From Alphaproteobacteria bacterium GWF2_58_20 (GTDB taxonomy: Bacteria > Pseudomonadota > Alphaproteobacteria > UBA1247): a DNA stretch of 64,000 bases. Shown here in pieces: positions 1-64,000 of the stretch. The stretch spans positions 106,386 through 170,385 of the forward strand of contig MEMB01000007.1 of NCBI GenBank assembly GCA_001768735.1, in the 5' to 3' direction. A program made the position numbers and the translations under genes. Every line of letters begins with the position of its first letter. Positions within the stretch are counted from its first letter, which is position 1. Below the pieces are notes generated by a model. That model had not been told where the DNA came from. It did not search any database and saw only the letters and a list, made by a program, of their open reading frames with translations.

Positions 1-1
1 T

Positions 2-2128
2 GACGGTTCGGTTTATGCCGGCGTGCACCTGTCGGTGCCCATGTTTACGCAGCCTTGCGACGAAGGTCAGAGCCTTGTGGGCGGCGTCTGCACCGGAACG
101 CGGCTGTTCCTGCCTTATGGGGCTTATGGCATCATTGTTGGGGCCAGTTCGCTGGATGATGGTCTTTCCAACACCGAGCTGCTTATGGCCTATGATACCC
201 CGGCGGCCGACAGCTGCCGTTCCCATGGCGGGGGATGGTATTTGCCCGCGCGCAGCGAGGCTTATGCGCTTTATACAAATCGTACAGCTATTGGGGGTTT
301 CAGCACGTCCGAGTACTGGTCGTCTTCAGAGTATGCTTCTCCGCTAAATTATGCGTATGTCGTCAGTTTTTCTTCCGGATCCATCAATGGTGGTGATACC
401 AAGACCATCACCAACAATTATACCCGTTGCGTGCGCAAGGGCTGGCCATCCGGCATGCTGTCGGTGAGCGCTTCCTCCCCGTCAAAATTCATGAACCTTT
501 CAGATGGTGTACCCGTGAATGCAGACCTGATAGTAACGGTGGCCAATGTGGGCTTGCAGGGAACGGGAATCCTCTCCTCCACGCTTTCGGGCGATACCGC
601 CCATTTTATGGAGGTGGAAAACACCTGCAGGGGTATTGACCTTTTCCCCGGCTCCACCTGCAGCATTACCCTGCGTCCACAGGGCGTTTATGAAGGGCTG
701 ATCTATACCTATTCCGGCACCTTGCAAATCTCCGGATCGGCCGTGGCTTCGCGGAGCCTGGCCCTTTATGGGGAATCTTCCGGCACCTGGCGCGTGGCCT
801 GTTCCACCTCCAAGGTGCCGGGCTGCGAAGCGCCGGATGGTGCGGTTTATGCCGGCGTTTCCGACAGCGCGGACATGTATGTAAAGCCTTGTGATGAAGG
901 CATGACGTCCGGTGGCGGGTATGCTTGCTCCGGCACGCGCCTGAAATTCAGTAGTTTGCAGACTGCTGTCGTGACGGGAGCGTCTTCCAATACCGATGGT
1001 TTGGGGAATACCGACATTCGTGTGGGGCATGATGCGCCGGCGGCTGACCGCTGTCGGGCGCTGGGAGCGGGCTGGTACCTGCCCGCGCACAACGAGCTGC
1101 AAACGCTTTATGACAACCGGATCGCGCTGGGCGGGTTTGAGCTTTCCACGTCATCCCTGTATTACTGGAGCTCCACGGAATTTTTGTCCAGTTCATACAC
1201 ATGGATCCAGTTTTTCCAGAGTGGAGGGGCAACGTATACAACTTCCACAAATACGGCTCTGATGCGCTGCGCCCGCAAGGACTGGCCGTCGGCCATGCTG
1301 TCGGTTTCGGCCACGTCGGGCAATCCGACGACCATGAATGTGGTGGATGGTGTGGCATCGGGCGATGTGGTGTTTACGGTGCGTAATGTCGGGCCCGATG
1401 CAACAGGCGGCATTTCCAGCAGTATCGCCGGGGATACGGCCAATTTCACGGAAGTTGCGAATACCTGCACCAGTCTTGCGTCTGGCGCATCCTGCGCCAT
1501 CACCGTGCGGCCACAGGCGCCGGTCATCGGCCGCATGAACTACAGCGGCACCCTCAACGTATCGGCCAGCCCGGGCGGCACGCATGTGCGCCCCATGTCC
1601 GGCCTGAGCAGTAGTGATACCCGCGCGGAATGTGGGGATCCGCTGGTGATTGGCTGCCGCATGCCGGGGGGTGAGGTGTATGCGGGCCTGACGCCGGATG
1701 GCAACGTGCCCATGTATGTATCGCCCTGCGATGCCGGGCAGTCAGGCGCCGATTATGTCTGTGCGGGCACCCGTTCCACCCTGGCGTGGGGGCCGGCCGG
1801 TGTGGATATCGGCACGCTTGGGCAATATACGGGCAAGGCCAACACCGCAACGCTGGCGGCGCGGGCAGATGCGGCCAGCTATGTTGCCGCCTCCTATTGC
1901 GCCAATCTTGTAGCCCATGGGTATGACGATTGGTACCTGCCGGCGCGGTATGAGCTGGCCGCCTTGCAGACGAAGATGTACTTGATCGGCAATTTCGATA
2001 CGGGTTCCACCCGGTATTGGAGTTCCTCTACGTCGAGTACGTATTCTACAAATCTGCAGTTTAACAACGGGGATGGTTATAGCAGCCCCCGCACCGAGCT
2101 GAAATGGATCCGTTGCGCCCGCAAGTAG
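2..2128 (+). CDS. Large repeat surface/secreted protein, 5'-truncated by the window edge. Three DUF1566 (Legionella Lcl C-terminal-like) modules alternate with two Ig-like choice-of-anchor-D/ASH-type modules.
   Basis: The frame is open from nt 2 (DGSVYAGV... aligns with the internal repeat starts PDGAVYAGV and PGGEVYAGL), so the GTG at 23 is not the true start. There are three copies of the G(W/D)WYLPA..EL..LY ... YWSS motif. There are two copies of LSVSA.S......V.DG......V.NVG...G.......GDTA.F.EV.NTC......G.SC.IT.RPQ. Confidence 0.7.
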   Translation, partial: DGSVYAGVHLSVPMFTQPCDEGQSLVGGVCTGTRLFLPYGAYGIIVGASSLDDGLSNTELLMAYDTPAADSCRSHGGGWYLPARSEAYALYTNRTAIGGFSTSEYWSSSEYASPLNYAYVVSFSSGSINGGDTKTITNNYTRCVRKGWPSGMLSVSASSPSKFMNLSDGVPVNADLIVTVANVGLQGTGILSSTLSGDTAHFMEVENTCRGIDLFPGSTCSITLRPQGVYEGLIYTYSGTLQISGSAVASRSLALYGESSGTWRVACSTSKVPGCEAPDGAVYAGVSDSADMYVKPCDEGMTSGGGYACSGTRLKFSSLQTAVVTGASSNTDGLGNTDIRVGHDAPAADRCRALGAGWYLPAHNELQTLYDNRIALGGFELSTSSLYYWSSTEFLSSSYTWIQFFQSGGATYTTSTNTALMRCARKDWPSAMLSVSATSGNPTTMNVVDGVASGDVVFTVRNVGPDATGGISSSIAGDTANFTEVANTCTSLASGASCAITVRPQAPVIGRMNYSGTLNVSASPGGTHVRPMSGLSSSDTRAECGDPLVIGCRMPGGEVYAGLTPDGNVPMYVSPCDAGQSGADYVCAGTRSTLAWGPAGVDIGTLGQYTGKANTATLAARADAASYVAASYCANLVAHGYDDWYLPARYELAALQTKMYLIGNFDTGSTRYWSSSTSSTYSTNLQFNNGDGYSSPRTELKWIRCARK

Positions 2129-2155
2129 GCTGGAGCAGAAAGGGTTTGTGGCAAA

Positions 2156-2183
2156 GGGGGGGCGTTTCGCCCTCCCTTTTTTT
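2156..2183 (+). terminator. Rho-independent terminator after the repeat-protein gene
   Basis: GC-rich hairpin ggggggggcg-tttc-gccctccc followed by a T8 run. Confidence 0.6.
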
Positions 2184-2292
2184 GTGGGTGGGATGCCATG
2201 TCCGGGGAAGAAGTTTTTCCATCCGGCATGAACGGGCGGTGAGGTGGTGGCATGCCGCCACCGGGGCGGGTTCCGGACCGGAAGGGAAAAGC

Positions 2293-2686
2293 GCCAGACG
2301 GCCTGTAAGCCGGGTTTTGTCTTCGCTGCTTGCGCGGCGATGGATGACCATTCCTCTAGGATGCATGTTGCCATGCACCTCAAGCAACCTACCCGGACGG
2401 CACGCGGGAATGCGTGTGGATGCCTGTTTCACATCCGCCGTCCCTATTCGGTCTTGCTTCTGGCAGGGTTTGCCGTGCCACCTCCGTTACCGGAAGCGCG
2501 GTGCGCTCTTGCCGCACCCTTTCACCCTTGCCCGCAGACGCCTTTCGGCATGTACGGGCGGTTTGCTTTCTGTTGCACTGTCCCTGGGGTCGCCCCCGCC
2601 GGGCGTTACCCGGTACCATATTCCCGTGAAGCCCGGACTTTCCTCCCCGGCGCTTGCGCGTCGCGGCGGCCATCCGGCCATCTGGC
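2293..2686 (-). ncRNA. rnpB: RNase P RNA (bacterial type A)
   Basis: The reverse complement contains the universally conserved P4 element GGGGAGGAAAGTCCGGGCTTCAC (plus-strand ~2625-2647). It also contains the 3' element ACAAAACCCGGCTTACAGGCC. The terminal P1 pairing is GCCAGATGGCC (5') with GGCCGTCTGGC (3'). The length of ~394 nt is typical. ORFs predicted here on both strands have implausible composition. Confidence 0.9.
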
Positions 2687-2696
2687 AGGTTCGTTC

Positions 2697-3401
2697 CTAG
2701 CGGTTTTTTTCGATCAGCGCAAGCACCTGCCGCAGGCGGGCGATGGTTTTTTCGTCCGGCTTTCCTGAACGGTGTCCTGGCAGGAAGTGTTGCTGGAAAG
2801 CCAGAAGGATGGTTTCCGAAGATTCTTCCACATAGCCGTAACCGATGGCCGCCAGCAGGCGGCAGGCCTCTTCCGCAGGATCCGGTACGGAGATGGTAAA
2901 TGTTTCTTCCTCTGGCCACAGGCCGGTTCCGGCCTTTGCCAGGCGGGCCCAGTCAAACCATTTTCCAGGGTCCTGCTTGCGCAGGGGCGCCACATCGGAA
3001 TGTCCCAGCACGCGGCCTTTGGAGATGGCATGGCGGGCGATGATGTTCCGCGCCAGTTCTTCCAGCGTCGCCATCTGCACTTCCGGGAAAGGTTGGTTGC
3101 CGGAATTGTCCAGCTCGATGCCGATGGATCTTGAATTGATGTCGGATTCCCCAAGCCAGCAGGAGATTCCGGCATGCCATGCGCGCCGTGATTCGTCCAC
3201 CATCTGGAAGATTCGCCCGTCCTTGCCAATGAGGTAATGGGCGCTGGCCTCTGCGGATGGATCGCACATCCGCGCGAGGGCGGATGTGGCGTCGGGCATG
3301 TTGGTGTAATGCAAAACCAACATGTCGATACCCGTTTTCCGTGCATTGTGATTGGGTGACGGATGGGGGATGACAGGCGAATGGGTTTTTGCTACAAGCA
3401 T
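2697..3401 (-). CDS. N-acetylmuramoyl-L-alanine amidase (AmpD/AmiD-type amidase_2) with a C-terminal peptidoglycan-binding domain
   Basis: Contains SPNHNAR...IDMLVLHYTNM...SAHYLIGKDGRIFQMVDESRRAWHAG.S.W......NSRSIGIEL.N, the classic amidase_2 signature. The C-terminus has a PG_binding-like segment, LLAAIGYGY...LLAFQQHF. Confidence 0.8.
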   Translation of the reverse strand: MLVAKTHSPVIPHPSPNHNARKTGIDMLVLHYTNMPDATSALARMCDPSAEASAHYLIGKDGRIFQMVDESRRAWHAGISCWLGESDINSRSIGIELDNSGNQPFPEVQMATLEELARNIIARHAISKGRVLGHSDVAPLRKQDPGKWFDWARLAKAGTGLWPEEETFTISVPDPAEEACRLLAAIGYGYVEESSETILLAFQQHFLPGHRSGKPDEKTIARLRQVLALIEKNR

Positions 3402-3434
3402 GAAAGGATTTTAAAACATTCAGGGGAAAAGTCC

Positions 3435-4298
3435 ATGAAAAAGCTTATGGCATGCGCATTTATGCTTCTTGGCCTTTCGGGCTGCGTGACGGATGGGGCG
3501 ACACCTGTCGGGCCAAGGCCGGAAACGGTGGAAATGCTGGTACGGCAGGGTGGCGAAGCCCGGTTCCTTGGCCGTGCCCATGGCATGGATGGCTGGCTGG
3601 TCAAGCTGGATGACAATGTGCGCGCCATGTATGTGGCGCCGGATGGCAAAGGTGTCGTGGTGGGCCTCCTGCATGATGGAAATGGTGAAAACCTGACCAT
3701 CCGCCAGATTGAAGCCCTGGCGCTGGCTGACAAGCTTGCCAAGGCGGCTGAAACCGAAACGGCAAGGGGCATTGCCAATGTGCTGCCTGCTGAAAAGGCC
3801 GTGGAAGGTACTGCCGTTGCGGCTCCGGTGGCCGATCCTGCGCAGGCAGCCTGGGAAGCGGCGGAAAATCTCACCTATGTTTCCATCGGGGCTGAGGGTG
3901 CGCCGGTGGTTTATGTGATGTTCGATCCGCGTTGTTCCTTCTGTTCCATGTATCTGGCCGACCTGCTGGAAGGCCCCATCAGTACCCAGAAGCTCAATGT
4001 GCGTCTGCTGCCTGTTTCGGTTCTGGGAGAAGACAGCGTACGCATGGTAGCGTCCATGCTGGGCGCGCCTGTTCCGGCAGAAGCCATTTTGCGGCATGCC
4101 ATTGGGCGGGGTGGGGAGCTTCCTGCACCAACGGAGGAAAACATGGCGGAAGTCCGTCATAATTCAGAGGTTCTTTCGTCTCTGGGGCTGCGCTCGACAC
4201 CACGAACCATCTACCGGACACCCGCAGGGGAATATGGGGTTGTTACCGGTGCGCCAAAGGACATGGCGGCATTTGTCGGGCTTGTCACCGGGCCATGA
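3435..4298 (+). CDS. DsbC/DsbG-like periplasmic thiol:disulfide isomerase lipoprotein; first gene of T4BSS block 1
   Basis: The start at 3435 is preceded by aggggaa. The lipobox is MKKLMACAFMLLGLSGC. A thioredoxin-fold CxxC motif lies in VVYVMFDPRCSFCSMY. The ATGA stop/start overlap with the next gene lies at 4295-4298. Confidence 0.65.
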   Translation: MKKLMACAFMLLGLSGCVTDGATPVGPRPETVEMLVRQGGEARFLGRAHGMDGWLVKLDDNVRAMYVAPDGKGVVVGLLHDGNGENLTIRQIEALALADKLAKAAETETARGIANVLPAEKAVEGTAVAAPVADPAQAAWEAAENLTYVSIGAEGAPVVYVMFDPRCSFCSMYLADLLEGPISTQKLNVRLLPVSVLGEDSVRMVASMLGAPVPAEAILRHAIGRGGELPAPTEENMAEVRHNSEVLSSLGLRSTPRTIYRTPAGEYGVVTGAPKDMAAFVGLVTGP

Positions 4299-5131
4299 CA
4301 GACCTTTTCCCTTCTCCAGAAGGTGGGGCTGAACACCAGCGTCTTGGTGCGCGGGTGGCAGCCTTCATGCGCATGGGCGCTCCCCTTTTGGTGGCTGCGG
4401 CAGATGCCCGGTTCTGGGGGGATGAAAGTCCGGCGCGCAGCCTGCAAGAGGAGGCTGCCCTGTTTTCGCGCATGCTGGAATCGGCAGTGACCATTGGCCG
4501 TGCGGCAGCGGAACGGATTGGTGCCTGGAACCGTCCGGGAGATGATTGGGCGCGCTGGACTCTGGCTTCGGCTGCGGCGGGCCTGGTGGCCGCCCATTAC
4601 AGGGCAACAGGGAAAGTCCTGGTTGCGTCGGAGGCGGGGCCCTATCTGGATGCGGTGGCCGAATCGGCGGGAATTGCCGGAGCGCGCGCGGATGCGCCGC
4701 CGGAACATGGGCCGGGAACCATGGATGTCCCCTTGTGGGTGGATATGGTCAGGGCCATGGGCCCGGTGGTGGCTGCCATTGCCCGCCATGCCTTTGCCCA
4801 GGATGAAGAGGCGTTGGCCGTGCGGGTGCTCACCCATTTGCGCAAGGGCACCGGGCGTGCGGTGGATAGGATTCTTGGGGATGCCCCGGATCCCGGGGGA
4901 CGGGCGACTGCGTTTTCTGCCATGATGACGCTGGCGGGCGAGCTTTATGCCGAGTGTCATTATTCGGAAATGGAACGCATCCTTGCCTTGCCGGAGGATG
5001 AGCGTCAGGCTTATGCCGATGCGGAAGGCGAAGAGGAATCGCTGGTCTCCGTATTCCGGGCTTTTGATGCGCGGCTGTCCATGGTGTTTGTCGTGGCGCA
5101 GGCCGTGCGGCAACAGGGAGGCCTGTCGTGA
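4295..5131 (+). CDS. Hypothetical Ala-rich protein with no recognisable motif, translationally coupled on both sides within the T4BSS operon
   Basis: ATGA overlap upstream (4295-4298) and GTGA overlap downstream (5128-5131). The composition is more protein-like than that of the antisense 300-aa ORF. No family was recognised. Confidence 0.5.
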   Translation: MTDLFPSPEGGAEHQRLGARVAAFMRMGAPLLVAAADARFWGDESPARSLQEEAALFSRMLESAVTIGRAAAERIGAWNRPGDDWARWTLASAAAGLVAAHYRATGKVLVASEAGPYLDAVAESAGIAGARADAPPEHGPGTMDVPLWVDMVRAMGPVVAAIARHAFAQDEEALAVRVLTHLRKGTGRAVDRILGDAPDPGGRATAFSAMMTLAGELYAECHYSEMERILALPEDERQAYADAEGEEESLVSVFRAFDARLSMVFVVAQAVRQQGGLS

Positions 5132-5610
5132 GCATTTCGGCAGCTTCGCAGATTTTTGCCAAATGCCTGCTGGTGGCAGCGCAAACCTATAATGTTCCGC
5201 CTGCCGTCCTGATGGGGATCCATTATGTCGAGGGCGGGAAAGTGGGGATGCAGACCGGGCCGAACGTCAATGGAACCTATGATCTTGGTCCCATGCAGGT
5301 GAACACCATCTGGTTGCCGAAGCTGATGCGGGAGTGGCGGGTTGACCGCAGGACGGCGCATGCCTGGGTGCGGGATGACGTCTGTACCAATGTCGGTGTG
5401 GCGGGCTGGATCCTGCGGCAGAAAATCAACGAAGAGGGGGGATCTCTCGCCCGGGGGATCGCTGCCTATCATTCCAAGACGGCGTGGCGGGGAAAAGCCT
5501 ATTTGAAAAAGGTTCTTTTGTCCATGTCCCGGCATGGCCTCATCCAGTTTGAAACCCGGAAAACGGTTCCGGTTATTCCGGCAAAGCGGCTGGAAGTGAG
5601 TGAAAGGTAA
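5128..5610 (+). CDS. Lytic transglycosylase (SLT domain; VirB1/TrbN-like specialised muramidase)
   Basis: Contains LMGIHYVEGG...GPMQVN...AAYHS, which fits the SLT catalytic Glu context and the downstream GPMQ(V/I)N and AYN/AYH motifs. Uses a GTG start overlapping the upstream stop. Confidence 0.7.
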   Translation: MSISAASQIFAKCLLVAAQTYNVPPAVLMGIHYVEGGKVGMQTGPNVNGTYDLGPMQVNTIWLPKLMREWRVDRRTAHAWVRDDVCTNVGVAGWILRQKINEEGGSLARGIAAYHSKTAWRGKAYLKKVLLSMSRHGLIQFETRKTVPVIPAKRLEVSER

Positions 5611-5711
5611 AAAAGGGGAGGGTTTTCTGTTGCATGTAGCCCCTTAATCTGCATAATATGTCACTGGTTTTTGGGTTTTTTCACGACAGGAACGGACGCA
5701 CAGGACAAACC

Positions 5712-6200
5712 ATGAAGCATCGTTCGCTCGTATATTCCATCGTGCCGCTTGCGGCACTTTTCCTTTCCGGGTGTGAGCTGCCTCCTCCGGTTGTCATCCC
5801 GCAGAATCCGGTGGAATCCCGGCTGGCGGATGCGGCTGGACGTGCGGCGGATGCCCTGCAGAAGCTGGCGGCTGTTGAGCAGGTCCGGAGTGGCGTGGTC
5901 GCAGAAGCGCCGGTGTCCAATGTTCCGCCGGAGCTGATGCAGCAGGTCAGCCTGACCTGGGTCGGCCCGATTGAGCCTGTGGTTCGCCGCATGGCGGAAC
6001 GCATTGGTTATGGGTTCGACGTTCTGGGCGTTGCCCCACCGGTTTCGGTGGTTGTTGATGTCAATGCCGTTCGCCGTCCAGCCATTCAGGTGTTCCGGGA
6101 TATCGGCCTGCAGGCTGGCACCCGGGCAGACCTGACCATTGATGCACAAAATCATGTTGTGGAGTTGCAGTATGCGCCGGTTTCTGGCTCGGACCGCTGA
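5712..6200 (+). CDS. dotD: DotD/TraH-family T4BSS outer-membrane lipoprotein
   Basis: Signal peptide and lipobox MKHRSLVYSIVPLAALFLSGC. The C-terminal N0/secretin-like domain reads LTWVGPIEPVVRRMAERIGYGFDVLG..P.....V.V......AIQVFRDIGLQAG.RADL.ID.....VELQY. It sits immediately upstream of the dotC and dotB homologues. Confidence 0.75.
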   Translation: MKHRSLVYSIVPLAALFLSGCELPPPVVIPQNPVESRLADAAGRAADALQKLAAVEQVRSGVVAEAPVSNVPPELMQQVSLTWVGPIEPVVRRMAERIGYGFDVLGVAPPVSVVVDVNAVRRPAIQVFRDIGLQAGTRADLTIDAQNHVVELQYAPVSGSDR

Positions 6201-6981
6201 GGCTCTGGCCTGCAGCTTCCTGCTGGTTTTGCCAGCCGTGGCTGCACAGCCTGTGCCGCTCTCTTCCCTGCAGGAAATTGAAGCGCCGGCAGGTCTTTCC
6301 GAGGAGCTGTCCGGCCTCCAAATCCGCAATGATGCCATTCGGGAAGCCGCCCTTTCCTACGGTGCCCGTGGCGGTCTTTCCGCCCGCACGTTTGAATTGA
6401 TGCTGGAGGTGGCCAAGTACGATACGGAGATGAGCCGGGTGTTTGATTTCCGGCAGCTGCTGGTTCCGGCTCCATCGGGAATGCTGATTGAACCGCCTGT
6501 CATTGATGAATCCCAGTATGCCCTCAAGGTTGCGCCGGAAGGCCAGGAAGCCGCTGTGGCCGATCGGGTGTTTGCGATTGACAAGCCTGCCCGCATTGTG
6601 TCCGCGCCGCGTGACTGGCGTTCCTATATTGAGCGGGAATGGGACATGGTGGAGCCGCCTGTTGCGGTTCTCTTGCCGCGGACGGACGAGGAACGGGCCA
6701 GTTGGCGCAAGTGGGTTTCTGAGGGCTGGAAAATGGGTTTCCAGCAGGCAGACGAGATTTTCCAGGCTGACCTGGACCGGTTGGTCAAGGATTATACCGG
6801 GATGGTGCGGTATCGCATGCTCTTGGCACAGGGCATGGTTTCCGCGCCTTATGCCATGCATCAGGACCGTGGCGTTACCGGCGGGGGCAAGGAAATGCGT
6901 GTGGGGGATCGCGCCATACGCATTACGGGCCCGTCACAGTTTGAACCGAGGGCGGAACGTTGGACACCGGCGGACAGGTAA
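6172..6981 (+). CDS. dotC: DotC/TraI-family T4BSS outer-membrane-associated protein
   Basis: N-terminal signal sequence. Contains IRNDAIREAALSYGARGGLSART...VFDFRQLL...PPVI, which matches my recollection of the DotC family. Its position between dotD and dotB reproduces the conserved dotD-dotC-dotB order. The start was chosen at MRRFLA and overlaps the dotD end. Confidence 0.7.
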   Translation: MRRFLARTAEALACSFLLVLPAVAAQPVPLSSLQEIEAPAGLSEELSGLQIRNDAIREAALSYGARGGLSARTFELMLEVAKYDTEMSRVFDFRQLLVPAPSGMLIEPPVIDESQYALKVAPEGQEAAVADRVFAIDKPARIVSAPRDWRSYIEREWDMVEPPVAVLLPRTDEERASWRKWVSEGWKMGFQQADEIFQADLDRLVKDYTGMVRYRMLLAQGMVSAPYAMHQDRGVTGGGKEMRVGDRAIRITGPSQFEPRAERWTPADR

Positions 6982-7031
6982 CAGAAACGCCGGATCCCGT
7001 TCCCGGGACATGGCCAGCTGAACCGCCCCGT

Positions 7032-8117
7032 ATGCGGGATGAAGATCTCGACGCCCTGCTTTACTGGTGTGTGAATGAACGGGCCTCGGACATCACCCTG
7101 CAAACCGACCGACCTGTTTATGTTGAAGTGGATGGCAAGCTCCGTCCTGCAACCGTTCGTCCGTTGGACGCGGCCGACCTTTCGGTGATGCTCAACCGTG
7201 TTTATGGTGCGGAAGCGCTGGCCAAGCTGGCTTCTGGTACCGACCTCGACCTTTCCTACGAAATCCGGCTGGACCGTAATACCCGTAGCCGTTTCCGCGT
7301 CAACATCACGGCCATTTTGAGCCGTGGGCGCGATTCGGTGCAGATCACCATGCGTGTCCTGCCCAGCATGCCCCCCAGAATGCAGGATCTTGGCATCGAG
7401 CAGGAAATCATTGACGCGTGGGCGCCGCGGCAAGGCCTTGTCCTGGTTACCGGGCCAACGGGCAGTGGCAAAACCACCCTTCTGGCGGCGGGCTGCCGCA
7501 TGCTGGTGGAGCGCGAACAGGGCTGCGGCAAGATGCTGACCTATGAAGCGCCGATCGAATATGTCTATGATGCGGTTACAGGCCCGCATAGCCTGGTGTC
7601 GCAAAGTGAAATTCCTCGCCATCTTCCCAGTTTTGCGGATGGGGTGCGCAACGCGCTGCGCCGGAAGCCGAACATTATCCTGGTGGGCGAATCGCGTGAC
7701 CGGGAAACCGTGGCGGCAGCCATCGAAGCCGGACAGACCGGGCATCTGGTGTATTCAACCGTTCATACCATCGGGGTGGCGGCCACCATGCGCCGAATGG
7801 TGTCGGTGTTTGAGCCGGACGAGCGTACCGAACGCGCCTTTGCCCTGTTGGAAACAATGCGGCTCATTGTCACCCAGGCCCTGGTACCAAAAGTGGGTGG
7901 CGGCCGCGTTGGTGTGCGAGAATGGATGGCGTTTGATGATTCCATCCGTGATCGGCTGTTTGACATTCCGATTGAACATTGGACCACGGAAATCCAGCGC
8001 CTTGTGCCTGACCGTGGCCGGAGCATGGCAGAATCGGCCAAGCGCCTGTTTGAGGCCGGGTTGATTGACAAACGCTGGTTCTTCCTGCTGTCGCAGGAAA
8101 CGGCAAGGGGGGGCTGA
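7032..8117 (+). CDS. dotB: DotB/TraJ T4BSS ATPase (PilT/VirB11-like secretion NTPase)
   Basis: Walker A in LVLVTGPTGSGKTTLL. Contains ILVGE.RD (Asp box) and TGHLV.ST.HT (His box). The N-terminus reads ASDITLQ...PVYVEVDG. The ATG at 7032 is preferred over the in-frame TTG at 6960, which overlaps dotC. Confidence 0.85.
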   Translation: MRDEDLDALLYWCVNERASDITLQTDRPVYVEVDGKLRPATVRPLDAADLSVMLNRVYGAEALAKLASGTDLDLSYEIRLDRNTRSRFRVNITAILSRGRDSVQITMRVLPSMPPRMQDLGIEQEIIDAWAPRQGLVLVTGPTGSGKTTLLAAGCRMLVEREQGCGKMLTYEAPIEYVYDAVTGPHSLVSQSEIPRHLPSFADGVRNALRRKPNIILVGESRDRETVAAAIEAGQTGHLVYSTVHTIGVAATMRRMVSVFEPDERTERAFALLETMRLIVTQALVPKVGGGRVGVREWMAFDDSIRDRLFDIPIEHWTTEIQRLVPDRGRSMAESAKRLFEAGLIDKRWFFLLSQETARGG

Positions 8118-8120
8118 TCC

Positions 8121-8396
8121 ATGTCGGCAGACCTTCATTGGCGCAACACCATGAAACCCGCCCGGTTTTTTGCCCTGGATGCGCGTGCGGCGGCACCGTT
8201 TTTTGTGGTTTTGCTGCATGCCCGCAACTGGACATTTGCCGTGGCGATCATTGTCATCATCGTGTTTGTGGTGGCCGAGCGTCGGGGCCTGACTTTTGAA
8301 GCGGCCATCCGGGCCTTGCGTAGCTGGATTGTGGGGAACCGTCGTCCAGCTGTTATTTTTACAGATAAACGGCGCATGACGGAGTATCTTTCCTGA
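8121..8396 (+). CDS. icmT: IcmT/TraK small T4BSS inner-membrane protein
   Basis: 91 aa. HWRNTMKPARFFALDARAAAPFFVVLLHARNWTFAVAI......V.ERRGLTF closely follows the IcmT pattern (HWRDS...PRFF.LDARAAFP...FLLH.R.WT...). It lies directly after dotB. Confidence 0.85.
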   Translation: MSADLHWRNTMKPARFFALDARAAAPFFVVLLHARNWTFAVAIIVIIVFVVAERRGLTFEAAIRALRSWIVGNRRPAVIFTDKRRMTEYLS

Positions 8397-8520
8397 TGTG
8401 GAAGAAACAGAAAGCCGTTGCATTGAGCGTGTTGAAAACGTATAACATGCAGTGAAGGTTGTGTGGCTGCATTCATTGTGTAGCTGCAGGGGAGTATCAA
8501 TCATGCAGGAAGTCAGGTTC

Positions 8521-9612
8521 ATGAAGCATCAAGCAGTTTTTTCCTTGGCCACCGCCCTGGCATTGGTCATGGCAGCCGGTACCGCCCAGGCGGGGTTCCA
8601 ATGGGTTCCCCAGCCGGAAGTTGCAAAACCCGCCATGATGAATGCGCCGGTGGTGGAAGTTATCCCTGCACAGGACATGGCGCCTGTGGTTGAGATTGAT
8701 GTTCCCGCCATTCGGCCTGCTCCGGCCATGGTGCCGGCAGCTGCGCCCATGGCGGAGGAAGACCTGCCGCCGTGGCTGGCCAAGGAATCCCCCGCTCTTC
8801 CCGTGGTTGTGGAAGAGGAGATGACTGTTCCGGAAGTGAAGGGTGTGATTGAAGCCCCCGTCATGGCTCCGGTGGTTGCTGAAGAACCGGCCCTTGAAGG
8901 GTTTGGCAAGAACATGCCGCTGGTTATCGCCATGCGGCAGATCGTGCCAACGGATTACCAGTTTGCTTTTGGATCTGGCGTCAACATGGGGGCGGCCATT
9001 ACCTGGGAGGGTGGAAAGCCCTGGAATGTTGTCCTGAAATCGGTGCTGGAGCCCATGGGGCTTGGCCTGCGCGTTGTGGACAAGGTTGTCTATGTAGAAA
9101 AAATGGAAAACGGCAGGCCGGTTGAGGGCATGTTTGCAGCAGCCGTGAAGGCGCGTGTTTCCCAGGAACCACCTGTTATGGTGGAAAAGCCGTTGATTGA
9201 GGCTCTTCCTGCCCAGCCTGTGGTGGAAGTTGTTTCCGCCATGGGAGAGCCGATGGAAGAGGATGAATTGATGCCTGCGCTTGGAGAGGCTCCGGAATTG
9301 AGCTTCCTCCCCCTGCCTGTGGTGCGTGAAGTTCAGGAAGAAATTCGCGTACAGCCCAAATGGGTGATCGAACCCGGACGAACCTTGCGTGAGGTTCTGG
9401 AAGACTGGGGCCAGCAGGCAGATTGGGTTGTGGTCTGGCGCAGCGAACGGGATTACCTGATTGAATCCGGGGCCATCTTTGAGGGGGCTTTTGCGCAGGT
9501 CGCTGAAGAAGTCCTGCAGGCTTTTGCCCATGCCGAGCCGCCGGTGCGTGCCACGTTCTATCGCAACAAGACCTTGGTGATTGATGCCGAGGCGATGAGC
9601 GACCTGAACTGA
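8521..9612 (+). CDS. Secreted TcpQ/PilL-like protein: two TcpQ-type beta-domains joined by Pro/Ala/Val/Glu-rich linkers
   Basis: Signal peptide MKHQAVFSLATALALVMAAGTAQA. The central domain reads NMPLVIAMRQIVPTDYQF...ITWEGGKPWNVVLKSVL. The C-terminal domain reads KWVIEPGRTLREVLEDWGQQADWVVVWRSERDYLIESGAIFEGAFAQVAEEVL, typical of toxin-coregulated-pilus Q / IncI PilL-like proteins. Confidence 0.6.
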   Translation: MKHQAVFSLATALALVMAAGTAQAGFQWVPQPEVAKPAMMNAPVVEVIPAQDMAPVVEIDVPAIRPAPAMVPAAAPMAEEDLPPWLAKESPALPVVVEEEMTVPEVKGVIEAPVMAPVVAEEPALEGFGKNMPLVIAMRQIVPTDYQFAFGSGVNMGAAITWEGGKPWNVVLKSVLEPMGLGLRVVDKVVYVEKMENGRPVEGMFAAAVKARVSQEPPVMVEKPLIEALPAQPVVEVVSAMGEPMEEDELMPALGEAPELSFLPLPVVREVQEEIRVQPKWVIEPGRTLREVLEDWGQQADWVVVWRSERDYLIESGAIFEGAFAQVAEEVLQAFAHAEPPVRATFYRNKTLVIDAEAMSDLN

Positions 9613-9635
9613 TTCTTGTCAGGATACGGATGAAG

Positions 9636-9662
9636 AGGGCGGCCATTTGGCCGCCCTTTTTA
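9636..9662 (+). terminator. Rho-independent terminator closing T4BSS block 1
   Basis: Perfect hairpin agggcggcc-attt-ggccgccct followed by tttttat. Confidence 0.8.
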
Positions 9663-9846
9663 TGTTTGGAAAGCCGTGCATGGGCCTATGCACAAGGGAA
9701 TTTGGTAAGTTTTTGTAAAGAAGTTGGTGTAAACTGGAAGGCGTTGAGAAGGGTTCATTTTTTTTGAATGGAGTTGTTGAACAGCTTTTGAATTGTGTGC
9801 GTACCGGGAATTTTCCTCCTCCTGTTTGGTTGAAGGGATGTGCTGC

Positions 9847-10344
9847 ATGGCTCGGACTGAACACCATATCAAAGCCCATTTACGGCTTATACCCGTCAAG
9901 GCATGTTTGTATGTCGTGCCACCCAAGGCCGAACGCCAACGCATAGCTAAACAGTTTGGCAAGATCCGAAAACAGTTTGCCAAGTTTCTGGCGGAAAATC
10001 ATTTGGAGGATTTGCGTCGTCTGGGCATTTCCGAGGCCGAAATTGATATCATGCGGGAAACTGGACGGGGGCCAGAAGGATATACCGTCCACCATAAGCT
10101 TCCCCGCCATGGTGGCGGTACAAACGACTTTTCCAATCTTGTCCTGATTTCCAGAGCGATCCATTCCGATATCCATTATGAAATGGATCGTCAGCTTTTT
10201 GGATCAAAAAAACCGATTTCCCAGATGAAAACCGGGGATAGTTGCTGGATTGATATTCCTACGCCGGAAGGCATGATTTATATTCCGCCGGTTTTGCCCG
10301 CCCTGGATAACATCCCGGATTCCCTGCGTTTGAAGCTGCGTTGA
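9847..10344 (+). CDS. Free-standing HNH/EndoVII-superfamily nuclease-like protein (paralogue 1)
   Basis: Beta-beta-alpha-Me signature EGYTVHHKLPRHGGGTNDFSNLVLISRAIHSDIH. The gene is visibly more A/T-rich than its surroundings. The start at MARTEHH gives a size matching paralogue 2, though the longer in-frame start at 9793 remains possible. Confidence 0.65.
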   Translation: MARTEHHIKAHLRLIPVKACLYVVPPKAERQRIAKQFGKIRKQFAKFLAENHLEDLRRLGISEAEIDIMRETGRGPEGYTVHHKLPRHGGGTNDFSNLVLISRAIHSDIHYEMDRQLFGSKKPISQMKTGDSCWIDIPTPEGMIYIPPVLPALDNIPDSLRLKLR

Positions 10345-10534
10345 ATTTTTTGCATGGGCCCATGCGCGGATTTTTTTTAAAAGCGCTGGGCTTTCACGAG
10401 AGGCATGTTATGATGCCACCGAAACAAGAAAAATTCATGGAGTGAGAAGCGACAGGACAACCGTTTGTCCGGAGTGACGTGCCTTTCAAGAATCACTAGG
10501 AATATCAACCTCTAGCGATTGGAAGGAAAACAGG

Positions 10535-11029
10535 ATGGCTGGGAAGGGCATAGACGTCATCACGACGTTTTGTTGCATGCCCAAGATTAACGTCCGATAT
10601 ACCGTTGCTTCCAAAGAGCAGCGTGATCAACGTCGTAATTATTACCATGATGTTGTTCGCAAGCAGTTTGCCAGTCACCTTGCCACACATCATGCTGAAA
10701 AACTCCGCATCCTGGGGATTCCCGAAGAGCAGATCACGATCATGCGTGACCGGGGCGAAGGGCCGGAAGGCTATAATATCCACCACAAGATTCCGCTGCA
10801 TGCCGGTGGGACGAATGATTTTTCCAACCTGATCCTGATGCGGGCGGATTTGCATTGTCATCTGCACCGGTTTGTGGATGCGAAGATCCTGGGGCTCAAG
10901 GTTGGCAAGAGCCGGGATGTTGTCCTGCCTTTTCTGGAAGGGGAGGTCTGTTTTATGCAGCCGTGGAAACAGCCTGGCTGGAATCCCAACGCGCCTCTTC
11001 CTGTGCCGCCTTCCTCCTGTTGGGGGTGA
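10535..11029 (+). CDS. Free-standing HNH/EndoVII-superfamily nuclease-like protein (paralogue 2)
   Basis: Contains EGYNIHHKIPLHAGGTNDFSNLILMRADLHCHLH. It shares the upstream helix region (..RKQFA..LA.HH.E.LR.LGI.E..I.IMR..G.GPEGY) with paralogue 1. Confidence 0.65.
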   Translation: MAGKGIDVITTFCCMPKINVRYTVASKEQRDQRRNYYHDVVRKQFASHLATHHAEKLRILGIPEEQITIMRDRGEGPEGYNIHHKIPLHAGGTNDFSNLILMRADLHCHLHRFVDAKILGLKVGKSRDVVLPFLEGEVCFMQPWKQPGWNPNAPLPVPPSSCWG

Positions 11030-11035
11030 GGCAGC

Positions 11036-11293
11036 ATGGTTGTGAATGTTTCGGTGGAGACACTTTCATGGGCGGATGTTCGGGGTATCGCCCGGGCCTT
11101 GCATAAGGCTCATCCCATGGTTGACCAGTCACTTTTGACCCCCGAAGATGTGCGGCGCATGGTGGTGGAGCTTCCCGGGTTTTCCGACCTGCCGCAGCCG
11201 GAAAATGAAAACATGCTGGATACTGTTGTTTATGCATGGCTTCGGATCGAGAAAGAAGAATGGGAAAACGAATTGGTGGAAGATAATGCATGA
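11036..11293 (+). CDS. IscX (YfhJ)-like small acidic protein
   Basis: 85 aa. LSWADVRGIARALHKAHPMVDQSLLTPEDVRRMVVELPGFSDLPQPENENMLDTVVYAWL aligns position-for-position with my recollection of E. coli IscX ([60 protein letters not shown]). Its stop overlaps the start of the next gene by 8 nt. Confidence 0.6.
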   Translation: MVVNVSVETLSWADVRGIARALHKAHPMVDQSLLTPEDVRRMVVELPGFSDLPQPENENMLDTVVYAWLRIEKEEWENELVEDNA

Positions 11294-12896
11294 TATCCTG
11301 ATGCAGCCCGATGTTCACGAGGAACGCACCCTGTGGGTGCCCTTGGGGGGCAACAACGAGGACACCATCGGCGGCAACAGCCATGCCATCATTCATGAAT
11401 GGGTGGATGAGAATGGGGAAGGGCATCGTCAGGTTGTTCTGGTGGATGCGGGCAACCTGTTTGGTCGTGGCGGCAAGCATTCCGAATTCCTGCCCGTCCT
11501 GGATCCGTTCCTGACCCGGCGGGAGGATGAAGGCAAGGAATTCTCTCCCACCCATCTCCATGCATCGGCCATTTTCATTACCCATGCCCATGAAGACCAT
11601 ATCGCGGCGCTTCAGCATTACATCAACCGTGGCTTCAAGCTGCCGCCCATTTATTGCAGCAAGCTGACGTCCCAGTATGTGATGGATGACCTTGAAGAAC
11701 TGATTTCCGACCCTGACCAGTGGCCGGAAATCCATGTGATGGAGCCGGGTGAGCGGGTGCAACTTGGAAAATTCACGACACGCGCCGTGCCGGTGAGCCA
11801 TTCCGTATCGCAGTCTTTTGCCTACCAGGTGAAGACACCGGGAAGCAATCTCCTGTTCACGGGGGATTTCAAGATTGACCAGGATTTGCTTCTTGGGCCG
11901 ATGACCGACCTCGGCATGCTTGCGGAAATCGGGCGTGAAGGTGTGGATGCTGTCATGATGGACTCCACCCGGGCCGATGTGCCGGGCTTCACCATGACGG
12001 AACATGCGGTACGGGAAACTTTCCGGCGGATCATGAAGCAAAATCCGGACAAGCGCTTTATCACGGCGGTCATGGGCCGGAATACCGAGCGTGTTGCGGG
12101 GCTGGTGAAGGTGGCAGCGGAAATGGGGCGCCAGATTGTTCATGAGGGGCCTGCGCTCAAGAAGACGCTTTATCTTTGCAAGCGTGCGGGGATTGACCTG
12201 CGGTCGTTGCATCCGGATGTGAAGATCCACGATGGCAAGAGCCAGTTGGCCCGGAAATTGGCCCCCAGCCAGATGGCAGGCATGATTACCGGAACCCAGG
12301 CCGAGATCAATGCCGCTCTTGATCTGGCATCGCGGGGAGATCACCGTCGTCTGCGGCTGGATCCGAAAACCGATATCCTGATCATTTCTGCCTCGCTCAT
12401 TCCCGGTAATGAGGCGCGGGTGCATAAATTGGTTGCCGACTTGCGTGCCCAAGGTTTCATCGTCATTGTGTCCCGGGATGAAGACGTCGCTTCATCCGGC
12501 CATCCGGCGGCAGAGGATTGCAAGCTGACAGCGAAAACCACAAATGCCCGCATGGTCATTCCGGTGCATGGCTCGATTGCACACCGGACGGCCCAGTGCC
12601 GCAACATGGCAGAGATCGGCGTGCCCAGCCTGATGGTGGGGAATGGCAATATTGTGTGTTTCGGAGGGCCGCAAGGCACCCGGATTATCGGGCACCGGCC
12701 GCATGGCCTGATTGGCGTTCAGGAAAAGCGGGTGGGTTACAACAGTCCCGACAAGAATGACCCGAACGCGCCCAAGGTCCAGTATGCCTATGAAATGATC
12801 ATGCAGAAACCGAAGCCTTTGGCCCAGCCAAAACCACCGGCGCCAAAACCGCCACAGCCGCGCTATGCGCCGAAAGACGATCCAGCACTGCTGTGA
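11286..12896 (+). CDS. RNase J-fold metallo-beta-lactamase/beta-CASP nuclease-like protein, paralogue 1, with a Pro/Lys-rich C-terminal tail
   Basis: Motifs VLVDAGN, THAHEDHIAA (HxHxDH), VSHSV..S, FTGDFK.D and MMDSTRADVPGFTMTEHAV. Also SSGHPAAED and IPVHGS, the equivalents of beta-CASP motifs. The N-terminus PLGGNNEDTIGGNSH replaces the canonical LGGLGEIGKN. The tail reads KPKPLAQPKPPAPKPPQPRYAPKDDPALL. Confidence 0.75.
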   Translation: MHDILMQPDVHEERTLWVPLGGNNEDTIGGNSHAIIHEWVDENGEGHRQVVLVDAGNLFGRGGKHSEFLPVLDPFLTRREDEGKEFSPTHLHASAIFITHAHEDHIAALQHYINRGFKLPPIYCSKLTSQYVMDDLEELISDPDQWPEIHVMEPGERVQLGKFTTRAVPVSHSVSQSFAYQVKTPGSNLLFTGDFKIDQDLLLGPMTDLGMLAEIGREGVDAVMMDSTRADVPGFTMTEHAVRETFRRIMKQNPDKRFITAVMGRNTERVAGLVKVAAEMGRQIVHEGPALKKTLYLCKRAGIDLRSLHPDVKIHDGKSQLARKLAPSQMAGMITGTQAEINAALDLASRGDHRRLRLDPKTDILIISASLIPGNEARVHKLVADLRAQGFIVIVSRDEDVASSGHPAAEDCKLTAKTTNARMVIPVHGSIAHRTAQCRNMAEIGVPSLMVGNGNIVCFGGPQGTRIIGHRPHGLIGVQEKRVGYNSPDKNDPNAPKVQYAYEMIMQKPKPLAQPKPPAPKPPQPRYAPKDDPALL

Positions 12897-13012
12897 CGGA
12901 GCCTTGCATTTTTTGCAGGGGTGGTGAATGAAAAGAACATGGCTGTTTGCGGGTTTTTCATGCGAAAATGTTCGTATGGAAGTTCCCTTTTTGTCCGGGA
13001 AAGGCAAAAAAC

Positions 13013-14479
13013 ATGTCGGAATGGATTGCATGGGTTGCGCTCGGCGGGACCAATGACCATGGCATCGGCGGCAACTGCGGCCTTCTCATTCATGGAGATG
13101 ATTCCGGTGCGGCTCCGGAAATCCTCATGGTGGATGATGGCTTCAAGTTCGAGGACGGGCATGGCAAGTCCTACCCGGTTCTGGATGACTTCCTGCCCTA
13201 TATCAAGGGCGTTCTCCTGACCCATTCGCACGGCGACCATATCGGCGGCATTTCGTTGCGCATGCCCCGGACGGAGGTCTATCCGCCCATCTACGGTTCG
13301 CAGATGACCATCAACGTGCTGGAGCACAACATCGAGCGCGAAGTGGATGAACGAATTGTGCGGGGGCTTGCACGCAACGTGGTGGCGCCCAGGGAAAGTT
13401 TCCGGGTTGGCGGGTTCGAGGTTGAGCCCGTGCTGGTCAGTCATTCCTCGGTCGAATCCTATGGCTATCATGTGAAGGTGGCGGGTCGGAGCGTTTTCTT
13501 TACCGGCGATTTCAAGTGGGATCTTGACATGCCGCTGGATAGCTCCACCGATGTGGCGCGCCTCATCGAGATCGGGAATGCGGGACTGGATGTCCTTTTT
13601 CCGGATTCGACGGGTGCCGACAATCCCGGCTTTACGCCCAAGGAATGGGCGGTCGCGGCCGATCTGGAAAAGCTGGTGCGCGACAATCCGCAGGTGACTG
13701 AGTTCATCATGCCCATCGGGGCAACCGCGCATCAGCATATTGCCATGCTGGCGGCTGTGGCCATGAGAACGGGCCTGCCCATCGTTTACGAGGGCAAGGG
13801 GCTTGATAACAGCCTCTTGGACCTGTTTCGTTCGGGGTACGAAATGGAAAAGAAATATCACGGTTGCCGGATTGTTCCGGCAAACAGTGCGCTTGGGCAG
13901 GAAATCATCGGACGGGAAGATCGCCGCCTGTGCCTGGGTACTGGTGCGCAGGGCGAGGAAAATGCCTTTTTCGCAAAGGCGCTGCGAGGCTGCAATTATA
14001 ACCTGCGTCTGGATCCCGTGCAGAGCATGGTGGTCAACCTGTCGGGGGTGATTCCCGGCAACGAGAAAACCGCAGATTTCATTTTTGAAAAATGCCGGGA
14101 GCTGGGGATCCGGCAGGCGTTTGCCAAGGCATCCGGCCACGGGGCGTCGGAGGATTTGCTGTGCATGAGTACGGCGCTGCGCCCGGGAGTTGTCATTCCC
14201 CTGCATGGCGACCGGAAAAAAATCGCGGCCCATGTGGCGTTGCAACAGGCGGCCGGGCACGAGGCTGTCGCAACAATCGGCGGGCAGGTGCTGCTGTGGC
14301 GGGATGGGGCCGTTTTGCCGGAAACCATCGGTTTTGTGGATACGGCGCGGATGATCGCGCGGGAAACCGGGTTTGTGCGCGGCCGCAACATCTACCAGTA
14401 CATGCGCGCGGAAGGCTGGTCGAAACAGCCGGAAAACGCCCACAAAATCACGCTTCCCACATGGGCGCCGAAACCCTGA
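13013..14479 (+). CDS. RNase J-fold metallo-beta-lactamase/beta-CASP nuclease-like protein, paralogue 2
   Basis: Motifs LGGTNDHGIGGNC, LMVDDG, THSHGDHIGG, VSHSS, FTGDFKWD, FPDSTGADNPGFTPKEWAV, ASGHGASEDL and IPLHGD. The protein ends ...TLPTWAPKP. Confidence 0.75.
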   Translation: MSEWIAWVALGGTNDHGIGGNCGLLIHGDDSGAAPEILMVDDGFKFEDGHGKSYPVLDDFLPYIKGVLLTHSHGDHIGGISLRMPRTEVYPPIYGSQMTINVLEHNIEREVDERIVRGLARNVVAPRESFRVGGFEVEPVLVSHSSVESYGYHVKVAGRSVFFTGDFKWDLDMPLDSSTDVARLIEIGNAGLDVLFPDSTGADNPGFTPKEWAVAADLEKLVRDNPQVTEFIMPIGATAHQHIAMLAAVAMRTGLPIVYEGKGLDNSLLDLFRSGYEMEKKYHGCRIVPANSALGQEIIGREDRRLCLGTGAQGEENAFFAKALRGCNYNLRLDPVQSMVVNLSGVIPGNEKTADFIFEKCRELGIRQAFAKASGHGASEDLLCMSTALRPGVVIPLHGDRKKIAAHVALQQAAGHEAVATIGGQVLLWRDGAVLPETIGFVDTARMIARETGFVRGRNIYQYMRAEGWSKQPENAHKITLPTWAPKP

Positions 14480-14596
14480 CCCATGCGCCCCGCGCATGGC
14501 TCCCTTGCGAAATCGGAATACCTCCTGCCCGCCATTATCTGTGATACTGGTTCCGTCAGCATATTTCGACACAAACCCGATGTGAAAGGACATGAC

Positions 14597-16120
14597 ATGA
14601 CCGCACCCTATACCGAATGGGTTTCCCTTGGCGGCAACAATGAAGACGATATTGGCGGAAACTGCCATCTGGTGACATATTTTGATGGCAAACATGCGCA
14701 TTCCATTCTGGTTGATGCCGGCAACAAGTTCAGCAAGGTTCCGGGCTATGACCAGTTCTTTCCCATCCTGCCCAAGGGCGTGAAGGCGACCTTCTGCACC
14801 CATGGCCATCTTGACCATATCGGAGCCACCGCGCACCTGCTCAATCACGGACTTCCGGTTCCGCCGGCCGTTTATGGCAGTTCCATGAGCCTCAATGTCA
14901 TGCGCATCCAGCTGGGCCGCGTTTATGGCAATGAAAATCCTTGGCCGCACCTGCACGACATGGAACCGCGCGAGGCCGTCAATGTCGGCCATATCCGGGT
15001 GGAAGGGGTTTCCGTGAGTCACTCCATTCCGCAGGCTATGGGTTTTTATGTGGTCACGCCCACGGCGCGCCTGCTGTTTACGGGCGATTGCAAATGGGAT
15101 ACCCAGCTGCCCATCAAGCCGGTTACGGATGTCAATGGTCTGCAGCGGATTGGTGATCGCGGTCTTGAAGCCCTGTTCCTTGATTCCACCCGTTGCCAGG
15201 TGCCGGGCTTTACCCGGCCGGAGCAAGACGTGCGTGACGAGATCCGCGCGCAGGTTCTGGCCAATCCGCAGGTGGATGAGTTCATCATGCCGGTCATGAG
15301 CACCTCGGTGCAGCGCATGGCCGTTCTTGCCGAGCTGTCGCAGGAGATGAATATTCCCATTATTTATGAGGGACGTTCGATCGAGGACATGCTGGAAGCG
15401 GCCAAGCGTTCCAAAATCGACCTGAAGAAGATGTATCCCGGTGCGCGTATCATGAATGCCCGCAGTTTTCAGGGGCAGGAGATGATCAAGCAGGGAATCC
15501 GGCATTTCCACATGGGTACTGGCACACAGGGCGAGGAAAATGCCTTTTTTGCCAGGGCCATGCGCGGGGAAAGCCAGAATGTTCGCCTTAATCAGGCAAA
15601 AACCCTGGTCCTGTTCCTGGCTTCTGTCATTCCAGGAAATGAGGCTGCATGTGAACCGCAGTTCGCCAAATTGCGCGAGATGGGAATCCGCTATGTCCTG
15701 ATCCACACATCGGGTCACGGCAGTGCAGAAGATCTCTTGAAATACGGGGAAGTGACAAAACCGCGCGTGCTGTTTCCGGTGCATGGTTCCCGCGCCCACA
15801 TCGATCATCATGCCAGCATCCAGCAGGAAGCGGGCCGCAAGGTGCAGATGGCCATGAATGGTGACCGGTGGCGCTGGGATGGGAAGGGGCAGACCCCTTA
15901 TTATGCCGGCCACATCGACACCAAGGCCCTGGCCTGCAAGGAAATGGGACAGAAATGGGTCACCAACCCCAAGAGCAAGACGGGACAGGAAGTCTTGCGC
16001 AATATCTATGAGTACAAGATTGTAGATAGCTGGGATGCGCCGAAGACGGAAAGCGGCATTGTCCTTCCGGCCAAGAAGAAGATCGTCCTGGCGGGCATGG
16101 AACCTGTGGGGCCGAAATGA
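14597..16120 (+). CDS. RNase J-fold metallo-beta-lactamase/beta-CASP nuclease-like protein, paralogue 3
   Basis: Motifs LGGNNEDDIGGNCH, ILVDAGN, THGHLDHIGA, VSHSIPQ, FTGDCKWD, FLDSTRCQVPGFTRPEQDV, HTSGHGSAEDL and FPVHGS. It shares NPQV.EFIMP with paralogue 2. Confidence 0.75.
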   Translation: MTAPYTEWVSLGGNNEDDIGGNCHLVTYFDGKHAHSILVDAGNKFSKVPGYDQFFPILPKGVKATFCTHGHLDHIGATAHLLNHGLPVPPAVYGSSMSLNVMRIQLGRVYGNENPWPHLHDMEPREAVNVGHIRVEGVSVSHSIPQAMGFYVVTPTARLLFTGDCKWDTQLPIKPVTDVNGLQRIGDRGLEALFLDSTRCQVPGFTRPEQDVRDEIRAQVLANPQVDEFIMPVMSTSVQRMAVLAELSQEMNIPIIYEGRSIEDMLEAAKRSKIDLKKMYPGARIMNARSFQGQEMIKQGIRHFHMGTGTQGEENAFFARAMRGESQNVRLNQAKTLVLFLASVIPGNEAACEPQFAKLREMGIRYVLIHTSGHGSAEDLLKYGEVTKPRVLFPVHGSRAHIDHHASIQQEAGRKVQMAMNGDRWRWDGKGQTPYYAGHIDTKALACKEMGQKWVTNPKSKTGQEVLRNIYEYKIVDSWDAPKTESGIVLPAKKKIVLAGMEPVGPK

Positions 16121-16515
16121 CCAGCCTGAAGACGGTTTTGGAGAAACTTGTTGCTGGTGGGGGGCGCAAGCTGCCCCCTGCCAGCGATGCCGGCCTGACC
16201 TCGGCGGAAATGACGCTGGCCGCCCTTGGTGCGCCGGGCCTTCCGCCCGATTTCGTGGCGTTTCTGCGGGTGTCGGATGGTGCCGTTTACCACCATATCC
16301 GCTTTTTTGGCACGGCAGATATTGCCATGGCGCAGGAGGATATGTTCCGGAGTCGTCGGCCGCCGCATTTCCTTGGCCTTGGCCAGGCAGATGACGATGT
16401 ATATGCCTTTGATGCCCGCGATGGCGCCTACAAGATTCTCGACCCCACCGATTGTGAGGATTTTGGCACATTTGCAAGTTTTGCCGAATTGATGGACGAC
16501 GCTGTCGGGGAATGA
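16117..16515 (+). CDS. SMI1/KNR4 (SUKH-superfamily) immunity-type protein
   Basis: 132 aa. Contains LTSAEMTLAALGAPGLPPDFVAFLRVSDGAVY...FFG...........LGLGQADDDVYAFD, which resembles the SUKH-1 pattern (LP.DY..FL...NG). The ATGA overlap with paralogue 3 lies at 16117-16120. Confidence 0.55.
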   Translation: MTSLKTVLEKLVAGGGRKLPPASDAGLTSAEMTLAALGAPGLPPDFVAFLRVSDGAVYHHIRFFGTADIAMAQEDMFRSRRPPHFLGLGQADDDVYAFDARDGAYKILDPTDCEDFGTFASFAELMDDAVGE

Positions 16516-16532
16516 AGTGTTTCCCGGCCCGC

Positions 16533-16566
16533 AAAAAAACCGGCCCTTTGCGGGGCCGGTTTTTTC
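16533..16566. terminator. Bidirectional rho-independent terminator between the nuclease cassette (+) and flgL (-)
   Basis: An A7 run, then hairpin ccggccc-tttgcg-gggccgg, then a T6 run. Confidence 0.75.
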
Positions 16567-16586
16567 ATGGGGAAATTTCCGGGGAA

Positions 16587-17582
16587 TCAGAGATAGTTGA
16601 CGAGGCTGGTTTCCTGCATGGAAGAGATGATGCGGTAAGAGATTTCCAGCTGTGTCTGCATGTTTTGCAGGCGAGTCAAAATTTCCGCCGTGTCCACGTC
16701 CTCCACCTGGCCGATCATCTTGTCCATGACCACCTTGGTTTCCTCGTGACGGGAGGCGGCATCGTCCATGGCATTGGATGCAAGAGCCAGGTTGGCGACG
16801 TCCACATCAAGGGCGCGGCTTCCACTGTCAATAAGGCCCATGGCGGAATCGTAAAGGGCCCAGTAGCCCTCCACATCGTTGCTTTTGTATTCAAGGTTTT
16901 CAATGATGGCCAGGCCCTTCATGATGTCCTTGAACCCATCGTTGTTGGCCTTGATGGTATAATCCACCGTCAGGTTGTCATCCACACGGACGGTGGTTCC
17001 GCCTGCGGCGGCAAGTCCGCCAGACAGGCCGATATCCGTGTCTGAAAAGGCGTCAATGTTCGCAATGGTGGTTGCCGCATCCTGGGTTCCGGCCTGCCAT
17101 GCGGCCATTTCCGCCTGGATATTGGTGTTGAGGGCATCTTCATCTGCCATGGGGGCGCTTTCAATGGCGTCGCCGGCAAAAAGCAGTCGGCCATTGAGGG
17201 AGGTATTGATCAGGTTCTGAATGGAGTCGAGGGCGTTGGCCGCCGATATGTTGACGCTTTCGGAAACCGCATCGCCGCCGCGGAGCTGGCCAACCAGGGT
17301 GGTGAGGACAGCGCGGGCCGAGGACGTCATGTTGTTGACGGCCTTGTCCATGATTTCGGTGTTGCCGAGCGCTGTGTTGATGCTGGAAATGTAGGTGTCC
17401 ATGCGGGCCAGATCGCCACGCATGGAGACAGAGATGGTGGCATCAGTTCCCAGGCCACTGAAGCTTTCGGATTTCAGGCCGCTGGCCAGCTGGCTCTGGG
17501 CCGTGGACATCTGCCCGCGCAGGTTGCGCAGAAGGGCGTTCATGTGGGTGGTCTGGCCGATGTTGGAAGTTGCGATGCTCAT
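16587..17582 (-). CDS. flgL: Flagellar hook-associated protein 3 (FlgL)
   Basis: Flagellin-like N- and C-terminal helices (C-terminus TRLQNMQTQLEISYRIISSMQETSLVNYL). It lies 4 nt downstream of flgK. Confidence 0.7.
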   Translation of the reverse strand: MSIATSNIGQTTHMNALLRNLRGQMSTAQSQLASGLKSESFSGLGTDATISVSMRGDLARMDTYISSINTALGNTEIMDKAVNNMTSSARAVLTTLVGQLRGGDAVSESVNISAANALDSIQNLINTSLNGRLLFAGDAIESAPMADEDALNTNIQAEMAAWQAGTQDAATTIANIDAFSDTDIGLSGGLAAAGGTTVRVDDNLTVDYTIKANNDGFKDIMKGLAIIENLEYKSNDVEGYWALYDSAMGLIDSGSRALDVDVANLALASNAMDDAASRHEETKVVMDKMIGQVEDVDTAEILTRLQNMQTQLEISYRIISSMQETSLVNYL

Positions 17583-17586
17583 GGGA

Positions 17587-19062
17587 TTACCTCACCGTGT
17601 TGAGAAGTTCCTCGAAAATCTGGTCCATGCTCTGGAAGACGCGGGCTGCGGCGGCATAATTGCGCTGCAGCTCGATCATGTTGGCCACCTCTTCGTCGAG
17701 ATTGACGCAGGATGAATCCTGCAGGCGCTTGAGCAGAAGTTCGGAATAGGTTGTTTCCTGCGTTTCCTTGCCTTGTGTGTTGGCGGTTTCCTGCGCGTGC
17801 CGCGAAATGATGGTGCGGGCGTATTCCACCAGGGTGGCCGTGCCTGTCATGCCGGTTGTCAGGGTGCCATCAGGCCCAAGGCCGGATGTACGGAAAGGAT
17901 CATGTGCCGTTCCGGCGGCATCCGCCGTTGTGCCAAAGGTATAGGCCAGGATGTTGTTGATGACGGCATTCGATCCTGCATTCAATCCGCCGGCTCCCGT
18001 GCCTTGCTGGATGAGGGAGGAATCCGCCACCACGGCCGGGTTGACGGTGATGGTGCCGGCAAACCCCACATAGGCGGGGGGCGCATCGGCCGGAATGTTG
18101 CCGGAGGAGTCGGAAAACAGCCGCAATCCCTGGGCATCAAAACGCAGGGCCATCTTGTGGGCGATTTCGTCGATCTGGGCATTCTGCTGGGGCAGGGTGG
18201 TGTCGCGCATTTCGATCAGTGCGCCCAGTTTGCCGCCGGGATTTCCCGCACACAGATCGATGTTGGTGGACGGGTCGCCAACATAGATGCCAGCGGCTGT
18301 TGCGGGATAGGCTGAAGTGGTGGTGATGGACGTTGGGGTAAAGGAAAGCAGTCTGGCTTCGGTGTCTGCCAGAAGCTGGCCATCCCGTGTCTGGACCACA
18401 AGGGTGCCGTCCCCCTGCTTGTAGGAGGTGATTTCCATCTGCCCTGAAAGGGTGTTCACCAGCTGGTCGCGGTAATCTTCAAGGTCGGCCGTGCTGTGGC
18501 CGGCATAGATTTCCGTGACGATGGACTTGTTGATGTCGGCAAGCTCGGTGAGCGTTGCGTTAATTCCCTCAACGGTTGTTTCCATCGCTGTCTGGACATC
18601 GCCCCGCAGTTTTGTGAAGCTTTCGGACAGGCGGTTCAGGGTTTCGGCAACGGTTTGGGCCTGACGCAAGGTGTCGTTCTGCAGAACGGTGGAATCCGGA
18701 ACCGAGGAAAGCTTGATGAAACGGTCATTGAGTGTGCTGATTTCCGCAGCGATGGAGATTTCCGAATCCGGGGAACCATTGAGGTCCTCGATCCGTGACA
18801 TGTAGGTGGCCCGTGTTCCATAGTAGCTGGCGTTGCTGACCTGTTTCCAGTAGTCCTTGAGCAGGGCGCCATCAACATTGCGGCTGGTTTCCCCAACCCA
18901 GACGCCGGAAAACTGGTTGTCGATGAACAGGCTGTGTTGCGGCAAAATTTTCCGGGTATAGCCCGGGGTGGAAACATTTGCCGTGTTTTGCGCCACGAGG
19001 TCGAGGCCGCGTTGGGCGACCTTGATGCCGAGAAGGGCAGATTGCAGGCCTTGTATCGCCAT
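17587..19062 (-). CDS. flgK: Flagellar hook-associated protein 1 (FlgK)
   Basis: N-terminus MAIQGLQSALLGIKVAQRGLDLVAQNTANVSTPGYTRK. C-terminus VNLDEEVANMIELQRNYAAAARVFQSMDQIFEELLN. The start was trimmed to the ATG at 19062. Confidence 0.9.
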   Translation of the reverse strand: MAIQGLQSALLGIKVAQRGLDLVAQNTANVSTPGYTRKILPQHSLFIDNQFSGVWVGETSRNVDGALLKDYWKQVSNASYYGTRATYMSRIEDLNGSPDSEISIAAEISTLNDRFIKLSSVPDSTVLQNDTLRQAQTVAETLNRLSESFTKLRGDVQTAMETTVEGINATLTELADINKSIVTEIYAGHSTADLEDYRDQLVNTLSGQMEITSYKQGDGTLVVQTRDGQLLADTEARLLSFTPTSITTTSAYPATAAGIYVGDPSTNIDLCAGNPGGKLGALIEMRDTTLPQQNAQIDEIAHKMALRFDAQGLRLFSDSSGNIPADAPPAYVGFAGTITVNPAVVADSSLIQQGTGAGGLNAGSNAVINNILAYTFGTTADAAGTAHDPFRTSGLGPDGTLTTGMTGTATLVEYARTIISRHAQETANTQGKETQETTYSELLLKRLQDSSCVNLDEEVANMIELQRNYAAAARVFQSMDQIFEELLNTVR

Positions 19063-19208
19063 GTGATGACTCCTTGCCATAAAGTGGCTCCGCCTGTTTC
19101 CATGCAAGTTGCGGGCCAAGTGTAAAAGCGTGTTTGACGCCATTGCAAAATTCTGCGCCCTGCGCCATAATTCCGGCAATCTGGCGATTGCCTTTCTGAC
19201 AGGAGATC

Positions 19209-20639
19209 ATGATGCGAACGGAAAAATGGATGCGTGCCTGGGCTGTTCTGGTGGCCCTGCCTTTTTTTGCAGGGGCTACGGCACAGGCGGCCTTTACGGT
19301 CAATCCCAATGGTTCCATCCTGTTGCGGGCGGCTGATCCGGCCATTGCCTACATGGACCATGCCGATTTTTCACCGGCTGGGGATACAACCCAGTTTTCG
19401 CAGCAACTCATCCGGTATTATTCAGACCGCGTGCCTTCGGCCACCACGCTGGAAACCGCCCGACGGGATGAACTGGCCATCTCCACCTGCATGAACAAGT
19501 GCGGGGCAACCGGCCATTGCGCCATTCTGGGCACATTCCCGGATTTTGAGGCTGCCAACCTGTTTGGCATCATGGCGGGCAGCTACCGCTATACGCCTTA
19601 TACCATTGGGTGCAGCCTGCCCAGCCGTTCGGCGCTGGCGGCGTTTGAACATGCCGCCAATTTCGGCAGCGCCATGAACCTGTGCCCGAATGTGGAGGGA
19701 ACGCGCGCGGAAACCATGTGCAGTCTGGTCACCGCCGATGTGTTTGCAACCCTTCTGGTTGCGCGGGAAGCCGGCTATGATTCCTCGCTTGTGGATGCCG
19801 TTCTTCGCGCCCGCAGCCTCATGCCGCTGCAGATGCAAATCGAGTTTGGCGAAACTTCGGCAGCCATCCGCAAGGCTGCGGTGGAGGCAGCGGAAGACAA
19901 TCCGCGTCTGTCCAACCCTTCCATTTACGACCAGCTCATCGGCGGCATTTTCACCCCGCTGATCGATCCGCCCACCCCCTACAAGCAGAACTGCCTTGAG
20001 AACTCGGCCATCTTCACCACCTCGGCATGGCGTATCCTGCAGCCGCGCTTTGCGCTTCTGCGGCAGCCGCTCATGAACAAGGCCAAGGATGCATTTGAAG
20101 AAAAACCCCGCCAGATGGATGTGGGGTATCCGTCCATGCTGCCCCGTGTCAATACGCCCGCCGCCGGCAATGCCGGCAACCGCGGCACGGGCACCGCGAC
20201 AACCACCGAAATCAAGCGGCCACGCCTGGCCACGGGATGTTTCTCGCAGCGCACCAATGACATGGAATATACCGACTGGGAACTGCTGGAGCTGATTTTG
20301 GCGGGGGAAAAACCGGAACTGCTGACCGTGCTGAACAAACTCATTGCCAGTATCGAATCCGAGGATCGCGCCCTTTACATCAAGGCACAGCAAATTGCGA
20401 AAGACTTTGTCTGGAGCGAGGAGGAGATCACCGAAGCCGCCGATGTCCTCATGCAGGCCGAGATACGTTATCCCGTTGCCGATACGGCCACCGCGTGGAT
20501 GGCGCGCCTTGCAACTATTGATCCGCTGGACACCTACAGCCCCACAAAGGCGAAATCGGCGGATATTCCCATGCCGGAAACGCTCCGCCGCCTGCGCGAT
20601 GAGCTGGGCCGCTCCCTTGCGGCTTGTGGCGGCCCCTGA
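19209..20639 (+). CDS. Secreted Cys-rich hypothetical protein (476 aa)
   Basis: RBS aggaga lies 3-8 nt upstream. Signal peptide MMRTEKWMRAWAVLVALPFFAGATAQA. Composition is normal, versus an Arg/Gly/His-rich antisense ORF. No family was recognised. Confidence 0.55.
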   Translation: MMRTEKWMRAWAVLVALPFFAGATAQAAFTVNPNGSILLRAADPAIAYMDHADFSPAGDTTQFSQQLIRYYSDRVPSATTLETARRDELAISTCMNKCGATGHCAILGTFPDFEAANLFGIMAGSYRYTPYTIGCSLPSRSALAAFEHAANFGSAMNLCPNVEGTRAETMCSLVTADVFATLLVAREAGYDSSLVDAVLRARSLMPLQMQIEFGETSAAIRKAAVEAAEDNPRLSNPSIYDQLIGGIFTPLIDPPTPYKQNCLENSAIFTTSAWRILQPRFALLRQPLMNKAKDAFEEKPRQMDVGYPSMLPRVNTPAAGNAGNRGTGTATTTEIKRPRLATGCFSQRTNDMEYTDWELLELILAGEKPELLTVLNKLIASIESEDRALYIKAQQIAKDFVWSEEEITEAADVLMQAEIRYPVADTATAWMARLATIDPLDTYSPTKAKSADIPMPETLRRLRDELGRSLAACGGP

Positions 20640-20666
20640 TCTTTATAAGGGTTTTTGGTTTGATGG

Positions 20667-20697
20667 AAAAAGCCCCGCCGCAAGCGGGGCTTTTTTG
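20667..20697. terminator. Rho-independent terminator (bidirectional design)
   Basis: An A5 run, then hairpin agccccgc-cgcaa-gcggggct, then a T6 run. Confidence 0.75.
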
Positions 20698-20893
20698 CGG
20701 CACCGGACAATGGGGAGGTTGTGCCAAGGGTGGGGAGGCGTTTCCCTGCCCGCCCCTTGTGGGGGTGCCAGGGTGGCGCGTGGTTGGTCCTTGCGGCAAG
20801 CCCGGTGTTCCAAGGCGTTGCCATGCTGCGCGTGGCTTTGGGGACGGCCGGTTTTCTTCCGGGGGCGGGTGCGGCTGCGGAAGGGGCGGGCAC

Positions 20894-20929
20894 AAAAAAA
20901 CCGGAGCGCGGGGCTCCGGTTTTTTTTTC
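20894..20929. terminator. Rho-independent terminator (bidirectional design) downstream of the 407-aa gene
   Basis: An A7 run, then hairpin ccggagc-gcggg-gctccgg, then a T9 run. Confidence 0.75.
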
Positions 20930-20946
20930 GTGCGTTTGGAAATCCC

Positions 20947-22170
20947 TTACTTGGTCGGCAAACCTTCCACCTGGACGCCGGCGCCGCGCGCGACTTCAAG
21001 GTCCATGCCCAGCTTGGTGCTCATGACAGCGGTCAACATTTCCATCATCTGGAACTGCTTCCACTGGAGCATGAGCGAGAAAGCCATCATCTGGGCCATC
21101 TGGCGCTGGAGGTTTTCTCCGCCGTCCTTCCAGAGTTCGGCATGCCACTTGGGATCCTGAAACTTCTGGTTCATGACGATGTTCATCAGGTAGAACTGGC
21201 TGATCTTGTTGTTTTCGACATTCTTGTCGTTTGGATCCATCTGGAAGGATGCGTTGTTGAGGATTTCAGAAACATATTTGGTGTCCACGCTCGGGGTGCG
21301 CATGCCCATGCTGAAATTCAGCGGGGCCTTAGCCATTTCTTCGCGGGCCTCGTTCGAGCGCAGGCGGTTATAGGCCAGCTTGCCGGAAAAATCAGCCTTG
21401 GACGGATCGGTGAGGGCGGTGGGAGCAGGCTCCTGCTTGATCGGATTGATCAGGTTATCCCTCAGGAGGATGGCGGCTTTTTGCTCTTTGGGGATTTTTG
21501 CTCCGGGCGGGTTGGTTTCGGTGACGCCTGTCCGGTCAACATCGGTGTTTTCTCCGATGGTCAGGTTGCCGAAGAGGGTTTTTTCGGGGTTCTTGTCCTC
21601 TTCCGTGTTGCGGGTGTCCTGCAATTCATCAAAGCGCTGGACAACGTCATCCTGCGCGCCGACTGGCTCGCCGGGTTTGCTGACAGGCGCTTTGCCGCCG
21701 GGAACCCATTTTGTGGAGCCGGAACGGGCGCTGCCTTTCTTGAAGATTTTCTGGATGGCGGCCTTGGTTCCCTTTTCGGCCTCCGTGAAGGCAGTGGCCT
21801 GCGACGTGTTGCCGCAGCCGGCGGCGCTGGTCATGTGTTCCTTGATGGATTGTGCCAGGTGTTCTTCCTGTTTCATTTCCTTCATGGAACGCACCAGTCC
21901 GTCAATGGCGGCAGCTACCTGCGGCCCCACCTTTTCCACCGCGCCGGTGGTTTGGGCTGCATGGAGCTTCAGGGTTTCCACAAGCTTTTCTTCAAGCTTG
22001 TCGATGCGCTTGTTGACCTTGTCAATGGTGCGGGTGGCTTCCTTTTCATCGTTGTCCGTCGGGTCGCACTGGGGGCAGACGCCGCAAGCGGCATGGGCGG
22101 ACGCAAAAGGGGTTGCCAGGGCCAAAACGGCGGCGAAGGCGATGGCGGAAGTTTCAAGTGTTTTTTTCAT
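20947..22170 (-). CDS. Secreted coiled-coil protein (407 aa). Unassigned; possible periplasmic T4BSS component of the IcmX/TraW class, which is speculative.
   Basis: RBS gcgagg. Signal peptide MKKTLETSAIAFAAVLALATPFASAHA, followed by the Cys cluster ACGVCPQC and a Lys/Glu-rich helical region. It lies in an operon with the 221-aa gene, divergent from the icmL block. Confidence 0.55.
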   Translation of the reverse strand: MKKTLETSAIAFAAVLALATPFASAHAACGVCPQCDPTDNDEKEATRTIDKVNKRIDKLEEKLVETLKLHAAQTTGAVEKVGPQVAAAIDGLVRSMKEMKQEEHLAQSIKEHMTSAAGCGNTSQATAFTEAEKGTKAAIQKIFKKGSARSGSTKWVPGGKAPVSKPGEPVGAQDDVVQRFDELQDTRNTEEDKNPEKTLFGNLTIGENTDVDRTGVTETNPPGAKIPKEQKAAILLRDNLINPIKQEPAPTALTDPSKADFSGKLAYNRLRSNEAREEMAKAPLNFSMGMRTPSVDTKYVSEILNNASFQMDPNDKNVENNKISQFYLMNIVMNQKFQDPKWHAELWKDGGENLQRQMAQMMAFSLMLQWKQFQMMEMLTAVMSTKLGMDLEVARGAGVQVEGLPTK

Positions 22171-22192
22171 GATGTGTGCCTCGCTTCTGGGA

Positions 22193-22858
22193 TCAACGGA
22201 ACAGGTTGATCAGGTCGTTTTGCTGGGCCGGCGGATTGCTGGATGCCGGGGTGGACGTGGTACCGCTGACCCCGGTGCCTTGTGTGCTGGCAGGTGCCGC
22301 GCGAACACTGCGGCTAACCGTGGTCTTGATGATGCTGGATGTGTCGGGCAGGCTGGAGGAAATGGAGCTGCCCAGCCAATCCTGCAGCGCACCGCTGCCG
22401 CCGCTGAAGATGTCGCCAAGGCCGGAAGATCCGAGGTTGCCGATGTCGAGGTTGCTCAGGCTGGAAAGCTCGCCGATCTTGTCGGTGAGGGAGCCGAGGA
22501 GTTCGTTGGCCTTGTCGCAGGCCTGATCCATCAGGCCGTCGAGCAGGGAATTGCCGTCGATGCTGGGGGCTTGCAAATCCTGCGGCACCTGCATGGTGAT
22601 GGAGCCAAAGCAGGATTTATCGGAGGATGTGACGGATTCTGCTGGTTTGACGGTGCCGGCCGTGGCCTTGAACTGGGCTTCCATGCCTTCCTTGGCCTTG
22701 GCGCAAAGCTCGGCGCATGCGGGGTCGCTGCAATCCATACCGGTGCCGGCGCTGGCGCTTTCCTGGGCGCGGGCTATGGAGGGAGAAGCCAGGATGCCAC
22801 TGGCGAAAAGGGCCAGAAGGCAGGCGGAAAGGCTTTGGAAAGGAAGATGTTTGCGCAC
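22193..22858 (-). CDS. Secreted Cys-containing Ser/Gly/Leu-rich protein (221 aa), unassigned
   Basis: GTG start with a strong RBS (ggaggg, 5-nt spacer). Signal peptide RKHLPFQSLSACLLALFASGILASPSIARA. Cys pairs occur in DCSDPACAELC, KSCFGS and QACDK. Confidence 0.5.
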   Translation of the reverse strand: MRKHLPFQSLSACLLALFASGILASPSIARAQESASAGTGMDCSDPACAELCAKAKEGMEAQFKATAGTVKPAESVTSSDKSCFGSITMQVPQDLQAPSIDGNSLLDGLMDQACDKANELLGSLTDKIGELSSLSNLDIGNLGSSGLGDIFSGGSGALQDWLGSSISSSLPDTSSIIKTTVSRSVRAAPASTQGTGVSGTTSTPASSNPPAQQNDLINLFR

Positions 22859-23155
22859 GGCAACCCTCCGGAGTAAGTGTATGGATGCAACATTGAAACA
22901 TGGGCATCTTAGCTTCCCTTTAAGGGAAAATCAATGGTTCATCTTGAGCTGCGTCCTCATGGTTCCCTCCCGGAATGTCTTGGCGGGCCTTGTGAGTTCC
23001 ATGTTGACCGGCCATGCCCCATGAGGTAAAACAGAAGGGATCCGGAATCTGTCCCTTTTTTAGGCGGGTGCTGGTTTCATGGTTTTGTGCGGAATGTCCG
23101 GGAGGAATGCCGGGTGGTTGAACAGTCTGAAAAAGTGCAGGAAAAATCAGGGGAG

Positions 23156-23797
23156 ATGGCTTCGCCACCCCCGGCAGCACCTGCACACCCTGTTCATGTT
23201 GCGCGCAATCGCCGCGCCTTTCTTGTGGATGGATCCCAGAACATTCTTGCCGTGGCGATCATTGAAGCCCTGGTGATTGTGGCACTGGTTGTGGCCTGGG
23301 CGGTAACCATTGTCGTCCTCAAGCCGGAGGATCGCGTATTTGCGCTGACAGCGGACAAGCAGATGTTTGCCATGAGCCCCCTTTCTTCCCCCAACATGAC
23401 CAACAGCGCGCTGGTGGCCTGGGCCGCGCAGGCGATAACCGATGTCATGACAGTCAGCGTGGGAGATTATGACCAGCGGCAAATTGAGCATGAGAAGTAT
23501 TTCACGCCGGATGGCTGGAAGTCGTTTTCTGCCGCCCGCAAACTTGTGGGGGAGCGTGAGAATGTCCTCCGTAACCGGCAGGTGATTACGGCAGCCCCGC
23601 GTGCGGCGCCCAGCATTGTCGAGAAGGGGCTCCGGGGAGACAGCTATTTCTGGCGCGTGCAGGTTCCCATGGTCATTACCTACAACGTGGGGAACTCGCA
23701 GCAGGCCTCGGAGCAGGACTATGAAATTCTTGTGCTTCGGGTTTCCACAAGCGTCAACACCTTTGGGGTTGGGATTGATAGATGGCAGAAGATCTGA
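23156..23797 (+). CDS. dotI: DotI/IcmL (TraM)-family T4BSS inner-membrane protein, paralogue 1
   Basis: A single N-terminal TM segment (ILAVAIIEALVIVALVVAWAV) is followed by the IcmL-like periplasmic domain (..RVFALT.D.......PLS.P..T...L..WA.QA.......D........YFT..GW..F). The ATG at 23156 follows caggggag. Confidence 0.7.
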   Translation: MASPPPAAPAHPVHVARNRRAFLVDGSQNILAVAIIEALVIVALVVAWAVTIVVLKPEDRVFALTADKQMFAMSPLSSPNMTNSALVAWAAQAITDVMTVSVGDYDQRQIEHEKYFTPDGWKSFSAARKLVGERENVLRNRQVITAAPRAAPSIVEKGLRGDSYFWRVQVPMVITYNVGNSQQASEQDYEILVLRVSTSVNTFGVGIDRWQKI

Positions 23798-24477
23798 AGC
23801 CCGAAAACAAGATTGAGGCGGAAAAGAAGCCGGCTGCCGGGCATTCTTCGGGGCTTGATGCTGTGGTAACCCGCAATGCTTTTTATCAGGATGGTTATCG
23901 GCGGCTGATTTTTCTGGCCATGGTGGAGGCTGTGGCGATTGTGGTCCTGTTGGGGGTTGTCCTTGGTTTTGTCACCATGTGGCGTCCGCAGGATCGCTTT
24001 TTTGCAACCACAACAGCTGGACATGTGATTGCCCTGGTGCCTGCCAACCAGCCGGTCCTTGATGATTCCCGGGTGGCGGAATGGAGCCGGACGGCCTTTG
24101 AGGACATCCTGCGCTTCAATTACATGGATTACCGGGAACGCCTGATCTCCATGTCGCCCGATTTTTCCGAAAGGGGCTATGCAACGTGGCTTTCCATCCT
24201 GAAGCGGGATGGTTTTGTGGATTCGGTTGTCAATCCGGACAATCTCTTTTCTGTATCCACGCAGGTAACGGCGCAGCCCATGATTGTGCAAAAAGGGGTT
24301 TCCGGAGGGCTTTACCGTTGGCGGATCCAGATGCAGGCGGTGACCAATTTCATTTCCGCAAGGCCCAACCGATCTTACGCCGTCAAATGGAATGTGACGC
24401 TGGAAGTTGTCCGTGTCCCAAGCCTTCATAATAATTCCGGTATCGGAATCGAACAGGTTGTTTTGAGCAAACTATGA
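23782..24477 (+). CDS. DotI/IcmL-family paralogue 2 (DotJ/IcmM position)
   Basis: Same architecture: TM LIFLAMVEAVAIVVLLGVVLGFV, then RFFATT..G.......QPVL.DS.V..W...A....F.....YR.......F...G. It overlaps paralogue 1 by 16 nt. This mirrors the icmM-icmL paralogue pair of Legionella. Confidence 0.65.
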   Translation: MAEDLKPENKIEAEKKPAAGHSSGLDAVVTRNAFYQDGYRRLIFLAMVEAVAIVVLLGVVLGFVTMWRPQDRFFATTTAGHVIALVPANQPVLDDSRVAEWSRTAFEDILRFNYMDYRERLISMSPDFSERGYATWLSILKRDGFVDSVVNPDNLFSVSTQVTAQPMIVQKGVSGGLYRWRIQMQAVTNFISARPNRSYAVKWNVTLEVVRVPSLHNNSGIGIEQVVLSKL

Positions 24478-25577
24478 AAAAAATGCTGAAAAAGAAAAAA
24501 ATGTTGAAAAAAAACACGAACCGGAGGACATTCCGGCCCTTGAAAAAGGTGGAGGCCATGAGAGCATCAGGAATTTATGGGGCAGTTGCCCTGTTTGCCC
24601 TTTCGGGCATGTTGGCGGTGGGCCAGGCCCATGCGCAGGCGGAATCCATTCAGGTGGAAGCGCCGCAGGTTGAGGCAGCGCGTACGCAGAAGGTCTCTTT
24701 TCGCCAGGCTGCGCCCGTCGTGCAGGATTCAGATGTGATCGCGCCGGTATCCCAGGACATGTTCGAGGATGCCCTGGCCGATCTTGGTCAGGACAGGCGT
24801 GAAAAGGCTTATGATTCGGCGGTGGATGGCATCATGCCGCTCAGCCCGGAGCAGATCCGCACCTTGCGCACGCATCTTGACGAAAGCCAGGATGCGGCAC
24901 AGTCGCCCATGTCCCAGCCCAGGGCGGAGGTTCATGTGGAAAGCCTGTCGCTGGATCCCGGGGTTGCGCCGCCGGAAATGAAATTGGCCACGGGATACGT
25001 GACAACGCTGACCATGCTGGATTCGACGGGGCAGCCGTGGCCCATCAAGGATTATGGGGTTGGGGGCAATTTTGATGTGCCGCAGCCAGAGGATGGCAGC
25101 CATATCCTGCGCATTGTTCCGCTGACACAGCATGGGGCGGGGAACCTGTCCCTGCGTCTTGTCGGGCTGGCGACGCCCATTGCCTTCCGCCTGTCGTCTG
25201 GTGGAAATGTTGTTCATTACCGGTTTGATGCCAGGGTGCCGAAGCTGGGGCCCTCGGCGAAAGCTTCGCTGATTGACCGTGGTGTTTCTATGGCAGCCGG
25301 GGATGAGATCCTGATGGGGGTCCTGTCTGGCGTTGCGCCCAAAGGCTTTGAACGGATGGCGGTTTCGGGGGCCGATTCGCAGACCTCCGTATGGAAGAAT
25401 GGGGAAACCATGTATGTCCGCACGCCACTGACCCTGCTTTCGCCGGGGTGGAATGGAAGCGTGTCGTCTGCGGATGGAACCTGTGTTTATGAAATTGCCG
25501 CGTCGCCGGTGCTGCTGCTTTCAGACAGTGGTGCCATGGTGCGGGTCCGGATTGGAAGCAAAGAGGCCGTACAATGA
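24474..25577 (+). CDS. dotH: DotH/IcmK (TraN)-family T4BSS outer-membrane core protein
   Basis: Contains IMPLSPEQIRTLR...LATGYVTTLTMLDSTGQPWPIKDYGVGGNF......DGSHILRIVPL...GAGNLSLRLVGLATPIAFRL. The ATGA overlap with the upstream gene lies at 24474-24477. An alternative start at 24558 (MRASGIYG, the signal peptide) follows ggagg. Confidence 0.75.
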   Translation: MKKMLKKKKMLKKNTNRRTFRPLKKVEAMRASGIYGAVALFALSGMLAVGQAHAQAESIQVEAPQVEAARTQKVSFRQAAPVVQDSDVIAPVSQDMFEDALADLGQDRREKAYDSAVDGIMPLSPEQIRTLRTHLDESQDAAQSPMSQPRAEVHVESLSLDPGVAPPEMKLATGYVTTLTMLDSTGQPWPIKDYGVGGNFDVPQPEDGSHILRIVPLTQHGAGNLSLRLVGLATPIAFRLSSGGNVVHYRFDARVPKLGPSAKASLIDRGVSMAAGDEILMGVLSGVAPKGFERMAVSGADSQTSVWKNGETMYVRTPLTLLSPGWNGSVSSADGTCVYEIAASPVLLLSDSGAMVRVRIGSKEAVQ

Positions 25578-26863
25578 TTGATCAGATGCCAGAGATGGGA
25601 GGCCCGGAGGGCGGTCCCGAGGATTTTGAGGGAATCGCCCCCCCGGTGTCGCAGGGGTTTGTTGCCCGCCAGAATCTTTCCGAAGCCTGGAAAACGCGTC
25701 CGATGTTCCGGCTTTTGGTCATCGTGATGCCGGTTGTCGCTGTGGCGGCCATCGCCATGGGGATGTTCGGCGGCAATAACGATGTGTCTGCACCTTTGCC
25801 AACACAAGGCTTGCGGACATCGGATATTTCGCTCAATCCGGCCATTCCGACAACGCCTGAGGTGAAGCAATCGGTTGAGCAATATGACGCCCAGAAAATC
25901 GACCAGGCCCTGGCAACAGGAACCAGTGCGATTGCCACGCCGATGCGTTCAGACCAGATGGGAAATTCCTCAATCATGGTTGAGGATTCTGCCGCTGATC
26001 CGTTGGCGGAATGGCGCGGAGCTTCGGACATGTCGGTTGATTACATGACCCAGACCATGATTGAAGACCAGCGTTCTGCCCGTCCACAGCAGGTGGATAC
26101 CGAGGCGCAACAGCGCCGCCAGCAGGAAAATGACCGTTTGTCGCAGGCCATGCAGGCACAGATGAATGCTCTGCTGTCGGCCTGGGTGCCCAAGGGCGCC
26201 AAGGTGACAATGGTTGAGGACATGAAAAAGGCCGAGGATGCTGCGGCCGCTGCGGCAGCCGCACAGCAGCAGGCGTCTGCGGCTCCGGCCACCATTGATT
26301 CCAGCAAGCTCAACACGCTGGCCATGGCGGGGGATGTGGTTTATGCGCAGATCCTGACCCAAGCCAATTCCGATGTTCCGGGTCCTGTTCTTGCCCATAT
26401 CCTGACGGGAAAGTTCAAAGGCGCACGGGTTCTCGGCAATTTTGAATACACGGAGGAATACCTTGTGGTGCGCTTTACCACAGCCGTCCTTGGAAACCGG
26501 GAATACAAGATCGAGGCGGTGGCCCTGGATCCCGACACGACACTGACGGGTGTTGCGACGGATGTGGACAATCATTACTTCAAGCGGATTGTCCTGCCGG
26601 CCGCAGGCGCTTTCATCAGCGGGTTTGCCAGTGCACGCGCACAGACGACAACCACCAGCACCACGACATCTGGTGGCCAGGTTGTGCAGGATACAGCCAA
26701 AGCCACGGATGAAGAACAGGTTTACAAGGGAATTGAAAGTGCCGCCGACAAGGTCCAGGAAGTTCTGGACAAGGCGGGAGATGTGCGTCCCACGGTTGTC
26801 CTGGCGGCCAATACGCCGGTGGGCATCCTGTTCATGCAGTCTGTCCGGGAGATCATGAAATGA
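25574..26863 (+). CDS. dotG: DotG/IcmE (TraO)-family T4BSS core protein with a VirB10/TrbI-like C-terminal domain
   Basis: N-terminal TM segment FRLLVIVMPVVAVAAIAMGMF. C-terminal domain GDVVYAQILTQANSDVPGPVLAHILTGKFKGARVLGNF......LVVRFT.......EYKIEAVALDPDT...GVATDVDNHYF.R. It has ATGA overlaps on both sides. Confidence 0.8.
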   Translation: MIDQMPEMGGPEGGPEDFEGIAPPVSQGFVARQNLSEAWKTRPMFRLLVIVMPVVAVAAIAMGMFGGNNDVSAPLPTQGLRTSDISLNPAIPTTPEVKQSVEQYDAQKIDQALATGTSAIATPMRSDQMGNSSIMVEDSAADPLAEWRGASDMSVDYMTQTMIEDQRSARPQQVDTEAQQRRQQENDRLSQAMQAQMNALLSAWVPKGAKVTMVEDMKKAEDAAAAAAAAQQQASAAPATIDSSKLNTLAMAGDVVYAQILTQANSDVPGPVLAHILTGKFKGARVLGNFEYTEEYLVVRFTTAVLGNREYKIEAVALDPDTTLTGVATDVDNHYFKRIVLPAAGAFISGFASARAQTTTTSTTTSGGQVVQDTAKATDEEQVYKGIESAADKVQEVLDKAGDVRPTVVLAANTPVGILFMQSVREIMK

Positions 26864-27888
26864 TCAAGGAAACGGAATACACAGGGGGCGCGCCCCTTTC
26901 TGATGACATGGAAGACGATGGGATGGCCGGAGAGGCCCGTCCTGTGCTTTCAGATGAAACCCTTGATTCCCTGCCGGAAGAAGGCGAAGGGCTTCAGGTT
27001 CCGCCTCCGGATGAGGACGAGGAAGATTTTGGAACAGCGGAGCCGGTGGTGAAATCCAGCCGCATGCTGCCCCTTATGGTTGGGGGTGGTTTCCTGGTTT
27101 TTGCCATGGCAATGGCCTATTTCCAGTTCCGTCCCAAAGCGGTTGAGGAAACAGCTTTTGTCCCGATGGACATGTCGGCCGAGATGCCGATGGCCCTGCC
27201 GGAAGTGGTGGTGCCCGGATCCATGGAGAATGATTTCCCGAAACCGTTTGAGGTTTCGCAGATGGGGATGGGAGATGCCGGGATCCCGGCGATTTTGTCC
27301 GAGCCGCAGGGTCTGGACGCAAAAGCGCCTGTTGTGGCCATGGCCGCATTTCCTGCTCCGGTGGACAATGTAAAGCCCATGACCATTGATCAGACGCCTG
27401 TCAGGGAAGAGGAATCCCTGTCGGACGCCGTGGAAGGCAAGGTTGTTGTTCTGGAAGCGCAGATAAAGGCGCTTGAAGCCCGTCTGACAGAGATGTCCGC
27501 TTTGCAGGCGCAGATTCGCAATCTTGAAAGGAAGCTGATGGACATGTCGGTTTCTGAAACCGCACCCGCGCCCATGGTTTCGTCCATGCCGGTTGCCAAG
27601 GTTGTGGAAACGCCGAAGGCGGAACCTGCCAAGGCCATGCCCGTTGCAAAAGCGGAGCCTGCGGTAAAGCCCGTGTCCGCCCCTCCGGCAAAAAAAGTGG
27701 TGAAAGCCCCGAAATGGGAACTGCGCTCGGTTGCAGGGGATGCTGCCTGGGTTGGCGAGGCCGGGAAAGCGGATGTCAAGCGCGTAATCGTTGGTGACAC
27801 CCTTGAAGGTCTTGGGAAAATCACGGCCATTCACAAGGTGGACGGGGGTTGGGTGGTTGAAGGCAGCAGGGGAACTCTTAAACCGTAA
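26860..27888 (+). CDS. dotF: DotF/IcmG (TraP)-like T4BSS protein
   Basis: Acidic N-terminus, a single TM segment (MLPLMVGGGFLVFAMAMAYF) and a coiled-coil (LEAQIKALEARLTEMSALQAQIRNLERKL). The C-terminal beta-domain reads WELRSV.GDAAWV......DVKRVIVGDTLEGLGKITAI. It occupies the conserved position after dotG. Confidence 0.6.
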   Translation: MIKETEYTGGAPLSDDMEDDGMAGEARPVLSDETLDSLPEEGEGLQVPPPDEDEEDFGTAEPVVKSSRMLPLMVGGGFLVFAMAMAYFQFRPKAVEETAFVPMDMSAEMPMALPEVVVPGSMENDFPKPFEVSQMGMGDAGIPAILSEPQGLDAKAPVVAMAAFPAPVDNVKPMTIDQTPVREEESLSDAVEGKVVVLEAQIKALEARLTEMSALQAQIRNLERKLMDMSVSETAPAPMVSSMPVAKVVETPKAEPAKAMPVAKAEPAVKPVSAPPAKKVVKAPKWELRSVAGDAAWVGEAGKADVKRVIVGDTLEGLGKITAIHKVDGGWVVEGSRGTLKP

Positions 27889-28053
27889 GGGTTTCAGGAT
27901 GGAGGATCATCCAAAACGCCTTTTTTACTTGACGTTTTTGCTTTGGTTGCACATATTCGCGCCAAAGGAATGTTTCGCTTGGAAAGATTGAACCAGAATA
28001 TGCCGGGGAAGGGACATCATCACATTCTTGCGCAGCCTGAGATCGGGCTGCGC

Positions 28054-28956
28054 ATGTTTTCGTGCGCCTTTTTCCTGTTGGCTGTCCTTCTGGCGCTGCC
28101 ATCCCCGGCCTATGCGCTGGATGTTGGGGGCATCATTTCCAATGCTGGAAACCTTGCAATTTCTTCGCCTGTTCGTATTTTCATTCACGTTGTCGCTTAT
28201 GTCGTTGGGGCCTCCCTCATTTTTCTTGGCATGTTCAAGCTGGTCAAATATGTGGATGACCCGGCGCGCAACCATCCGGTTGAGCCATGGATGTACCTCA
28301 TTTCCGGTACGCTGCTCATTTTCTTTGTCTGGTTTGTTTACCAGCGGTTGGTTCCCACCCTGTTTTCGGGGGATCTTAAAGGGGTTGGTTCTGGCGGCGG
28401 CATGGCCGGTGGATCGGGCGAGGGGCTGGATGCCCGTTTCATCAGTTTTGTGTCGAATGTTGATGGTCCCCTGCGGGCGGCCATTACAGCCATTTGCTGG
28501 CTGATTGGCGTGATCATGGCGTTTAATGGCGTGGTGCGCCTCACCAAGGTTTCGCAGAAAGGGCCCAAGGGCCCTGCGGGTGCTGGTACGCTGATGACCT
28601 TCATTGTGGCTGCCATCATGCTCAGCCTCGGCAACATGATGGAAGCCGTGAGCTTCAGCGTTCTCGGCGGCGTGGATTTCAGCACCAGTTATGAGCTGGT
28701 CGCCATTCCCAAGGCGCTTGGAAAGCATGGCGAAGCGGCGAAGAATGCCTTCCAGGCCGCGCTGGTTTTTGTCCAGCTCATCGGCTGGATTGCTTTTGCG
28801 CGCGGATGGCTGCTCATCCGCGACATTGTGGACGGAACATCGAAATCCTCGATGTTGTCGGGCTTTACCCATGTCATTGGGGGTGCGCTGGCGGCCAATA
28901 TTGGCAGCGTGCTCAAGGCCCTTCAGGCAACATTGGGCATCACCATCATCTCGTAA
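28054..28956 (+). CDS. DotE/IcmC (TraQ)-like polytopic inner-membrane protein, enlarged (about 300 aa)
   Basis: Signal-like N-terminus MFSCAFFLLAVLLALPSPAYA. Three successive TM-hairpin modules each resemble IcmD. It occupies the position between dotF and icmD. The start is uncertain (in-frame starts at 27943 and 28000). Confidence 0.5.
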   Translation: MFSCAFFLLAVLLALPSPAYALDVGGIISNAGNLAISSPVRIFIHVVAYVVGASLIFLGMFKLVKYVDDPARNHPVEPWMYLISGTLLIFFVWFVYQRLVPTLFSGDLKGVGSGGGMAGGSGEGLDARFISFVSNVDGPLRAAITAICWLIGVIMAFNGVVRLTKVSQKGPKGPAGAGTLMTFIVAAIMLSLGNMMEAVSFSVLGGVDFSTSYELVAIPKALGKHGEAAKNAFQAALVFVQLIGWIAFARGWLLIRDIVDGTSKSSMLSGFTHVIGGALAANIGSVLKALQATLGITIIS

Positions 28957-28994
28957 AAAAGATGATGTTTTTTATCTCAAGGTAACCAGAATTA

Positions 28995-29375
28995 ATGGAG
29001 TTGAACATGAACAAGCTGAATGAAAAGTTTTACGGCATCCTGGCGGCCGGTTCCGCCACGGTTTTCACCAGCAAGTCGGCTTCCGCCGCCACGATTGGTG
29101 ACATCATTGAAAGCCTGACGGACAGCTTCCGTCCGGCGGCCACCCTCATTTCCGTGGTCTGCTATCTGGGCGGCGCCGCGCTGGTGGCGCAGGGCCTGCT
29201 GAAGCTGAAGAACCACATTGATCAGCCGGAGAAGGCGCCGCTGAAGGATGCTCTTGGCCGCCTCATCGTGGGTGCGGGCCTCATTGCCATCCCCTTCATC
29301 GTCGAGGCTGTGCTGGAAAGCATGGGCGGTACTCAGGGCGGTAACGTCACCGGTGGCGATGGTTTCGGCCTTTAA
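28995..29375 (+). CDS. icmD: IcmD/DotP (TraR)-like small T4BSS membrane protein
   Basis: Signal/TM segment ...GILAAGSATVFTSKSASA, then ATLISVVCYLGGAALVAQGLLKLKNH...LIVGAGLIAIPFIV. Size and position are as expected. Confidence 0.65.
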   Translation: MELNMNKLNEKFYGILAAGSATVFTSKSASAATIGDIIESLTDSFRPAATLISVVCYLGGAALVAQGLLKLKNHIDQPEKAPLKDALGRLIVGAGLIAIPFIVEAVLESMGGTQGGNVTGGDGFGL

Positions 29376-29394
29376 TCAAAGAAGCTGATACCTG

Positions 29395-30093
29395 ATGTCT
29401 CTCTTTCCGGTTGTTTTGGGTGTGCGCCGTGAGGTGAAGGGAAAGCCCGGTGAAGCTTTCCCCGCCTCTGGCCTTGACGCCTCCAGTCCCGAGCTGCGTG
29501 CCCGGGTGCTGGAGCGTGATGGAAACACATGCCAGTTTTGCGGATTTACGTCGAAAAAATACCAGAATCTGGTATTCCGCAATGGCAATGCCCTGGATAC
29601 CCGGATGGAAAATCTCGCGACGGCCTGCATTTTCTGTCACCAGTGTTTCTTTCTGGAAACGGTGGCGGGCATGCGGTCGGGCGTTCTTGTCTGGTTGCCG
29701 GAAATGGATGCGGCGGCGCTTCACCACGTTTGCCGCGCCATTTATATTGCCCGGATCAGCCAGGGGCCGGTGGCCGATGCCGCCCGCATTGCCCTTGATG
29801 CGCTGATTTCGCGGCGTGATGAGGCGCGCAAGCGCCTTGGCACGGACGATCCGGCCATTCTGGCTGGTGTCCTGCAGGATTTCCTGGAGGACAAGGATTA
29901 TGCGATGCGCAGTCGCAAGCTGGACGGTATCCGGCTTTTGCCGCTGGATCGGCGCATCATCCGTGACGGGGACATGGAGTTCAACCAGTTTCCCCAAATT
30001 CTTGCTTACTGGCGTTCCAAGGATGGGCCATTTGGCGGCGTGCCGCCGGCCGGATGGGAACAGCTTTTTGATCAGGTTTCATCCCTGGCCTGA
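29395..30093 (+). CDS. icmJ: IcmJ/DotN (TraT)-like zinc-binding T4BSS protein
   Basis: Four-Cys motif RVLERDGNTCQFCGF......LVFRNGNALDTRMENLATACIFCHQC. It lies immediately upstream of dotO, as in Dot/Icm and IncI loci. Confidence 0.65.
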   Translation: MSLFPVVLGVRREVKGKPGEAFPASGLDASSPELRARVLERDGNTCQFCGFTSKKYQNLVFRNGNALDTRMENLATACIFCHQCFFLETVAGMRSGVLVWLPEMDAAALHHVCRAIYIARISQGPVADAARIALDALISRRDEARKRLGTDDPAILAGVLQDFLEDKDYAMRSRKLDGIRLLPLDRRIIRDGDMEFNQFPQILAYWRSKDGPFGGVPPAGWEQLFDQVSSLA

Positions 30094-30153
30094 TTGCTGG
30101 GGAGAAGGCCCGCATGTGCGGTAGGTTGAAGGAAAAAGAGGGAGAGGATTTTT

Positions 30154-33138
30154 ATGGCCAGGTTGATTGATGATATCCTCGGGTCCTTTTTTGCTGCCAT
30201 GCATCAGCCGGTCGAATCCTATGTCCGTCTTGAAACGGCGGATGACAGCCAGACCCTTGTTGCGGGAGATGGCTCGCTCCTGACCATTCTCAAGATCCAT
30301 GGGGCCCGCCAGATCATTGGCGACGAGGAATATCGCTTTATTGTGGAGCAGGCTTCGGTGAAGCTGGGGGCACGGTTTGACCGCCCCGGCCATGCCATGC
30401 AGGTGTATTTCAGCCGCGATCCTGAACGCATGGTCAGGGAAATCGGCGACATGGTGCGGCCCAGCGAACTGACGTCGCGGGCCATTGGGCTTGATCTTGC
30501 CGACCTCTTCGAGGAGCGCCGTCGCAACCTGTCGCGCTACCTCGCGTGGGAGGATATTTATTTCGTCCTGTGGACCCGCCCCGTGGCCATGACGGATGTG
30601 GAACGCAAGAATGAGGAACAGAAGCGCCGTGCCCGTCCATGGGTGGTGGCGCCCACCGCCCAGTACCCCTTTGCGGCGCTTGAATCGCTGCGGAGCCGGC
30701 ACGGCAGTTATGTCTCCTCCATTGCGAGCTCTCTTGAGGAAATCGGTATCCAGTCCAGTGTTGTTGAAGTGCATGAGGCCCTTTCTGCCGTCCGCACCAG
30801 CATCTATCCCAATCTGGCCAATGATCGCTGGCGTCCCTGCCTGCCGGGCGATCCGATACCTGTGCGCGCGCTACAGAGCAGAAGTGACCTGTCCGATGTG
30901 CTGTGGCCTGCCCTGCGCCGCCAGTTGTGTGTGGGGGATGCCGAGGTCAAGACCCAGAATTCCGTGCGAATCGGCAACCAGATCTGGTCGGGCGTGGACA
31001 TGACTCTGGCTCCCATGGAACCCAGCCCGTTTCCGGTGTTTCTGGGCCGGTTGGTGGAAGCCGGAATTCCGTTCCGCATTTCCTTCCTGATTGAGGCGGG
31101 GGGCGCTTCGGCTCTCGGGTTCAAGAAGGCTGTTGCCTCCATTTTGGGCTTCAGCAATGACGTGAACAAGCAGATCAAGGATTCGCTGGAAGGGATTGAA
31201 GCCCTGGCCCGTGATGAAGCCGTGGTCAAGTTGCGGATTTCCATGGCGACATGGGCGCCTCCGGACCAGCCAAAACTTCTGGAGGAACGCACATCCATGC
31301 TGGTGCAGGCCTTTGAAGGCTGGGGCTATTGCCAGGTATCACAGATTGCGGGCGACCCGCTGGATTGCGTGATGTCTTCGGCGCTCGGCATTGCCTGTGC
31401 CTCCACGGCACCTGCGGCCATTGCGCCTTTTTACGATGTTCTCAAGCTGTTGCCGTGGCAGCGGGCATCCAGCCCGTTTGACAAGGGATCGGTTCTCCTG
31501 CGCTCGCCGGACGGACGTGTGTGGCCCTATCAAACCGGGACGAATCTTACCACCACCTGGTTCGACCTGATTTTCGCCCAGCCGGGTGCAGGCAAGTCGG
31601 TGCTGATGAATGCGCTGAACCTTGGCACCTGCCTTACGCCAGGGCTTTCCCAGTTGCCTTATGTGGCCATTATCGACATTGGTCCGTCATCTGCGGGGCT
31701 TGTGTCCCTTCTCAAGGATGCCATGCCGCCGGAACGCCGCCATGAAGTGGCGCATTACCGTCTGCGCATGACGCCGGAATATGCCATCAACCCGTTTGAT
31801 ACCCAGCTGGGGTCGCGCTATCCACTGCCCGATGAGCGTTCCTATCTTGTGGAACTCCTCACCCTGTTGTGTACGCCGCCAGGACAGCCGGTGCCTTATG
31901 ATGGCATTCCCCAGCTCTGCGGGCTGGTGGTGGATGAAATGTTCCGCTGGCGGGATGATGTGACCGCAAATGCCGAGGCGCATCCCTACCTGCAGCGGAT
32001 TGATGAAGAAGTGGACAAGGCCATTTCCGACCGCAATATTCACCTGCCGACGGAAGCGACATGGTGGGATGTGGTGGATGGCCTGTTTGAGGCCGGGGAT
32101 ACGCATGCGGCCATGCTGGCGCAGCGTTATGCGGTTCCGACATTGACCGATGCCGTGACGGCTTCGCGTCGGCCGCAGATCCGGGCGCTTCTGGAAGAGA
32201 CCAAGATCAGCGCCGGTGCGGAAAGCGTCATTGGCGCGTTTGAGCGCATGATTGCCTCCAGCATTCGTGAGTTTGCGCTGCTGGCCTCCGTCACCAAGTT
32301 TGATATTGGTGATGCCCGCGTGTGTGCGCTCGACCTTGGCGAAGTGGCTCCGCAGGGGGATGAAACATCGGATCGCCAGACGGCCATCCTCTACATGCTG
32401 GCGCGCCATGCGCTGGTGCGGCATTGGTGGCTGGGCGAAGATGCCCTCAAAAACCTCAATCCGAAATACCGCGAACATCATGAACTCCGCCTGCGATCAA
32501 TCCGCGAATCGCCCAAGCGCCTGTGTTATGATGAGTTCCATCGCACCAGCAAATCGCGCTCGGTGCGCGCCCAGGTGGTGCGTGACGTGCGCGAAGGCCG
32601 CAAGTGGGGCGTGCAAATTGTTCTTGCCTCGCAGCTGCTGGAAGATTTTGACGACAACATGATTGACCTTGCCACAGGCGTGTGGATTCTGGGTGCGGCC
32701 ATTTCCGAGCGTTCGGTGGATCAGGCCGCCAAGCGGTTTGGCCTGTCCGACACGGCACGCTGGTACATGCGTTATCGCCTTACCGGGCCGCGTTCCAGCG
32801 GGGCGCCTGCGCTCATGGTGCTGGGCACCAATGAGGGGCGTTATGAGCAGTTCCTCATCAACACCCTTGGCCCCATCGAGCTGTGGGCGCTTTCGACATC
32901 CTCCGAGGATGTTTCCATCCGGACACGCGTTTACCATCGTTTGGGCGCCAAGCTGGGGCGTGAAATCCTGGCCACCAACTATCCGGGGGGCAGTGCGCGC
33001 AGTGAAATTCGCCGTCGCGTCACCCAGCTTTCTGAAAAGGGTGAAGTGGAAAGCGCCGCCACGTCGGTGGTGATCGAGGATATTGTGAACGAGCTGGTGC
33101 AAGCGGCGGTGGCCGCGCAGAGATTGCAGTTGTCCTGA
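30154..33138 (+). CDS. dotO: DotO/IcmB (TraU) T4BSS VirB4-class ATPase
   Basis: 994 aa. Walker A in IFAQPGAGKSVLMNAL. Walker B-like region in LCYDEFHRTS...GRKWGVQIVLASQ. Size and position are typical of DotO. Confidence 0.85.
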   Translation: MARLIDDILGSFFAAMHQPVESYVRLETADDSQTLVAGDGSLLTILKIHGARQIIGDEEYRFIVEQASVKLGARFDRPGHAMQVYFSRDPERMVREIGDMVRPSELTSRAIGLDLADLFEERRRNLSRYLAWEDIYFVLWTRPVAMTDVERKNEEQKRRARPWVVAPTAQYPFAALESLRSRHGSYVSSIASSLEEIGIQSSVVEVHEALSAVRTSIYPNLANDRWRPCLPGDPIPVRALQSRSDLSDVLWPALRRQLCVGDAEVKTQNSVRIGNQIWSGVDMTLAPMEPSPFPVFLGRLVEAGIPFRISFLIEAGGASALGFKKAVASILGFSNDVNKQIKDSLEGIEALARDEAVVKLRISMATWAPPDQPKLLEERTSMLVQAFEGWGYCQVSQIAGDPLDCVMSSALGIACASTAPAAIAPFYDVLKLLPWQRASSPFDKGSVLLRSPDGRVWPYQTGTNLTTTWFDLIFAQPGAGKSVLMNALNLGTCLTPGLSQLPYVAIIDIGPSSAGLVSLLKDAMPPERRHEVAHYRLRMTPEYAINPFDTQLGSRYPLPDERSYLVELLTLLCTPPGQPVPYDGIPQLCGLVVDEMFRWRDDVTANAEAHPYLQRIDEEVDKAISDRNIHLPTEATWWDVVDGLFEAGDTHAAMLAQRYAVPTLTDAVTASRRPQIRALLEETKISAGAESVIGAFERMIASSIREFALLASVTKFDIGDARVCALDLGEVAPQGDETSDRQTAILYMLARHALVRHWWLGEDALKNLNPKYREHHELRLRSIRESPKRLCYDEFHRTSKSRSVRAQVVRDVREGRKWGVQIVLASQLLEDFDDNMIDLATGVWILGAAISERSVDQAAKRFGLSDTARWYMRYRLTGPRSSGAPALMVLGTNEGRYEQFLINTLGPIELWALSTSSEDVSIRTRVYHRLGAKLGREILATNYPGGSARSEIRRRVTQLSEKGEVESAATSVVIEDIVNELVQAAVAAQRLQLS

Positions 33139-33161
33139 TTTGCAAGGTTCCGGAAACCATG

Positions 33162-33195
33162 AAAAAAGCCCCTTCTTCACGGAAGGGGCTTTTTG
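33162..33195. terminator. Rho-independent terminator between dotO (+) and the ankyrin gene (-)
   Basis: An A6 run, then hairpin gccccttc-ttcacg-gaaggggc, then a T5 run. Confidence 0.75.
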
Positions 33196-33320
33196 CTGGA
33201 AGGGCTTATGTGGGGATCAGTCTTGTTCGATTTTTTTGGCACCATCGGGGGCCGCGGCACGGCTGTCATCCAACAGGGGGAATAGGTTGTGGTTCCAGGG
33301 ATATTTCCCGGCTTTCCAAG

Positions 33321-34331
33321 TCAGGGAGCGGGTTTTGGCGCGGGCAGGGCGGGAGTCGGATGTTTACCATGGCGCGGCAGGCGTACAGGCAAGCCGGCGG
33401 CTTTCTGATTCATGGCGTAGGCCAGGGATTGTTGGAGTCTGGTTGCACGCGTCCGGGTTTTCGGGTGGTTTTGGGCGTGTTTGTGCAGTTTTTTCTGGGC
33501 CAGGTACACGGTTTTTTTCCACGTCTCATCCGTTGTGGTGGCGGCAACCTGTTCCAGGATGATGTTGCAAATATCCAAGCGTGCTTCTGTCGGTTTCTGC
33601 ATATAGTGACGCATGGCAAGATGGAAGGTGCCTTCATTGGTGGCGGCACCATGCCCGGTCAGAAACGCGGCATGTTCGGCATCTCCATCCCGGATGGTGT
33701 AATTCAGGAGGGGAATGTCGCCAACCAATGTGTTGTCGCAAATGTTTGGGTTCAAACCGTTTTCAATCAGGATGCGGGCGATTTTCTTGTTTTTAATAAT
33801 GACTTTTGTGTTCTCTGACGTGCGATAAAAATTATATGTCGATTGCACGCCTTCTGAATGGATCAAACGTTCGATTTCAAAGCTGTCTTCAGCTTGAATG
33901 GCGGAGGCAAGCTTGGTTTGCTGGTTGCACAGTCTGCCCAGGAAGGCGAGATTCGTGATGCAGGTGATGAGCAGAACCCATGGCGCTGTTGAGAGGGTGG
34001 CAAGGCTTGCGGCCCCCATGGCCCAAAATCCGCACCAGGCCAAGTTGCGGGTCTTGGTCAGGTAGGCGTGGCCCTTCCATGTTGTCCGCGCCGTGTCCTG
34101 GGCCTGTGTGCGCTTGATATCTTCCTGCTGGATGAAACTTTGCAAGACCTGTGCCGCATGGGTTTTTTCATCGGTTTCGGAATCCACATTGTAAAGCCAT
34201 GCCTGTTTTTTCAGGGTTTGGCCGTGCATCTCGAAGCTTTTGCGCGCGACAATTTCCTGGTCTGGCAGGAGATCTTCCTCATATGGTTCAGCCGGAATAT
34301 GTGACGGATGCCTGAATTGGGTTTCTGTCAT
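33321..34331 (-). CDS. Membrane-hairpin ankyrin-repeat protein, paralogue 1 (candidate T4BSS effector)
   Basis: Two adjacent TM helices (LAWCGFWAMGAASLATL / PWVLLITCITNLAFLG) are followed by ANK-like repeats (ILIENGLNPN..D......PLLNYTIRDGDAEHAAFLTGHGAATN). The C-terminal tail reads LPVRLPRHGKHPTPALPAPKPAP. The internal stretch is visibly A/T-rich. Confidence 0.6.
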   Translation of the reverse strand: MTETQFRHPSHIPAEPYEEDLLPDQEIVARKSFEMHGQTLKKQAWLYNVDSETDEKTHAAQVLQSFIQQEDIKRTQAQDTARTTWKGHAYLTKTRNLAWCGFWAMGAASLATLSTAPWVLLITCITNLAFLGRLCNQQTKLASAIQAEDSFEIERLIHSEGVQSTYNFYRTSENTKVIIKNKKIARILIENGLNPNICDNTLVGDIPLLNYTIRDGDAEHAAFLTGHGAATNEGTFHLAMRHYMQKPTEARLDICNIILEQVAATTTDETWKKTVYLAQKKLHKHAQNHPKTRTRATRLQQSLAYAMNQKAAGLPVRLPRHGKHPTPALPAPKPAP

Positions 34332-34348
34332 GGGAATCCCTTATCTTC

Positions 34349-35353
34349 TTAAGGTTGTTTTGGCTGTGGGGCTGGCAGCTGGCGCGGCAGCCGCACAGGC
34401 AGTTTTGCCGCCCGCTGGCTCATGGCCTGCATGAGCCGTTTCCGGATATCCGGCAGGAAGGGATGGTCCTTCATGTCCGCCAGCGTTCTCTCCATGAGAC
34501 GCATTTCCCGCCGCCATCCTTCATGGGATGCCTGGCTGCCGGCCTGTTCCAGCAGCATGCCAAGAATGTCGAAAAAGGGTTTGCGGGCTGCATCGGGATT
34601 CTTGCTCTTCTGCAGTTCGGTGACAAGCTGGCCGAGATCCGATCCGGTGGTGCTGAAAAGGCCGACCGTGGCCCCATGGTGCAGCAGCATGGCCACGCGG
34701 TCGCTATCCAGATCCTTCATCGCTGTTTGGAGGGGATTGAGGCGATGTCTGAAAACACTGCGGACGTTTGGGTTGAAACCATTCTCCAGCAGGAGTTTTG
34801 CGATTTTGTTGTCGGTCTCCTTGAAGGCGCCCGGCATGGGGTTTTCCACGGCGACCACCGGGCCAAACGCGCCATGTACGGGACAATTCGGGTTGACGCC
34901 TTCGGCCAGCAGGCGGCGGATTTCAAACTCCTCCCGGTTTTCCACGGCTTCGGCCAGCAAAGATTCCTGGCAGAGATGCTTGAAGAACAGGGCCGCGTTG
35001 GCGATGGCCGCCACGCCGGCCAGCCATGGCATGACCGGCAACATCGCAATGCCAGCCCCCCCGACGGCAAAAAAACCGGCCCAGGCCAATCTGCGGACGC
35101 GGCGGGCGCGGGTTTTATCGCCCCACCCCTGTTCCAGCCGTGTTTCCTCCTGCCGCAGGATGTTGTCCATGACCTGCCGGGTGCTGGTGGCCTCGTCCGC
35201 ATCGGGGGAGACAGCATACATATCCGGGTTCTCCCGGATGAATTGCTCCATGAAGCGCAGGCTTTTGCGTGCCGCCAGCTCCTTGTGGGAAGGCATCTCG
35301 TCTTCGGCTTGCTCTTGCGGGAGACATGGCGGTTGTTTGAATTCCGTGGTCAT
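34349..35353 (-). CDS. Membrane-hairpin ankyrin-repeat protein, paralogue 2 (candidate T4BSS effector)
   Basis: Same architecture: TM helices LAWAGFFAVGGAGIAML / PWLAGVAAIANAALFF and ANK-like LLLENGFNPN......LNPLQTAMKDLDSDRVAMLLHHGATV. The tail reads KLPVRLPRQLPAPQPKQP. The start was set at MTTEFKQPP, parallel to MTETQFRHPS of paralogue 1. This gives an ATGA overlap with the upstream gene. Confidence 0.6.
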   Translation of the reverse strand: MTTEFKQPPCLPQEQAEDEMPSHKELAARKSLRFMEQFIRENPDMYAVSPDADEATSTRQVMDNILRQEETRLEQGWGDKTRARRVRRLAWAGFFAVGGAGIAMLPVMPWLAGVAAIANAALFFKHLCQESLLAEAVENREEFEIRRLLAEGVNPNCPVHGAFGPVVAVENPMPGAFKETDNKIAKLLLENGFNPNVRSVFRHRLNPLQTAMKDLDSDRVAMLLHHGATVGLFSTTGSDLGQLVTELQKSKNPDAARKPFFDILGMLLEQAGSQASHEGWRREMRLMERTLADMKDHPFLPDIRKRLMQAMSQRAAKLPVRLPRQLPAPQPKQP

Positions 35354-35946
35354 GGCATGTCTGTCCTGGAAAAAGGTGAGGGCTTGGGGGCGGTTTTGCG
35401 GAGCTTCTGGATCCATGGTGCGGGTTCGAGGCCAAGCCTTTTTTCGCGTTGTCTGGCTTCGTTGAGGAGGCGGAAAGCCCTTTCATCCCACGAGGCCTTG
35501 TTGAAAAGCAGGTTTTCACCAAGTTCTTCATAAAGGCCGGAAAAATCGGCGTTCGGATCCTGGCTTGTGAAGGCGTTATTGACATCGATGATGACGGGAT
35601 TCCTGGCATGAAAGAAGTTGGCCCAGATTTTCGGCTGGACAGGGAAAGGGCAATGGGCAGGGTCGATCACCAAGGGCACAATGCGCCCGTCGGGCCATGT
35701 CGTCATCAGGCACGGGGCGACATGGAGGTTGAATTCCATGGTTTCATTCCCCTCATGTTTTTTGATCAGCCAAGCTTGCCGCGTGTCGATGCCCTGCTCC
35801 ACCATTTGTATGCTTTTTACATGGGCGCGACAGTCGCAGCAGGTGTTTGTCACGCCCAGGGCCAGCTCTTCGCTGCGGGCGAAATACTCGAACCATGCAA
35901 CGGCTTCCGCGGGTGTCACGGTTTTTCTGGGAGTGGATGCCTGCAT
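35350..35946 (-). CDS. Protein-glutaminase-like (papain/transglutaminase-fold Cys-His-Asp) protein, paralogue 1; candidate glutamine deamidase effector
   Basis: CCDCRAH ... LHVAPCL ... LVIDPA has the spacing and context of the protein-glutamine glutaminase triad. My recollection of the Chryseobacterium enzyme is DGCYARAH ... YHVAILV ... IIDPS. The tail contains TAPKPSP. Confidence 0.55.
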   Translation of the reverse strand: MQASTPRKTVTPAEAVAWFEYFARSEELALGVTNTCCDCRAHVKSIQMVEQGIDTRQAWLIKKHEGNETMEFNLHVAPCLMTTWPDGRIVPLVIDPAHCPFPVQPKIWANFFHARNPVIIDVNNAFTSQDPNADFSGLYEELGENLLFNKASWDERAFRLLNEARQREKRLGLEPAPWIQKLRKTAPKPSPFSRTDMP

Positions 35947-36521
35947 TATGGGGTTCCGGTCATGTTTGGCATAGGCACAAGGGCCAGGGACTTTTCCTTG
36001 CGGATCCGCGTGACCCAGCGGCGGGGTTTCAGGTGGTGTATCATAGAGAACGCATAGGCATGGGATAAGGTGTCGTTGGTCTGCTGGTCACGCATCGCGG
36101 CAGATCTTTTGTATTTTTCATTCCAATAATATCTGTCTTCCTGAGGGTTTGCGCAGTCCGTGATGAGGAACTGGGTGGCCTTCATGCCTTTTGTCCAGAC
36201 CTTGGGGGAGACTGGACGGGGATAAAAGACAGGGTCGATGACCACCGGTTTGGCGGTTCCATTTTTGCCGACAACCATCAGGCAGGGGGCGACATGGAAG
36301 ATGACATCCATTTTTTCCGCTTGCCGGGGCGTTTCCATATCCGAAGCCACCCAGATTTTCCGGGTGTCAAGCCCATGGGCCTGCATGACAGAACAGATGA
36401 GGTGGGCGCGGGCGAAGCAGCCGTTCCAATTAAAAGCTGGCGCCATATCCTTGCGCAGGGCGAAGTATTCAAACCACTGCTGCGCTTCTTCTGGCGTGAC
36501 GGTTTTGTGTTTTTCGGACAT
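35946..36521 (-). CDS. Protein-glutaminase-like Cys-His-Asp protein, paralogue 2
   Basis: Contains NGCFARAHLICSVMQAHGLD ... FHVAPCLMV ... VVIDPVFYPRPVSPKVW. Its stop TAA shares one base with the ATG of paralogue 1. Confidence 0.6.
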   Translation of the reverse strand: MSEKHKTVTPEEAQQWFEYFALRKDMAPAFNWNGCFARAHLICSVMQAHGLDTRKIWVASDMETPRQAEKMDVIFHVAPCLMVVGKNGTAKPVVIDPVFYPRPVSPKVWTKGMKATQFLITDCANPQEDRYYWNEKYKRSAAMRDQQTNDTLSHAYAFSMIHHLKPRRWVTRIRKEKSLALVPMPNMTGTP

Positions 36522-36617
36522 GTTTCTCCCTCGTATCTATCATGCCGAAGATAAGGCAAGCGGGGGCAATGCAGAATTGCTGATTGTGCAACCCAGCCCT
36601 GCGCGGCGCGCATGGGT

Positions 36618-38774
36618 TCAGGTTTTCAGGCGGTGGAGGGCGGTTTCCAGTGTGGAAATGGCATATGCCTTGTCGGTTTCGGAGATTTTCTCCAGATCGA
36701 CGGTAATGGCGAAATTGTCGCGCTGTTCATGGATGGTGGTTTGCGACATGTCGATCTCGCCATAAAAGCCGATGACGCGATACGTTTGCACGGGCTGGGC
36801 AAATCCCTTGACGCTGATGGGGTCCTGCGCTTCGCCCAGCACAAGATCCTTCACCAGGGCATAGGTTTCATACGAGAGGACAATATCGCCCGGCTGGGCG
36901 GTGGATTGCAGGCGGGAGGCCAAATTCACTTCGCTGCCGATGAGCGTGTAATCCATTCGCTCCTCGCTGCCAAAGTTCCCCACCGTGCAGTAGCCGGTAT
37001 TGATGCCCACGCGCATGTGGAACGGACGTTCCATGCCTTTGTCGCGCCATTCCATGCGCATTTCCGCCAGGCGTTTTTGCATGGCGATGGCGGTATGGAC
37101 GGCGGCGATGGCATCCTCGCGCGCGCCGCGGCTTTCAGGGTCGCCGTAAAACAGCATGATGGCATCGCCCATGTACTTGTCGATGGTCGCGCCATGCAGC
37201 AGGGCGATCTTGGTCATTTCCTGGAAATATGTGTTGATGATGGTGGAAAGCTCTTCGGCTTCCATGCTGTCCGAGGAGGCCGTGAAGCCAACAATGTCGC
37301 AGAACAGGATGGAGAGTTTCTTGCGCTGGGCACCTACCTTGACATCGCGGTTTCCGCTGAAAATTGAGTTGTAGATCTGTGGCGACAGGTATTTGGAAAT
37401 CTTGTCGGACAGGTTTTCAAGATACCGGTTCTTTTCCTGCAGCAGGACATTGGCGGCCCGCAGTTCGCCCGTCCGTTCGCGTACCTGGAATTCCAGCGTG
37501 TGGTTGAGATGCTCAAGGTCCACCGACATGTGTTCCATTTTTTCATGGGCCTTGTTCACCTTGAGGCCGATGACCGCCGCATGGGAGAAGACAAAGATGA
37601 TGAAGCCGGCATGCGCCATGTCCACGGTCTGCACAATGTGGGCGTAAAAAAGGATGTCATTGATGGTGGTAACGGCGACGAGTGCAAGGCCGCCGGCAAT
37701 CCAGAAGGCGCTGTCACGCCGGTGCAGGCATGCACGCACCAGGGTTGAGACGGAAAACAGGATGGTGCCGAACACCACGGCCATGGCCGGGTCGCGCAGG
37801 CGGGTGTAAATGTGCGCCGGGAAAAGCAGCATGACGGTGGTGGCAAAAATGCCAAAGGCAAAAAGGCCTGTGCGGACCCGTGGTTCAATTTCATCCGGGA
37901 ACAGCCAGCCCAGCAGCGCATAATAAAAGCCAACACCCAGGAAGGGGGCAAGATATTCCAGCGGCAGGTACCATTCGGCCGAAATGTCCGGCAGGAAGTC
38001 GAGGACAAGCTTGCTGGTGCCAAGGGTGCGCAGGCTGATGAGCAGAATGAGCAGGCCAAGATAGAGGTAGCCTTTTTCCTTGGGGCGATGCAGGAAGAGA
38101 AGGAGCTGGTAGAAGGCGATGATGAGACCGGCCCCGATGGTCAGGGCGTTGAGGAGGCGGACGTTGAGGGCCCGCTTGGCCAGAAGATGGGATCGGCCCA
38201 GCCGGATGGCGCGGGCAATGCCCCCTTCATAGTGATAGTGGTTGGATACCTGCATGACGATATCGAGAGAGCTTTCTCCCGTTGGCAGGTTGACCACCCG
38301 GGTTTGGGAAACCGGAACTTCGGTTGCCCGGCTGTCTCCCACCATGCCGATATAGTCAAGGTTGACGCCATTGACCCATAGGTTGAAGGCATAGTTGAGT
38401 TCGCCAATTTCAAGGGCCAGCGCTGGTGCGCCCTGCGGCAGGACAATCTTCAGGTGGTAGGTGGCCATGCCCGTGCCGGGCAGGTCGCGTCCGCAAGCAA
38501 ACTGGCCGTTCCAGATAGCAGGAACCTGGATGAAATCCATGCATGCGGACGTGCCCTTTTCCAGGTCTTCGGGCGTGAGTTTCTGGTCCCAGTAAAAGCC
38601 CCAGTTGCCAAAAAGGTCCACCACGGGGGTTTGGGTGAAATCCCATGTCGAAAGGTCTATGACGCCTTTTTCAGCGCGCGGCATCCGGAGGGTCTTGGCC
38701 GCCGCGGCCTCTTTTCCCGCAAGGGAGAGGCTGAGCAGGAAAACGGCAAGAAGGGTGAAAATCCGCATGCGCAT
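36618..38774 (-). CDS. 7TM-receptor (7TMR-DISM type) class III adenylate/guanylate cyclase
   Basis: The N-terminal signal peptide and extracytoplasmic domain are followed by about 7 TM helices and then a coiled-coil. The cyclase domain reads KKLSILFCDIVGFTA........L....N.YF.EMT.I...HGATIDKYMGDAIMLFYG ... RVGINTGYCTVGNFGS..R.DYT.IG..VNLASRL. Confidence 0.85.
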   Translation of the reverse strand: MRMRIFTLLAVFLLSLSLAGKEAAAAKTLRMPRAEKGVIDLSTWDFTQTPVVDLFGNWGFYWDQKLTPEDLEKGTSACMDFIQVPAIWNGQFACGRDLPGTGMATYHLKIVLPQGAPALALEIGELNYAFNLWVNGVNLDYIGMVGDSRATEVPVSQTRVVNLPTGESSLDIVMQVSNHYHYEGGIARAIRLGRSHLLAKRALNVRLLNALTIGAGLIIAFYQLLLFLHRPKEKGYLYLGLLILLISLRTLGTSKLVLDFLPDISAEWYLPLEYLAPFLGVGFYYALLGWLFPDEIEPRVRTGLFAFGIFATTVMLLFPAHIYTRLRDPAMAVVFGTILFSVSTLVRACLHRRDSAFWIAGGLALVAVTTINDILFYAHIVQTVDMAHAGFIIFVFSHAAVIGLKVNKAHEKMEHMSVDLEHLNHTLEFQVRERTGELRAANVLLQEKNRYLENLSDKISKYLSPQIYNSIFSGNRDVKVGAQRKKLSILFCDIVGFTASSDSMEAEELSTIINTYFQEMTKIALLHGATIDKYMGDAIMLFYGDPESRGAREDAIAAVHTAIAMQKRLAEMRMEWRDKGMERPFHMRVGINTGYCTVGNFGSEERMDYTLIGSEVNLASRLQSTAQPGDIVLSYETYALVKDLVLGEAQDPISVKGFAQPVQTYRVIGFYGEIDMSQTTIHEQRDNFAITVDLEKISETDKAYAISTLETALHRLKT

Positions 38775-38780
38775 GTATTT

Positions 38781-40175
38781 TTAGTCCTCCATGGCCTTGA
38801 GGATGTCCTCGACCATCTTTTTGGCGTCACCAAACAGCATCATGGTATTAGGCCTGAAGAATAGTTCATTGTCCACCCCCGCATAGCCTGCGGCCATGGA
38901 GCGTTTGACAAACAGGACCGTCTTGGCGTTTTCCACCTCAAGGATCGGCATGCCGTAAATGGGGGAAGATGTGTCTGTTTTCGCGGCGGGGTTGGTGATG
39001 TCGTTCGCGCCAATGACGAAAGCCACATCTGTCTGGCTGAAATCGCGGTTGATTTCATCAAGTTCCAGCACATCGTCATAAGGTACATTGGCCTCTGCCA
39101 GAAGAACGTTCATGTGGCCCGGCATGCGGCCCGCCACCGGATGGATGGCATAACGCACCTTGATGCCACGGTTCTTGAGCATGTCCGACATTTCCCGCAG
39201 GGCGTGCTGCGATTGCGCCACCGCCATGCCATAGCCGGGGACAATGATGACGCTGCTGGCATTCTGCATGAGGAAGGCCGCATCGTCGGCGGAACCGGTG
39301 CGGACATTGCGGTCTCCGGTGTCCTTGTCTGCCGCGTCTGCGGTGGCTTCAGCGCCAAATCCGCCGAAAATGACGTTGAGCAGGGAACGGTTCATGCCCT
39401 TGCACATGATATAGCTCAGGATGGCACCACTGGAGCCAACCAGCGCACCGGTCACCACCAGAAGGTTGTTTTCCAGCGTGAAGCCGATGCCGCATGCCGC
39501 CCAGCCGGAATAGCTGTTGAGCATGGAAACGACCACCGGCATGTCAGCTCCGCCAATTGGCAGGATCAGCAGGATGCCAAGGGAAAGGGCCAGGATGTTG
39601 ATGAGCCAGAAGGCGACCGGGGACGAGCTTTCGCACAGCCACAGGATGAGACCCACCAGAAAAATGCCCAGCACGAGGTTGAGGATGTGCTGGCCCTGGA
39701 AACGCAGGGGCTTTCCGCCAATAAGTCCCTGGAGCTTGCCAAAAGCCACCAGGGAACCGGTGAAGGTGACGGCGCCAATCGCGGTGCCAAGGCTCATTTC
39801 AATCAGGCTACCGACATGGATGTTGCCAGGAATGCCGATGCCATAGGCCGTGGGGCTGGAAAAGGCGGCGGCAGCCACAAACACGGCGGCCAGGCCGACA
39901 AGGCTGTGGAAGCCTGCCACCAGCTGCGGAAGGGCTGTCATCTTGATCTTCAGGGCAATGAAGGCGCCAATGCCGCCGCCAATGGCCATGGCGGTAAAAA
40001 TGGCCGAATAGGACAGCACGTTGGGCTTGAAGACGGTGACAAGCACCGCCAGCATCATTCCGGCTGCGCCCAGGATGTTGCCGCGCCGCGCGCTTTTCGG
40101 GTGCGCAAGGCCCTTGATCGACAGGATGAAGAGGACGGCGGCGATGAGGTAAAGGATTTCAGAAACCGGGGTCAT
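38781..40175 (-). CDS. pntB: NAD(P) transhydrogenase subunit beta
   Basis: Polytopic N-terminus plus an NADP(H)-binding dIII domain (IIVPGYGMAVAQSQH...HPVAGRMPGHMNVLLAEA.VPYD). Confidence 0.9.
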   Translation of the reverse strand: MTPVSEILYLIAAVLFILSIKGLAHPKSARRGNILGAAGMMLAVLVTVFKPNVLSYSAIFTAMAIGGGIGAFIALKIKMTALPQLVAGFHSLVGLAAVFVAAAAFSSPTAYGIGIPGNIHVGSLIEMSLGTAIGAVTFTGSLVAFGKLQGLIGGKPLRFQGQHILNLVLGIFLVGLILWLCESSSPVAFWLINILALSLGILLILPIGGADMPVVVSMLNSYSGWAACGIGFTLENNLLVVTGALVGSSGAILSYIMCKGMNRSLLNVIFGGFGAEATADAADKDTGDRNVRTGSADDAAFLMQNASSVIIVPGYGMAVAQSQHALREMSDMLKNRGIKVRYAIHPVAGRMPGHMNVLLAEANVPYDDVLELDEINRDFSQTDVAFVIGANDITNPAAKTDTSSPIYGMPILEVENAKTVLFVKRSMAAGYAGVDNELFFRPNTMMLFGDAKKMVEDILKAMED

Positions 40176-40182
40176 GTCGTCC

Positions 40183-40590
40183 TCACTTCTTTTTCCGGAA
40201 CATGGCGAGCATGCGTTCAGTCACGATGAACCCGCCAAAGATGTTGATGGACGCCAGCAGGACCGCGATGAAGCCTTCGATCTTGGACAGGCCCATGCCA
40301 CGGGGGCCGGCCGCCACCAGTGCGCCGACAATGATGACGGACGAAATGGCGTTGGTTACGGCCATGAGCGGGGAATGCAGCGCCGGAGTTACCGACCAGA
40401 CCACATGGTAGCCCACGAAAATGGCCAGCACGAGGACGGTGAGGCCTGTCAGGAAGTAGGGATGTCCGCCCATGGCGGTCTGGTTGGCGAAATTGGTGAT
40501 CTCATGGGAAAGTGTGCCGGCCTGCCCTGCAAGGGCGGTAGCGGCTTCCGAGAGCGCGGAAGCCTTTGCGGCAATGGTTGTGGAATCCAT
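40183..40590 (-). CDS. pntAB: NAD(P) transhydrogenase subunit alpha part 2
   Basis: 135-aa membrane protein. Contains [20 protein letters not shown]...[15 protein letters not shown]. Confidence 0.85.
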
Positions 40591-40593
40591 GGG

Positions 40594-41757
40594 TCAGCTT
40601 CCTTTCTTTTTGGATGCGTGCGGTTTTTTTGCAGCATCGGCAAAGGCGGGATGAACGATCTTGCCGCCCCGCGTTAAAGTTGTTGCGGTCAGGATCTCGT
40701 CATCGAAATCCGCCGTGATGGCGCCGCTTTCCTTGTCTTTCATCAGGCTGATGAAGGACAGCAGGTTGCGGGCGTAAAGGGCGGCGGCATCGGCGGCGAT
40801 TCGGCTGGGAAGGTTTTCATGGCCAATGATGGTGACGTCATGGACAACCACATTTTGGCCAGCGCGTGACAGGGGGCAATTTCCGCCCTGTGCCACCGCC
40901 ATGTCCACAATCACGGAGCCGGGTTTCATGGCTTTCACCATGTCCTCGGTGATCAAGACAGGTGCGGGTTTTCCGGGGATGAGCGCCGTGGTGATGGCGA
41001 TATCTGTCTTGGCAAGGGTTTCGTGGATTTTCACGGCTTGGCGGCGCTTGTAATCCTCATCGGCTTCCTTGGCATAACCGCCCTTGGTTTCAAGGTTTCC
41101 GGCGCCTTCCACTTCCACGAAGCTGGCACCAAGGCTTTCCACCTGTTCCTTTGCGGCGGCGCGAACGTCGAACGCGCTGACAATGGCGCCCAAGCGGCGG
41201 GCGGTGGCAATGGCCTGCAATCCGGCAACACCAGCGCCAAGGATAAGGACGCGGGCCGGGGTAATGGTGCCAGCAGCGGTCATCATCATGGGAAAGGCCC
41301 GGCCAAAGGCGCAGGCGGCTTCAATGACGGCGCGGTAACCGGCCAGATTGGCCTGGCTGGAAAGGACATCCATGGCCTGGGCACGGGTAATGCGTGGAAC
41401 GAATTCCATCGCCATGGCGGTGACATGCGCCTTGGCGCAGGCCGTCATGAAGTCTCCGGCACTGTGCGGGGCCAGCATGCCGATGAGAAGGGCATCCTTC
41501 TTCATGGCCTTGACAGCTTCAGCTTCCGGGCGCTGGACGCACAAGACGATATTGGCATCGGCAAGCAGGGCGTTGCGGTCTTCAGAAACCGATGCGCCGG
41601 CCTTGTCATATTCGCTGTCAGGAATGGATGCGCCGATGCCGGCGTCCGCTTCAACAAGAACTTCTGCGCCGAGAGCGATCAGTTTCTTGACGGTTTCCGG
41701 CGTTGCTGCCACGCGCATTTCGCCAGGCAGGTTTTCCTTGAGGACGGTAATTTTCAT
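40594..41757 (-). CDS. pntAA: NAD(P) transhydrogenase subunit alpha part 1
   Basis: Alanine-dehydrogenase/PNT fold: MKITVLKE...E.RVAATPETVKKL, Rossmann segment VLILGAGVAGLQAIATARRLGA. The start was trimmed to the ATG at 41757. Confidence 0.9.
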   Translation of the reverse strand: MKITVLKENLPGEMRVAATPETVKKLIALGAEVLVEADAGIGASIPDSEYDKAGASVSEDRNALLADANIVLCVQRPEAEAVKAMKKDALLIGMLAPHSAGDFMTACAKAHVTAMAMEFVPRITRAQAMDVLSSQANLAGYRAVIEAACAFGRAFPMMMTAAGTITPARVLILGAGVAGLQAIATARRLGAIVSAFDVRAAAKEQVESLGASFVEVEGAGNLETKGGYAKEADEDYKRRQAVKIHETLAKTDIAITTALIPGKPAPVLITEDMVKAMKPGSVIVDMAVAQGGNCPLSRAGQNVVVHDVTIIGHENLPSRIAADAAALYARNLLSFISLMKDKESGAITADFDDEILTATTLTRGGKIVHPAFADAAKKPHASKKKGS

Positions 41758-41836
41758 CTTGTCAAACGGATCCTTCGCGATGTCATGGAAGGCGTGCAAA
41801 ATGCATCATTTTGTCGCTCTTGTGAAGGGGGTATGC

Positions 41837-42787
41837 ATGGACTATACTGTTTTCATTCAGGAACGGAAAGGGGGGCTTGTGATAAAACCCAACAAAAACA
41901 AATCCATCTCCGGGAAAACGGAAAATCCGCAAGGCCCCGGAAAAGGGGATGTCTGTCCTGTTTGCGGAGGATATTTTGCCGCATCCTGCATCCGGGGGCT
42001 TTCCACCTGCCAGACTTGTGGTTTCGTCATGGCATCCGTCCGTCCCCAGCCGGAACAGGCTGCAGTCCTTTATGGCGAAGATTATTTCCATGGGGATGGC
42101 TATGCCGATTATGCGGCAGAGCGGCCCGCGCTGAATTTCAACTTCAAGGAACATCTCAAGCGTATCCTGCGGGAAATGGGAAATGCGACAGGGCAGAAAA
42201 CCCTTTTTGAGGCAGGCTGCGGCTTTGGTTATTTTCTTGAGCTTTCCCGCGGGTTCTTCAAGGAGGTTTCCGGATGTGAGCTGTCGCCTTTTGCGGCGGG
42301 CCGTGCCCGCAAGGCTTTCGGGCTGAATGTGCAGGAGGGGGATGTGCTGACGCTGCCCCTTTCGGGCCCTTACGATGTCATGTGCATGTGGGATGTCCTG
42401 CCCAGCTTGGCTGAGCCGGACAAGGTTCTGGCCCGTGTCGCGGAAGCTCTTGCGCCGGGCGGGATACTGGCGTTGACCATGCCCAATATCGGCAGCCGGT
42501 TTGCCAGGATTTCCGGCCGGTTCTGGCCCCTCATCCATTTTCCGTGGCGGGTGGGATATTATTCTCCGGAGACAATCACGAAATTGTTGGAAAAAAGCGG
42601 GTTCAGGGTGGTTTATGTCCGCCCGTTCCACAAGACGCGGAGCCTGCGGGAAATCCTTTACCAGCTGGTTGCCCTGAAATTCCGTCGGCCTGACTGGTTC
42701 CATGCCCTTGAACGTCTTCCGTTCATGAAGGTTCTGGTTCCCATGGGTTTTGCCGATGAAATGTTTATCATGGCCCACAAGGCATGA
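41837..42787 (+). CDS. Class I SAM-dependent methyltransferase with an N-terminal Cys4 zinc-ribbon
   Basis: Zinc-ribbon CPVCGG...CQTCG, then SAM motif I in LFEAGCGFGYFLE. The longer ORF-track start at 41348 would run antisense through pntAA and was rejected. Confidence 0.7.
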   Translation: MDYTVFIQERKGGLVIKPNKNKSISGKTENPQGPGKGDVCPVCGGYFAASCIRGLSTCQTCGFVMASVRPQPEQAAVLYGEDYFHGDGYADYAAERPALNFNFKEHLKRILREMGNATGQKTLFEAGCGFGYFLELSRGFFKEVSGCELSPFAAGRARKAFGLNVQEGDVLTLPLSGPYDVMCMWDVLPSLAEPDKVLARVAEALAPGGILALTMPNIGSRFARISGRFWPLIHFPWRVGYYSPETITKLLEKSGFRVVYVRPFHKTRSLREILYQLVALKFRRPDWFHALERLPFMKVLVPMGFADEMFIMAHKA

Positions 42788-42834
42788 GGAGGATGGGGGA
42801 GGTGTTTTCCTGCCCCATCGCATCCTCTGCCGTG

Positions 42835-44019
42835 TCAGTCCAGCTGCATGATCATGGTCTTGAGGTAGGCGCTTTCCGGCAGCTGGGGATGTACGGGATG
42901 GTCGGGGCCCGCACCACCCGTATGGATGACGCGTCCGGTGCGTCCGGATTCGGATGCGCCGCGGCAAATTTCCTGCTGGAATTCGGCAGGGCTTGCGTTG
43001 TGGCTGCAAGAGGCGGCAAGCATGAATCCACCAGGACGGACAAGGCGGGCGGCCAGCCGCGCCATTTTCCGGTAGCCCTTGAGACCTGCAAACAGGTCCT
43101 TTTTCGATTTCACGAACGCGGGGGGATCGACGATCACAATGTCAAAGCTTTCCCCGGCGGTTGCCAGGCGTTCCATTTCCGCAAAGGCTTCCCCGCGCAG
43201 GAAGGTGCATTTTTCGGAAACCCCATTGGTTTCGGCTGCGGCATTGGCTGAAGCCAGCGCCAGTTCCGAGCGGTCAATCCCGACCACTTCAGAGGCGCCC
43301 CCCATGGCGGCGGCAATGGAAAAGGCCCCTGCATAGCAAAACATGTCCAGGATGCGCCGGTCTTTCGCGATGGCCTTGATGAAGGTGCGGTTGGGGCGGT
43401 GATCAAAAAACCATCCGGTTTTCTGGCCTTCCAGCGGATCAACGGCAAAGCGCGCCCCGTTTTCGATGACTTCGATGGGGCCGGATTCCGGTCCCTTCAG
43501 AACGCGAACCTCACTGGCCATGCCCTCCATGTCGCGGGCCGAGCTGTCGCCGCGCAGGATAATGCGGCGCGGGGCAAGAACCTCTTCGAGGGCGGTGACA
43601 ATGCTGTCCATGCAAAGGGAAACGCCCGCGGAATTGGCCTGGATGACACAGGTGTCGCCAAAGCGGTCAATCACGAGGCCCGGCAGGCCGTCAGCCTCGG
43701 CGTGGACAAGACGATAGTGCCCTTCCGGAAAGAAAACGTCGCGCAGCGCCTTGGCCTTGCCAAGACGTTCCGCAAAAAAGGCGGAATCAATGGCGATATC
43801 CGGTTTCCGGACAAGGATACGGGCCGCGATCAGGGAATGGGGGTTGAAAAAGGCCGTGGCAAAGGCATGTCCATGGGGATCGGTGAGTGTGACAACACTT
43901 CCGGGCGGCAGGGCCTTGGCCTCGGCATTCATGTCGATTTCATTGGAATAGACCCACGGATGTCCGGCGGAAACGCGTCGGTTGTGTCCAGACTGCAGGG
44001 TGATTTTGGGGTGGGTCAT
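42835..44019 (-). CDS. rlmI: 23S rRNA (cytosine-C5)-methyltransferase RlmI-like (PUA plus class I methyltransferase)
   Basis: N-terminus ...LQSGHNRRVSAGHPWVYSNEI. SAM motif ILDMFCYAGAFSIAAA. Catalytic region DIVIVDPPAF. Confidence 0.75.
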   Translation of the reverse strand: MTHPKITLQSGHNRRVSAGHPWVYSNEIDMNAEAKALPPGSVVTLTDPHGHAFATAFFNPHSLIAARILVRKPDIAIDSAFFAERLGKAKALRDVFFPEGHYRLVHAEADGLPGLVIDRFGDTCVIQANSAGVSLCMDSIVTALEEVLAPRRIILRGDSSARDMEGMASEVRVLKGPESGPIEVIENGARFAVDPLEGQKTGWFFDHRPNRTFIKAIAKDRRILDMFCYAGAFSIAAAMGGASEVVGIDRSELALASANAAAETNGVSEKCTFLRGEAFAEMERLATAGESFDIVIVDPPAFVKSKKDLFAGLKGYRKMARLAARLVRPGGFMLAASCSHNASPAEFQQEICRGASESGRTGRVIHTGGAGPDHPVHPQLPESAYLKTMIMQLD

Positions 44020-44906
44020 GAAGGGATGTCCTTGTGTCCAGGTTGATTGTGAAAGAAGCCATTGCAGAAAATGGTTTCCGGCGCAAGCTTTTGTGCGTGG
44101 TCATGGGCTTCTTCCGGAGAAATTTTTTCGGCAAGGATGTTCCTGATCAGGCAGGCGATGTCCGCGGGAGGGATGTTTTCCTCCGGCTGGATGCGCAAAG
44201 CGGATATGCCCATGGCGGCAATTTGCGGGACTTCACGGAGCAGATTGGTGCAGTGCGCGGAAAGGACAAGAGGGCCGCTGGCGGAAAGGAAGGGCATGCC
44301 TTCCAGGGTATGGATCACCATGGGATGGCCATTGTTCCGGGAGCAGGCCGATTGACATGTCTCACGCGTACGGCCCGCAGACCTTGCCGAAAAGCAGCGG
44401 GCGGAAATGGCCAGGGAGGCATGTCCGAATACCTGGATTTCCAGGGGGATGGGACTGTTTCTGGCCAGGTTGCTGATGACGCCGGATGGCAGGTCAAAGG
44501 GCAGGCAGGCGCTTTTTGCGCCGTTTTCCGCAAGGATACGCAGGGTATCCTCATTGGTGATGGACAGGAAGGGGCCCAGGGTATGCGGCCTGCCCTGCAA
44601 CAGGGCAACTGCGGTCATGTCATTGGCTTCCACCAGCCTCTTGCCGTTTTTCATTTCCGCAATGTGCGTGCGTTCCTGTTGGCTTTTGGGGAGGGCAAGG
44701 GTAGAAAAGACCACGGTTTTTCCCGCACTTTCCATCCGGGCCACAATATCATCCAGCATGTTGGATGTGATGCGGATGCGGTGCGCGCAGGTGATTTCGC
44801 CCAGAAAGACCGTGTCAATGGCCGCCTCGTCTGCCACGCGCAAGTAAAAATCCTGACGCGTGTCGTGGGGCCAGTTGTAGGGAAGCGGGCCCAGCGTGAT
44901 CTTCAT
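44016..44906 (-). CDS. ubiV: U32-family protein UbiV (O2-independent ubiquinone hydroxylation)
   Basis: MKITLGPLPYNWP....DFY......A.D.VFLGE..C and HASLAISARCFSARS parallel my recollection of E. coli YhbV/UbiV. It overlaps ubiU by 4 nt. Confidence 0.75.
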   Translation of the reverse strand: MKITLGPLPYNWPHDTRQDFYLRVADEAAIDTVFLGEITCAHRIRITSNMLDDIVARMESAGKTVVFSTLALPKSQQERTHIAEMKNGKRLVEANDMTAVALLQGRPHTLGPFLSITNEDTLRILAENGAKSACLPFDLPSGVISNLARNSPIPLEIQVFGHASLAISARCFSARSAGRTRETCQSACSRNNGHPMVIHTLEGMPFLSASGPLVLSAHCTNLLREVPQIAAMGISALRIQPEENIPPADIACLIRNILAEKISPEEAHDHAQKLAPETIFCNGFFHNQPGHKDIPS

Positions 44907-45874
44907 GCCCAGTCCTTTCCATAAGCGCCGAGGGAGGCAGTCCCGCCTTCATAAAGCGAGGAAATTCCCGGGGAAGGCTTTCCATCCAGCAAGCTACGGA
45001 AGGCATGAACCACTTGCGCCACATAGGCCCGGCTGCGCTGGCGGCCTTCAATCTTGAGGGCTGCGATGCCTGTCTCCACAATCTGGGGAAGAATGCTGCT
45101 GATGTCGAGACTTCCGGGCTCTGCAAAGGGATGGCATGGCGTTCCCTCGACAAGGTAGCGGCCCTTGCAGACCGTTGGATAACCGGCATAACGGCTGGCA
45201 GAAAAACGATCGAGGGCAAACATGCCCAGACGGAAGGTGGTGGTGTCTCCGGTTTCCTCAAATCGGGCCGCAGAGGCGGGTGAGCAGGCGCCTCCCCGGT
45301 TGGGGGAAATGCCGCAAGCTTGGCCTGACAGGGCGCAGCGGCCTTCGGCCATGATGCAATACCCGCCAAAGGCAAAGGCTTCGCAGGGGACGTCGGATTC
45401 AGCCACCAGCGCCGTGAGGTCTTCAAGGGTGAGGACCCGTGGCAAAACCACGCGTGCGATGCCGAAGCGGTCTTTGTAAAAGGCAAGGGCTTCAGGTGTG
45501 CAGGCTGAAGCCTGAACCGACAGGTGGCGGCGCAGGCCTGGATGCTTGCGGGCAGCATGGTCGCACAGTCCGACATCCGCAAGGATGACGGCGTCCGCGC
45601 CACAGGATTCCGCGTCAGAGATCGCCTTGTGCCACGGTCCGGTGTTCCCGGCCTCAGGAAAGGTGTTGATGGCAATATAGAGTTTGGCGTGGTGGCGGTG
45701 GGCAAAATCGGCAGCCTGGACCATTTCCTCCATGGAAAAGTTGAGGCCGGGAAAATGGCGGGCGTTGGTTTCATTCCGGAAACCGGCATATACGGCATCG
45801 GCCCCTGCCATGACGGCGCTTGCAAGGGCTGCGGGCGTTCCGGCCGGGCAGACAAGTTCCGGCTTCATGGGCAT
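44903..45874 (-). CDS. ubiU: U32-family protein UbiU
   Basis: ELVCPAGTPAALASAVMAGADAVYAGFRNETNARHFPGLNFSMEEM...KLYIAINTF closely parallels the N-terminus of E. coli YhbU/UbiU. Confidence 0.8.
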   Translation of the reverse strand: MPMKPELVCPAGTPAALASAVMAGADAVYAGFRNETNARHFPGLNFSMEEMVQAADFAHRHHAKLYIAINTFPEAGNTGPWHKAISDAESCGADAVILADVGLCDHAARKHPGLRRHLSVQASACTPEALAFYKDRFGIARVVLPRVLTLEDLTALVAESDVPCEAFAFGGYCIMAEGRCALSGQACGISPNRGGACSPASAARFEETGDTTTFRLGMFALDRFSASRYAGYPTVCKGRYLVEGTPCHPFAEPGSLDISSILPQIVETGIAALKIEGRQRSRAYVAQVVHAFRSLLDGKPSPGISSLYEGGTASLGAYGKDWA

Positions 45875-46326
45875 GTCCCTGGCAGCAGGATGGAGAGCGG
45901 CCCCAAAAGTCCTGTGAGGTCTTCGTGCAGGTTGATGGTAGCGGCATCCAGCGCATTGCGCAGGGCAAGCACGGCTTCCATGTTGCCGGTGATGTGCAGG
46001 TCCCTGCCAAAAAACAGGGCATCGCCGTCAGCTGAGCCGGAGAGGAGGGCCATGAGTATCGCAAGAGGAGCCGTCATGGTGGCGGCAGGGGGAAAGGGGG
46101 GAGCTTTTGCGACAGGCTGCACCACAAGGCGCGCAGAAAATCCGGATGCGTGCAGGTAAAAGGCTACAGGAGCATCCTGCGGTCGGATTTCAAACCATGC
46201 GCCTTCATGCCTGCCCATGCGGGAGAACATGCCGGGATGCGCACGGCGCACGGCTTCCAGCGCAATATTGCAGAAGGGCTGGAGGAGGGGGGGCGGCAGG
46301 TGCAGGAGGCTGTGCAGGCGAGACAT
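45865..46326 (-). CDS. ubiT: SCP2-domain ubiquinone-pathway accessory protein UbiT
   Basis: 153 aa. Contains DGDALFFGRDLHITGNMEAVLALRNALDAA, an SCP2/YhbT-like segment. It lies upstream of ubiU-ubiV in the same operon. Confidence 0.7.
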   Translation of the reverse strand: MSRLHSLLHLPPPLLQPFCNIALEAVRRAHPGMFSRMGRHEGAWFEIRPQDAPVAFYLHASGFSARLVVQPVAKAPPFPPAATMTAPLAILMALLSGSADGDALFFGRDLHITGNMEAVLALRNALDAATINLHEDLTGLLGPLSILLPGTCP

Positions 46327-46381
46327 GGACCATCTCTTGTGTTATGTTCGTTGCGGGTAAACACTATAGGAAGAATATGCC

Positions 46382-47851
46382 ATGGTCTATAGGTCGATGC
46401 GGGATTTCCTTGCGGAGATGGAAGCTGCAGGTGACCTGTTGCGCATTTCCGAGCCGGTTTCTTCCTATCTTGAAATGACGGAAATCAGCCAGCGGCTGGT
46501 GGCGCATGATGGCCCCGCGGTTCTTTTTGAAAAGCCGGTTCTGGCAAATGGCCAGATTTCGAGCATGCCCGCCCTGGCCAATCTGTTTGGCGCACGGCGG
46601 CGGATTGCGCGTGGGATGGGGCTTGCGGACGAGGATGGTTTTGGGGCGCTGGGAGAAAAGCTTGCCCGGTTGTCACATCCCCAGCCGGGGGATGATTTCC
46701 TCTCCATGGCGGGATCCGTGCTGGGAATGCCTCCGCGCAAGGTGCAGCGCATTCCGGCGCAGGAAGTGGTAAACAAGGGGCGGCAGGTCAATCTGGAAAC
46801 CCTGCCTGTCCAAACCTGCTGGCCGGGGGATGCCGGGCCGCTTGTCACTTGGCCGCTTGTGGTCACAAAAGGGCCTGCCGGGGACATCAATGTGGGTGTG
46901 TACCGCATGCAGGTTCTGGGACGGAATCGCACCATCCTGCGCTGGCTGCCGCACCGGGGCGGCGCGCAGCATTTTGCGCAGTGGACTGCGGCTGGAAAGA
47001 AGAAAATGCCGGTGTCCGTGGTGATCGGGGCGGATCCCGCCACCATTCTTGCTGCGGCAACGCCCCTGCCGGAAGGCATTTCGGAATATGCCTATTCAGG
47101 CCTGCTGCGTGGCCGGGGCCTTGAGCTGGGCAAAAGCCTTTGCAGTGATTTGCCCATTCCGGCGCAGGCGGAGATTGTACTGGAAGGCCATGTGGCCGTG
47201 GGGGATGTGGCTGCGGAAGGACCTTTTGGCGACCATACCGGCTATTATAACGAGGTGGAGTCCTTTCCGGTTTTTCATGTGGAAGCCCTTACCCACCGGC
47301 GCGATGCCATCTATCACACAACCCATACAGGCCGTCCACCGGATGAACCCAGCGTCATTGCGCTGGCTTTCAAGGATATGCTGAAACCGATGGTGCAGCG
47401 CCAGTTTCCCGAAATCGTGGATTTGCACCTGCCGCAGGAGGCATGTTCTTACCGCATGGCGGTGGTGTCCATCAAGAAGACGTATCCGGGCCAGGCCCGC
47501 CGGGTGATGATGGGGCTCTGGTCCTATCTGCGGCAGTTCCTTTACACCAAGATCATCATCGTGGTGGATGAGGATATCGATGTGCGCAACTGGAAGGATG
47601 TCATGTGGGCGGTGGCCACCCGCATGGATCCTGTGCGTGACATCCTGCCGGTGGAGGGCACGCCCATTGATTATCTCGATTTTGCTTCGCCCGCATCGGG
47701 GCTTGGGGGAAAATTGGGATTGGATGCCACGAACAAGCTGCCGCCGGAAACCGGTCGTGTCTGGGGGCGGAAAATCGAGCGCGATGAAGCGGTGGCGGCG
47801 CGGATGGATGAACTCTTTGCCCGCCTTGGGCTGGAAGGAACAGCAAGATGA
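46382..47851 (+). CDS. ubiD: 4-hydroxy-3-polyprenylbenzoate decarboxylase UbiD
   Basis: YRSMRDFLAEMEAAGDLLRISEPVSSYLEMTEISQR ... GPFGDHTGYY is the classic UbiD signature. Confidence 0.9.
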   Translation: MVYRSMRDFLAEMEAAGDLLRISEPVSSYLEMTEISQRLVAHDGPAVLFEKPVLANGQISSMPALANLFGARRRIARGMGLADEDGFGALGEKLARLSHPQPGDDFLSMAGSVLGMPPRKVQRIPAQEVVNKGRQVNLETLPVQTCWPGDAGPLVTWPLVVTKGPAGDINVGVYRMQVLGRNRTILRWLPHRGGAQHFAQWTAAGKKKMPVSVVIGADPATILAAATPLPEGISEYAYSGLLRGRGLELGKSLCSDLPIPAQAEIVLEGHVAVGDVAAEGPFGDHTGYYNEVESFPVFHVEALTHRRDAIYHTTHTGRPPDEPSVIALAFKDMLKPMVQRQFPEIVDLHLPQEACSYRMAVVSIKKTYPGQARRVMMGLWSYLRQFLYTKIIIVVDEDIDVRNWKDVMWAVATRMDPVRDILPVEGTPIDYLDFASPASGLGGKLGLDATNKLPPETGRVWGRKIERDEAVAARMDELFARLGLEGTAR

Positions 47852-48411
47852 AACGGATCATTGTCGGAATCAGCGGGGCCACAGGTGCCATTTACGGCGT
47901 GCGGGCCCTCATGCAACTGCGCGGCATGCCGGATGTGGAAACCCATCTGGTTGTGACCGAAAGCGGCTTGAAAACGCTGGAGATGGAAGTGGACATGCCG
48001 CTTTCTGCCATTGCCGCGCTAGCGCATGCAAGTCATGACGCGAAGGATGTTGCCGCGCCGGTTGCCAGCGGGTCTTTTCCTGCCGATGGCATGATTGTCG
48101 CGCCCTGCTCGGTGCGCAGCCTGTCCGCCATTGCCTATGGCCAAACAGATACCCTGCTGGCGCGCGCGGCCGACTGCATCCTCAAGCAGCGGCGTCCGCT
48201 CGTGCTGATGCTGCGGGAAGCGCCGCTGCATGCCGGGCATATCCGCAGCATGCAGATGGTGACGGAGATGGGCGGGATCGTGTTTCCGGCAAGTCCCGTG
48301 TTTTACACAAAGCCGCAGGGCATTGAAGCCATGGTGGATGAAACTGTGGCCCGGGCTCTTGATCTTTTGGGAATTCAGACAAAAGCGCTCAAGCGTTGGC
48401 GCGCCTCCTGA
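47848..48411 (+). CDS. ubiX: Flavin prenyltransferase UbiX
   Basis: Contains MKRIIVGISGATGAIYGVR...MIVAPCSVRSLSAIA.G..D.LL.RAADC.LK.RRPLVLM.RE.PLH. The ATGA overlap with ubiD lies at 47848-47851. Confidence 0.9.
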   Translation: MKRIIVGISGATGAIYGVRALMQLRGMPDVETHLVVTESGLKTLEMEVDMPLSAIAALAHASHDAKDVAAPVASGSFPADGMIVAPCSVRSLSAIAYGQTDTLLARAADCILKQRRPLVLMLREAPLHAGHIRSMQMVTEMGGIVFPASPVFYTKPQGIEAMVDETVARALDLLGIQTKALKRWRAS

Positions 48412-49239
48412 TCAATAGCTGAAGCTTCGGGTTTTCCGGCTCGATTGCAGGCGTTGCATGATGGCCATTTCCTGCGCATCGTCATCCTCGTCGCCAAGAC
48501 CGCTGAGAACGGCTTCAAGGCGCTGCATGCGACGGGTATTCCCCGGGCTGAGCTGTTCGGAGAATACGCCGATGCTGCCGCACAGGATGTCCCTGTCGAG
48601 ACAAGAGGCGCCATTGGGCGGCAGTGCGCACATGCCGGTGAGCATGTCCGGTGTGAGGGGGCGGAAACCGGCCGCCTTCGCTTTTTCCAGCGCATCCGTC
48701 CGGGATGAGAGACTATCAAGGGTGGCGGTGTCGTAGCGGTCGCGGCACCAGGAAAGGCTAAACCAGGCCAGGAAGGCCCGTCCTGGCTCATTCATGCTGC
48801 GTATGGCGGCAACCTGCGCGCTGTATCCCATTTGCTCGTGCACGCGCATGGGGTCGAGATAGCCTTTTTGCTCGAGCTCCCGGCACATGATGAGGCTGCC
48901 TGTTTGCGCGGTGGCCTCGATTGTCCGGTTCGCGGTGATGGCATCTTGCGGAGACAGGTTGTCATCGGGCCAGAAGCCGCTGTGCTTTTGCCATGCATGG
49001 ATGATTTCATGGGCGAGGGATGCGGCCAGGGCCGCCGGTGGTGCCTTTTGGTTGGTGATGATGGCCTCATGTTCAGGCAGGAAACAGGCCAGGGCGTCGT
49101 GGCCAAGGGGTTCGGCAACAATGGAAACCCCCATGGTTTTGGCAAGCTCCAGCAACATGGCGCCATAATCGCTTTTGGCCATGAGATCCGTGGCCTTGGC
49201 GAGGTTGCTGTTCTGAACGGTTTTCCCTGTTCCATCCAT
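48412..49239 (-). CDS. Hypothetical protein with an HExxH zinc-metallopeptidase motif
   Basis: Contains LAASLAHEIIHAWQKH. The start is uncertain. The longest ORF starts at 49287, where its ATG overlaps the divergent Nudix ATG (49286) within GCATGG. I therefore favour an internal start (49239 or 49182). Confidence 0.45.
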   Translation of the reverse strand: MDGTGKTVQNSNLAKATDLMAKSDYGAMLLELAKTMGVSIVAEPLGHDALACFLPEHEAIITNQKAPPAALAASLAHEIIHAWQKHSGFWPDDNLSPQDAITANRTIEATAQTGSLIMCRELEQKGYLDPMRVHEQMGYSAQVAAIRSMNEPGRAFLAWFSLSWCRDRYDTATLDSLSSRTDALEKAKAAGFRPLTPDMLTGMCALPPNGASCLDRDILCGSIGVFSEQLSPGNTRRMQRLEAVLSGLGDEDDDAQEMAIMQRLQSSRKTRSFSY

Positions 49240-49285
49240 GGAGGGAATGCTAACATGGATACGTATGATGACAAGAGGTTTTTGC

Positions 49286-49909
49286 ATGGAACAGGTGGAT
49301 TTTTTTGACGAGAATTATGTGCGTCAGGGGGTGACGACCCGGCCCGAAGCGTTGGAAAAGGGCTTGTGGCTGCATTCCTTTCATTGCTGGGTGGCCCGCC
49401 CCTGCGCGCGCAGCTTGCTTGTCCAGCGACGCAGCTCTGAAAAGGCCCTGTTTCCCGGCATGCTCGATATCACGGCGGCCGGTCATCTCATGGTGGGCGA
49501 ATCGGTGGCCGATGGCATCCGCGAGGTGCATGAGGAGCTTGGGGTTTCCGACATAGCTTTTGATCGCCTTGTGCCGCTGGGAATCAAGCTTGACGTGGCG
49601 CGCATCGGGGATAAGCGCACCCGGCATTTTGCCCATGTGTTCCTGCTGGCGGATGACCGCCCGCCCGCGGCGTACCGTCCGCAGGAATCGGAGCTTTCCG
49701 GTCTTGTCGAAATCAGCGTTGCGGAAGGACTTTCGCTGTTTTCCGGGAGAACGGCCCAGGTGCCGGCATGGGAGTGGAATCTGGCGGGGGATGCCATGAA
49801 AACCTGTGTGTCGGCGGCCGACTTCATTCCGCGCATCGACCCTTATTATTACAAGATCTTCATTCTCGCCCACCGGCTGTTTTGCGGGGAACGCCACCTC
49901 GCTATTTGA
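49286..49909 (+). CDS. Nudix hydrolase
   Basis: Nudix box GHLMVGESVADGIREVHEELGV (G.5E.7REV.EE.G). Confidence 0.75.
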   Translation: MEQVDFFDENYVRQGVTTRPEALEKGLWLHSFHCWVARPCARSLLVQRRSSEKALFPGMLDITAAGHLMVGESVADGIREVHEELGVSDIAFDRLVPLGIKLDVARIGDKRTRHFAHVFLLADDRPPAAYRPQESELSGLVEISVAEGLSLFSGRTAQVPAWEWNLAGDAMKTCVSAADFIPRIDPYYYKIFILAHRLFCGERHLAI

Positions 49910-52304
49910 GGAAGCCGCGTTTCCAGTTCCACAGGGTGGTGCCTTTGGGAGCCTTGCCGCGGCGGAGCAGGCGCCACACCTGCACGATTTCGGCCGGCGT
50001 TTTTCCAGACAAGGTGAAATCAGCGAGACGCAGCAATGGAGGCAGGCCCGCAAGACTTTCAATCACACAGCGTGACTGGACGGAACAGACAAAACTGCGA
50101 CAGCCTTTGCGGATGAGTCGCAGGTCGTTGCCATGGCGGGAGCGCAGGTCGGATATCCCCCCCTTGCAGCCGGAAGGGCAGGATGCGCCGCTGGCTGGTA
50201 CCGGGCAGGTTTCGCTGATGAACAGGGGCGGGGTCATGTAAACCGGCAGGGCGATACGGCCGGGGAAGCGGGCCAGAAGGGTTCTTGCGTTTTCCTGCGA
50301 GTCCTCCGGCGAGAGGGTGATGCGGGAAAACCCCATCTCCATGAGGCTGGAAACCGCCGCCGTGTTCAGGGCGTAAAGCGGCCAGCCGGCGGAAAGGTCA
50401 AGGCCTGCCTTTTCGTGCAGCATTTCCCAGCCCCAGAGGTTCTGGATGTCCCACCGTGTTTGCCCGGCGGCGATGAGGCTCTCCACATGCTTTTGGATGG
50501 CCTGGGTTTCCCATGCCCGGCACAGCGTGGGCAGGGAGATGCGCAATGTGGCATTGGGCCATGCGTGGGCCATGGTTTGCAGGGTTTCAGGGGTTGCGCT
50601 GTCGAGCGGCAGGAGAATTTCGGAAACGCCCTCCCGGTCGGCCTCTTCAAAATCCTGAAGATCAGCGGCATTATCCACGGACAGAAGGTATCCGGGCGAT
50701 GCCGGGAGGGTTTCCGGCTGTGTGGCACCAAGCCCTGCAAGGACGGCGGCCCGCGTTTCCGCGCGGTTTTTGGCGTGGGCCTCCTCCAGCTCCGCCAGCA
50801 GCCTGCGGCGGATGTCGTTGAGCTGGGCGGCGGGTACAAAAAGTCCGTCCGGGTTTAAAAACGAGAGGGTTTCAAGAGAAAAGGGCGTGTCGCCGCATTT
50901 TTCAAACGCCTTGCGGCAGGCAGTTTCCATGCCCTCCGGAGTTTGCGCGGGCGGCAGGTCGCCAACCACTGACAGGCTGGCGGCGCTGCCATCGGCCAGC
51001 AGCGCTTCGGCATCGATTCGGCCATGGGTAAGGGACAGGCGGATGGACACAGGCATGCGGCTGCGGAAAGCGCCGGGGCGCGGGATGGGAAATGGATAGG
51101 CTTTCTGTGCCGCCTGGCTTGAGGAAACGTAAACGGGCATGCTTTCGGCAAGGGTGGGAGCGCCTGCGGGCAGTGCCAGTTCCACCACTTGTCCGGCAGG
51201 GGCGTTGAAAACGGATTTGCCTTTCAGGCGCATGTCCATGACGGCAAAACCAAACGGTTTTTCTTCGCCGGGCAAGGGGATTTGCAGCCCGTCATGGCGT
51301 TCGATGGCGTGGGTGGGAATGAAGCGGAGCCATGTCCGTCCCTGCGCGTTGACAATGGCGGCAACCCGTCCAAGTTCTCCGCCCATGGGGCCGACAACAT
51401 GCGGGGAGACCACGTTTTTGGCCCGCCGGTTTTCAAGGTAAAGCCGGGTCTGGTTGCGGCTGAAGATGGTCTTGATGCGCCAAGCCTTTTCGGCCAGCTC
51501 CTTCGGGGATGCCGTGCCGTCAAGGATGTTGCGGTAATAATCGGTGACGGCGGCGGTGTAAAGCGGGCCCTTTTTGCGCCCTTCGATCTTGAGTGAGGTG
51601 ATGCCGGCCTCGGCCAGCTTGGCTACGTCACCATCGAGCGCCATATCCTTCATGGAGAAGATGTGGCCGGAAGGAAGTCCTTCCCCGGAAAACTGGTCAC
51701 GGCAGGGATAGGCGCAGGAGCCGCGGTTGGCGCTGCGTCCGGTGGCAAAGGAGGAGTAAAGGCACAGGCCGCTCATGCTGTAGCACAAGGCGCCATGGAT
51801 GAAGGCTTCGGTTTCCACGCCGCTGTTCTGTGCGATGTCGGAAAGTTCGGGCAGGGTTAGTTCGCGGGCCAGGACCACGCGGGAGATGCCAAGGGCCATG
51901 GCCGCCATGGCGCCTTCCCGGTTGTGGATGGCCATCTGCGTGCTGGCATGGAGGGCAAGTCCGGGGAAGTGCTGGCGGATGATGCGCGCCACGCCCATGT
52001 CCTGCACGATGACGGCATCGGCCCTCAGGTCTTCGAGCATTTCCAGCATGGGGAGCAGGTCGGGCAGTTCGGCGTCCTGCACCAGGGTGTTGACGGCCAC
52101 ATAAACCTTGCGGGGCTTTTCCTGAGCATGGGCGAAACCGATGGACTCGGAAAGCGCCTCCCTTGTGAAATTGGTGGCATCCGCTCTTGCGGAAAAGCGC
52201 GAAAGGCCCAGATAAATGGCATCGGCGCCATGGGAAAAAGCGGCATAGGCCGATTCGGGGGAGCCTGCCGGAGCGAGAAGTTCTGGTTTTTTGTTTTTGT
52301 TCAT
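49902..52304 (-). CDS. Large U32-family protein (YdcP/RlhA- or YegQ-like, with a long C-terminal extension)
   Basis: 800 aa. N-terminus KPELLAPAGSPESAYAAFSHGADAIYLGLSRFSARA.A.NF. Contains HGALCYSMSGLCLYS....RSANRGSCAYPCR. This is the third U32 paralogue in the window. Confidence 0.75.
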   Translation of the reverse strand: MNKNKKPELLAPAGSPESAYAAFSHGADAIYLGLSRFSARADATNFTREALSESIGFAHAQEKPRKVYVAVNTLVQDAELPDLLPMLEMLEDLRADAVIVQDMGVARIIRQHFPGLALHASTQMAIHNREGAMAAMALGISRVVLARELTLPELSDIAQNSGVETEAFIHGALCYSMSGLCLYSSFATGRSANRGSCAYPCRDQFSGEGLPSGHIFSMKDMALDGDVAKLAEAGITSLKIEGRKKGPLYTAAVTDYYRNILDGTASPKELAEKAWRIKTIFSRNQTRLYLENRRAKNVVSPHVVGPMGGELGRVAAIVNAQGRTWLRFIPTHAIERHDGLQIPLPGEEKPFGFAVMDMRLKGKSVFNAPAGQVVELALPAGAPTLAESMPVYVSSSQAAQKAYPFPIPRPGAFRSRMPVSIRLSLTHGRIDAEALLADGSAASLSVVGDLPPAQTPEGMETACRKAFEKCGDTPFSLETLSFLNPDGLFVPAAQLNDIRRRLLAELEEAHAKNRAETRAAVLAGLGATQPETLPASPGYLLSVDNAADLQDFEEADREGVSEILLPLDSATPETLQTMAHAWPNATLRISLPTLCRAWETQAIQKHVESLIAAGQTRWDIQNLWGWEMLHEKAGLDLSAGWPLYALNTAAVSSLMEMGFSRITLSPEDSQENARTLLARFPGRIALPVYMTPPLFISETCPVPASGASCPSGCKGGISDLRSRHGNDLRLIRKGCRSFVCSVQSRCVIESLAGLPPLLRLADFTLSGKTPAEIVQVWRLLRRGKAPKGTTLWNWKRGFLK

Positions 52305-52339
52305 GGCGGCATTATGGCATAGTTGGGGCCGAAAGGAAT

Positions 52340-52627
52340 ATGGATATGATCCAGATGCTGGGGATTGCCCTTTTTGTTCTCATGATGATGTCGCTGAAGC
52401 GGTGTCTTGCCTGCGCGCGGCATGCGTCAAAGGCACATGACAATCGGCGGGCGGATGCGGGGTGGCGCTACTGGGTGGATCCATTGTCCATGTTTCGCGA
52501 CCGCTACTATACCAAGGAAGGCCAAAAGCACCGGCAGGCGTTTGCGGCGGATTTCAAGCGGCTCATGATCCTGCTCTGGCCCGCCCCGCTTCTTGTTGTG
52601 GCAATTTTATGGCTCGATAAGGGATAA
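52340..52627 (+). CDS. Small hypothetical membrane protein (95 aa, two hydrophobic segments)
   Basis: RBS aaagga before the ATG at 52340. Hydrophobic segments MLGIALFVLMMMSL and LMILLWPAPLLVVAILWL. No family was recognised. Confidence 0.35.
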   Translation: MDMIQMLGIALFVLMMMSLKRCLACARHASKAHDNRRADAGWRYWVDPLSMFRDRYYTKEGQKHRQAFAADFKRLMILLWPAPLLVVAILWLDKG

Positions 52628-52768
52628 TTCTTCTTTTGGACCATTTGTTTGCAAAGGTGCCGGGTATGCTGTCCGTCAAGGTGACAAAGGATTCCTTGGC
52701 TGCCTGCATCATGGCAAGACACCCATGTTTCGTCTGTCCATAACCTGTTGAGACATGACATCTAAGCT

Positions 52769-53410
52769 TCAGTTTTTGGTTTTCCAGCCTGTTCCATCAT
52801 GCCGGAAGGTGAGGATGTCGGCATTGCGGATGGGGCGTTCCTTGTATTGCGTCATGAAATCACGCATGGCATACGGTGTTGGTTTTTCGCTTGGGTTTTC
52901 CATCACCCAGCGCAGGGCGTTCAGGAAATAGGCGTGGCTGAAAAGGCATATCCGCGCCATGTGTTCTGCATGCAGGGCTTCCAGTTTGGTTTTGATCTGC
53001 GTGGCGTGTGCCATCAGGCGGGAAAAAGGTTCCGCTCCCTCGGCCGCAAAAACCGGGTCCGCCCTGTCCCAGTAGCTTTGTGCGATTTCCAGCCGCTCGG
53101 GCCGCAGGGCCTTGAGGCCATCCTGGCCAAGAAAGGAAAATTCCCGGATCAGCGGCCAGGTTTCATGCGGGATATTCGGCAGGGCTGCAATGGTGGGGGC
53201 TGCCGTTTGTTGCGCCCGCAGATAGGGGGAGACCGCAATCAGGTCCATGGGTCGGGCCGTGATGATGCGGCTGATGGCTCCGGCCTGGTTGTGGCCATGA
53301 TCTGTCAGGGGAATATCGGCCTCATTGTCCAGCGCTCCACCGGCATTTGCCCGGCTTTCGCCATGGCGGATGCCATGGACAAGCAGTTCTGGTACGGGCC
53401 TTTTTCCCAT
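52769..53410 (-). CDS. Histidine phosphatase family protein (phosphoglycerate-mutase-like), paralogue A
   Basis: RHG motif in LLVHGIRHGESRANAGG....ADIPLTDHGHNQA. Confidence 0.7.
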   Translation of the reverse strand: MGKRPVPELLVHGIRHGESRANAGGALDNEADIPLTDHGHNQAGAISRIITARPMDLIAVSPYLRAQQTAAPTIAALPNIPHETWPLIREFSFLGQDGLKALRPERLEIAQSYWDRADPVFAAEGAEPFSRLMAHATQIKTKLEALHAEHMARICLFSHAYFLNALRWVMENPSEKPTPYAMRDFMTQYKERPIRNADILTFRHDGTGWKTKN

Positions 53411-53412
53411 CG

Positions 53413-55404
53413 TTATTTAATGCCTGTCATGTGAGGTGGGGACGAAACAACCAAGGGATCAAGTTCTGTGGCATTGTCGCGGATGAAAGAGGCTCGGAAA
53501 TGGGTGGCATCCTTGAACAGTGGAGTGCCATCAGGCTCCGTGAAAAAGCACGTGTCGTCGGAGCAAATCCAGTTGGCTGGATCTATGACGGAAATGTCCA
53601 GGTTCTTTGCGATGTTTCTGATCTGGTCATTTATGGCGGCTGTGCGCTTTAGGTGTTCTTCCATCGTCACCGATTTCACTTCCGGTTTGCTGCTGAACCG
53701 CAAACGGATTGCCGCATCCATGGTTCCCGGGTCGGCACGTCCTCCGCCCGGAGGATGCAGGATGATGGAGATGTTCTTTCCAAGGGATTTCAGGCTGGCC
53801 AACGATTTTTCCAGGCGCATGAAGGTGCGGTCAAGGATGGCTGGGTCTGCAAAGTTGATGATCTTGGCATCGCGATCATCCAGTTCGTAGTAATCTCCAC
53901 GGGTGATAACGCCAAGCCAGGAGCCGCCAATCACGATATTTTCGATGTCCGGCCCTGCGGCGAGGCGGAAGCCCTGGTCAGCATGCTCCCCGCATTGCGG
54001 GTTGCTTTTTCTGGAAAACCCGGGAATGGGAGCGCATCCTGATGATGTGTGGAAAATTACGGTTTTGTGGGGAATATGTTGCGCGTCGAGATATGCGATT
54101 CTCGGATAAAGCTGCTGAATGTAACTGTCACCGAAGAACAGCGTGGTGCCGGGCAGGGAGCCTGGCGTGAAAGCCTTTTCATCGCCGGGGTATTTCCAGT
54201 CCCGCCGTGCCGTGATGAGCTGGGCCCGGAGGGAATGCAGCCTTTCCCGCACCCCTCCCTTGTGGATGGTGAGACCTATGCCGAAAAAGGCCAGCATGAT
54301 GAGGCTAAGGATGGTGATGATCCTGCGGGAATTTTGTGGTTTTTGGGCTGCCAGCCGCAGCGGTGTTTCCACCCAGCGATAGGTTGCCCATGCCAGAAGG
54401 GTCGCAGTTGCGGTCAGGATGATGCGTACGGTAACGGGCGGTATCTCTGGATAGAGGATGTGTGCGAAGGCATTCAGCGGCCAGTGCCACAGGTAAAGCG
54501 GATAGCTGATGAGCCCAATCCAGACCATCGCCTTGTTTGAGAGTATGTGGCGTGCAACCCATGTTTTCTGTCCCGTGCCGATCAGCAGGGTTGCGCCCAG
54601 GGTTGGCAGTAGAGCCCACCAGCCGGGGAAGCCCGCTTCCGGGGTTTTCAGGATGGCGATGGCGATGAGGGCGAGCCCAAGCGGAGCGGCGATTTCTCCT
54701 AGCTTGGCAGGAATGCGCACCGGTTTCTGTTGTGCGGCATCGGCGGCCATCCGTGTGTGGGACAGGATCACGGACGCCAGAATGCCCCCCATGATGAGTT
54801 CCCAGAACCGGGTACCGGGTAGGAAAAAGACACCGGACGGATAGGTTGCGACAAAGAGGATGTTGAAGAAGAAGGACACCACCATCAGGGTTGCGGCCAT
54901 GGCGATGAAGTGGATGCGTAGCCTGAAGATGATGGCGATCAGGAGAGGCCAGATGAAATAAAACTGTTCCTCGATGCCGAGCGACCACAGGTGGCGCAGG
55001 GGTTTCAGGTTTCCTTCGACGTCAAAATATCCGGATTCCGACCAAAGCGCGATGTTGGAGATGAAGCTGGCCGCGGCTGAGGTGTGCCAGCCGAGCTTTT
55101 GGAATTCATCCTCCAGCAGAATGGCCCAGCCGACGGCAAGGGTGGTGATCAGCACCAGGATCAATGCCGGAAACAGGCGTTTGATTCTCCGGGCGTAAAA
55201 AGCCCGGATGGAAAAGGTGGATGAGGCGATTTCCCGCAGCAGGATGCCAGAGATCAGGAAGCCGGAAATGACGAAGAAGATGTCCACTCCGACGAATCCG
55301 CCCGGCAACAGGGATGGAAAGTTGTGGAAGAGGATGACGGCCAGGATCGCGATGGCGCGTAGGCCGTCAATGTCCGGCCGGTATGACATGTGTTTGTCAT
55401 GCAT
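53413..55404 (-). CDS. Acyltransferase family 3 membrane protein with a C-terminal SGNH-like domain (OafA/YrhL-type O-acyltransferase)
   Basis: N-terminus YRPDIDGLRAIAILAVILFHNF....GGFVGVDIFFVISGFLI. About 10 TM segments, then a soluble C-terminal domain (FFGDSY...). Confidence 0.8.
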   Translation of the reverse strand: MHDKHMSYRPDIDGLRAIAILAVILFHNFPSLLPGGFVGVDIFFVISGFLISGILLREIASSTFSIRAFYARRIKRLFPALILVLITTLAVGWAILLEDEFQKLGWHTSAAASFISNIALWSESGYFDVEGNLKPLRHLWSLGIEEQFYFIWPLLIAIIFRLRIHFIAMAATLMVVSFFFNILFVATYPSGVFFLPGTRFWELIMGGILASVILSHTRMAADAAQQKPVRIPAKLGEIAAPLGLALIAIAILKTPEAGFPGWWALLPTLGATLLIGTGQKTWVARHILSNKAMVWIGLISYPLYLWHWPLNAFAHILYPEIPPVTVRIILTATATLLAWATYRWVETPLRLAAQKPQNSRRIITILSLIMLAFFGIGLTIHKGGVRERLHSLRAQLITARRDWKYPGDEKAFTPGSLPGTTLFFGDSYIQQLYPRIAYLDAQHIPHKTVIFHTSSGCAPIPGFSRKSNPQCGEHADQGFRLAAGPDIENIVIGGSWLGVITRGDYYELDDRDAKIINFADPAILDRTFMRLEKSLASLKSLGKNISIILHPPGGGRADPGTMDAAIRLRFSSKPEVKSVTMEEHLKRTAAINDQIRNIAKNLDISVIDPANWICSDDTCFFTEPDGTPLFKDATHFRASFIRDNATELDPLVVSSPPHMTGIK

Positions 55405-55457
55405 GGGGCGAGGTCTTTTTGCCGTTGCGGAGGATGTGGCGGGGTAGGGGTTTCATG

Positions 55458-56120
55458 TTAGAACGCCGGGGTTGGATACGGCTGCGATGCAAGGACGGAA
55501 GGCGTCTTGATCCGCCATGCCCGTCCGTCAAAGCTTGCGGTGAAGCCGGAGGCGTTCGGGATGGGATCATGCTTGTAATAGGCGTAGAAGGCCTGCATGG
55601 CGTCTGGTGTGATGTCGTCGATCCCTTGGGTGATCAGCCAGCGCAAGGCCAGGAAAAACTGGCAGTGACCAAAGGCCAGGATGGTTTTTTCGGAGGGGAG
55701 TGTTTCCAGCTTTTCCATGGTGGTGCGTATGCGTCCGATGAAGGCCGCAAAGGATTCCGCGCCTTCTCCATCGACATAATCTGGATCGGCTTTTTGCCAG
55801 TATTCCCGCACCCACGGTTTGCGGTCCTCCATGGTCGAACCGCCCCAGCGCTCGGCCAGCAGGGTGAATTCCTCGATGGGCCAGGTTTCCACTGGCACGT
55901 CCGGCAGGAGCGCCAGCGTGGGCTCTGCGGTTTGCCGGGCGCGGGAAAATGGTGAGCAGATGACGAGGTCGGGCGCGGTGGCGGCAAGCCTGGCGCTTAC
56001 GGCCCGGGCTTGCGCATGGCCAAGTTCCGTCAGCGGGATGCTGGCCGCATCGGAACTTACCCCTCCGGCATTGGCCACGCTTTGCCCATGCCGGATGCAG
56101 TGGATGACCAGTTCCTCCAT
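55458..56120 (-). CDS. Histidine phosphatase family protein, paralogue B
   Basis: Contains VIHCIRHGQSVANAGG....ASIPLTELGHAQA. Its ATG shares a base with the asnS stop (TGATG). Confidence 0.7.
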   Translation of the reverse strand: MEELVIHCIRHGQSVANAGGVSSDAASIPLTELGHAQARAVSARLAATAPDLVICSPFSRARQTAEPTLALLPDVPVETWPIEEFTLLAERWGGSTMEDRKPWVREYWQKADPDYVDGEGAESFAAFIGRIRTTMEKLETLPSEKTILAFGHCQFFLALRWLITQGIDDITPDAMQAFYAYYKHDPIPNASGFTASFDGRAWRIKTPSVLASQPYPTPAF

Positions 56121-57502
56121 CAGAACTCGGCCCAGCCGGGAACGCGCGGGAAGGGCGAGACGTCTCTAATGTTGGGAATGCCGGTCACCAGCATGAGCAG
56201 GCGCTCAAAGCCGAGTCCAAAGCCGGCATGCGGAACAGAGCCATATCTGCGCGAGTCAAGATACCAGCCATAATCATCCGGGTTGAGCCCCATTTTTTCC
56301 ATGCGGGCGGTGAGCCTGTCCATGCGCTCTTCGCGCTGGCTGCCGCCGATGAGTTCGCCGATGCCGGGCACCAGCACGTCCATGGCGGCGACGGTTTCGC
56401 CGTCCTCGTTCATGCGCATGTAGAAAGCCTTGATCTGTTCAGGGTAGTCGAACACGATGACCGGCCTCTTGAAGTGCTCCTCGGTGAGGAACTGTTCATG
56501 CTCGCTCTGCATGTCGCAGCCGAAAAACACGGGAAATTCAAACTTTTTGCCCGAGTTTTGCATGATCTCGATGGCTTCGCGGTAGGGCAGGCGGACGAAT
56601 TCGTTGCCTTCGATGTTTTTCAGTGTGTCCAGCAGGCCGGGGTTCACGAACTGGTTGAAAAGCGCGAGATCTTCGGCACAATGTTCCAGCGCATGGCGCA
56701 CAAGATGGCGCACGAAATCTTCGGCGAGCTGCATGTCGCCCTGAAGATCGCAGAAGGCCATTTCCGGCTCGATCATCCAGAATTCGGCGGCGTGGCGGCG
56801 GGTGTTGGAGTTTTCGGCGCGGAAGGTGGGGCCGAAAGTGTAGATGTCGCCAAGGGCCAGGGCGAACATTTCGCCTTCCAGCTGCCCGGAGACGGTGAGG
56901 TTGGCCGCTTTGCCGAAGAAATCCTGGCTGAAGTCGACCTTGCCGTCCTTCATGGGCGGGGTTTCAAGGTTGAGGGTGGTGACCTTGAACATTTCGCCTG
57001 CGCCTTCGCAGTCCGATGCGGTGATGATGGGGGTGTGGACGTAGCGGAAGCCGCGCCCGTGGAAAAAGTCATGCACGGCCCAAGCCATTTCCGAGCGAAT
57101 GCGGAAGGCGGCACCAAACTTGTTGGAACGCGGGCGCAGGTGGGCGATGGAACGCAGGAATTCGTCGGAATGGCGTTTTTTCTGCAAGGGGAAATCCTCG
57201 CCCGCGCCGCCCAGCAGGACGAGGTTTTCCGCGATGATTTCGAACTTCTGTCCCTGGCCTTGCGATTCCACCATTTTTCCGGTGACCTCGATGGCCGAAC
57301 CGGTGGTGATTTTCTTGATGTCCTCATAATTGGGGAGGGTGTCAGAGGCAATCACCTGAATGTTGCGCAGACAGGAGCCATCATTGAGTTCAATGAAGGA
57401 AAAGTCTTTGGCATCGCGTCGGGTACGAACCCAGCCCTTGGCCAGGACCTGCGGCATCGGTGTTTCGGACGCGAGGAGATGAAGGATTTTGGTGCGCTGC
57501 AT
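56120..57502 (-). CDS. asnS: Asparagine--tRNA ligase
   Basis: [69 protein letters not shown] matches the AsnRS pattern. Class II motif 3 is GFGLGFERL. Confidence 0.9.
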
Positions 57503-57563
57503 GGGAATGCCTCTTGGCTTTTGGGAAGAATAAAGACCAAAGGGCTATAGCAGATAGATGCTG

Positions 57564-58235
57564 TTACGGCAATATGACAATGGGGATTCCGGGCGATACC
57601 ATTTTCCAGATTTCGTCCATTTCGGCATTGGTCACGGCAATGCAGCCATCGGTCCAGTCTTCATAAGGATGGCCAACATAATCGGCGGAAATGTCATTGG
57701 GCAGGCCATGGATCATGATGGCACCGCCAGGGCTTGCCCCCAGCGCCCGGGCCCGGCTGACATCGTCCGGGCGGGGATAGGAAATGTGCAGGGCCTTGTA
57801 GAAATTGCTGGCGGCCCGTCGGGCGTCAATGGTGTAAAAACCTTCGGGGGTTCGGCCATCGCCTTCAAACACCTTGTGGCCGACAGGGGTTTTCCCGAGG
57901 GCCATCCGGAAAGACCGGATGATGCCGCCATCCTTCATCAGGCTGAGCGTGCGTGCGCCCTTGCGGACCAGAACCATGTCAGCCAACTTGGGCAAGGCTG
58001 TGGTGCGGATGTGGAATTTTGGAAAGCTTGAGGGGGTGCGGCTGGCAAGCTGCAGGCTTTCCGTTTTTGCGCCGCTGTCATCAATGGCGGCGGGCTGCAC
58101 CGCCTCCCGCATGCGTTGCATGCGCTGGCTGGCAAACACAAGATCGGGCGCGGCGGCATGCGCTGGCTGGCCCGCAAGGATAAATCCTGCTGCCATCACC
58201 AAAAAAAGCTTGCCGAGAAAGTGTCTCAAGGCCAA
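57564..58235 (-). CDS. YafK/DpaA-like L,D-transpeptidase-fold protein
   Basis: Signal peptide present. Contains HISYPRPDDVSRARALGASPGGAIMIHGLPN.......H.YEDWTDGCIAVTNAEMDEIWKMV, the YkuD catalytic Cys context as in the YafK family. Confidence 0.75.
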   Translation of the reverse strand: MALRHFLGKLFLVMAAGFILAGQPAHAAAPDLVFASQRMQRMREAVQPAAIDDSGAKTESLQLASRTPSSFPKFHIRTTALPKLADMVLVRKGARTLSLMKDGGIIRSFRMALGKTPVGHKVFEGDGRTPEGFYTIDARRAASNFYKALHISYPRPDDVSRARALGASPGGAIMIHGLPNDISADYVGHPYEDWTDGCIAVTNAEMDEIWKMVSPGIPIVILP

Positions 58236-58247
58236 TAATCCCCGTCC

Positions 58248-59183
58248 ATGAAGAATGTTCTTTCATATAAGCGGGTTTTGGCCGTCTTGTCAAAGCTGCT
58301 GGTTGCATGGCTGTCCTGCGTCTGCGGCATGGCCATGGCGGCATCGCCTCCATCCATTGGAAAAATCCGGGTCCATGAAGCGGCGTATGAAGATACGCTG
58401 GTGGATATGGCCCGGGCGGAAAACCTGGGGTATGTGGAAATGCGGGCCGCCAATCCGGATGCGGATCCGTGGCTGCCAGGCGCAGGAACCAAACTGGTAT
58501 TGCCCCAGGAACACCTGTTGCCGGATGGCGCGCGCGAAGGCATCCTCATCAACCTGCCGGACATGCGGCTGTATTATTTTCCGGAAAAGGACGGGATTCC
58601 GGTGTCGTGGCCCATCGGCATCGGGGCCGATGGCCTTTTAACGCCGATTGGCAGCACCACGGTGGTGCGCAAGATGGCAGGGCCCAGCTGGCGGCCAACG
58701 GCGGAAAAACGTGCCCGTGACCCGTCGGTTCCCGATGTGGTGGGGCCGGGGCCTGACAATCCGCTGGGGGCGTATGCGCTGTATCTGGGCTGGCCCACCT
58801 ATCTCATTCATGGCACCAACAAACCCCTCGGGGTGGGGCGTCGGGTGTCCAGCGGCTGCATCCGCATGTATCCGGAAGCCATCGAGGCGTTGTTTGCCAA
58901 GGTAGCGCCCGGAACGAAGGTGATGGTGGTGAACCAGCCGGTGAAAATGGCCTTCAAGGGGGGCGAACTGTTCATGGAAGCGCATCCCAGCCTGATCCAG
59001 GCGGATGCCGTGGAGGCGCAGGGACGTTTCATTCCTGAAGTTCCGGAAGGGTTCATGAAGAGGGTGATTTCGATGGCGGGGGATGCCGCGCCCCGGCTGG
59101 ACTGGCCACTTGTCCGGCAGGTGATCCGTGAACGGCGGGGGTATCCGGTGAAAATCACGCAGTCCGCATCCATTGGGCCCTGA
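58248..59183 (+). CDS. L,D-transpeptidase of the ErfK/YbiS/YcfS/YnhG type
   Basis: Contains REGILINLPDMRLYYFP...PIGIG....TP.G.T.V..K...PSWRPT...R......P..V.PGPDNPLGAYALYLG...YLIHGTNKPLGVGRRVSSGCIRMYPEAIEALF. Confidence 0.85.
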   Translation: MKNVLSYKRVLAVLSKLLVAWLSCVCGMAMAASPPSIGKIRVHEAAYEDTLVDMARAENLGYVEMRAANPDADPWLPGAGTKLVLPQEHLLPDGAREGILINLPDMRLYYFPEKDGIPVSWPIGIGADGLLTPIGSTTVVRKMAGPSWRPTAEKRARDPSVPDVVGPGPDNPLGAYALYLGWPTYLIHGTNKPLGVGRRVSSGCIRMYPEAIEALFAKVAPGTKVMVVNQPVKMAFKGGELFMEAHPSLIQADAVEAQGRFIPEVPEGFMKRVISMAGDAAPRLDWPLVRQVIRERRGYPVKITQSASIGP

Positions 59184-59216
59184 CCGCAGACCTTTCCAAG
59201 ACAGCAGGGCATCATG

Positions 59217-59256
59217 AAAAAACCACGCCGGACCCAAAGGTTCAGCGTGGTTTTTG
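59217..59256. terminator. Bidirectional rho-independent terminator between the L,D-transpeptidase (+) and the lipoprotein gene (-)
   Basis: An A6 run, then stem aaccacgc ... gcgtggtt (16-nt loop with further partial pairing), then a T5 run. Confidence 0.6.
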
Positions 59257-59316
59257 TCTTTTTGGAAAGATGCGGTTTCCCTTATGGGACCTGCGTCTTT
59301 CCACAGGTCATGGAAA

Positions 59317-59586
59317 TTACTTCCGAAGGCCCTTCTGGAAAACGCGGTCAGCCTTTTCCGAGGCAGACTTGGCCATGGCAGCAGCCATGTTGGCCTTTTC
59401 GACGGCGGCGGCGGCAGACTGGGCGGCGTTTTCAGCCGACATGGCGGCCATTTCGGCAGCGGCCTTGGCGTCCTGTGACTGGGCGCTGATCTGTTCGATC
59501 ATGGCGCGGTCTTCGGTGGTCAGGCCGGAGCATGCCGAAAGGGCAGCAACGGAAGCGATCATCGCAACAGTGGCAAACTTGTTCAT
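59317..59586 (-). CDS. OprI/Lpp-like alanine-zipper outer-membrane lipoprotein with a C-terminal Lys
   Basis: 89 aa from the ATG at 59586. Lipobox VAALSAC. The body is an Ala-rich helix. The C-terminus EKADRVFQKGLRK parallels my recollection of Pseudomonas OprI (...RALRMLEKASRK) and E. coli Lpp (...YRK). Confidence 0.7.
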   Translation of the reverse strand: MNKFATVAMIASVAALSACSGLTTEDRAMIEQISAQSQDAKAAAEMAAMSAENAAQSAAAAVEKANMAAAMAKSASEKADRVFQKGLRK

Positions 59587-59654
59587 GGGAATGGTTCCTC
59601 TTTTCAGATGTTGAAGCGAGGGCCTCCCCCCGCGAGTTCCTAATATACCTGAGT

Positions 59655-60890
59655 TCAACCCAGGTTGGCAAGGCGGTCTATGCGCTTTTGCGTGGGCGGG
59701 TGGGTGGAGAAGAGTGCGAGCGACATTCCCGAAAACTTTGCGTAAGGGTTGATGAAGTACATATGTTGGAAGGCTTCGCTTGATCCCATGAAGGTGCCGT
59801 TGGGCGCGTCTATTTTCTGCAGGGCACCAATGAGCCCCTTGGGATTCCGGGTCAGCTGCACGGATGTGGCGTCTGCCATGTATTCACGCTGGCGGGAAAT
59901 GGCCGCCTGCAGGATCTTGGCAATGATGGGGGCCAGAATGGCAATGAAAAGATAAAGGATGATGATGACCAGCAGCGCTCCCCCGCCCTTGCCGCCGCGC
60001 CGGCTGCCGCCTCTTGGAACAAGGAGCCGGGGCGCCTGTCGCATGAGGCTGCCAAGGATCAGCAGGATGCCAACCGCCACGGCCAGCATGGTGGCATAAC
60101 GGATGTCCGCATTGACGATGTGCCCGGTTTCATGCCCCACCACGCCCTGCAGTTCCTCGCGGTTCAGCTTGCGCAACAGGCCTCTTGTGACGGCAATGGC
60201 CGATTTGCTTGGCGACATGCCGGTGGCAAAGGCGTTGAGACCCTCGCTTTCAATGATGAAGACGCGGGGTTTGGAAATGCCGGCTGCCAAGGCCATTTCT
60301 GTCACCACATTGTCGAGCATGGGATGTTCATCATGGGTGATTTCGTGGGCGCCGGAAATTTTGAGCACCACCTTGTCGCCAAACAGGAATGCGTAAAAGA
60401 TCCAGAGGATGCTGAGCCCGCCAAGGATGCCCGCGCCCAGGAGCTTGGGCATGGTCAGGGCCGTGAAGGGAGGTGGCGTTGCGGAAAGGTTGATGACATG
60501 CCCGGCAAAGCGGGGATCATATTGCTTTGTCAGGAAGGGGTAAAAGAAACTGTTTTCTATGATGGCGCCGATGGCATAACCAACGCTGCCCAGCAGCAGG
60601 ATGAACAGGATGCCCAGCAGGAGGGTGTTGCGCCGGTTTTTGGCAATGGCACCAAAAAAGTCGGTGCGCAGGATGCGCGGGCCCGGCGGCGGATTGAGTG
60701 TGTCATTGAGGATTTGCACCTCACGCAGCTCTTCCGGGGATGCCGAAGGCTCTTTTTTGGGAAAGGTGTTTGCACCGTTTCCTTGCACAGGTCCCCACGG
60801 GCCAGCCCGCAGCCGCTGCGTTTCCAGCGTGGAAACGGCGGCCGTGGCGTTTGGCAGGGGGATGTCATCCCATGGCGAGATGCGGGTCAT
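59655..60890 (-). CDS. M48-family (HtpX-like) zinc metalloprotease
   Basis: HExxH in VVGHETGHIVN, flanked by TM segments. It lies downstream of lemA, a common pairing. Confidence 0.8.
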   Translation of the reverse strand: MTRISPWDDIPLPNATAAVSTLETQRLRAGPWGPVQGNGANTFPKKEPSASPEELREVQILNDTLNPPPGPRILRTDFFGAIAKNRRNTLLLGILFILLLGSVGYAIGAIIENSFFYPFLTKQYDPRFAGHVINLSATPPPFTALTMPKLLGAGILGGLSILWIFYAFLFGDKVVLKISGAHEITHDEHPMLDNVVTEMALAAGISKPRVFIIESEGLNAFATGMSPSKSAIAVTRGLLRKLNREELQGVVGHETGHIVNADIRYATMLAVAVGILLILGSLMRQAPRLLVPRGGSRRGGKGGGALLVIIILYLFIAILAPIIAKILQAAISRQREYMADATSVQLTRNPKGLIGALQKIDAPNGTFMGSSEAFQHMYFINPYAKFSGMSLALFSTHPPTQKRIDRLANLG

Positions 60891-60904
60891 GGCATGATGT
60901 CCGC

Positions 60905-61468
60905 TTATTTAATGGAGAGATCCACCTTGGGGGCTTCGCGTTCGGCCGGGTTTTCCAGCGCGAAATACTCTTCTGGCGTGAAGCGGAACATTCCCGCAAA
61001 GATGTTGGCCGGGAACACCTGGATGCGGGTGTTGTAACGCATCACCGTGTCATTGTAGTGCTGCCGCGTGAAGGAAACCTGGTTTTCGGTGGTTGAGAGT
61101 TCTTCCATCAGGCGGGCGATATTCGCCTGCGCCTTGAGGTCGGGATAGGATTCCACCAGTGCCATGAGCTTGCTGAGCATGCCGCCCAGTTCCCCTTCCG
61201 CCTTCGAGACTTCAGCCGGGGTTTTTGCACCCATGGCGGCGCTGCGGGCGTTGATGACCTTTTCCAGCGTTTCCTGTTCATAGGTCATGCTGCCCTTGAC
61301 GGCATTCACCAGGTTGGGAATGAGGTCGTAGCGGCGCTTGAGCTGGACATCCACCTGTTTCCAGGCAGCCTTGGTCATGTTGCGCAGGGTCACGAGGCTG
61401 TTGTAGATGCCGATGGCGTAAAGGACGACAAGGGCGAGGACGCCCAGCACAATCCAGGTCGGGTTCAT
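60905..61468 (-). CDS. lemA: LemA family protein
   Basis: N-terminal TM segment, then YNSLV.L.......W.QVDVQLKRRYDLIPNLV..VKG...YE..TLE.V..AR. Confidence 0.85.
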   Translation of the reverse strand: MNPTWIVLGVLALVVLYAIGIYNSLVTLRNMTKAAWKQVDVQLKRRYDLIPNLVNAVKGSMTYEQETLEKVINARSAAMGAKTPAEVSKAEGELGGMLSKLMALVESYPDLKAQANIARLMEELSTTENQVSFTRQHYNDTVMRYNTRIQVFPANIFAGMFRFTPEEYFALENPAEREAPKVDLSIK

Positions 61469-61473
61469 GGGAG

Positions 61474-62787
61474 TTATCCTTTCGTTTTTGTTTCTTCAGG
61501 AGCTTCTGCGCGTTGCAGTACAGCGGCAAAGAAGCCATCTGTCTTGTGCAGGTGCGGAAGCATTTTGAGATGGGGCGATGTCGGGCATTCCGCCCAGACA
61601 TCCTGTGTATTCACCAGCGTGAAAGCCGGGTTCTTTTCAAGGAAGGCGGTGACCTGATCCTCGTTTTCGCGCGGCAGCAGCGAACAGGTGGCGTAAACAA
61701 GACGTCCGCCGGGTTTCACAAGGCGGGCGGCGCTTTCCAGAATACGTGCCTGAATGGAGGTGATTTCATCAAGCGCCGGGCCAAGGGGTTTCCACCGGCT
61801 GTCCGGGTTGCGACGCCATGTGCCGGTGCCGGAGCAGGGGGCATCCACCAGCACGCGGTCAAACGAGAGCTTGTGGTGTTTGATCCATGGGTCTGTTTCA
61901 CTCTTGAGGGGCTTGGTTTCAATATTGAAGGCGCCGGCCCGGCGGAAACGCTCCTTGGCGCGCACCAGGCGGCGATCCAGCACATCGGCGGCAATGAGTC
62001 GGCCCTTGTTGTTCATGGTGGCGGCAAGGCCAAGGGTTTTTCCGCCTGCCCCTGCGCAAACATCAGCTACCATCATGCCGGGCTTTGCATCCACCAGCAG
62101 GGCGATGAGCTGGGAGCCTTCATCCTGGATTTCCACTTGGCCATCCTCAAATTCCGGCCATGTGGCGACGGCCGGACGCCCCATGATTCGCAGGCCCCAG
62201 GGGGAATAAGGCGTGGCTTCGGCCGGAATGCCGTGCTTGCGCAGGGAAGCCAGCAGCTTTTCGCGGGTGGTTTTGAGGGTGTTGGTGCGCAGGTCGAGCG
62301 GGGCGGGTTCCGTCATGGCCGAAAGAGCCGGGACAAAATCCTTGCCAAGTGCCTGACGCATGTCGGCTTCGGCCCATGGCGGGCATTCGGCGCGCACCGA
62401 ATCGGGCATGTGCCGGTCCACCAGTTTTTTGCCGGAGAGCGCCTTGAGAAGTTTCATTTCGCCATCGCCCATTTCGGCGGGGGCGAATTTTGCGCCGCTG
62501 AAAATCCCGGTCACTTCTTCGGGCGGGCGGCATTCGCCCACCAGGATGTTGGCAATGAGCAGGCTGCGCGGCAGGACGGGAACCCCGCAGGATTCAATAT
62601 GCCAGGCCAGTCGCGCCTTGCGACGCAGGATGGCATAGAAGGTTCCGGCAATGTCGGTGCGGTCCTTGCTGCCGATATAGCGATGGTTGCGGAAATAGGC
62701 GCTGGCGATGGAATCAGCCGGCTTTGGCGTGGCGTCAAGGGCCGTCAGGAGTTCAATGGTGGCCTGGATGCGCGCTGCGGGTGTCAT
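61474..62787 (-). CDS. rsmB: 16S rRNA (cytosine-C5)-methyltransferase RsmB/Sun-like
   Basis: NusB-like N-terminal domain plus a NOL1/NOP2/Sun catalytic domain: VADVCAGAGGKT, FDRVLVDAPCSGTGTWRRNPD and LVYATCSL. Confidence 0.8.
   Translation of the reverse strand: MTPAARIQATIELLTALDATPKPADSIASAYFRNHRYIGSKDRTDIAGTFYAILRRKARLAWHIESCGVPVLPRSLLIANILVGECRPPEEVTGIFSGAKFAPAEMGDGEMKLLKALSGKKLVDRHMPDSVRAECPPWAEADMRQALGKDFVPALSAMTEPAPLDLRTNTLKTTREKLLASLRKHGIPAEATPYSPWGLRIMGRPAVATWPEFEDGQVEIQDEGSQLIALLVDAKPGMMVADVCAGAGGKTLGLAATMNNKGRLIAADVLDRRLVRAKERFRRAGAFNIETKPLKSETDPWIKHHKLSFDRVLVDAPCSGTGTWRRNPDSRWKPLGPALDEITSIQARILESAARLVKPGGRLVYATCSLLPRENEDQVTAFLEKNPAFTLVNTQDVWAECPTSPHLKMLPHLHKTDGFFAAVLQRAEAPEETKTKG

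Positions 62788-64000: not shown

Follow-up and report, generated by a model that had tools for sequence, protein, structure and literature searches.

The window, a 64,000-nucleotide stretch from Alphaproteobacteria bacterium GWF2_58_20, carries two blocks of genes with a resemblance both to the Dot/Icm secretion system of Legionella and to the Tra/Trb machinery of IncI plasmids. This raises the question of whether the locus moves DNA or proteins, and into what kind of cell. We consider it rather probable that a functional, chromosomally fixed type IVB secretion system (T4BSS) draws its envelope-spanning core and two of its three ATPases from these two blocks, with a target that would most likely be eukaryotic. 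The host is an uncultured Micavibrio-related alphaproteobacterium.

All genes of both blocks lie on the (+) strand. Pfam and NCBIfam matches bore out the order given for block 1 (3435-9612) in a first-pass annotation: DsbC-like, unknown, lytic transglycosylase (SLT), dotD, dotC, dotB, icmT and a TcpQ-domain gene. The first product (3435..4298) is a DsbC/TrbB-like thioredoxin-fold lipoprotein with a lipobox and a CSFC motif, and its Thioredoxin_2 match (23 bits) is below the cut-off. The frame is open from 3363, with a likely start at 3435 (MKKLMACAFMLLGLSGC); counted from 3363, the frame has 311 aa, with CSFC at residue 191. Homologues 24-29% identical occupy the same operon in related genomes G150 and G170. 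A conserved 278-aa protein (4295..5131) is encoded next. Its gene always adjoins the SLT gene, and its homologues in G087, G150 and G170 adjoin both the SLT gene and T4BSS genes. It has no match in Pfam or NCBIfam, no transmembrane segment and no signal peptide; it is predicted to be all-helical, and a fold search with its AF2 model (pLDDT 64) returned no match. The transglycosylase itself (5128..5610) matches PF01464 at 23.6 bits, above the cut-off, and its relatives, 51-57% identical, also have T4BSS genes adjoining.

The remainder of block 1 was assigned with stronger matches. These genes encode a DotD/TraH lipoprotein (5658..6200; PF16816, 107 bits; lipobox LFLSGC), a DotC/TraI lipoprotein of uncertain start (6139..6981; PF16932, 260 bits; 32% identical to IncI1 TraI), the DotB/TraJ ATPase (6960..8117; T2SSE, 127 bits; Walker A GPTGSGKT) and IcmT/TraK (8121..8396; NF038220, 96 bits against a cut-off of 40). 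DotB scored 356 bits against L. pneumophila DotB 6GEB, 206 against a second DotB entry, 6GEF, and 192 against IncI1 TraJ. The last gene (8452..9612) encodes an exported protein with a TcpQ-like C-terminal domain (PF10671, 71.5 bits) that matches chain R of PDB 9u5s, named 'Lipoprotein', at E 3e-9. It comes after icmT in G087 and G170 as well.

The proposed order of block 2 (23087-33138) likewise held up on family matches and position. Two DotI/IcmL paralogues lead the block, the first in the DotJ/IcmM position (23087..23797, start likely 23156; PF11393, 122 bits) and the second (23782..24477; PF11393, 125 bits) scoring 62 bits against L. pneumophila DotI versus 29 against R64 TraM. They are followed by DotH/IcmK (24474..25577; PF12293, 253 bits; 179 bits to the L. 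pneumophila DotH in the PDB) and by a short, 429-aa form of DotG/IcmE/TraO (25574..26863; TrbI, 53 bits), which matches NF033900 with its C-terminal part only (164 bits) and TraO_IncI1 at 78 bits. The name of the protein in the DotF/TraP position (26860..27888) comes solely from that position and a bitopic topology. From an acidic N-terminus the protein runs through a single transmembrane segment and a linker rich in Pro and Ala to a C-terminal beta domain that is conserved in 22 related loci (AF2 pLDDT 82). It gave no sequence match, and Foldseek found nothing significant, the best TM-scores being 0.54 to PilP and 0.49 to the GspC HR domain.

The next product is a DotE/IcmC/TraQ-like protein (27943..28956) with six transmembrane segments. 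The TraQ model NF033883 covers its residues 168-333 at 51.5 bits, below the cut-off of 80, and DUF308 matches residues 69-128; the protein looks like a doubled module. A small protein in the IcmD/DotP/TraR position (28995..29375), assigned by its position, a pair of transmembrane segments and a weak match to DUF6750, is kept in 58 of 80 related loci. IcmJ/DotN (29395..30093) matches NF038221 at 108 bits (cut-off 100) and has two CxxC motifs. The block ends with the VirB4-class ATPase IcmB/DotO/TraU (30154..33138), whose 994 aa match no family model in Pfam or NCBIfam. Its homologues carry the name IcmB at NCBI and JGI, its identity to IncI1 TraU is 27% over 94% of the DotO length, and its Walker A, P-G-x-G-K-S, is invariant. 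DotO was thus identified by named homologues and TraU similarity, and DotD, DotC, DotB, IcmT, DotH and DotG by family profiles, in agreement with the first-pass names. The conserved Dot/Icm orders dotD-C-B and icmL-K-E-G-C-D-J-B are retained, and all five ATGA/GTGA junction overlaps that had been listed are present, each of 4 nt.

The blocks are separated by 13.5 kb (9613-23086), not the roughly 11 kb first estimated. The gap opens with a cassette (9793..16515, +) of two HNH genes, three RNase J/beta-CASP paralogues and a 132-aa ORF, which is outside the secretion machine. GC content falls to 0.52 between 9 and 11 kb and is 0.53-0.58 over the remainder of the cassette. No counterpart was found beside T4BSS genes in G087, G150 or G170. 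Given this lack of linkage in relatives and the lower GC, the cassette looks like a later insertion. It is followed by flgL (16587-17582, -) and flgK (17587-19179, -); in G170 and G087, too, flgKL is found close to dotO or dotML. Upstream of icmL is a group of unassigned candidate ORFs (19209..23024, +) comprising 19209-20639, the overlapping frames 20344-22209 and 21380-22876, and 22551-23024. The first and third of these have no match in Pfam or NCBIfam and the second none in NCBIfam, and the group has no counterpart in the T4BSS loci of relatives. The flanks are ordinary chromosomal genes, as had been noted, with rnpB at 2290-2685 (-), pntB at 38781-40175 and pntA at 40594-41799. There are no tRNA genes in the window.

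Several parts had gone unseen in the window. For DotL, DotM and DotA this was correct for the window itself, but they are encoded elsewhere in the genome (1.71 Mb, 94.6% complete). A dotM-dotL pair lies beside gyrB on the same contig, 47.5 kb upstream of the window start. DotL scored 441 bits against L. pneumophila DotL and has a Walker A motif; DotM scored 164 bits against NF033890, below the equivalog cut-off of 230, and 95 bits against IcmP in the PDB. Two tandem dotA/traY genes, over the TIGR04346 cut-off at 308 and 259 bits, lie on another contig between mutS and an opp-type ABC transporter. Three of the accessory proteins were not detected: IcmS (PF12608) was found neither here nor in four close relatives and was present in 4/4 comparison genomes, and IcmQ (PF09475) and DotU (PF09850) were found neither here nor in five relatives and were present in 4/4 IcmS-positive comparison genomes. 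By its predicted core (DotC, DotD, DotH, DotG), ATPases (DotB, DotO), coupling protein (DotL) and inner-membrane proteins (DotA, DotI, IcmT), the system belongs to the type IVB/MPF-I class.

Could this be an IncI-like integrative conjugative element or integrated plasmid, with its relaxase, oriT and thin-pilus genes beyond the window? The genes are collinear with IncI1 traH-I-J-K and traM-N-O-P-Q-R-T-U, and the DsbC-like and SLT genes are reminiscent of IncI TrbB and the pilT-type transglycosylase. However, the relaxase profiles PF03432, PF08751 and PF03389 had no match anywhere in the 94.6%-complete genome, consistent with the first reading. This search covered the MOBP, MOBF and MOBQ classes. 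As a positive control, the MOBP profile found a relaxase no more than 15 kb from the TraU homologue in all three enterobacterial IncI-like genomes. Among 21 related genomes, 16 have no MOBP relaxase, and that of the other five is on another contig. With MPF-I genes but no conjugative relaxase of the MOBP, MOBF or MOBQ class, this system is, judged from its genes, a pT4SSi in the TXSScan sense.

Beside dotML there is a type IV pilus-like cluster (secretin, prepilin peptidase, pilins), which would fit a conjugative element; the scanned part yielded neither an ATPase nor a platform gene. This cluster adds to the first reading, which saw no type IVb pilus genes in the window; its secretin scores higher as MshL (197 bits) than as PilN (57 bits). 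The T4BSS genes occupy at least four chromosomal sites among housekeeping genes (gyrB, mutS, the opp-type transporter, flgKL) in a lineage-specific arrangement, the IncI1 and IncL/M proteins are merely 20-32% identical and fall in a separate clade, and the GC of the blocks (0.55-0.61) is that of the contigs (0.56-0.60). With no MOBP, MOBF or MOBQ relaxase and genes scattered among housekeeping genes, the system is chromosomal and not conjugative in the IncI manner; the conjugative reading is largely refuted, and we regard it as extremely improbable.

The history of DotO also argues against a mobile element. Its identity across families (60-69%) is close to that of GyrB (60-68%), and the DotO and GyrB trees have 9 of 18 splits in common, two of them deep. 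The Mantel correlation between the two is 0.59 (reached in 0/5000 permutations), or 0.48 with one genome per family (6/5000). The order and scatter of T4BSS genes vary by lineage, and complete relatives are scattered differently. Because the DotO tree tracks GyrB and the scatter is lineage-specific, the data point to an old, vertically inherited, non-conjugative system. In a quick DotO tree, the 22 rows that include the window form a clade of their own (SH-aLRT 100), apart from the IcmS-positive clade (99). This system sits outside both the IcmS-positive (Legionellales-type) and the IncI clades.

Such systems had been called uncommon outside Legionellales, a statement that needs qualifying, as the T4BSS occurs commonly across a Micavibrio-like radiation of uncultured alphaproteobacteria. 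DotO orthologues 60-69% identical occur in 21 of 400 other sampled genomes of the class, across 14 family codes, and hundreds of MAGs under the label Micavibrio or Alphaproteobacteria have them; at least 458 relatives are found among species-representative genomes. This large lineage is almost unstudied, the system having received a passing mention in one 2022 paper.

The fragmentation of the system and the absence of several Legionella accessory proteins might suggest an inactive relic, or a role in DNA release or uptake or in adhesion only. We think this very unlikely. No frame contains an internal stop, DotB, DotL and DotO each have a Walker A motif, and conservation of DotO equal to that of GyrB points to a working machine under strong purifying selection. 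In such a working T4BSS, DotC, DotD, DotH, DotG and the DotF-position protein would form the outer-membrane core complex. The two DotI/IcmL proteins, the DotE-like protein, the IcmD-position protein and IcmT would make up the inner-membrane part together with DotA. DotB and DotO would energise the machine, and DotL-DotM with DotN/IcmJ would act as the coupling complex for substrate recruitment. Assembly through the periplasm and cell wall is probably assisted by the DsbC-like lipoprotein and the SLT transglycosylase, whose genes are co-transcribed.

With no MOBP, MOBF or MOBQ relaxase and with scattered, vertically inherited genes, this T4BSS most likely translocates proteins rather than DNA, as the first-pass annotation had argued. 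The recipient cell is most likely eukaryotic (a protist), since the genome has at least 39 ankyrin-repeat frames (66 matches in 39 frames on one contig); by a first-look candidate count it ranks about 7th-8th among 401 sampled genomes of the class. Ankyrin genes are few in most of the other relatives with a T4BSS, which confines the suggestion of a eukaryotic recipient to this genome. A genome search for an ATP/ADP translocase, run without a positive control, gave no match. With IcmS, IcmQ and DotU undetectable, substrate recruitment cannot run exactly as in Legionella. Five arginines of DotM are needed for binding of the Glu-rich signal (PMC5802825); two of the five are kept here, and a Glu-rich C-terminus is absent from the neighbouring candidate cargo.

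The scarcity of ankyrin genes in most relatives fits a different target, namely bacterial prey or competitors, with the T4BSS as a contact-dependent predation weapon and the nucleases between the blocks as candidate cargo. Among named relatives the nearest are MAGs with the label Micavibrio, a genus whose cultured members are obligate predators of bacteria (PMC3189940). The genome is also flagellated and piliated, and the nuclease genes in the gap between the blocks comprise two of HNH and three of RNase J-like type. However, the sequenced M. aeruginosavorus ARL-13 was reported to be without a T4SS (PMC3189940), so predation in the genus Micavibrio needs none. In the relatives checked, the nuclease cassette and T4BSS genes are not linked, and ankyrin repeats in such numbers typify bacteria that manipulate eukaryotic cells. 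No T4BSS is known to kill bacteria. We consider a bacterial target unlikely and continue to favour a eukaryotic one.

Compared with Legionella Dot/Icm, the system shares DotC, DotD, DotH, DotG, two DotI-family proteins, IcmT, DotB, DotO, DotL, DotM, DotN and DotA, and is likewise chromosomal, in several loci and without a relaxase. Bit scores are higher to Legionella than to IncI proteins for DotB (356 vs 192), DotH (179 vs 104), DotI (62 vs 29) and the DotG model (164 vs 78). In contrast to Legionella, IcmS, IcmQ and DotU are undetected, although they are found in the four IcmS-positive comparison genomes, and DotO lies outside the clade of the latter. Only the C-terminal 260 residues of the short DotG match the 1008-position DotG model, and the C-terminal 241 residues of DotL are acidic and unalignable with the Legionella adaptor-binding tail. 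There is an extra conserved set of DsbC-like lipoprotein, SLT, 278-aa and TcpQ-domain proteins, and Micavibrio-like systems have two to three copies of dotA. Thus, DotM/IcmP and DotN/IcmJ appear to be present as in a strict Legionellales-type Dot/Icm system, but IcmS, IcmQ, DotU and the DotO clade set this predicted system apart.

The Tra/Trb system of IncI1 (R64-type) is a homologous, collinear machine, with a DsbC-like gene (TrbB) and a transglycosylase in both and a TraO of similar length to the DotG described here. Identity is merely 20-32%, however, and the NikB relaxase, NikA, an oriT context and exclusion genes appear to be lacking here, as may a PilL-V thin-pilus operon. A tblastn search found no TrbA match here, where the DotM model matches instead, and the system is off any mobile element. 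The megaplasmid T4BSS of Methylorubrum extorquens AM1 has the nearest named DotO (45%) and DotL (39%), shares the well-supported 22-row DotO clade and is typed MPF_I, non-mobilizable. It is, however, plasmid-borne in a large free-living genome, whereas the Micavibrio-like systems form a separate clade (support 100) and are chromosomal and scattered in genomes of 1.1-4.1 Mb.

[quoted passage not shown] Block 1 lies entirely on the + strand and gave matches for DotD (5658-6200, 107 bits), DotC/TraI (6139-6981, 260 bits), DotB (6960-8117; 127 bits to T2SSE and 356 bits to L. pneumophila DotB, 6GEB), IcmT/TraK (8121-8396, 96 bits), an SLT-domain protein (5128-5610) and a protein with a TcpQ C-terminal domain (8452-9612, 72 bits). 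The block opens with a thioredoxin-fold lipoprotein (start at 3363 or 3435, end at 4298), recognized by a CSFC motif, a lipobox and a weak match of 23 bits. The adjoining 278-aa protein (4295-5131) matched no family; its AlphaFold2 (AF2) model, built from an alignment of 3 sequences, reached a pLDDT of 64 and gave no meaningful fold match.

In block 2, also on the + strand throughout, profile matches identified two copies of DotI/IcmL (23087-23797, 122 bits; 23782-24477, 125 bits), DotH (24474-25577, 253 bits), DotG/TraO (25574-26863; DotG model 164 bits, C-terminal part only) and IcmJ/DotN (29395-30093, 108 bits, above the cut-off). The product of 30154-33138, DotO, had no match in family or PDB searches. 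It has more than 1,300 homologues, all of the named ones being IcmB, and IncI1 TraU is 27% identical to it over 94% of the length. Every ATGA/GTGA overlap reported earlier (4295, 5128, 24474, 25574 and 26860) is present.

Three further calls in block 2 stand mainly on position and membrane topology, with homologues in the same positions elsewhere. The TraQ/DotE-like protein (27943-28956) has a 51-bit match and also matches DUF308, the icmD-position protein (28995-29375) matches DUF6750 weakly, and the dotF-position protein (26860-27888) has no family match. Where the short flanks of 80 related loci reach, positional homologues were counted in 18/80 (dotF), 52/80 (dotE-like) and 58/80 (icmD). 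For the dotF-position protein, sequence searches of Pfam, NCBIfam and the PDB were empty and a word-based homologue search returned only 3 matches. Its conserved C-terminal domain was modeled by AF2 with a pLDDT of 82, and Foldseek found nothing significant for that domain, the best TM-scores being 0.54 for PilP and 0.49 for the GspC HR domain (E > 3).

The blocks are separated by 13.5 kb, not by the roughly 11 kb of the first-pass annotation. This interval holds a nuclease cassette (9793-16515) of two HNH proteins and, in tandem, three paralogues of RNase J/beta-CASP, then flgL and flgK on the - strand and ORFs without assignment. The GC content of the cassette is 0.52 at 9-11 kb and 0.53-0.58 elsewhere. 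The nuclease genes have no counterpart adjoining T4BSS genes in three complete relatives, and we interpret the cassette as an insertion specific to this lineage and not as a component of the machine. The flgK-flgL pair (16587-19179, -) is also close to T4BSS loci in two relatives, upstream of dotO in G170 and near dotML in G087 (L115:16968-19338 and L118:1420-3899), a recurrent linkage. The flanking rnpB and pntAB were confirmed beside the T4BSS region, and the window contains no tRNA genes. Directly upstream of rnpB and block 1 is a 701-aa protein (23-2128, +) in which an Lcl C-terminal domain of the DUF1566 type is repeated, and a 7TMR-DISM membrane sensor fused to an adenylate/guanylate cyclase domain (36618-38774, -) lies between the T4BSS region and pntAB.

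DotA, DotL and DotM, which had not been recognized in the window, were all found elsewhere in the same genome (G000; 1.71 Mb in 7 contigs, contig GC 0.56-0.60). On contig C2, mutS and an opp-type ABC transporter enclose two DotA/TraY genes in tandem, which score 308 and 259 bits and pass the cut-off. Six kb downstream of them, a 1052-aa protein (L004:10101-13259, -; C2:165101-168259) combines Sel1 repeats with an FGE-sulfatase domain. The genes for DotL (C7:55235-57727; TrbC model 372 bits, L. pneumophila DotL 441 bits over residues 2-593) and DotM (C7:57724-58857; NF033890 164 bits, below the cut-off of 230, and PDB IcmP 95 bits) adjoin gyrB, 47.5 kb upstream of the start of the window, which spans C7:106386-170385. 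Divergent from dotM is a type IV pilus-like cluster (L006:15185-19465 and L008:472-5795; C7:59185-68795) whose secretin resembles MshL (197 bits) rather than PilN (57 bits). The cluster also encodes a prepilin peptidase, an AraC regulator, a 798-aa protein without assignment and a pair of N-methyl pilin-like proteins. Judging from sequence, the channel parts, the three ATPases and the DotL-DotM-DotN coupling complex of the T4BSS are all present and intact.

The accessory module is a different matter. IcmS and DotU had gone unseen in the window, and their profiles found no match across G000 either. We extended these searches to Micavibrio-like relatives: IcmS was unmatched in G000 and the four relatives tested, and IcmQ and DotU in G000 and the five tested. 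The same profiles gave matches in 4/4 comparison genomes from outside the class. DotL (L006:11235-13727, - strand) ends in 241 residues that are acidic (21% D+E) and Ala/Pro-rich, with no alignment to the Legionella adaptor-binding (IcmSW/LvgA-binding) tail.

A DotO homologue occurs in 29 of 401 genomes sampled evenly from the class. Counting G000, 22 of the 29 have a DotO of the type that is 60-69% identical to that of the window; the other 21 represent 14 family codes, their genomes measuring 1.1-4.1 Mb, and the order-level group of G000 is represented in the set by G000 itself (n = 1). Species-representative genomes yielded at least 458 DotO relatives, and the best 80 among them are all 60-65% identical. 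The MAGs behind these 80 bear the titles Micavibrio sp., Alphaproteobacteria bacterium, Pseudobdellovibrionaceae/Bdellovibrionales bacterium or Rickettsiales bacterium; NCBI places Micavibrio under Pseudobdellovibrionaceae/Bdellovibrionales. The sequenced predator M. aeruginosavorus ARL-13 is reported to have neither type III nor type IV systems (PMC3189940). Needham et al. (2022) list pT4SSi, the protein-secreting kind without a relaxase, in "seven Micavibrionales" among marine genomes in one sentence (PMC9418006), and our literature search found no other mention of a T4BSS in Micavibrio or Micavibrionales.

The machine could have been an IncI-like integrative conjugative element. The first-pass annotation had reported no relaxase in the window, and a search of G000 (94.6% complete) likewise found none of the MOBP, MOBF or MOBQ types. 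MOBP was absent from 16/21 related genomes and lay on contigs different from that of dotO in the other 5; in a control set, 3/3 enterobacterial IncI-like genomes had MOBP no more than 15 kb from the TraU homologue. Complete relatives have dotB, dotH, dotO, dotL and dotA separated by tens to hundreds of kb, in arrangements that vary by family, and carry 2-3 copies of dotA. For example, dotO-dotM-dotL are joined in G150 with dotB 885 kb distant, in G087 the genes for the 278-aa unknown and SLT come after dotO, and G184 and G224 have a contiguous icmL...dotO as in G000. The icmJ-dotO pair is kept in 63/80 related loci.

DotO and GyrB are equally conserved (60-69% and 60-68%). Since GyrB identity reaches saturation at 60-68% throughout the class, we compared trees instead of identities. 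In the 21 genomes with both sequences, 9/18 splits were common to the two trees, two of them above family level. Patristic distances were correlated (Mantel r 0.59, reached by 0/5000 permutations), also with one genome per family (r 0.48, 6/5000 permutations). We reject the conjugative-element reading because MOBP, MOBF and MOBQ relaxases are lacking, the genes are scattered and the DotO tree follows GyrB. The T4BSS is inherited vertically on the chromosome throughout a large alphaproteobacterial radiation that is uncultured, its genes scattered but not mobile. Three genomes near the G000 subclade in the GyrB tree, with weak support (G143, G292 and G158; stretches L025, L158 and L027), have a DotO of another type, 49-50% identical and branching elsewhere in the DotO tree; G143 has four MOBP relaxase matches. 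Related organisms may thus carry a further T4BSS lineage, a mobile one.

Because no MOBP, MOBF or MOBQ relaxase was found, we infer that the G000 system would translocate protein. Five DotM arginines are required in Glu-rich peptide binding (PMC5802825); two of the five (R217, R314) are kept in G000, and R196, R197 and R315 are changed. Genes neighbouring the T4BSS encode no Glu-rich C-terminal tails. Basic Pro/Lys-rich tails were seen on RNase J-like proteins 1 and 2 and on the ORFs at 33321-34331, 34349-35416 and 35350-35946. This tail motif occurred in 29/1359 ORFs genome-wide versus 2/40 ankyrin ORFs, no clear enrichment in what was a crude test on noisy gene calls. The frame at 33321-34331 (-) matched no Pfam family at E <= 0.001.

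The strongest clue to the target is an ankyrin expansion, which points to a eukaryote. Contig C2 alone has at least 66 Ank_2 matches in at least 39 distinct frames, several in tandem arrays (e.g., 819888-825320, 252430-256514 and 645272-646381), and by first-look candidates G000 comes about 7th-8th among the 401 sampled genomes. The T4BSS, together with the expansion, marks this order-level lineage as a probable associate of eukaryotic microbes, as yet undescribed. An ATP/ADP translocase profile had no match in G000, nor in any control genome, so this negative carries no weight. We limit the eukaryotic reading to the G000 lineage because other T4BSS-positive relatives mostly have 0-12 ankyrin candidates (one has 59). 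For the clade as a whole, bacterial prey is a live rival target, since cultured relatives of the radiation are epibiotic predators of bacteria. A fuller version, in which the T4BSS is a predation organelle that injects prey bacteria with toxins, nucleases among them, and was retargeted to eukaryotic cells in a few lineages such as ankyrin-rich G000, strikes us as rather unlikely; if true, it would be the first Dot/Icm-class system used between bacteria. With a eukaryotic target still favored for G000, the question raised is what cargo Micavibrio-like bacteria deliver and to which recipient cell.

Reviews regard effector-translocating Dot/Icm as a hallmark of Legionellales and of a few gammaproteobacteria close to them (PMC11338181, PMC8896642). 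The window proteins score higher against Legionella than against IncI counterparts: DotB 356 bits versus 192 for IncI1 TraJ (and 206 against 6GEF, another DotB structure), DotH 179 versus 104, DotI 62 versus 29 for R64 TraM, and DotG 164 with the DotG model versus 78 with the TraO model. Among plasmid matches to DotO, the M. extorquens AM1 megaplasmid is best at 45%, with IncI1 and IncL/M at 27-28%. The DotO phylogeny suggested by the first-pass annotation (52 rows, IQ-TREE quick, LG+C20, short search, root assumed on the IncI/IncL/M clade) placed the window DotO outside both the IncI and the IcmS-positive clades. The latter, four sequences in one clade (support 99), represent Legionellales by proxy, being from genomes outside the class chosen for IcmS, IcmQ and DotU. 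The window DotO falls in a Micavibrio-like clade (100) nested in a separate 22-row clade (100) that also takes in further alphaproteobacterial systems, the M. extorquens type among them. The G000 system has neither the Legionella-specific adaptors IcmS and IcmQ nor the DotU module at a detectable level. It is a complete-looking system of a known class in a distinct, accessory-poor variant, widespread yet essentially undescribed. As a second, independent natural MPF-I machine that lost its conjugation genes, it makes possible a comparison of which parts are truly required for protein export.

Follow-up and report, generated by a model that had tools for sequence, protein, structure and literature searches.

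Why should five candidate nucleases and two small acidic proteins be encoded together inside a secretion locus? The DNA analyzed here, a stretch of 64 kb (the window), carries a cassette of seven genes, all on one strand (9847-16515), inside a chromosomal type IVB secretion (T4BSS) gene cluster. We asked what the seven proteins are, which of them belong together, and whether the cassette serves the secretion machine or merely sits beside it.

Organization of the locus

Gene calls, Pfam and NCBIfam matches, and profile and structure evidence agree on the seven same-strand genes and the domains that a preliminary description of this DNA had assigned to them (Table 1). The start proposed there, position 9793, falls in the correct reading frame but is an upstream TTG of the same ORF; the HNH1 gene begins at 9847. 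The same description placed the cassette, wedged, between two T4BSS blocks. Both blocks are present, with Pfam matches in the downstream one to DotI_IcmL (3e-35 and 3e-36), DotH_IcmK (2e-75) and TrbI (7e-14). However, the cassette shares the gap between them with other inserts: FlgL and FlgK, encoded on the opposite strand, and three unknown genes. The region is chromosomal, with housekeeping genes on its flanks, and the window showed neither a relaxase nor a T4CP or oriT. A TrbB-type thioredoxin-like gene and an SLT gene were found upstream of the cassette.

The two strong terminators described earlier were recovered: the upstream hairpin has a folding energy of -26.8 kcal/mol (z = -6.95) and is followed by a U-run, and the downstream one reaches -22.5 kcal/mol. 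Bounded by these two elements, the cassette is predicted to be transcribed separately from the T4BSS genes. The palindrome GCATGGGCCTATGC upstream of HNH1 has a second copy at 10352-10365, upstream of HNH2. At zero mismatches these are the only two sites in the window (0.63 expected at up to one mismatch), and we regard the pair as a putative operator.

Table 1 Features of the cassette and the flanking T4BSS blocks (window coordinates).
Feature	Position	Strand	Evidence or content
Upstream T4BSS block	5712..9612	+	DotD, DotC/TraI, DotB, IcmT, TcpQ-domain protein
DotD	5712-6200	+	Pfam DotD 6.8e-31
DotC/TraI	6172-6981	+	Pfam T4SS_TraI 2e-77
DotB	6960-8117	+	Pfam T2SSE 6e-37
IcmT	8121-8396	+	IcmT_2 on JGI gene call
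TcpQ-domain protein	8503-9612	+	Pfam TcpQ 6e-20
Intrinsic terminator ending upstream T4BSS operon	9636..9662	+	GGGCGGCC-ATTT-GGCCGCCC, then T-run
Palindrome GCATGGGCCTATGC	9678..9691	.	~155 nt upstream of HNH1
HNH1	9847..10344	+	Pfam HNH; motif read from sequence
HNH2 conserved non-coding leader/promoter region	10400..10534	+	Long stretches common to L002 HNH upstream region
HNH2	10535..11029	+	tblastn matches to LXG and PT-TG toxin domains
IscX-like small acidic protein	11036..11293	+	PF04384 5e-13; TIGR03412 above cut-off
RJ1, RNase J-like β-CASP metallo-β-lactamase nuclease, 536 aa	11286..12896	+	RNase_J_b_CASP 1.2e-18
RJ2, RNase J-like paralog, 488 aa	13013..14479	+	Lactamase_B_2 1.2e-16; TIGR00649 8.7e-44
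RJ3, RNase J-like paralog, 507 aa	14597..16120	+	Best PDB match RNase J 5A0T, 9e-37
SUKH/YrhA-family immunity-type protein, 132 aa	16117..16515	+	Profile, AF2 model and Foldseek
Bidirectional terminator, common to convergent flgL	16533..16566	.	A-run, 14-bp stem, T-run; -22.5 kcal/mol
Downstream T4BSS block	23087..33138	+	DotI x2, DotH, DotG, unknown genes, DotN, DotO-like ATPase
IcmJ/DotN	29395-30093	+	NCBIfam IcmJ_DotN 108 bits vs cut-off 100
DotO-like ATPase	30154-33138	+	

Nucleases and their putative acidic partners

The two HNH proteins are free-standing (HNH1, 165 aa, pI 9.6; HNH2, 164 aa, pI 9.0) and share 45% identity over 124 aligned residues. Both score close to the gathering threshold of Pfam PF01844: HNH2 reaches 22.6 versus 21.4 bits, and HNH1 21.7 bits when taken as a 183-aa ORF but 20.8 for the 165-aa gene; HNH1 also has a sub-threshold Pfam match to Col-Pyo_DNase. 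The motif HH-x13-N-x8-H-x3-H can be read straight off the HNH1 sequence, and HNH1, HNH2 and an ortholog in the metagenomic locus L002 all keep the HH...N...H...H spacing for metal binding and catalysis. HNH2 is the conserved copy, with 52% identity to this ortholog (P0168). Searches by tblastn with HNH2 retrieved LXG and PT-TG toxins, with matches in their C-terminal toxin domains (7e-13 to 9e-8). Homology extends across the entire HNH domain and covers the C-terminal toxin domains of LXG/PT-TG T7SS toxins, of an E. coli Hcp T6SS effector and of an Rhs-adjacent cassette. Judged from these sequence relationships, HNH1 and HNH2 are free-standing copies of the ColE7/E9-type DNase toxin domain. 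The region upstream of HNH2 is alike in L002 although the HNH proteins themselves are only 52% identical; its leader (10400..10534) gave no match in Rfam.

The last gene of the cassette had been assigned to the SMI1/KNR4 (SUKH) family. SUKH was not detected at threshold from the single sequence, but both a profile search and a structure search confirm the assignment: the AF2 model has a pLDDT of 95.6, and its top 12 Foldseek matches in the PDB are all SUKH proteins (3D5P, YobK 2PRV, Knr4, 2ICG, 2PAG, Syd). The family also aligns with the YrhA proteins that follow HNH toxins (hhalign 99.4%, E = 1.8e-21). Since a YrhA-family gene is the next gene after the HNH domain in 6/6 annotated loci and the window protein belongs to this family, its partner is most likely HNH. 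The nucleases it would neutralize are thus most likely the HNH DNases and not the RNase J-like ones, in keeping with the toxin/immunity logic put forward for this locus before. The charges are those of such pairs, with basic HNH proteins (pI 9.0-9.6) and two acidic small proteins (pI 4.4-4.5; SUKH, 4.5). However, about 5 kb separate the SUKH gene from the HNH genes, and its translational coupling is to RJ3: its start overlaps the RJ3 stop (ATGA), an overlap kept in the L006 ortholog. The assignment of immunity protein to toxin is therefore uncertain.

Between these genes lie the IscX-like gene and three RNase J-like paralogs. The IscX-like protein (85 aa, pI 4.4), whose gene overlaps the RJ1 start by 8 nt, resembles IscX (YfhJ) in its acidity and over its full length in sequence and fold, with matches to PF04384, TIGR03412 (50.8 versus a cut-off of 40.4) and, by profile, the E. 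coli IscX structures 1UJ8 and 2BZT (1.8e-10). Unlike IscX, it has no iscSUA-hscBA-fdx context and always adjoins a β-CASP nuclease; a role in Fe-S assembly is unlikely. RJ1-3 have the MBL plus β-CASP architecture of RNase J from Bacillus (J1/J2), Streptomyces, Thermus and Deinococcus, with RNase J as best PDB matches and all seven catalytic motifs; the MBL and β-CASP metal-ligand motifs are invariant in all three. In contrast to those enzymes, they are only 28-35% identical, score 150-204 bits, far under the RNase J family cut-offs of 400 and 820 (RJ1, 189 bits to TIGR00649 with its cut-off of 400), were found to lack the canonical C-terminal domain PF17770, and each end in a Pro/Lys-rich tail. 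RJ2 is 33-38% identical to RJ1 and RJ3, and RJ3 is the best conserved of the three.

The gene neighborhood sets them apart as well. An IscX-like gene precedes the RJ-like gene in 7/8 contexts of this divergent β-CASP clade, versus 0/83 ordinary RNase J loci. The pair occurs without any T4BSS in four loci (L003, L005, L087, L088), in L003 among the chromosomal genes MipZ, maf, rng and infA. The IscX-like and RNase J-like genes thus form a conserved pair and a module of their own. As the pair also exists without a T4BSS, the cassette reads as two joined modules, not as a single system dedicated to the T4BSS, and the chromosomal contexts without a T4SS argue that the pair is not intrinsically a secreted toxin. 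We found no paper on an IscX/β-CASP pair, and in the polymorphic-toxin catalogue checked the word 'lactamase' occurs 0 times, with no metallo-β-lactamase or β-CASP toxins listed. All five nucleases carry Pro-rich tails past the domain boundary seen in LXG toxins; neither an FxxxLxxxK motif nor a recognizable trafficking domain was found in the cassette proteins.

A second element and the probable role of the cassette

A second, divergent metagenomic element (L002 plus L006) carries DotB, IcmT, TcpQ, HNH, IscX, RJ1, RJ3 and SUKH in the same order, and this recurrence argues that the arrangement is not due to chance; RJ2 is missing there. These two are the only elements known with the full cassette. 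The association of the cassette with T4BSS genes is conserved in the second element. Between the elements the T4BSS core is highly similar (DotB 95%, IcmT 81% identical), whereas the cassette diverges faster: HNH 52%, RJ1 47% (ortholog P0002), IscX-like 61% and SUKH 56-62%. Such quick divergence is expected for genes under conflict. The RJ3 ortholog in L002/L006 is 70-75% identical.

Altogether, the cassette probably supplies a bacteria-killing secretion machine with its cargo of toxins and with the proteins for self-protection. We give this reading, composite effector-and-immunity cargo in an accessory slot of a chromosomal Dot/Icm-like, kib-like T4BSS of MPF-I gene order, a probability of roughly 45%. 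In the first module, two basic HNH DNases of the ColE7/E9 type and an acidic YrhA/SUKH protein would make up a standard DNase toxin/immunity pair, in which the immunity protein would bind and block the DNase within the producer cell. Nested between these toxin and immunity genes, the second module would begin with the small acidic protein of IscX fold and continue with two or three RNase J-like β-CASP nucleases with intact catalytic motifs. The IscX-like protein may be a dedicated partner that is made before these nucleases, most likely as their inhibitor or chaperone, and RJ1 and RJ3 may form a hetero-oligomer like RNase J1 and J2. All five nucleases are candidate exported toxins, which the T4BSS might deliver into neighboring bacteria, or perhaps into a eukaryotic host, where they would break down DNA or RNA, while the two acidic proteins would remain in the producer and protect it and its kin.

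The same genes can be read differently. RJ1-3 might be the organism's own RNase J set, for housekeeping or island-specific RNA processing, with the IscX-like protein as cofactor and HNH/SUKH as unrelated neighbors. True RNase J enzymes are indeed their closest characterized relatives, pairs of the L003 type sit among chromosomal genes, and the side-by-side paralogs recall Bacillus, where RNase J1 and J2 form a heteromer. We nevertheless consider this highly unlikely given the low family scores, the missing PF17770, the contrast between RJ1 (47%) and DotB (95%) in conservation, and the nesting of the RJ genes between toxin and immunity gene in a T4BSS cluster, an order kept in the second element. 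Of similarly low probability is an anti-phage or anti-plasmid defense island, a multi-nuclease cargo in an island hotspot that would degrade invading nucleic acid under the control of the acidic proteins. Nuclease-rich, fast-evolving and operon-organized cargo in a mobile-element-like region would suit this idea, as would a single PADLOC hit, a weak one, between SUKH and the candidate PDC-M40A (E = 0.004). Yet the PADLOC models of known defense systems identified no system in the cassette and matched none of its nucleases, a sensor, ATPase or helicase component is missing from it, and the HNH/YrhA pairing is typical of offensive toxins.

A further possibility is addiction, with HNH/SUKH and RJ/IscX-like as non-secreted, toxin-antitoxin-like pairs that act only within the host cell and penalize a loss of the T4BSS island. 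In its favor, the toxin domains stand alone with no delivery domain, IscX/RJ pairs are present in non-T4SS contexts, and the IscX-like gene before RJ resembles the type II toxin-antitoxin order, in which a small acidic inhibitor is encoded upstream of the enzyme. However, addiction modules do not usually have 5 kb between toxin and immunity gene, as HNH and SUKH do here, nor would addiction call for as many as three paralogous nucleases, and effector-immunity genes are already known from such a conserved place in a T4BSS cluster, all of which makes this explanation decidedly unlikely.

Comparison with known systems

Conjugative plasmids of the IncI1 type offer one parallel. In the R64-type nuc/sog arrangement, also part of an MPF-I system, a nuclease gene likewise comes after the IcmT/TraK homologue and before that of DotI/TraM; the PLD-family nuclease and Sog are encoded exactly between traK and traL/traM, and nuc of R64 is listed among the transfer genes. 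Sog primase is a T4SS-exported protein. The cassette nucleases might accordingly be conjugation or establishment accessory enzymes acting on transferred or recipient nucleic acids: they might clear recipient DNA/RNA, process the transferred strand or counter recipient defenses, with the acidic proteins restraining them in the donor. The order DotD, DotC, DotB, IcmT corresponds to traH-I-J-K, the TrbB-type and SLT genes lie upstream, and IscX/RJ pairs elsewhere adjoin TrbL/VirB6 plus SLT (L090) or a RecD/TraA-like helicase (L003, L087). We consider this unlikely, though: the window shows no relaxase, T4CP or oriT, its DotB is nearer to Legionella DotB (48% identity) than to IncI TraJ (about 33%), the region is chromosomal with housekeeping flanks, and the known relatives of the HNH domain are killing toxins with immunity proteins, not transfer factors. 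IncI1 is a plasmid conjugation system without immunity-type partners, and its PLD fold is unrelated to HNH and β-CASP.

The preferred reading, effector-and-immunity cargo, has counterparts as well. With ColE7/E9-type HNH plus YrhA/SUKH systems, among them E. coli Hcp-HNH with yrhA as the next gene, the cassette shares a toxin domain homologous over ~120 aa with identical catalytic motif, the YrhA immunity family with its SUKH fold, and the combination of basic toxin and acidic immunity protein. It differs in that the HNH proteins lack the delivery domains of LXG, Hcp, Rhs and PT-TG toxins, that four or five genes separate toxin and immunity gene, and that the secretion machine nearby is of the T4BSS type instead of a T6SS or T7SS. 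The earlier view that no described system has this make-up stands for the full combination and the IscX/β-CASP pair, but not for HNH plus SUKH, an arrangement already known as 'Tox-ColE7 ... Imm-SUKH' (PMC3482391).

Nor are effector-immunity pairs inside a T4BSS new: the kib T4BSS of P. putida IsoF kills bacteria with the internally encoded pair PisoF_02333/02332 (PMC9519443). Both are chromosomal T4BSS islands of about 58-59% GC with the same two sub-block orders, TrbN/SLT, DotD, DotC, DotB, IcmT in one and DotI, DotH, DotG ... DotN, DotO in the other, and the kib pair lies four genes after IcmT, a position comparable to that of the cassette. The kib pair is cytosolic, and its immunity gene comes before the effector gene, just as the IscX-like gene precedes RJ in the cassette. 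The two kib proteins are annotated as hypothetical, the comparison being one of gene order and annotation, and the tables of PMC9519443 contain no HNH, ribonuclease or lactamase term. Where kib has one such pair, the cassette described here has five candidate nucleases and two candidate protectors.

Gene content and surroundings of the cassette

The seven same-strand genes that the preliminary description had placed between two terminators are all present, and both terminators are real by folding energy. Of the interval initially proposed, 9793-16515, the end was confirmed, whereas HNH1 starts at 9847 and a TTG further 5' in this reading frame accounts for position 9793. The cassette encodes two HNH proteins (HNH1 and HNH2), an IscX-like protein, three RNase J-like β-CASP/MBL paralogs (RJ1, RJ2 and RJ3) and a YrhA/SUKH-type protein (hereafter the SUKH protein), and two of its gene junctions overlap (IscX-like/RJ1 and RJ3/SUKH). 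A long antisense reading frame across RJ2, RJ3 and the SUKH gene has no gene call in the JGI annotation and was rejected as being, in all likelihood, a shadow ORF arising in GC-rich coding DNA. Rfam gave no significant match within or around the cassette. The nucleases might also be read as a defence island, but PADLOC found no defence-system match for any of them, and we regard this reading as very unlikely.

[quoted passage not shown] Upstream, these comprise a thioredoxin-like gene, SLT, DotD, DotC, DotB, IcmT and a TcpQ-domain protein; downstream, two copies of DotI, DotH, DotG, IcmJ/DotN and a DotO-like ATPase follow. The interval between the blocks also contains three unknown genes as well as FlgL and FlgK, which are encoded on the opposite strand, so the cassette is one of several inserts. 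From ~36.6 kb onward, an adenylate cyclase is followed by pntAB, ubiD/X, a class II tRNA synthetase, rsmB and ftsJ, and these ordinary chromosomal genes indicate that the T4BSS of the window is chromosomal.

Several neighbouring genes deserve mention in their own right. The FlgL (331 aa) and FlgK (about 491-530 aa) genes run convergently to the cassette, with which they have a terminator in common; no further flagellar genes were seen among the annotated window ORFs, and the two may represent cargo, an insertion-site remnant or co-opted genes. The left edge of the T4BSS region carries genes for a large protein with Lcl C-terminal domains, which are of the Legionella collagen-like adhesin type, and for an AmpD-like amidase. 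At the right border lies a membrane sensor fused to a cyclase domain. Further on, pntAA/AB/B are arranged in three parts, which points to an alphaproteobacterial host, and three U32-peptidase genes stand together with UbiD and UbiX, a group which we take to resemble the O2-independent ubiquinone pathway (UbiU/V/T-like).

Coordinates of the cassette, its regulatory elements, its neighbours and related IscX/RJ loci
Feature	Sequence	Position	Strand	Remarks
Lcl C-terminal-domain protein; Amidase_2 (AmpD-like) gene	window	23-2128 and 2697-3401		left edge of T4BSS region
Intrinsic terminator	window	9636-9662		cassette 5' border; -26.8 kcal/mol, z = -6.95
Palindrome, first site	window	9678-9691		
HNH1 gene	window	9847-10344	+	165 aa
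Palindrome, second site	window	10352-10365		
HNH2 leader	window	10400-10534		non-coding; corresponds to L002 2270-2400
HNH2 gene	window	10535-11029	+	164 aa
IscX-like gene	window	11036-11293	+	overlaps RJ1 by 8 nt
RJ1 gene	window	11286-12896	+	RNase J-like
Rejected antisense ORF	window	12863-16534	-	1223 aa
RJ2 gene	window	13013-14479	+	RNase J-like
RJ3 gene	window	14597-16120	+	RNase J-like; ATGA overlap with SUKH gene
SUKH gene	window	16117-16515	+	132 aa
Bidirectional intrinsic terminator	window	16533-16566		common to convergent flgL; -22.5 kcal/mol
FlgL and FlgK genes	window	16587-19179	-	
7TMR-DISM sensor/adenylate or guanylate cyclase	window	36618-38774	-	right border of T4BSS region
pntAA/AB/B	window	38.8-41.8 kb		
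U32 peptidases with UbiD, UbiX	window	44016-52304		
IscX/RJ pair with neighbours	L090	1411-7706		T4SS genes
IscX/RJ pair with neighbours	L003	3086-12671		helicase context
IscX/RJ pair with neighbours	L087	266-7508		helicase context
IscX/RJ pair with neighbours	L088	408-5426		helicase context

HNH proteins and their putative SUKH partner

The two small free-standing HNH proteins of the preliminary description were recovered as such: both, together with their ortholog on contig L002, show the ββα-Me motif HH-x13-N-x8-H-x3-H in the alignment. The spacing N-x8-H-x3-H, as in colicin E9, is of the ColE7/E9 type. Against PF01844 (HNH, gathering score 21.4), HNH2 scored 22.6 and HNH1 scored 21.7 as a 183-aa ORF or 20.8 as the 165-aa gene, while Col-Pyo_DNase (PF21431) gave 14-15 bits vs 27. 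A tblastn search with HNH2 against plasmid records matched C-terminal toxin domains (7e-13 to 4e-6 for LXG, PT-TG and Hcp-fused toxins), with matches to T7SS LXG toxins (B. subtilis, Cytobacillus), a Listeria PT-TG toxin, free-standing or Rhs-adjacent HNH proteins (Polaromonas, Photobacterium) and an E. coli region annotated in RefSeq as an Hcp1-family T6SS effector. The toxin domain of HNH1 and HNH2 is homologous to the tips of multi-domain secreted toxins. Neither protein has an N-terminal trafficking or pre-toxin domain; at 164-165 aa they consist of the toxin domain and a short Pro-rich tail. Experiments have established that Hcp-fused HNH DNases act as antibacterial toxins of T6SSs and have immunity proteins (review: PMC6099711), and we infer that the E. 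coli locus is exactly the Hcp-HNH effector covered there.

The SUKH assignment stands on both profile and structure. As a single sequence, the protein remains below the cut-offs of SMI1_KNR4 (15.8 bits vs 25.4, E = 0.022) and NCBIfam YrhA (34.4 bits vs 55). An exhaustive HMMER search retrieved 45 relatives, and SMI1_KNR4 was matched by 22 of the 38 that were aligned. The AF2 model was built from this 38-sequence alignment (pLDDT 95.6, pTM 0.88), the single-sequence model being unusable (pLDDT 40.6). In Foldseek against the PDB, its top 12 hits are all SUKH folds (TM 0.55-0.75) and include YobK, Knr4, Lin2918, PSPTO_5518 and Syd; phmmer against the PDB returned noise only, mostly nanobodies. 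Using hhalign, the family profile was aligned over its full length with YrhA proteins encoded 3' of HNH toxins (99.4%, E = 1.8e-21).

In 6/6 annotated loci, the next gene after the HNH domain encodes an annotated YrhA-family protein. Together with the hhalign match, this suggests that the SUKH protein most likely has the HNH DNase as its natural partner, which it would putatively neutralise. That the SUKH protein serves as immunity protein of the RNase J-like enzymes was rejected as a primary reading because the YrhA family is consistently paired with the HNH domain elsewhere. A catalogue of polymorphic toxins also contains Tox-ColE7 with Imm-SUKH (PMC3482391). In the window, the SUKH gene does not follow immediately but lies 5.1 kb 3' of HNH2, separated from it by the IscX-like gene and RJ1-3, and this split order is nested likewise in the second element (L002). 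For an HNH/SUKH pair, the HNH without a delivery domain and the distance of 5 kb between toxin and immunity genes are unusual. That the genes form intracellular addiction modules we consider unlikely.

Between the window and the second element, the leader 5' of HNH2 is conserved despite 52% HNH protein identity. It contains a -10-like box, TGTTATGAT, and GTGACGTGCCTTT..AGAATCACTAGG..CAACC.CTAGCGAT; it had no Rfam match, and its folding energy was not better than that of shuffled sequence. In addition, the palindrome GCATGGGCC(C/T)ATGC has only two zero-mismatch sites in 64 kb, each about 155-170 nt 5' of an HNH start codon, and might function as an operator or stem from duplication of a promoter element.

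RNase J-like nucleases and the IscX/RJ pair

The description of three tandem RNase J-fold nucleases was borne out. RJ1-3 match the RNase J β-CASP and MBL models, and their best PDB relatives are RNase J. RJ1, RJ2, RJ3 and their relatives all share MBL motifs I-IV and β-CASP motifs A-C, without variation at H100, H102, D104, H105, H172, D194, D226, H406 and H428; with all metal-ligand motifs kept, none of the three looks like a dead paralog. At 150-204 bits, they fall far below the cut-offs of TIGR00649 and NF047419 (400 and 820, respectively). Neither RJ1 nor the RJ-clade proteins P0002, P0004-P0009, P0011 and P0021 have the RNase J C-terminal domain PF17770, whereas ordinary RNase J matches in the same search carry it, and PDB alignments stop at about residue 410-431 of 507 (RJ3). 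RJ1, RJ2 and RJ3 are old paralogs with 33-38% identity to each other. Besides the ortholog, the nearest relatives of RJ1 (~33% identity) come from Pseudomonadota metagenomes and lack PF17770. One alternative holds that RJ1-3 are housekeeping RNase J enzymes that merely adjoin an unrelated toxin pair. The scores under the family cut-offs, the missing PF17770, the fast divergence and the nesting of the RJ genes between toxin and immunity gene all speak against it, making it improbable.

The C-termini of all five nucleases are Pro-rich and often Lys-rich (4-11 Pro in the last 35 residues), and they reach past the domain end seen in LXG toxins. Such tails are absent from both small acidic proteins (IscX-like and SUKH) and may constitute a shared export or docking signal.

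The acidic protein was correctly named IscX-like: it exceeds the cut-offs of PF04384 (49.8 bits vs 25, 5e-13) and TIGR03412 (50.8 bits vs 40.4), and its family profile matches the E. coli IscX structures 1UJ8 and 2BZT over the full length (1.8e-10). No isc operon genes (iscRSUA-hscBA-fdx-iscX) were found nearby in the window or 8 related loci, and a true Fe-S assembly role was rejected for want of isc context at any locus. The downstream neighbour of the IscX-like gene is always an RNase J-like gene. Among eight distinct contexts, the IscX-like gene lies directly 5' of an RJ-like gene in seven (the window, L002, L003, L005, L087, L088 and L090/L091); only contig L004 lacks the pair. At 83 ordinary RNase J loci among the matches listed (80 from genomes, serving as a negative control for adjacency, and 3 viral), the IscX HMM detected no adjacent IscX-like ORF.

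The surroundings of the pair differ. In the window and L002, it lies within a T4BSS. In L090, the pair (with P0021) adjoins a 600-aa unknown gene, an SLT transglycosylase, two ~78-aa genes and a TrbL/VirB6 gene, a second type of T4SS. In the related metagenomic or MAG contigs L003, L087 and L088, the pair lies among chromosomal genes: before it come a RecD-like AAA_30 helicase and a 140-aa protein that is conserved but has no Pfam family, and after it come YjbH-family and HAD hydrolase genes; this run may be a larger conserved unit. In L005, the pair adjoins psd. With contexts this different, some without a T4BSS, the IscX/RJ pair is an independent unit. The proposed tie of the cassette to the T4BSS therefore holds for both full-cassette elements, but not for the pair, which also occurs in L003, L005, L087 and L088. 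In a full-text literature search, no publication connected IscX with RNase J in function, and the term 'lactamase' is absent from the polymorphic-toxin catalogue (PMC3482391) and a SUKH paper.

Proposed role and comparison with known systems

The second element (ENA contig L002 with its JGI extension L006) has the gene order DotB, IcmT, TcpQ, HNH, IscX-like, RJ1, RJ3, SUKH, as in the window, and the RJ3/SUKH ATGA overlap is kept. Since it has one HNH gene and no RJ2, HNH1 and RJ2 are extras of the window lineage. Identity between the elements is 95% for DotB and 81% for IcmT, compared with 70% for RJ3, 61% for the IscX-like protein, 56-62% for SUKH, 53% for TcpQ, 52% for HNH and 47% for RJ1; for the most part, the cassette proteins have diverged far more rapidly than the secretion core. 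A third full-cassette element was not found in any collection searched (plasmids, species genomes, metagenomes, homolog indexes). Cassette DNA had 0 matches in plasmids; RJ3, scanned as a single protein, found nothing in 185,579 species genomes and, in metagenomes, only L006, the same element as L002. Word-index homolog searches with SUKH and HNH2 yielded nothing beyond the query and the L002 ortholog, and viral contigs and phage records held distant RNase J relatives only.

Our main reading, to which we assign a probability of roughly 45%, is that the cassette supplies a kib-like T4BSS with effector and immunity cargo, with putative export, toxicity and neutralisation. Module A would consist of a ColE7-type DNase toxin restrained by a YrhA/SUKH immunity protein. 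Nested within it, Module B would comprise active β-CASP nucleases restrained or chaperoned by an acidic IscX-fold protein that is made first. The nucleases would be the exported agents, while the acidic proteins would protect the producer and its kin. The HNH proteins are basic and the two small proteins acidic; this charge pattern, the Pro-rich tails on five nucleases and the fast divergence weakly support the cargo reading. Counting against it, the seven proteins show no known export signal (the FxxxLxxxK T4BSS adaptor motif is absent from all of them), the SUKH gene is coupled to RJ3 and not to an HNH gene, and Module B is also found outside secretion loci.

A bolder version appears doubtful to us: IscX-fold proteins would form a new dedicated inhibitor or immunity class for a new RNase J-like β-CASP clade exported as toxins by T4SS, and the window would deliver a five-nuclease cocktail of HNH DNases and β-CASP enzymes into rivals via its T4BSS. 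If true, an antibacterial T4BSS would for the first time have a biochemically assignable effector set, and an interbacterial toxin with metallo-β-lactamase fold would be known for the first time. More generally, a T4BSS cargo slot with recognisable DNase toxins and an immunity protein offers a testable model of cargo and producer self-protection. The tight IscX/β-CASP pair across several lineages, of which we found no description in the literature, points to a possible non-Fe-S role for the IscX fold and, if the IscX-like protein inhibits the nuclease, to a new toxin/immunity (or enzyme/regulator) family. A module nested between toxin and immunity gene is unusual and may indicate co-regulated or physically associated nucleases.

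The position of the cassette has a counterpart in an IncI1 plasmid, where the slot between traK (IcmT) and traL/traM (DotI) holds the PLD-family nuclease Nuc and the Sog primase; nuc of the IncI-type transfer region has been noted before (PMC6112013). By analogy with Nuc and Sog, the cassette nucleases could be accessories of conjugation or establishment, which we judge rather unlikely. The window DotB is 48% identical to Legionella DotB vs 33% to IncI TraJ. To our knowledge, kib of P. putida IsoF is the only antibacterial T4BSS. Described in 2022, this chromosomal island (58.8% GC) mediates contact killing of Gram-negative bacteria (PMC9519443). Its sub-blocks TrbN, DotD, DotC, DotB, IcmT and DotI, DotH, DotG, DotF, DotE, x, DotN, DotO have the same order as in the window, and a cytosolic effector-immunity pair lies four genes after IcmT, immunity gene first (PMC9519443). 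The kib effector is annotated as hypothetical, the paper's tables contain no HNH, ribonuclease or lactamase term, and we found no biochemical activity assigned to it there (PMC9519443). As would be expected of kib-like cargo, the cassette lies inside a T4BSS structural gene cluster, flanked by DotD/C/B/IcmT 5' and DotI/H/G/N/O 3', and its context in L002 is the same.

The earlier statement that no described system shows this combination needs to be divided. The HNH + YrhA pair, T4BSS-internal effector-immunity pairs as an idea and nucleases in the MPF-I slot are already known. New are the ColE7-type toxins without delivery domain inside a T4BSS cluster, the nested two-module architecture and the IscX-like/β-CASP pairing, for which the statement holds.

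Follow-up and report, generated by a model that had tools for sequence, protein, structure and literature searches.

RNase J is among the main enzymes of bacterial RNA decay, and whether its exo- or its endonuclease activity prevails is believed to depend on its C-terminal domain and its quaternary structure. We know of no role of IscX outside Fe-S cluster assembly. The C-terminal domain of RNase J1 drives dimerisation and favours exonuclease activity (PMC7864078), and the functions of the S-G-H 5'-phosphate site and of the Phe/Arg base sandwich have been defined (PMC4652760, PMC7864078). Here, we describe a locus in the window, that is, in the whole stretch of 64,000 nucleotides that was analysed, in which three diverged head-to-tail copies of an RNase J-type nuclease gene form part of one operon.

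The preliminary description had placed three plus-strand open reading frames at 11286-12896 (par1), 13013-14479 (par2) and 14597-16120 (par3), and all three are intact at these coordinates. They code for proteins of 536, 488 and 507 amino acids, which share 31-38% amino acid identity with each other and approximately 26% with canonical RNase J. Par1 ends in a Pro/Lys-rich tail, and par2 is the most diverged copy. Par2 and par3, which had been described as the closest pair, are sisters with 100% bootstrap support, and the segment NPQV(T/D)EFIMP is restricted to them. The arrangement in tandem had also been called unusual, and this holds because a second RNase J-type open reading frame was found in the flanks of none of 106 other loci, comprising 80 canonical RNase J loci and 26 same-clade metagenomic loci. 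Compared with these, tandem copies are confined to the narrow lineage of the window.

Given start codons at 13013 and 14597, the spacers on the plus strand between par1 and par2 (12897-13012) and between par2 and par3 (14480-14596) are 116 and 117 nt long, as previously stated. For par3, a GAAAGGA Shine-Dalgarno sequence and matching orthologue starts in the related locus L084 and the clade member P0003 point to 14597 as the start; the alternative in-frame ATG at 14483 has no Shine-Dalgarno sequence, and the extension that it would add is not conserved in L084. Spacer 1 (fold z-score -2.4) contains a 7-bp hairpin right after the par1 stop codon (approximately 12902-12920) and a terminator-like hairpin at 12955-12982, which is followed by a T-rich tail, and it is poorly conserved in the second genome with the array, L001 (61% identity with indels). 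In spacer 2, an 8-bp hairpin, CCAUGCGC/GCGCAUGG, immediately follows the par2 stop codon (14481-14499); this hairpin and the Shine-Dalgarno sequence preceding the par3 ATG are kept in L001, where the spacer is 82% identical, about the level of coding DNA. Rfam returned no match in either spacer. A bidirectional intrinsic terminator, evident from the sequence at 16534-16567 (A-run, CCGGCCC...GGGCCGG stem, T-run), separates the operon from the convergent flgL gene, and the intergenic region that holds it shares 90% identity with L001.

The proteins can be placed in the RNase J family because of their fold, their complete set of catalytic and 5'-phosphate-pocket residues, and their profile and structure matches. 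The metallo-beta-lactamase motif HxHxDH is present as HAHEDH in par1, HSHGDH in par2 and HGHLDH in par3, and the VSHS, DST....PGFT..E and SGH segments were found in all three copies, in agreement with the preliminary description. The FTGDFK.D segment had likewise been assigned to every copy, which is correct for par1 (FTGDFKID) and par2 (FTGDFKWD) but not for par3, where C replaces F (FTGDCKWD). The (P)VHG motif reads PVHG in par1 and par3 and PLHG in par2. After proper alignment, the metal ligands and beta-CASP motifs are still intact in all three proteins. Metallo-beta-lactamase motifs 1-4 consist of D54; H100, H102, D104 and H105; H172; and D194 in par1 numbering, and par2 and par3 carry the equivalent residues, in columns that are 97-100% conserved among 65 canonical RNase J sequences. 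Beta-CASP motifs A, B and C correspond to D226, H406 and H428 in par1, again with equivalents in par2 and par3, and the nearly invariant metal-ligand and beta-CASP residues of canonical RNase J are thus all kept. The 5'-monophosphate pocket S404-G405-H406 and the stacking residue F59 are retained in all copies; the base-stacking arginine, R269 in par1, is kept in par3 and is a histidine (H242) in par2.

Profile, PDB and Foldseek comparisons all rank RNase J first in profile and fold, ahead of any other beta-CASP or metallo-beta-lactamase (MBL) family. NCBIfam RNase J models match with E-values of 1e-42 to 1e-60 over approximately 400 residues, whereas the profiles of other MBL families reach at best about 1e-9. 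A sequence search of the PDB recovered RNase J chains with an E-value of 1e-42 and, as the next family, TTHA0252 with 2.5e-4. For the AF2 model of par1, which is a confident one (pLDDT 91.4), the top 42 Foldseek matches are all RNase J (E 1e-40 to 1e-30; rmsd of about 2.7 Å over 471 columns), followed by TTHA0252 and CPSF73 at 1e-20. The PF22505 RNase_J_b_CASP model scores above its threshold for par1 and par3 and below it for par2 (18.7 vs 27). None of the three proteins reaches the curated RNase J cut-off of 400 bits, with 150-204 bits across models; against TIGR00649, par1, par2 and par3 score 189.8, 150.0 and 175.9 bits (cut-off 400). The three proteins belong to the RNase J family by homology far beyond chance, yet they are not canonical RNase J.

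Par1, par2 and par3 fall in a rare, unstudied and distinct branch of this family. The non-canonical N-terminal signature that had been noted at the locus is present (LGGNNEDTIGGN in par1, LGGTNDHGIGGN in par2 and LGGNNEDDIGGN in par3), and in the form GGNNxxxIGGN it marks the whole rare clade and is not peculiar to the window's locus. The clade is split from canonical RNase J in 99 of 100 bootstraps and groups with bacterial sequences in the tree. PF17770, the RNase J C-terminal domain, was not matched by par1, par2 or par3 or by the clade members P0002-P0008, whereas nearly all canonical matches have it. The C-terminus of the par1 model forms a beta-hairpin at residues 474-506, followed by disorder, and the tails of the clade's nucleases are mostly basic, with pI values of 8.3-10.5 for par1-par3 and of up to 12 in the human-gut clade. 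The clade is thus characterised by the GGNNxxxIGGN signature, by the loss of the C-terminal dimerisation domain in favour of a short beta-hairpin and a basic or Pro/Lys-rich tail, and by an IscX homologue encoded upstream.

In the window, this homologue is a small acidic protein of 85 amino acids (11036-11293, plus strand; pI approximately 4.4), and the 3' end of its gene shares 8 nt with the start of par1 (ATGCATGA). The protein passes the cut-off of the TIGR03412 IscX model (50.8 vs 40.4 bits), matches PF04384 with an E-value of 5e-13 and aligns over its full length with E. coli IscX (2BZT; E 3.5e-8). An IscX-like open reading frame is located directly upstream of the nuclease gene in 20 of the 34 clade loci and is lacking in the other 14; upstream of canonical RNase J, it was found at none of 80 loci. 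In the 20 pairs, both genes are on the same strand and overlap or lie within about 130 nt of each other, and the flanks are otherwise unrelated. The distances among the IscX-like proteins, which have pI values of 4.1-4.6 across the clade, co-vary with those among the nucleases (r = 0.96, a value reached by 0 of 2000 permutations), and, of the three copies, par1 represents the type that other genomes pair with IscX. No isc genes were recognised among the open reading frames scanned in the window or in related loci, and we found no paper linking IscX and RNase J in the literature searched. The position of the IscX-like gene beside the nuclease suggests an undescribed nuclease-partner pair, the link being one of gene order. 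The preliminary description had overlooked this conserved upstream gene, along with the loss of the C-terminal domain and the below-cut-off scores, the clade-wide nature of the signature and the HNH/YrhA flanks.

We propose that par1-par3, as a new RNase J variant, are nucleases that act on RNA with an IscX-like partner, and we consider the chances of this to be slightly better than even. The three proteins would cleave RNA as 5'-end-dependent exo- and/or endoribonucleases. The acidic IscX-like protein, which is translationally coupled to par1, may bind the nuclease or its basic tail and could act as a regulator, an adaptor or a metal donor. Par2 and par3 were probably born by duplication within this lineage and might then have become specialised in their roles, perhaps within hetero-oligomers by analogy with RNase J1 and J2. 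The sub-cut-off scores and the absent C-terminal domain speak against this explanation, as do the basis of the IscX link in gene order and the 14 of 34 clade loci in which the IscX-like gene is missing.

A further argument against it comes from the surroundings, with toxin-type HNH and YrhA-type genes and an operon that lies within a type IVB secretion (T4BSS) cluster. Two HNH genes on the plus strand open the operon, ahead of the IscX-like gene: HNH paralogue 1 (9793-10344), a 183-amino acid open reading frame with a weak Pfam HNH match, whose gene call in the source contig begins at 9847, and HNH paralogue 2 (HNH2; 10535-11029), which codes for 164 amino acids and ends 6 nt upstream of the IscX-like gene. 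Over their length, both can be aligned with the toxin domains found at the C-termini of LXG and pre-toxin-TG proteins; the homology extends over approximately 100-125 amino acids with 33-36% identity (E 1e-11 to 1e-16), covers LXG, pre-toxin-TG and stand-alone HNH proteins and includes a common motif pattern, and HNH2 is 36% identical to a Polaromonas HNH protein (E 4e-16). Judged by their sequences, the two paralogues are stand-alone HNH nuclease domains of polymorphic-toxin type, and no LXG or TG delivery region is present in these proteins of 164-183 amino acids. In L084, L085 and L147, too, the IscX-like gene has an orthologous HNH gene upstream. At the other end of the operon, the start of its last gene, which codes for a 132-amino acid YrhA-family-like protein (16117-16515, plus strand), overlaps the par3 stop codon by 4 nt (ATGA). 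This protein, which is 90% identical in L001, stays under the cut-off of NF038335 (34.4 vs 55 bits; E 1.8e-8) and is matched by an independent 5-seed YrhA HMM with an E-value of 2e-6; the pairwise comparison is weak. In five of the six plasmid loci examined, the gene next downstream of a homologous HNH toxin domain is annotated as YrhA, and we regard the protein as a candidate immunity-type partner for the HNH genes, although its gene is not placed directly 3' of a toxin gene but about 5 kb downstream of HNH2. The surrounding Dot/Icm-type cluster comprises DotD, DotC/TraI, DotB, IcmT and TcpQ-like genes upstream and DotI, DotH and DotG downstream, and the gene order IcmT-TcpQ-HNH-IscX-nuclease is repeated in L084.

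This neighbourhood would fit a conflict or effector module directed against other cells or a host and possibly delivered by Dot/Icm, in which the YrhA-like protein neutralises the HNH toxins and the IscX-like protein restrains RNase J-like toxins or effectors. The IscX-like gene, being small, upstream and overlapping the nuclease start, and coding for an acidic protein, has an antitoxin-like layout, and diverged tandem nuclease copies look like toxin cassette arrays. In addition, evolution is faster in par1, HNH2 and the IscX-like gene than in the flanking genes. Such a rapid pace in par1, the HNH and the IscX-like genes would be expected of conflict genes more than of housekeeping RNases. However, most other IscX-nuclease pairs have no HNH, YrhA or secretion genes nearby and adjoin ordinary chromosomal genes, for example those for ribosomal protein S4, phosphofructokinase or a porin. 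The PADLOC defence models gave no match, neither a delivery domain nor a recognisable secretion signal could be found, PLSDB plasmids and IMG/VR viral contigs do not contain the clade, and purifying selection of the ordinary kind acts on par2 and par3. We therefore regard such a module as unlikely. One might also speculate, tentatively and with some doubt, that the IscX fold has a second role as the dedicated partner of an RNase J clade without the C-terminal domain, for which it would be an inhibitor, an adaptor or a metal donor, and that in this lineage the pair was expanded to three nucleases and joined in one operon with an HNH toxin/YrhA immunity pair beside a T4BSS, serving conflict or host manipulation and not housekeeping RNA decay.

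The HNH genes bear on a further possibility, as HNH nucleases typically act on DNA and one is encoded directly upstream in four lineages. Together with a RecD/TraI-like AAA_30 helicase gene that L085 and L086 carry two to three genes upstream, and with an archaeal RNase J that joins a RecJ3/4 complex required for DNA-damage survival (PMC10470531), this could indicate that the three proteins process DNA ends with the HNH nuclease in repair, recombination or transfer, similar to SNM1/Artemis-type beta-CASP enzymes or to that archaeal RNase J. We find this quite improbable, since the RNA-holding residues (5'-phosphate S-G-H, Phe/Arg base sandwich) are conserved, the nearest sequences and structures are all ribonucleases, and the helicase gene occurs in just two related contigs and is absent from the window.

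The duplications had been thought to be old and retained, and this is supported by the whole array being kept in L001 and by third-position-biased substitutions, which are seen in all three copies. Par2 shares 87% amino acid identity with its L001 orthologue, and the substitutions are concentrated at third codon positions. Par3 is the best conserved copy across three related genomes (82% identity in L001; 75% in L084 over 206 aligned codons before the contig end). Par2 and par3 are under purifying selection, and par1 evolves faster than either. An apparent break in the L001 par1 gene turned out to be a scaffold gap of Ns and not a disrupted gene. That the duplicates are redundant and decaying, with one working enzyme and relics or non-catalytic scaffolds beside it, as might be suspected from the divergence of par2 (sub-threshold beta-CASP Pfam score, stacking Arg changed to His, PLHG), from the fast evolution of par1 and from the precedent of a weakly active paralogue, RNase J2 of Firmicutes (PMC7864078), is highly improbable, given that each copy keeps every metal ligand and that the three open reading frames are intact in two genomes.

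Returning to the proposed RNase J variant with an IscX-like partner, the locus points to an RNase J clade that has dropped the C-terminal domain, gained a basic tail and kept an IscX homologue persistently adjacent. As IscX is so far known only from Fe-S cluster assembly, this persistent adjacency provides a candidate for a new nuclease-regulator or nuclease-adaptor system that can be tested, and the IscX fold may have a second function. The three-copy array would allow sub-functionalisation to be compared within one operon, and, in view of the HNH/YrhA and T4BSS setting, RNase J-type enzymes might have been recruited as weapons or effectors.

Among known systems, bacterial RNase J1/J2 of Bacillus subtilis and Staphylococcus (3ZQ4, 6K6S, 6K6W) are the best sequence and structure matches. 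They have in common with the window's proteins the metallo-beta-lactamase and beta-CASP core, the catalytic motifs, the S-G-H site and the Phe/Arg sandwich, and they too occur as paralogous copies within one genome. In contrast, the window's proteins are without the C-terminal dimerisation domain (PF17770), their N-terminal GG..G.N hairpin carries an insertion of 3 residues, and neither the three adjacent copies nor the upstream IscX-like gene is seen at the 80 canonical loci. Archaeal RNase J from Methanolobus psychrophilus (5HAA) is of similar length and also has no bacterial C-terminal domain, but its match is weaker (E 1e-20 by sequence, TM 0.67), and the C-terminal hairpin and basic tail are the window clade's own. 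The HNH toxin and YrhA loci of LXG/pre-toxin-TG polymorphic toxins, for example on B. subtilis plasmid NZ_CP064819, Listeria pLIS4 and Polaromonas plasmid 2, have a homologous HNH domain and a YrhA-type gene in the same operon; in the window, however, the HNH is stand-alone, duplicated and without a delivery domain, the YrhA score is below the cut-off, and the IscX-like gene and the three nuclease genes (about 5 kb) separate the HNH genes from the YrhA-type gene. Lastly, the 85-amino acid protein resembles IscX/YfhJ (2BZT, 1UJ8) in being strongly acidic, in aligning over its full length and in passing the NCBIfam cut-off; whereas iscX follows fdx in the isc operon, the IscX-like gene adjoins no isc gene, here or in the related loci, and in 20 loci its coupling is to a nuclease gene.

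The three tandem RNase J-like genes named in the preliminary description, par1 (11286-12896, 536 aa), par2 (13013-14479, 488 aa) and par3 (14597-16120, 507 aa), are present on the plus strand, and their products share 31-38% pairwise identity. The motifs quoted there were also recovered, with two exceptions: par3 reads FTGDCK in place of FTGDFK and par2 PLHG in place of PVHG. The proteins contain the Pfam domains Lactamase_B_2, RNase_J_b_CASP and RMMBL. NCBIfam models of RNase J align over roughly 400 residues with E-values of 1e-42 to 1e-60, but their scores of 150-204 bits stay below the 400-bit cut-off. Among PDB sequences, RNase J1/J ranks first (E 1e-42), ahead of TTHA0252 as the next family (E 2.5e-4). 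An AlphaFold2 model of par1, built from a 75-sequence alignment, is confident (pLDDT 91.4, pTM 0.91), and in a Foldseek search of the PDB RNase J fills the first 42 places (E 1e-40 to 1e-30), followed by TTHA0252 and CPSF73 (E 1e-20); the model superimposes on RNase J with an rmsd of about 2.7 Å over about 471 columns and reaches TM scores of 0.86-0.90 against RNase J chains without the C-terminal domain. In alignment columns with at least 85% conservation among 65 canonical RNase J sequences, all three proteins retain metallo-beta-lactamase motifs 1 (Asp), 2 (HxHxDH), 3 (His) and 4 (Asp), as well as beta-CASP motifs A, B and C and the S-G-H 5'-phosphate site with the stacking Phe. The stacking Arg is retained in par1 and par3 and is a His in par2 (for the roles of the 5'-phosphate-site and stacking residues, see PMC4652760 and PMC7864078). 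Placement in a non-nuclease metallo-beta-lactamase family, or missing metal ligands, had been named as what would overturn the assignment; RNase J is the best match and every ligand is retained, and the assignment therefore stands.

A GAAAGGA Shine-Dalgarno sequence, kept in the orthologous array L001, precedes the par3 start at 14597, which agrees with the orthologue starts in the related contig L084 and in the protein relative P0003. The in-frame ATG at 14483 was rejected as the likely start, as it has no Shine-Dalgarno sequence and the extension is not conserved in L084. Antisense to par2 and par3 there is an ORF of 1223 codons (12863-16534, minus strand); it lacks a Pfam match, shows a codon-position GC pattern consistent with an antisense frame, and is most likely spurious.

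Of 5.8 billion proteins covered by a word-indexed search, only P0002-P0008 proved to be closer relatives than canonical RNase J; all seven carry GGNN(E/P)xxIGGN or a close variant and none contains PF17770, the RNase J C-terminal domain. When 1.84 billion cluster representatives were searched exhaustively with a profile, about 40 sequences scored above the canonical plateau of about 300 bits; of the 30 that were read, nearly all show this signature or one close to it and are without the C-terminal domain. In a neighbour-joining tree, these proteins stand apart from canonical RNase J in 99/100 bootstraps, and the N-terminal signature is the mark of this clade. Two scans of a species-representative genome collection brought up nothing but canonical RNase J, at most 34% identical, and no clade member was found in the PLSDB plasmids, where RNase J is canonical throughout, or in IMG/VR, which holds two canonical RNase J genes. 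The exhaustive search also returned a canonical RNase J of 609 aa (P0131), in which a large internal segment occurs twice from the HS(I)AD motif onward, reflecting either an internal duplication or an assembly artefact.

Directly upstream of par1, and overlapping its start by 8 nt, lies an 85-aa gene (11036-11293, plus strand), the product of which scores above the NCBIfam IscX cut-off (50.8 vs 40.4 bits) and aligns with full-length E. coli IscX (2BZT, E 3.5e-8). The same small gene is found directly 5' of distant clade nucleases with 30-48% identity to par1 (L084, L085, L086/L087, L088 and L089). For a sample unbiased towards IscX, metagenome contigs were scanned for the DNA pattern encoding GGNNxxxIGGN, giving 119 stretches, 26 of which encode clade members. 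Using an HMM built from the IscX-like proteins, we detected an IscX-like ORF directly upstream on the same strand, overlapping or at most about 130 nt away, in 20/34 clade loci and at none of 80 genome loci of canonical RNase J. The flanks of these pairs are unrelated (ribosomal protein S4, phosphofructokinase, a porin, HTH regulators), which argues, as far as gene order goes, that the IscX-nuclease pair is an autonomous module. The IscX-like proteins are strongly acidic (pI 4.1-4.6), and the distances between them track those between their nucleases (r = 0.96, a value reached by 0/2000 permutations); this correlation shows co-inheritance and not interaction. A literature search found no paper joining IscX and RNase J.

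That three genes in tandem are unusual was borne out, since tandem copies are limited to this narrow lineage among the loci examined: no second RNase J-type ORF was present in the flanks of the 80 canonical or the 26 metagenomic loci. The gene order in L001 (NCBI MAG GCA_964549205.1) is IscX-par1-par2-par3-YrhA-flgL-flgK, and an apparent frameshift in its par1 was rejected, the break being a run of Ns in the scaffold. L084 reads IcmT-TcpQ-HNH-IscX-par1-par3 before the contig ends, with no par2-type gene up to that point. In the tree, par2 and par3 are sisters (100%) and par1 groups with its orthologues (100%), whereas a single in-lineage origin of all three copies is recovered in only 40/100 bootstraps. 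Substitutions in all three genes are concentrated at third codon positions. Amino acid identity between the window and L001 is 66% for par1, 87% for par2, 82% for par3, 81% for the IscX-like protein (57 codons), 90% for the YrhA-like protein and 79% for FlgL, and between the window and L084 it is 48% for par1, 75% for par3 (206 codons), 61% for the IscX-like protein and 52% for HNH2; HNH2 is not on the L001 contig, nor are the YrhA-like gene and flgL on that of L084. Across these same genomes, divergence has been much faster in par1, HNH2 and the IscX-like gene than in par2, par3, the YrhA-like gene and flgL. Therefore, the IscX-linked, ancestral-type copy and its upstream neighbours evolve fast, and par2 and par3 behave like ordinary genes.

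With the par2 and par3 starts used here, the two spacers measure 116 and 117 nt, as previously noted. Each opens with a hairpin just past the stop codon, and spacer 1 has a terminator-like hairpin as well. L001 keeps the spacer 2 hairpin and Shine-Dalgarno sequence, with spacer 2 overall no better conserved than coding DNA, and spacer 1 is poorly conserved there. As folding is only modestly better than in shuffled sequences (z -2.4 and -1.8) and Rfam gave nothing credible in or near the spacers, we do not claim a structured RNA element; we speculate that the hairpins may serve in processing or attenuation and so fix the relative amounts of the three products.

We consider it somewhat probable, and the best-supported reading, that these genes encode RNase J-type ribonucleases of a new variant clade with an IscX-like partner, the nuclease gene having been triplicated in this lineage. 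A less likely reading, which we entertain only tentatively, is that the operon is a conflict or effector module. Two HNH genes, HNH1 (9793-10344) at the operon start and HNH2 (10535-11029) upstream of the IscX-like gene, match lengthwise the C-terminal domains of LXG/pre-toxin-TG polymorphic toxins (33-36% identity), and stand-alone plasmid HNH proteins align with them equally (33-36%). HNH1 and HNH2 are stand-alone versions of this toxin domain. In 5/6 plasmid loci bearing the domain (L211-L216), the gene directly after it is annotated "YrhA family protein"; the sixth is broken by an IS21 element. About 5 kb downstream of the HNH genes, in the same operon, a 132-aa gene (16117-16515) overlaps the par3 stop by 4 nt; its product matches the YrhA model below cut-off (E 1.8e-8) and an independent 5-seed YrhA HMM at E 2e-6. 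A homology search with this protein returned only itself, and its single-sequence structure model is unusable (pLDDT 40.6). Given these homologies, the operon is bracketed, with a toxin-type nuclease at its start and an immunity-type gene at its end; a bidirectional terminator (16534-16567) closes it on the side of flgL and flgK. The operon and flgL/flgK (16587-19179, opposite strand, flagellar) interrupt a cluster for a Dot/Icm-type (type IVB) secretion system (T4BSS), of which the upstream part (~3363-9612) encodes a thioredoxin-like protein, SLT, DotD, DotC/TraI, DotB, IcmT and a TcpQ-like protein and the downstream part (23087-33138) two DotI, DotH, DotG/TrbI and unassigned ORFs. This setting, the bracket, the fast evolution of par1 and the HNH and IscX-like genes, and the antitoxin-like layout of the IscX-like gene all point towards conflict. 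PADLOC gave no match for any operon gene, PHROGs assigned only a generic "metal-dependent hydrolase" and, for the HNH genes, two families of unknown function, and an immunity role of the IscX-like protein against HNH was rejected as the main explanation because 16/20 IscX-nuclease pairs have no HNH gene.

Ordinary chromosomal genes occupy other parts of the window, including AsnS, UbiD, PntB, RsmB and a full-length bacterial class A RNase P RNA (2290-2685, minus strand, 304.5 bits); long ORFs overlapping the latter (2104-2700 and 2244-2768, plus; 2389-2919, minus) are probably spurious. PntB, with matches of 70-72% to Skermanella and Azospirillum, loosely suggests a Rhodospirillales-like alphaproteobacterium; matches to AsnS did not exceed 72% and were spread over several phyla. 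At 23-2128 and 36618-38774 (minus strand) the window also encodes, respectively, a 701-aa protein with Lcl C-terminal domains, as in the Legionella collagen-like protein from which they are known, and a 7TMR-DISM membrane adenylate/guanylate cyclase. Together with the T4BSS, these fit a host-associated lifestyle.

A DNA-processing role of the nucleases, suggested by HNH and helicase neighbours in some lineages, appears improbable. A RecD/TraI-like AAA_30 helicase and a 129-143-aa protein precede the module in L085 (103-2857; HNH-IscX-nuclease) and L086 (4185-6327; no HNH detected); the RecD-like helicase adjoins the module there but is absent from the window, as is the small protein, and the helicase link was therefore rejected. 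That the copies are decaying or non-catalytic duplicates, as par2 divergence and the fast evolution of par1 might suggest, is the least credible reading and strikes us as very improbable.

For the favoured reading, an RNase J variant with an IscX-like partner, the novelty lies not in the fold but in the clade, namely the missing C-terminal domain, the basic tail, the coupling to IscX and the expansion at this locus. The tails are mostly basic; in a clade recovered chiefly from contigs of human-gut metagenomes they are K/G-rich with a pI as high as 12, and in par1, par2 and par3 they are less basic (pI 9.5, 10.5 and 8.3). In that IscX-linked clade (L111, L116, L144, L145, L151, L160, L164, L175 and L140), the tail is K/G/R-rich and of low complexity (pI 10.5-12). 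A second clade (L091, L100, L118, L166, L187 and L193) has nucleases of about 620-640 aa without an IscX-like gene, and a divergent 161-aa ORF lies upstream. In the par1 model, the chain is predicted to end in a beta-hairpin (474-506) followed by a disordered Pro/Lys-rich tail. Whereas PF17770 is present in nearly all matches to canonical RNase J, Pfam found it in none of par1, par2 and par3; S. epidermidis RNase J1 without this domain is monomeric and shifted toward endonuclease activity (PMC7864078).
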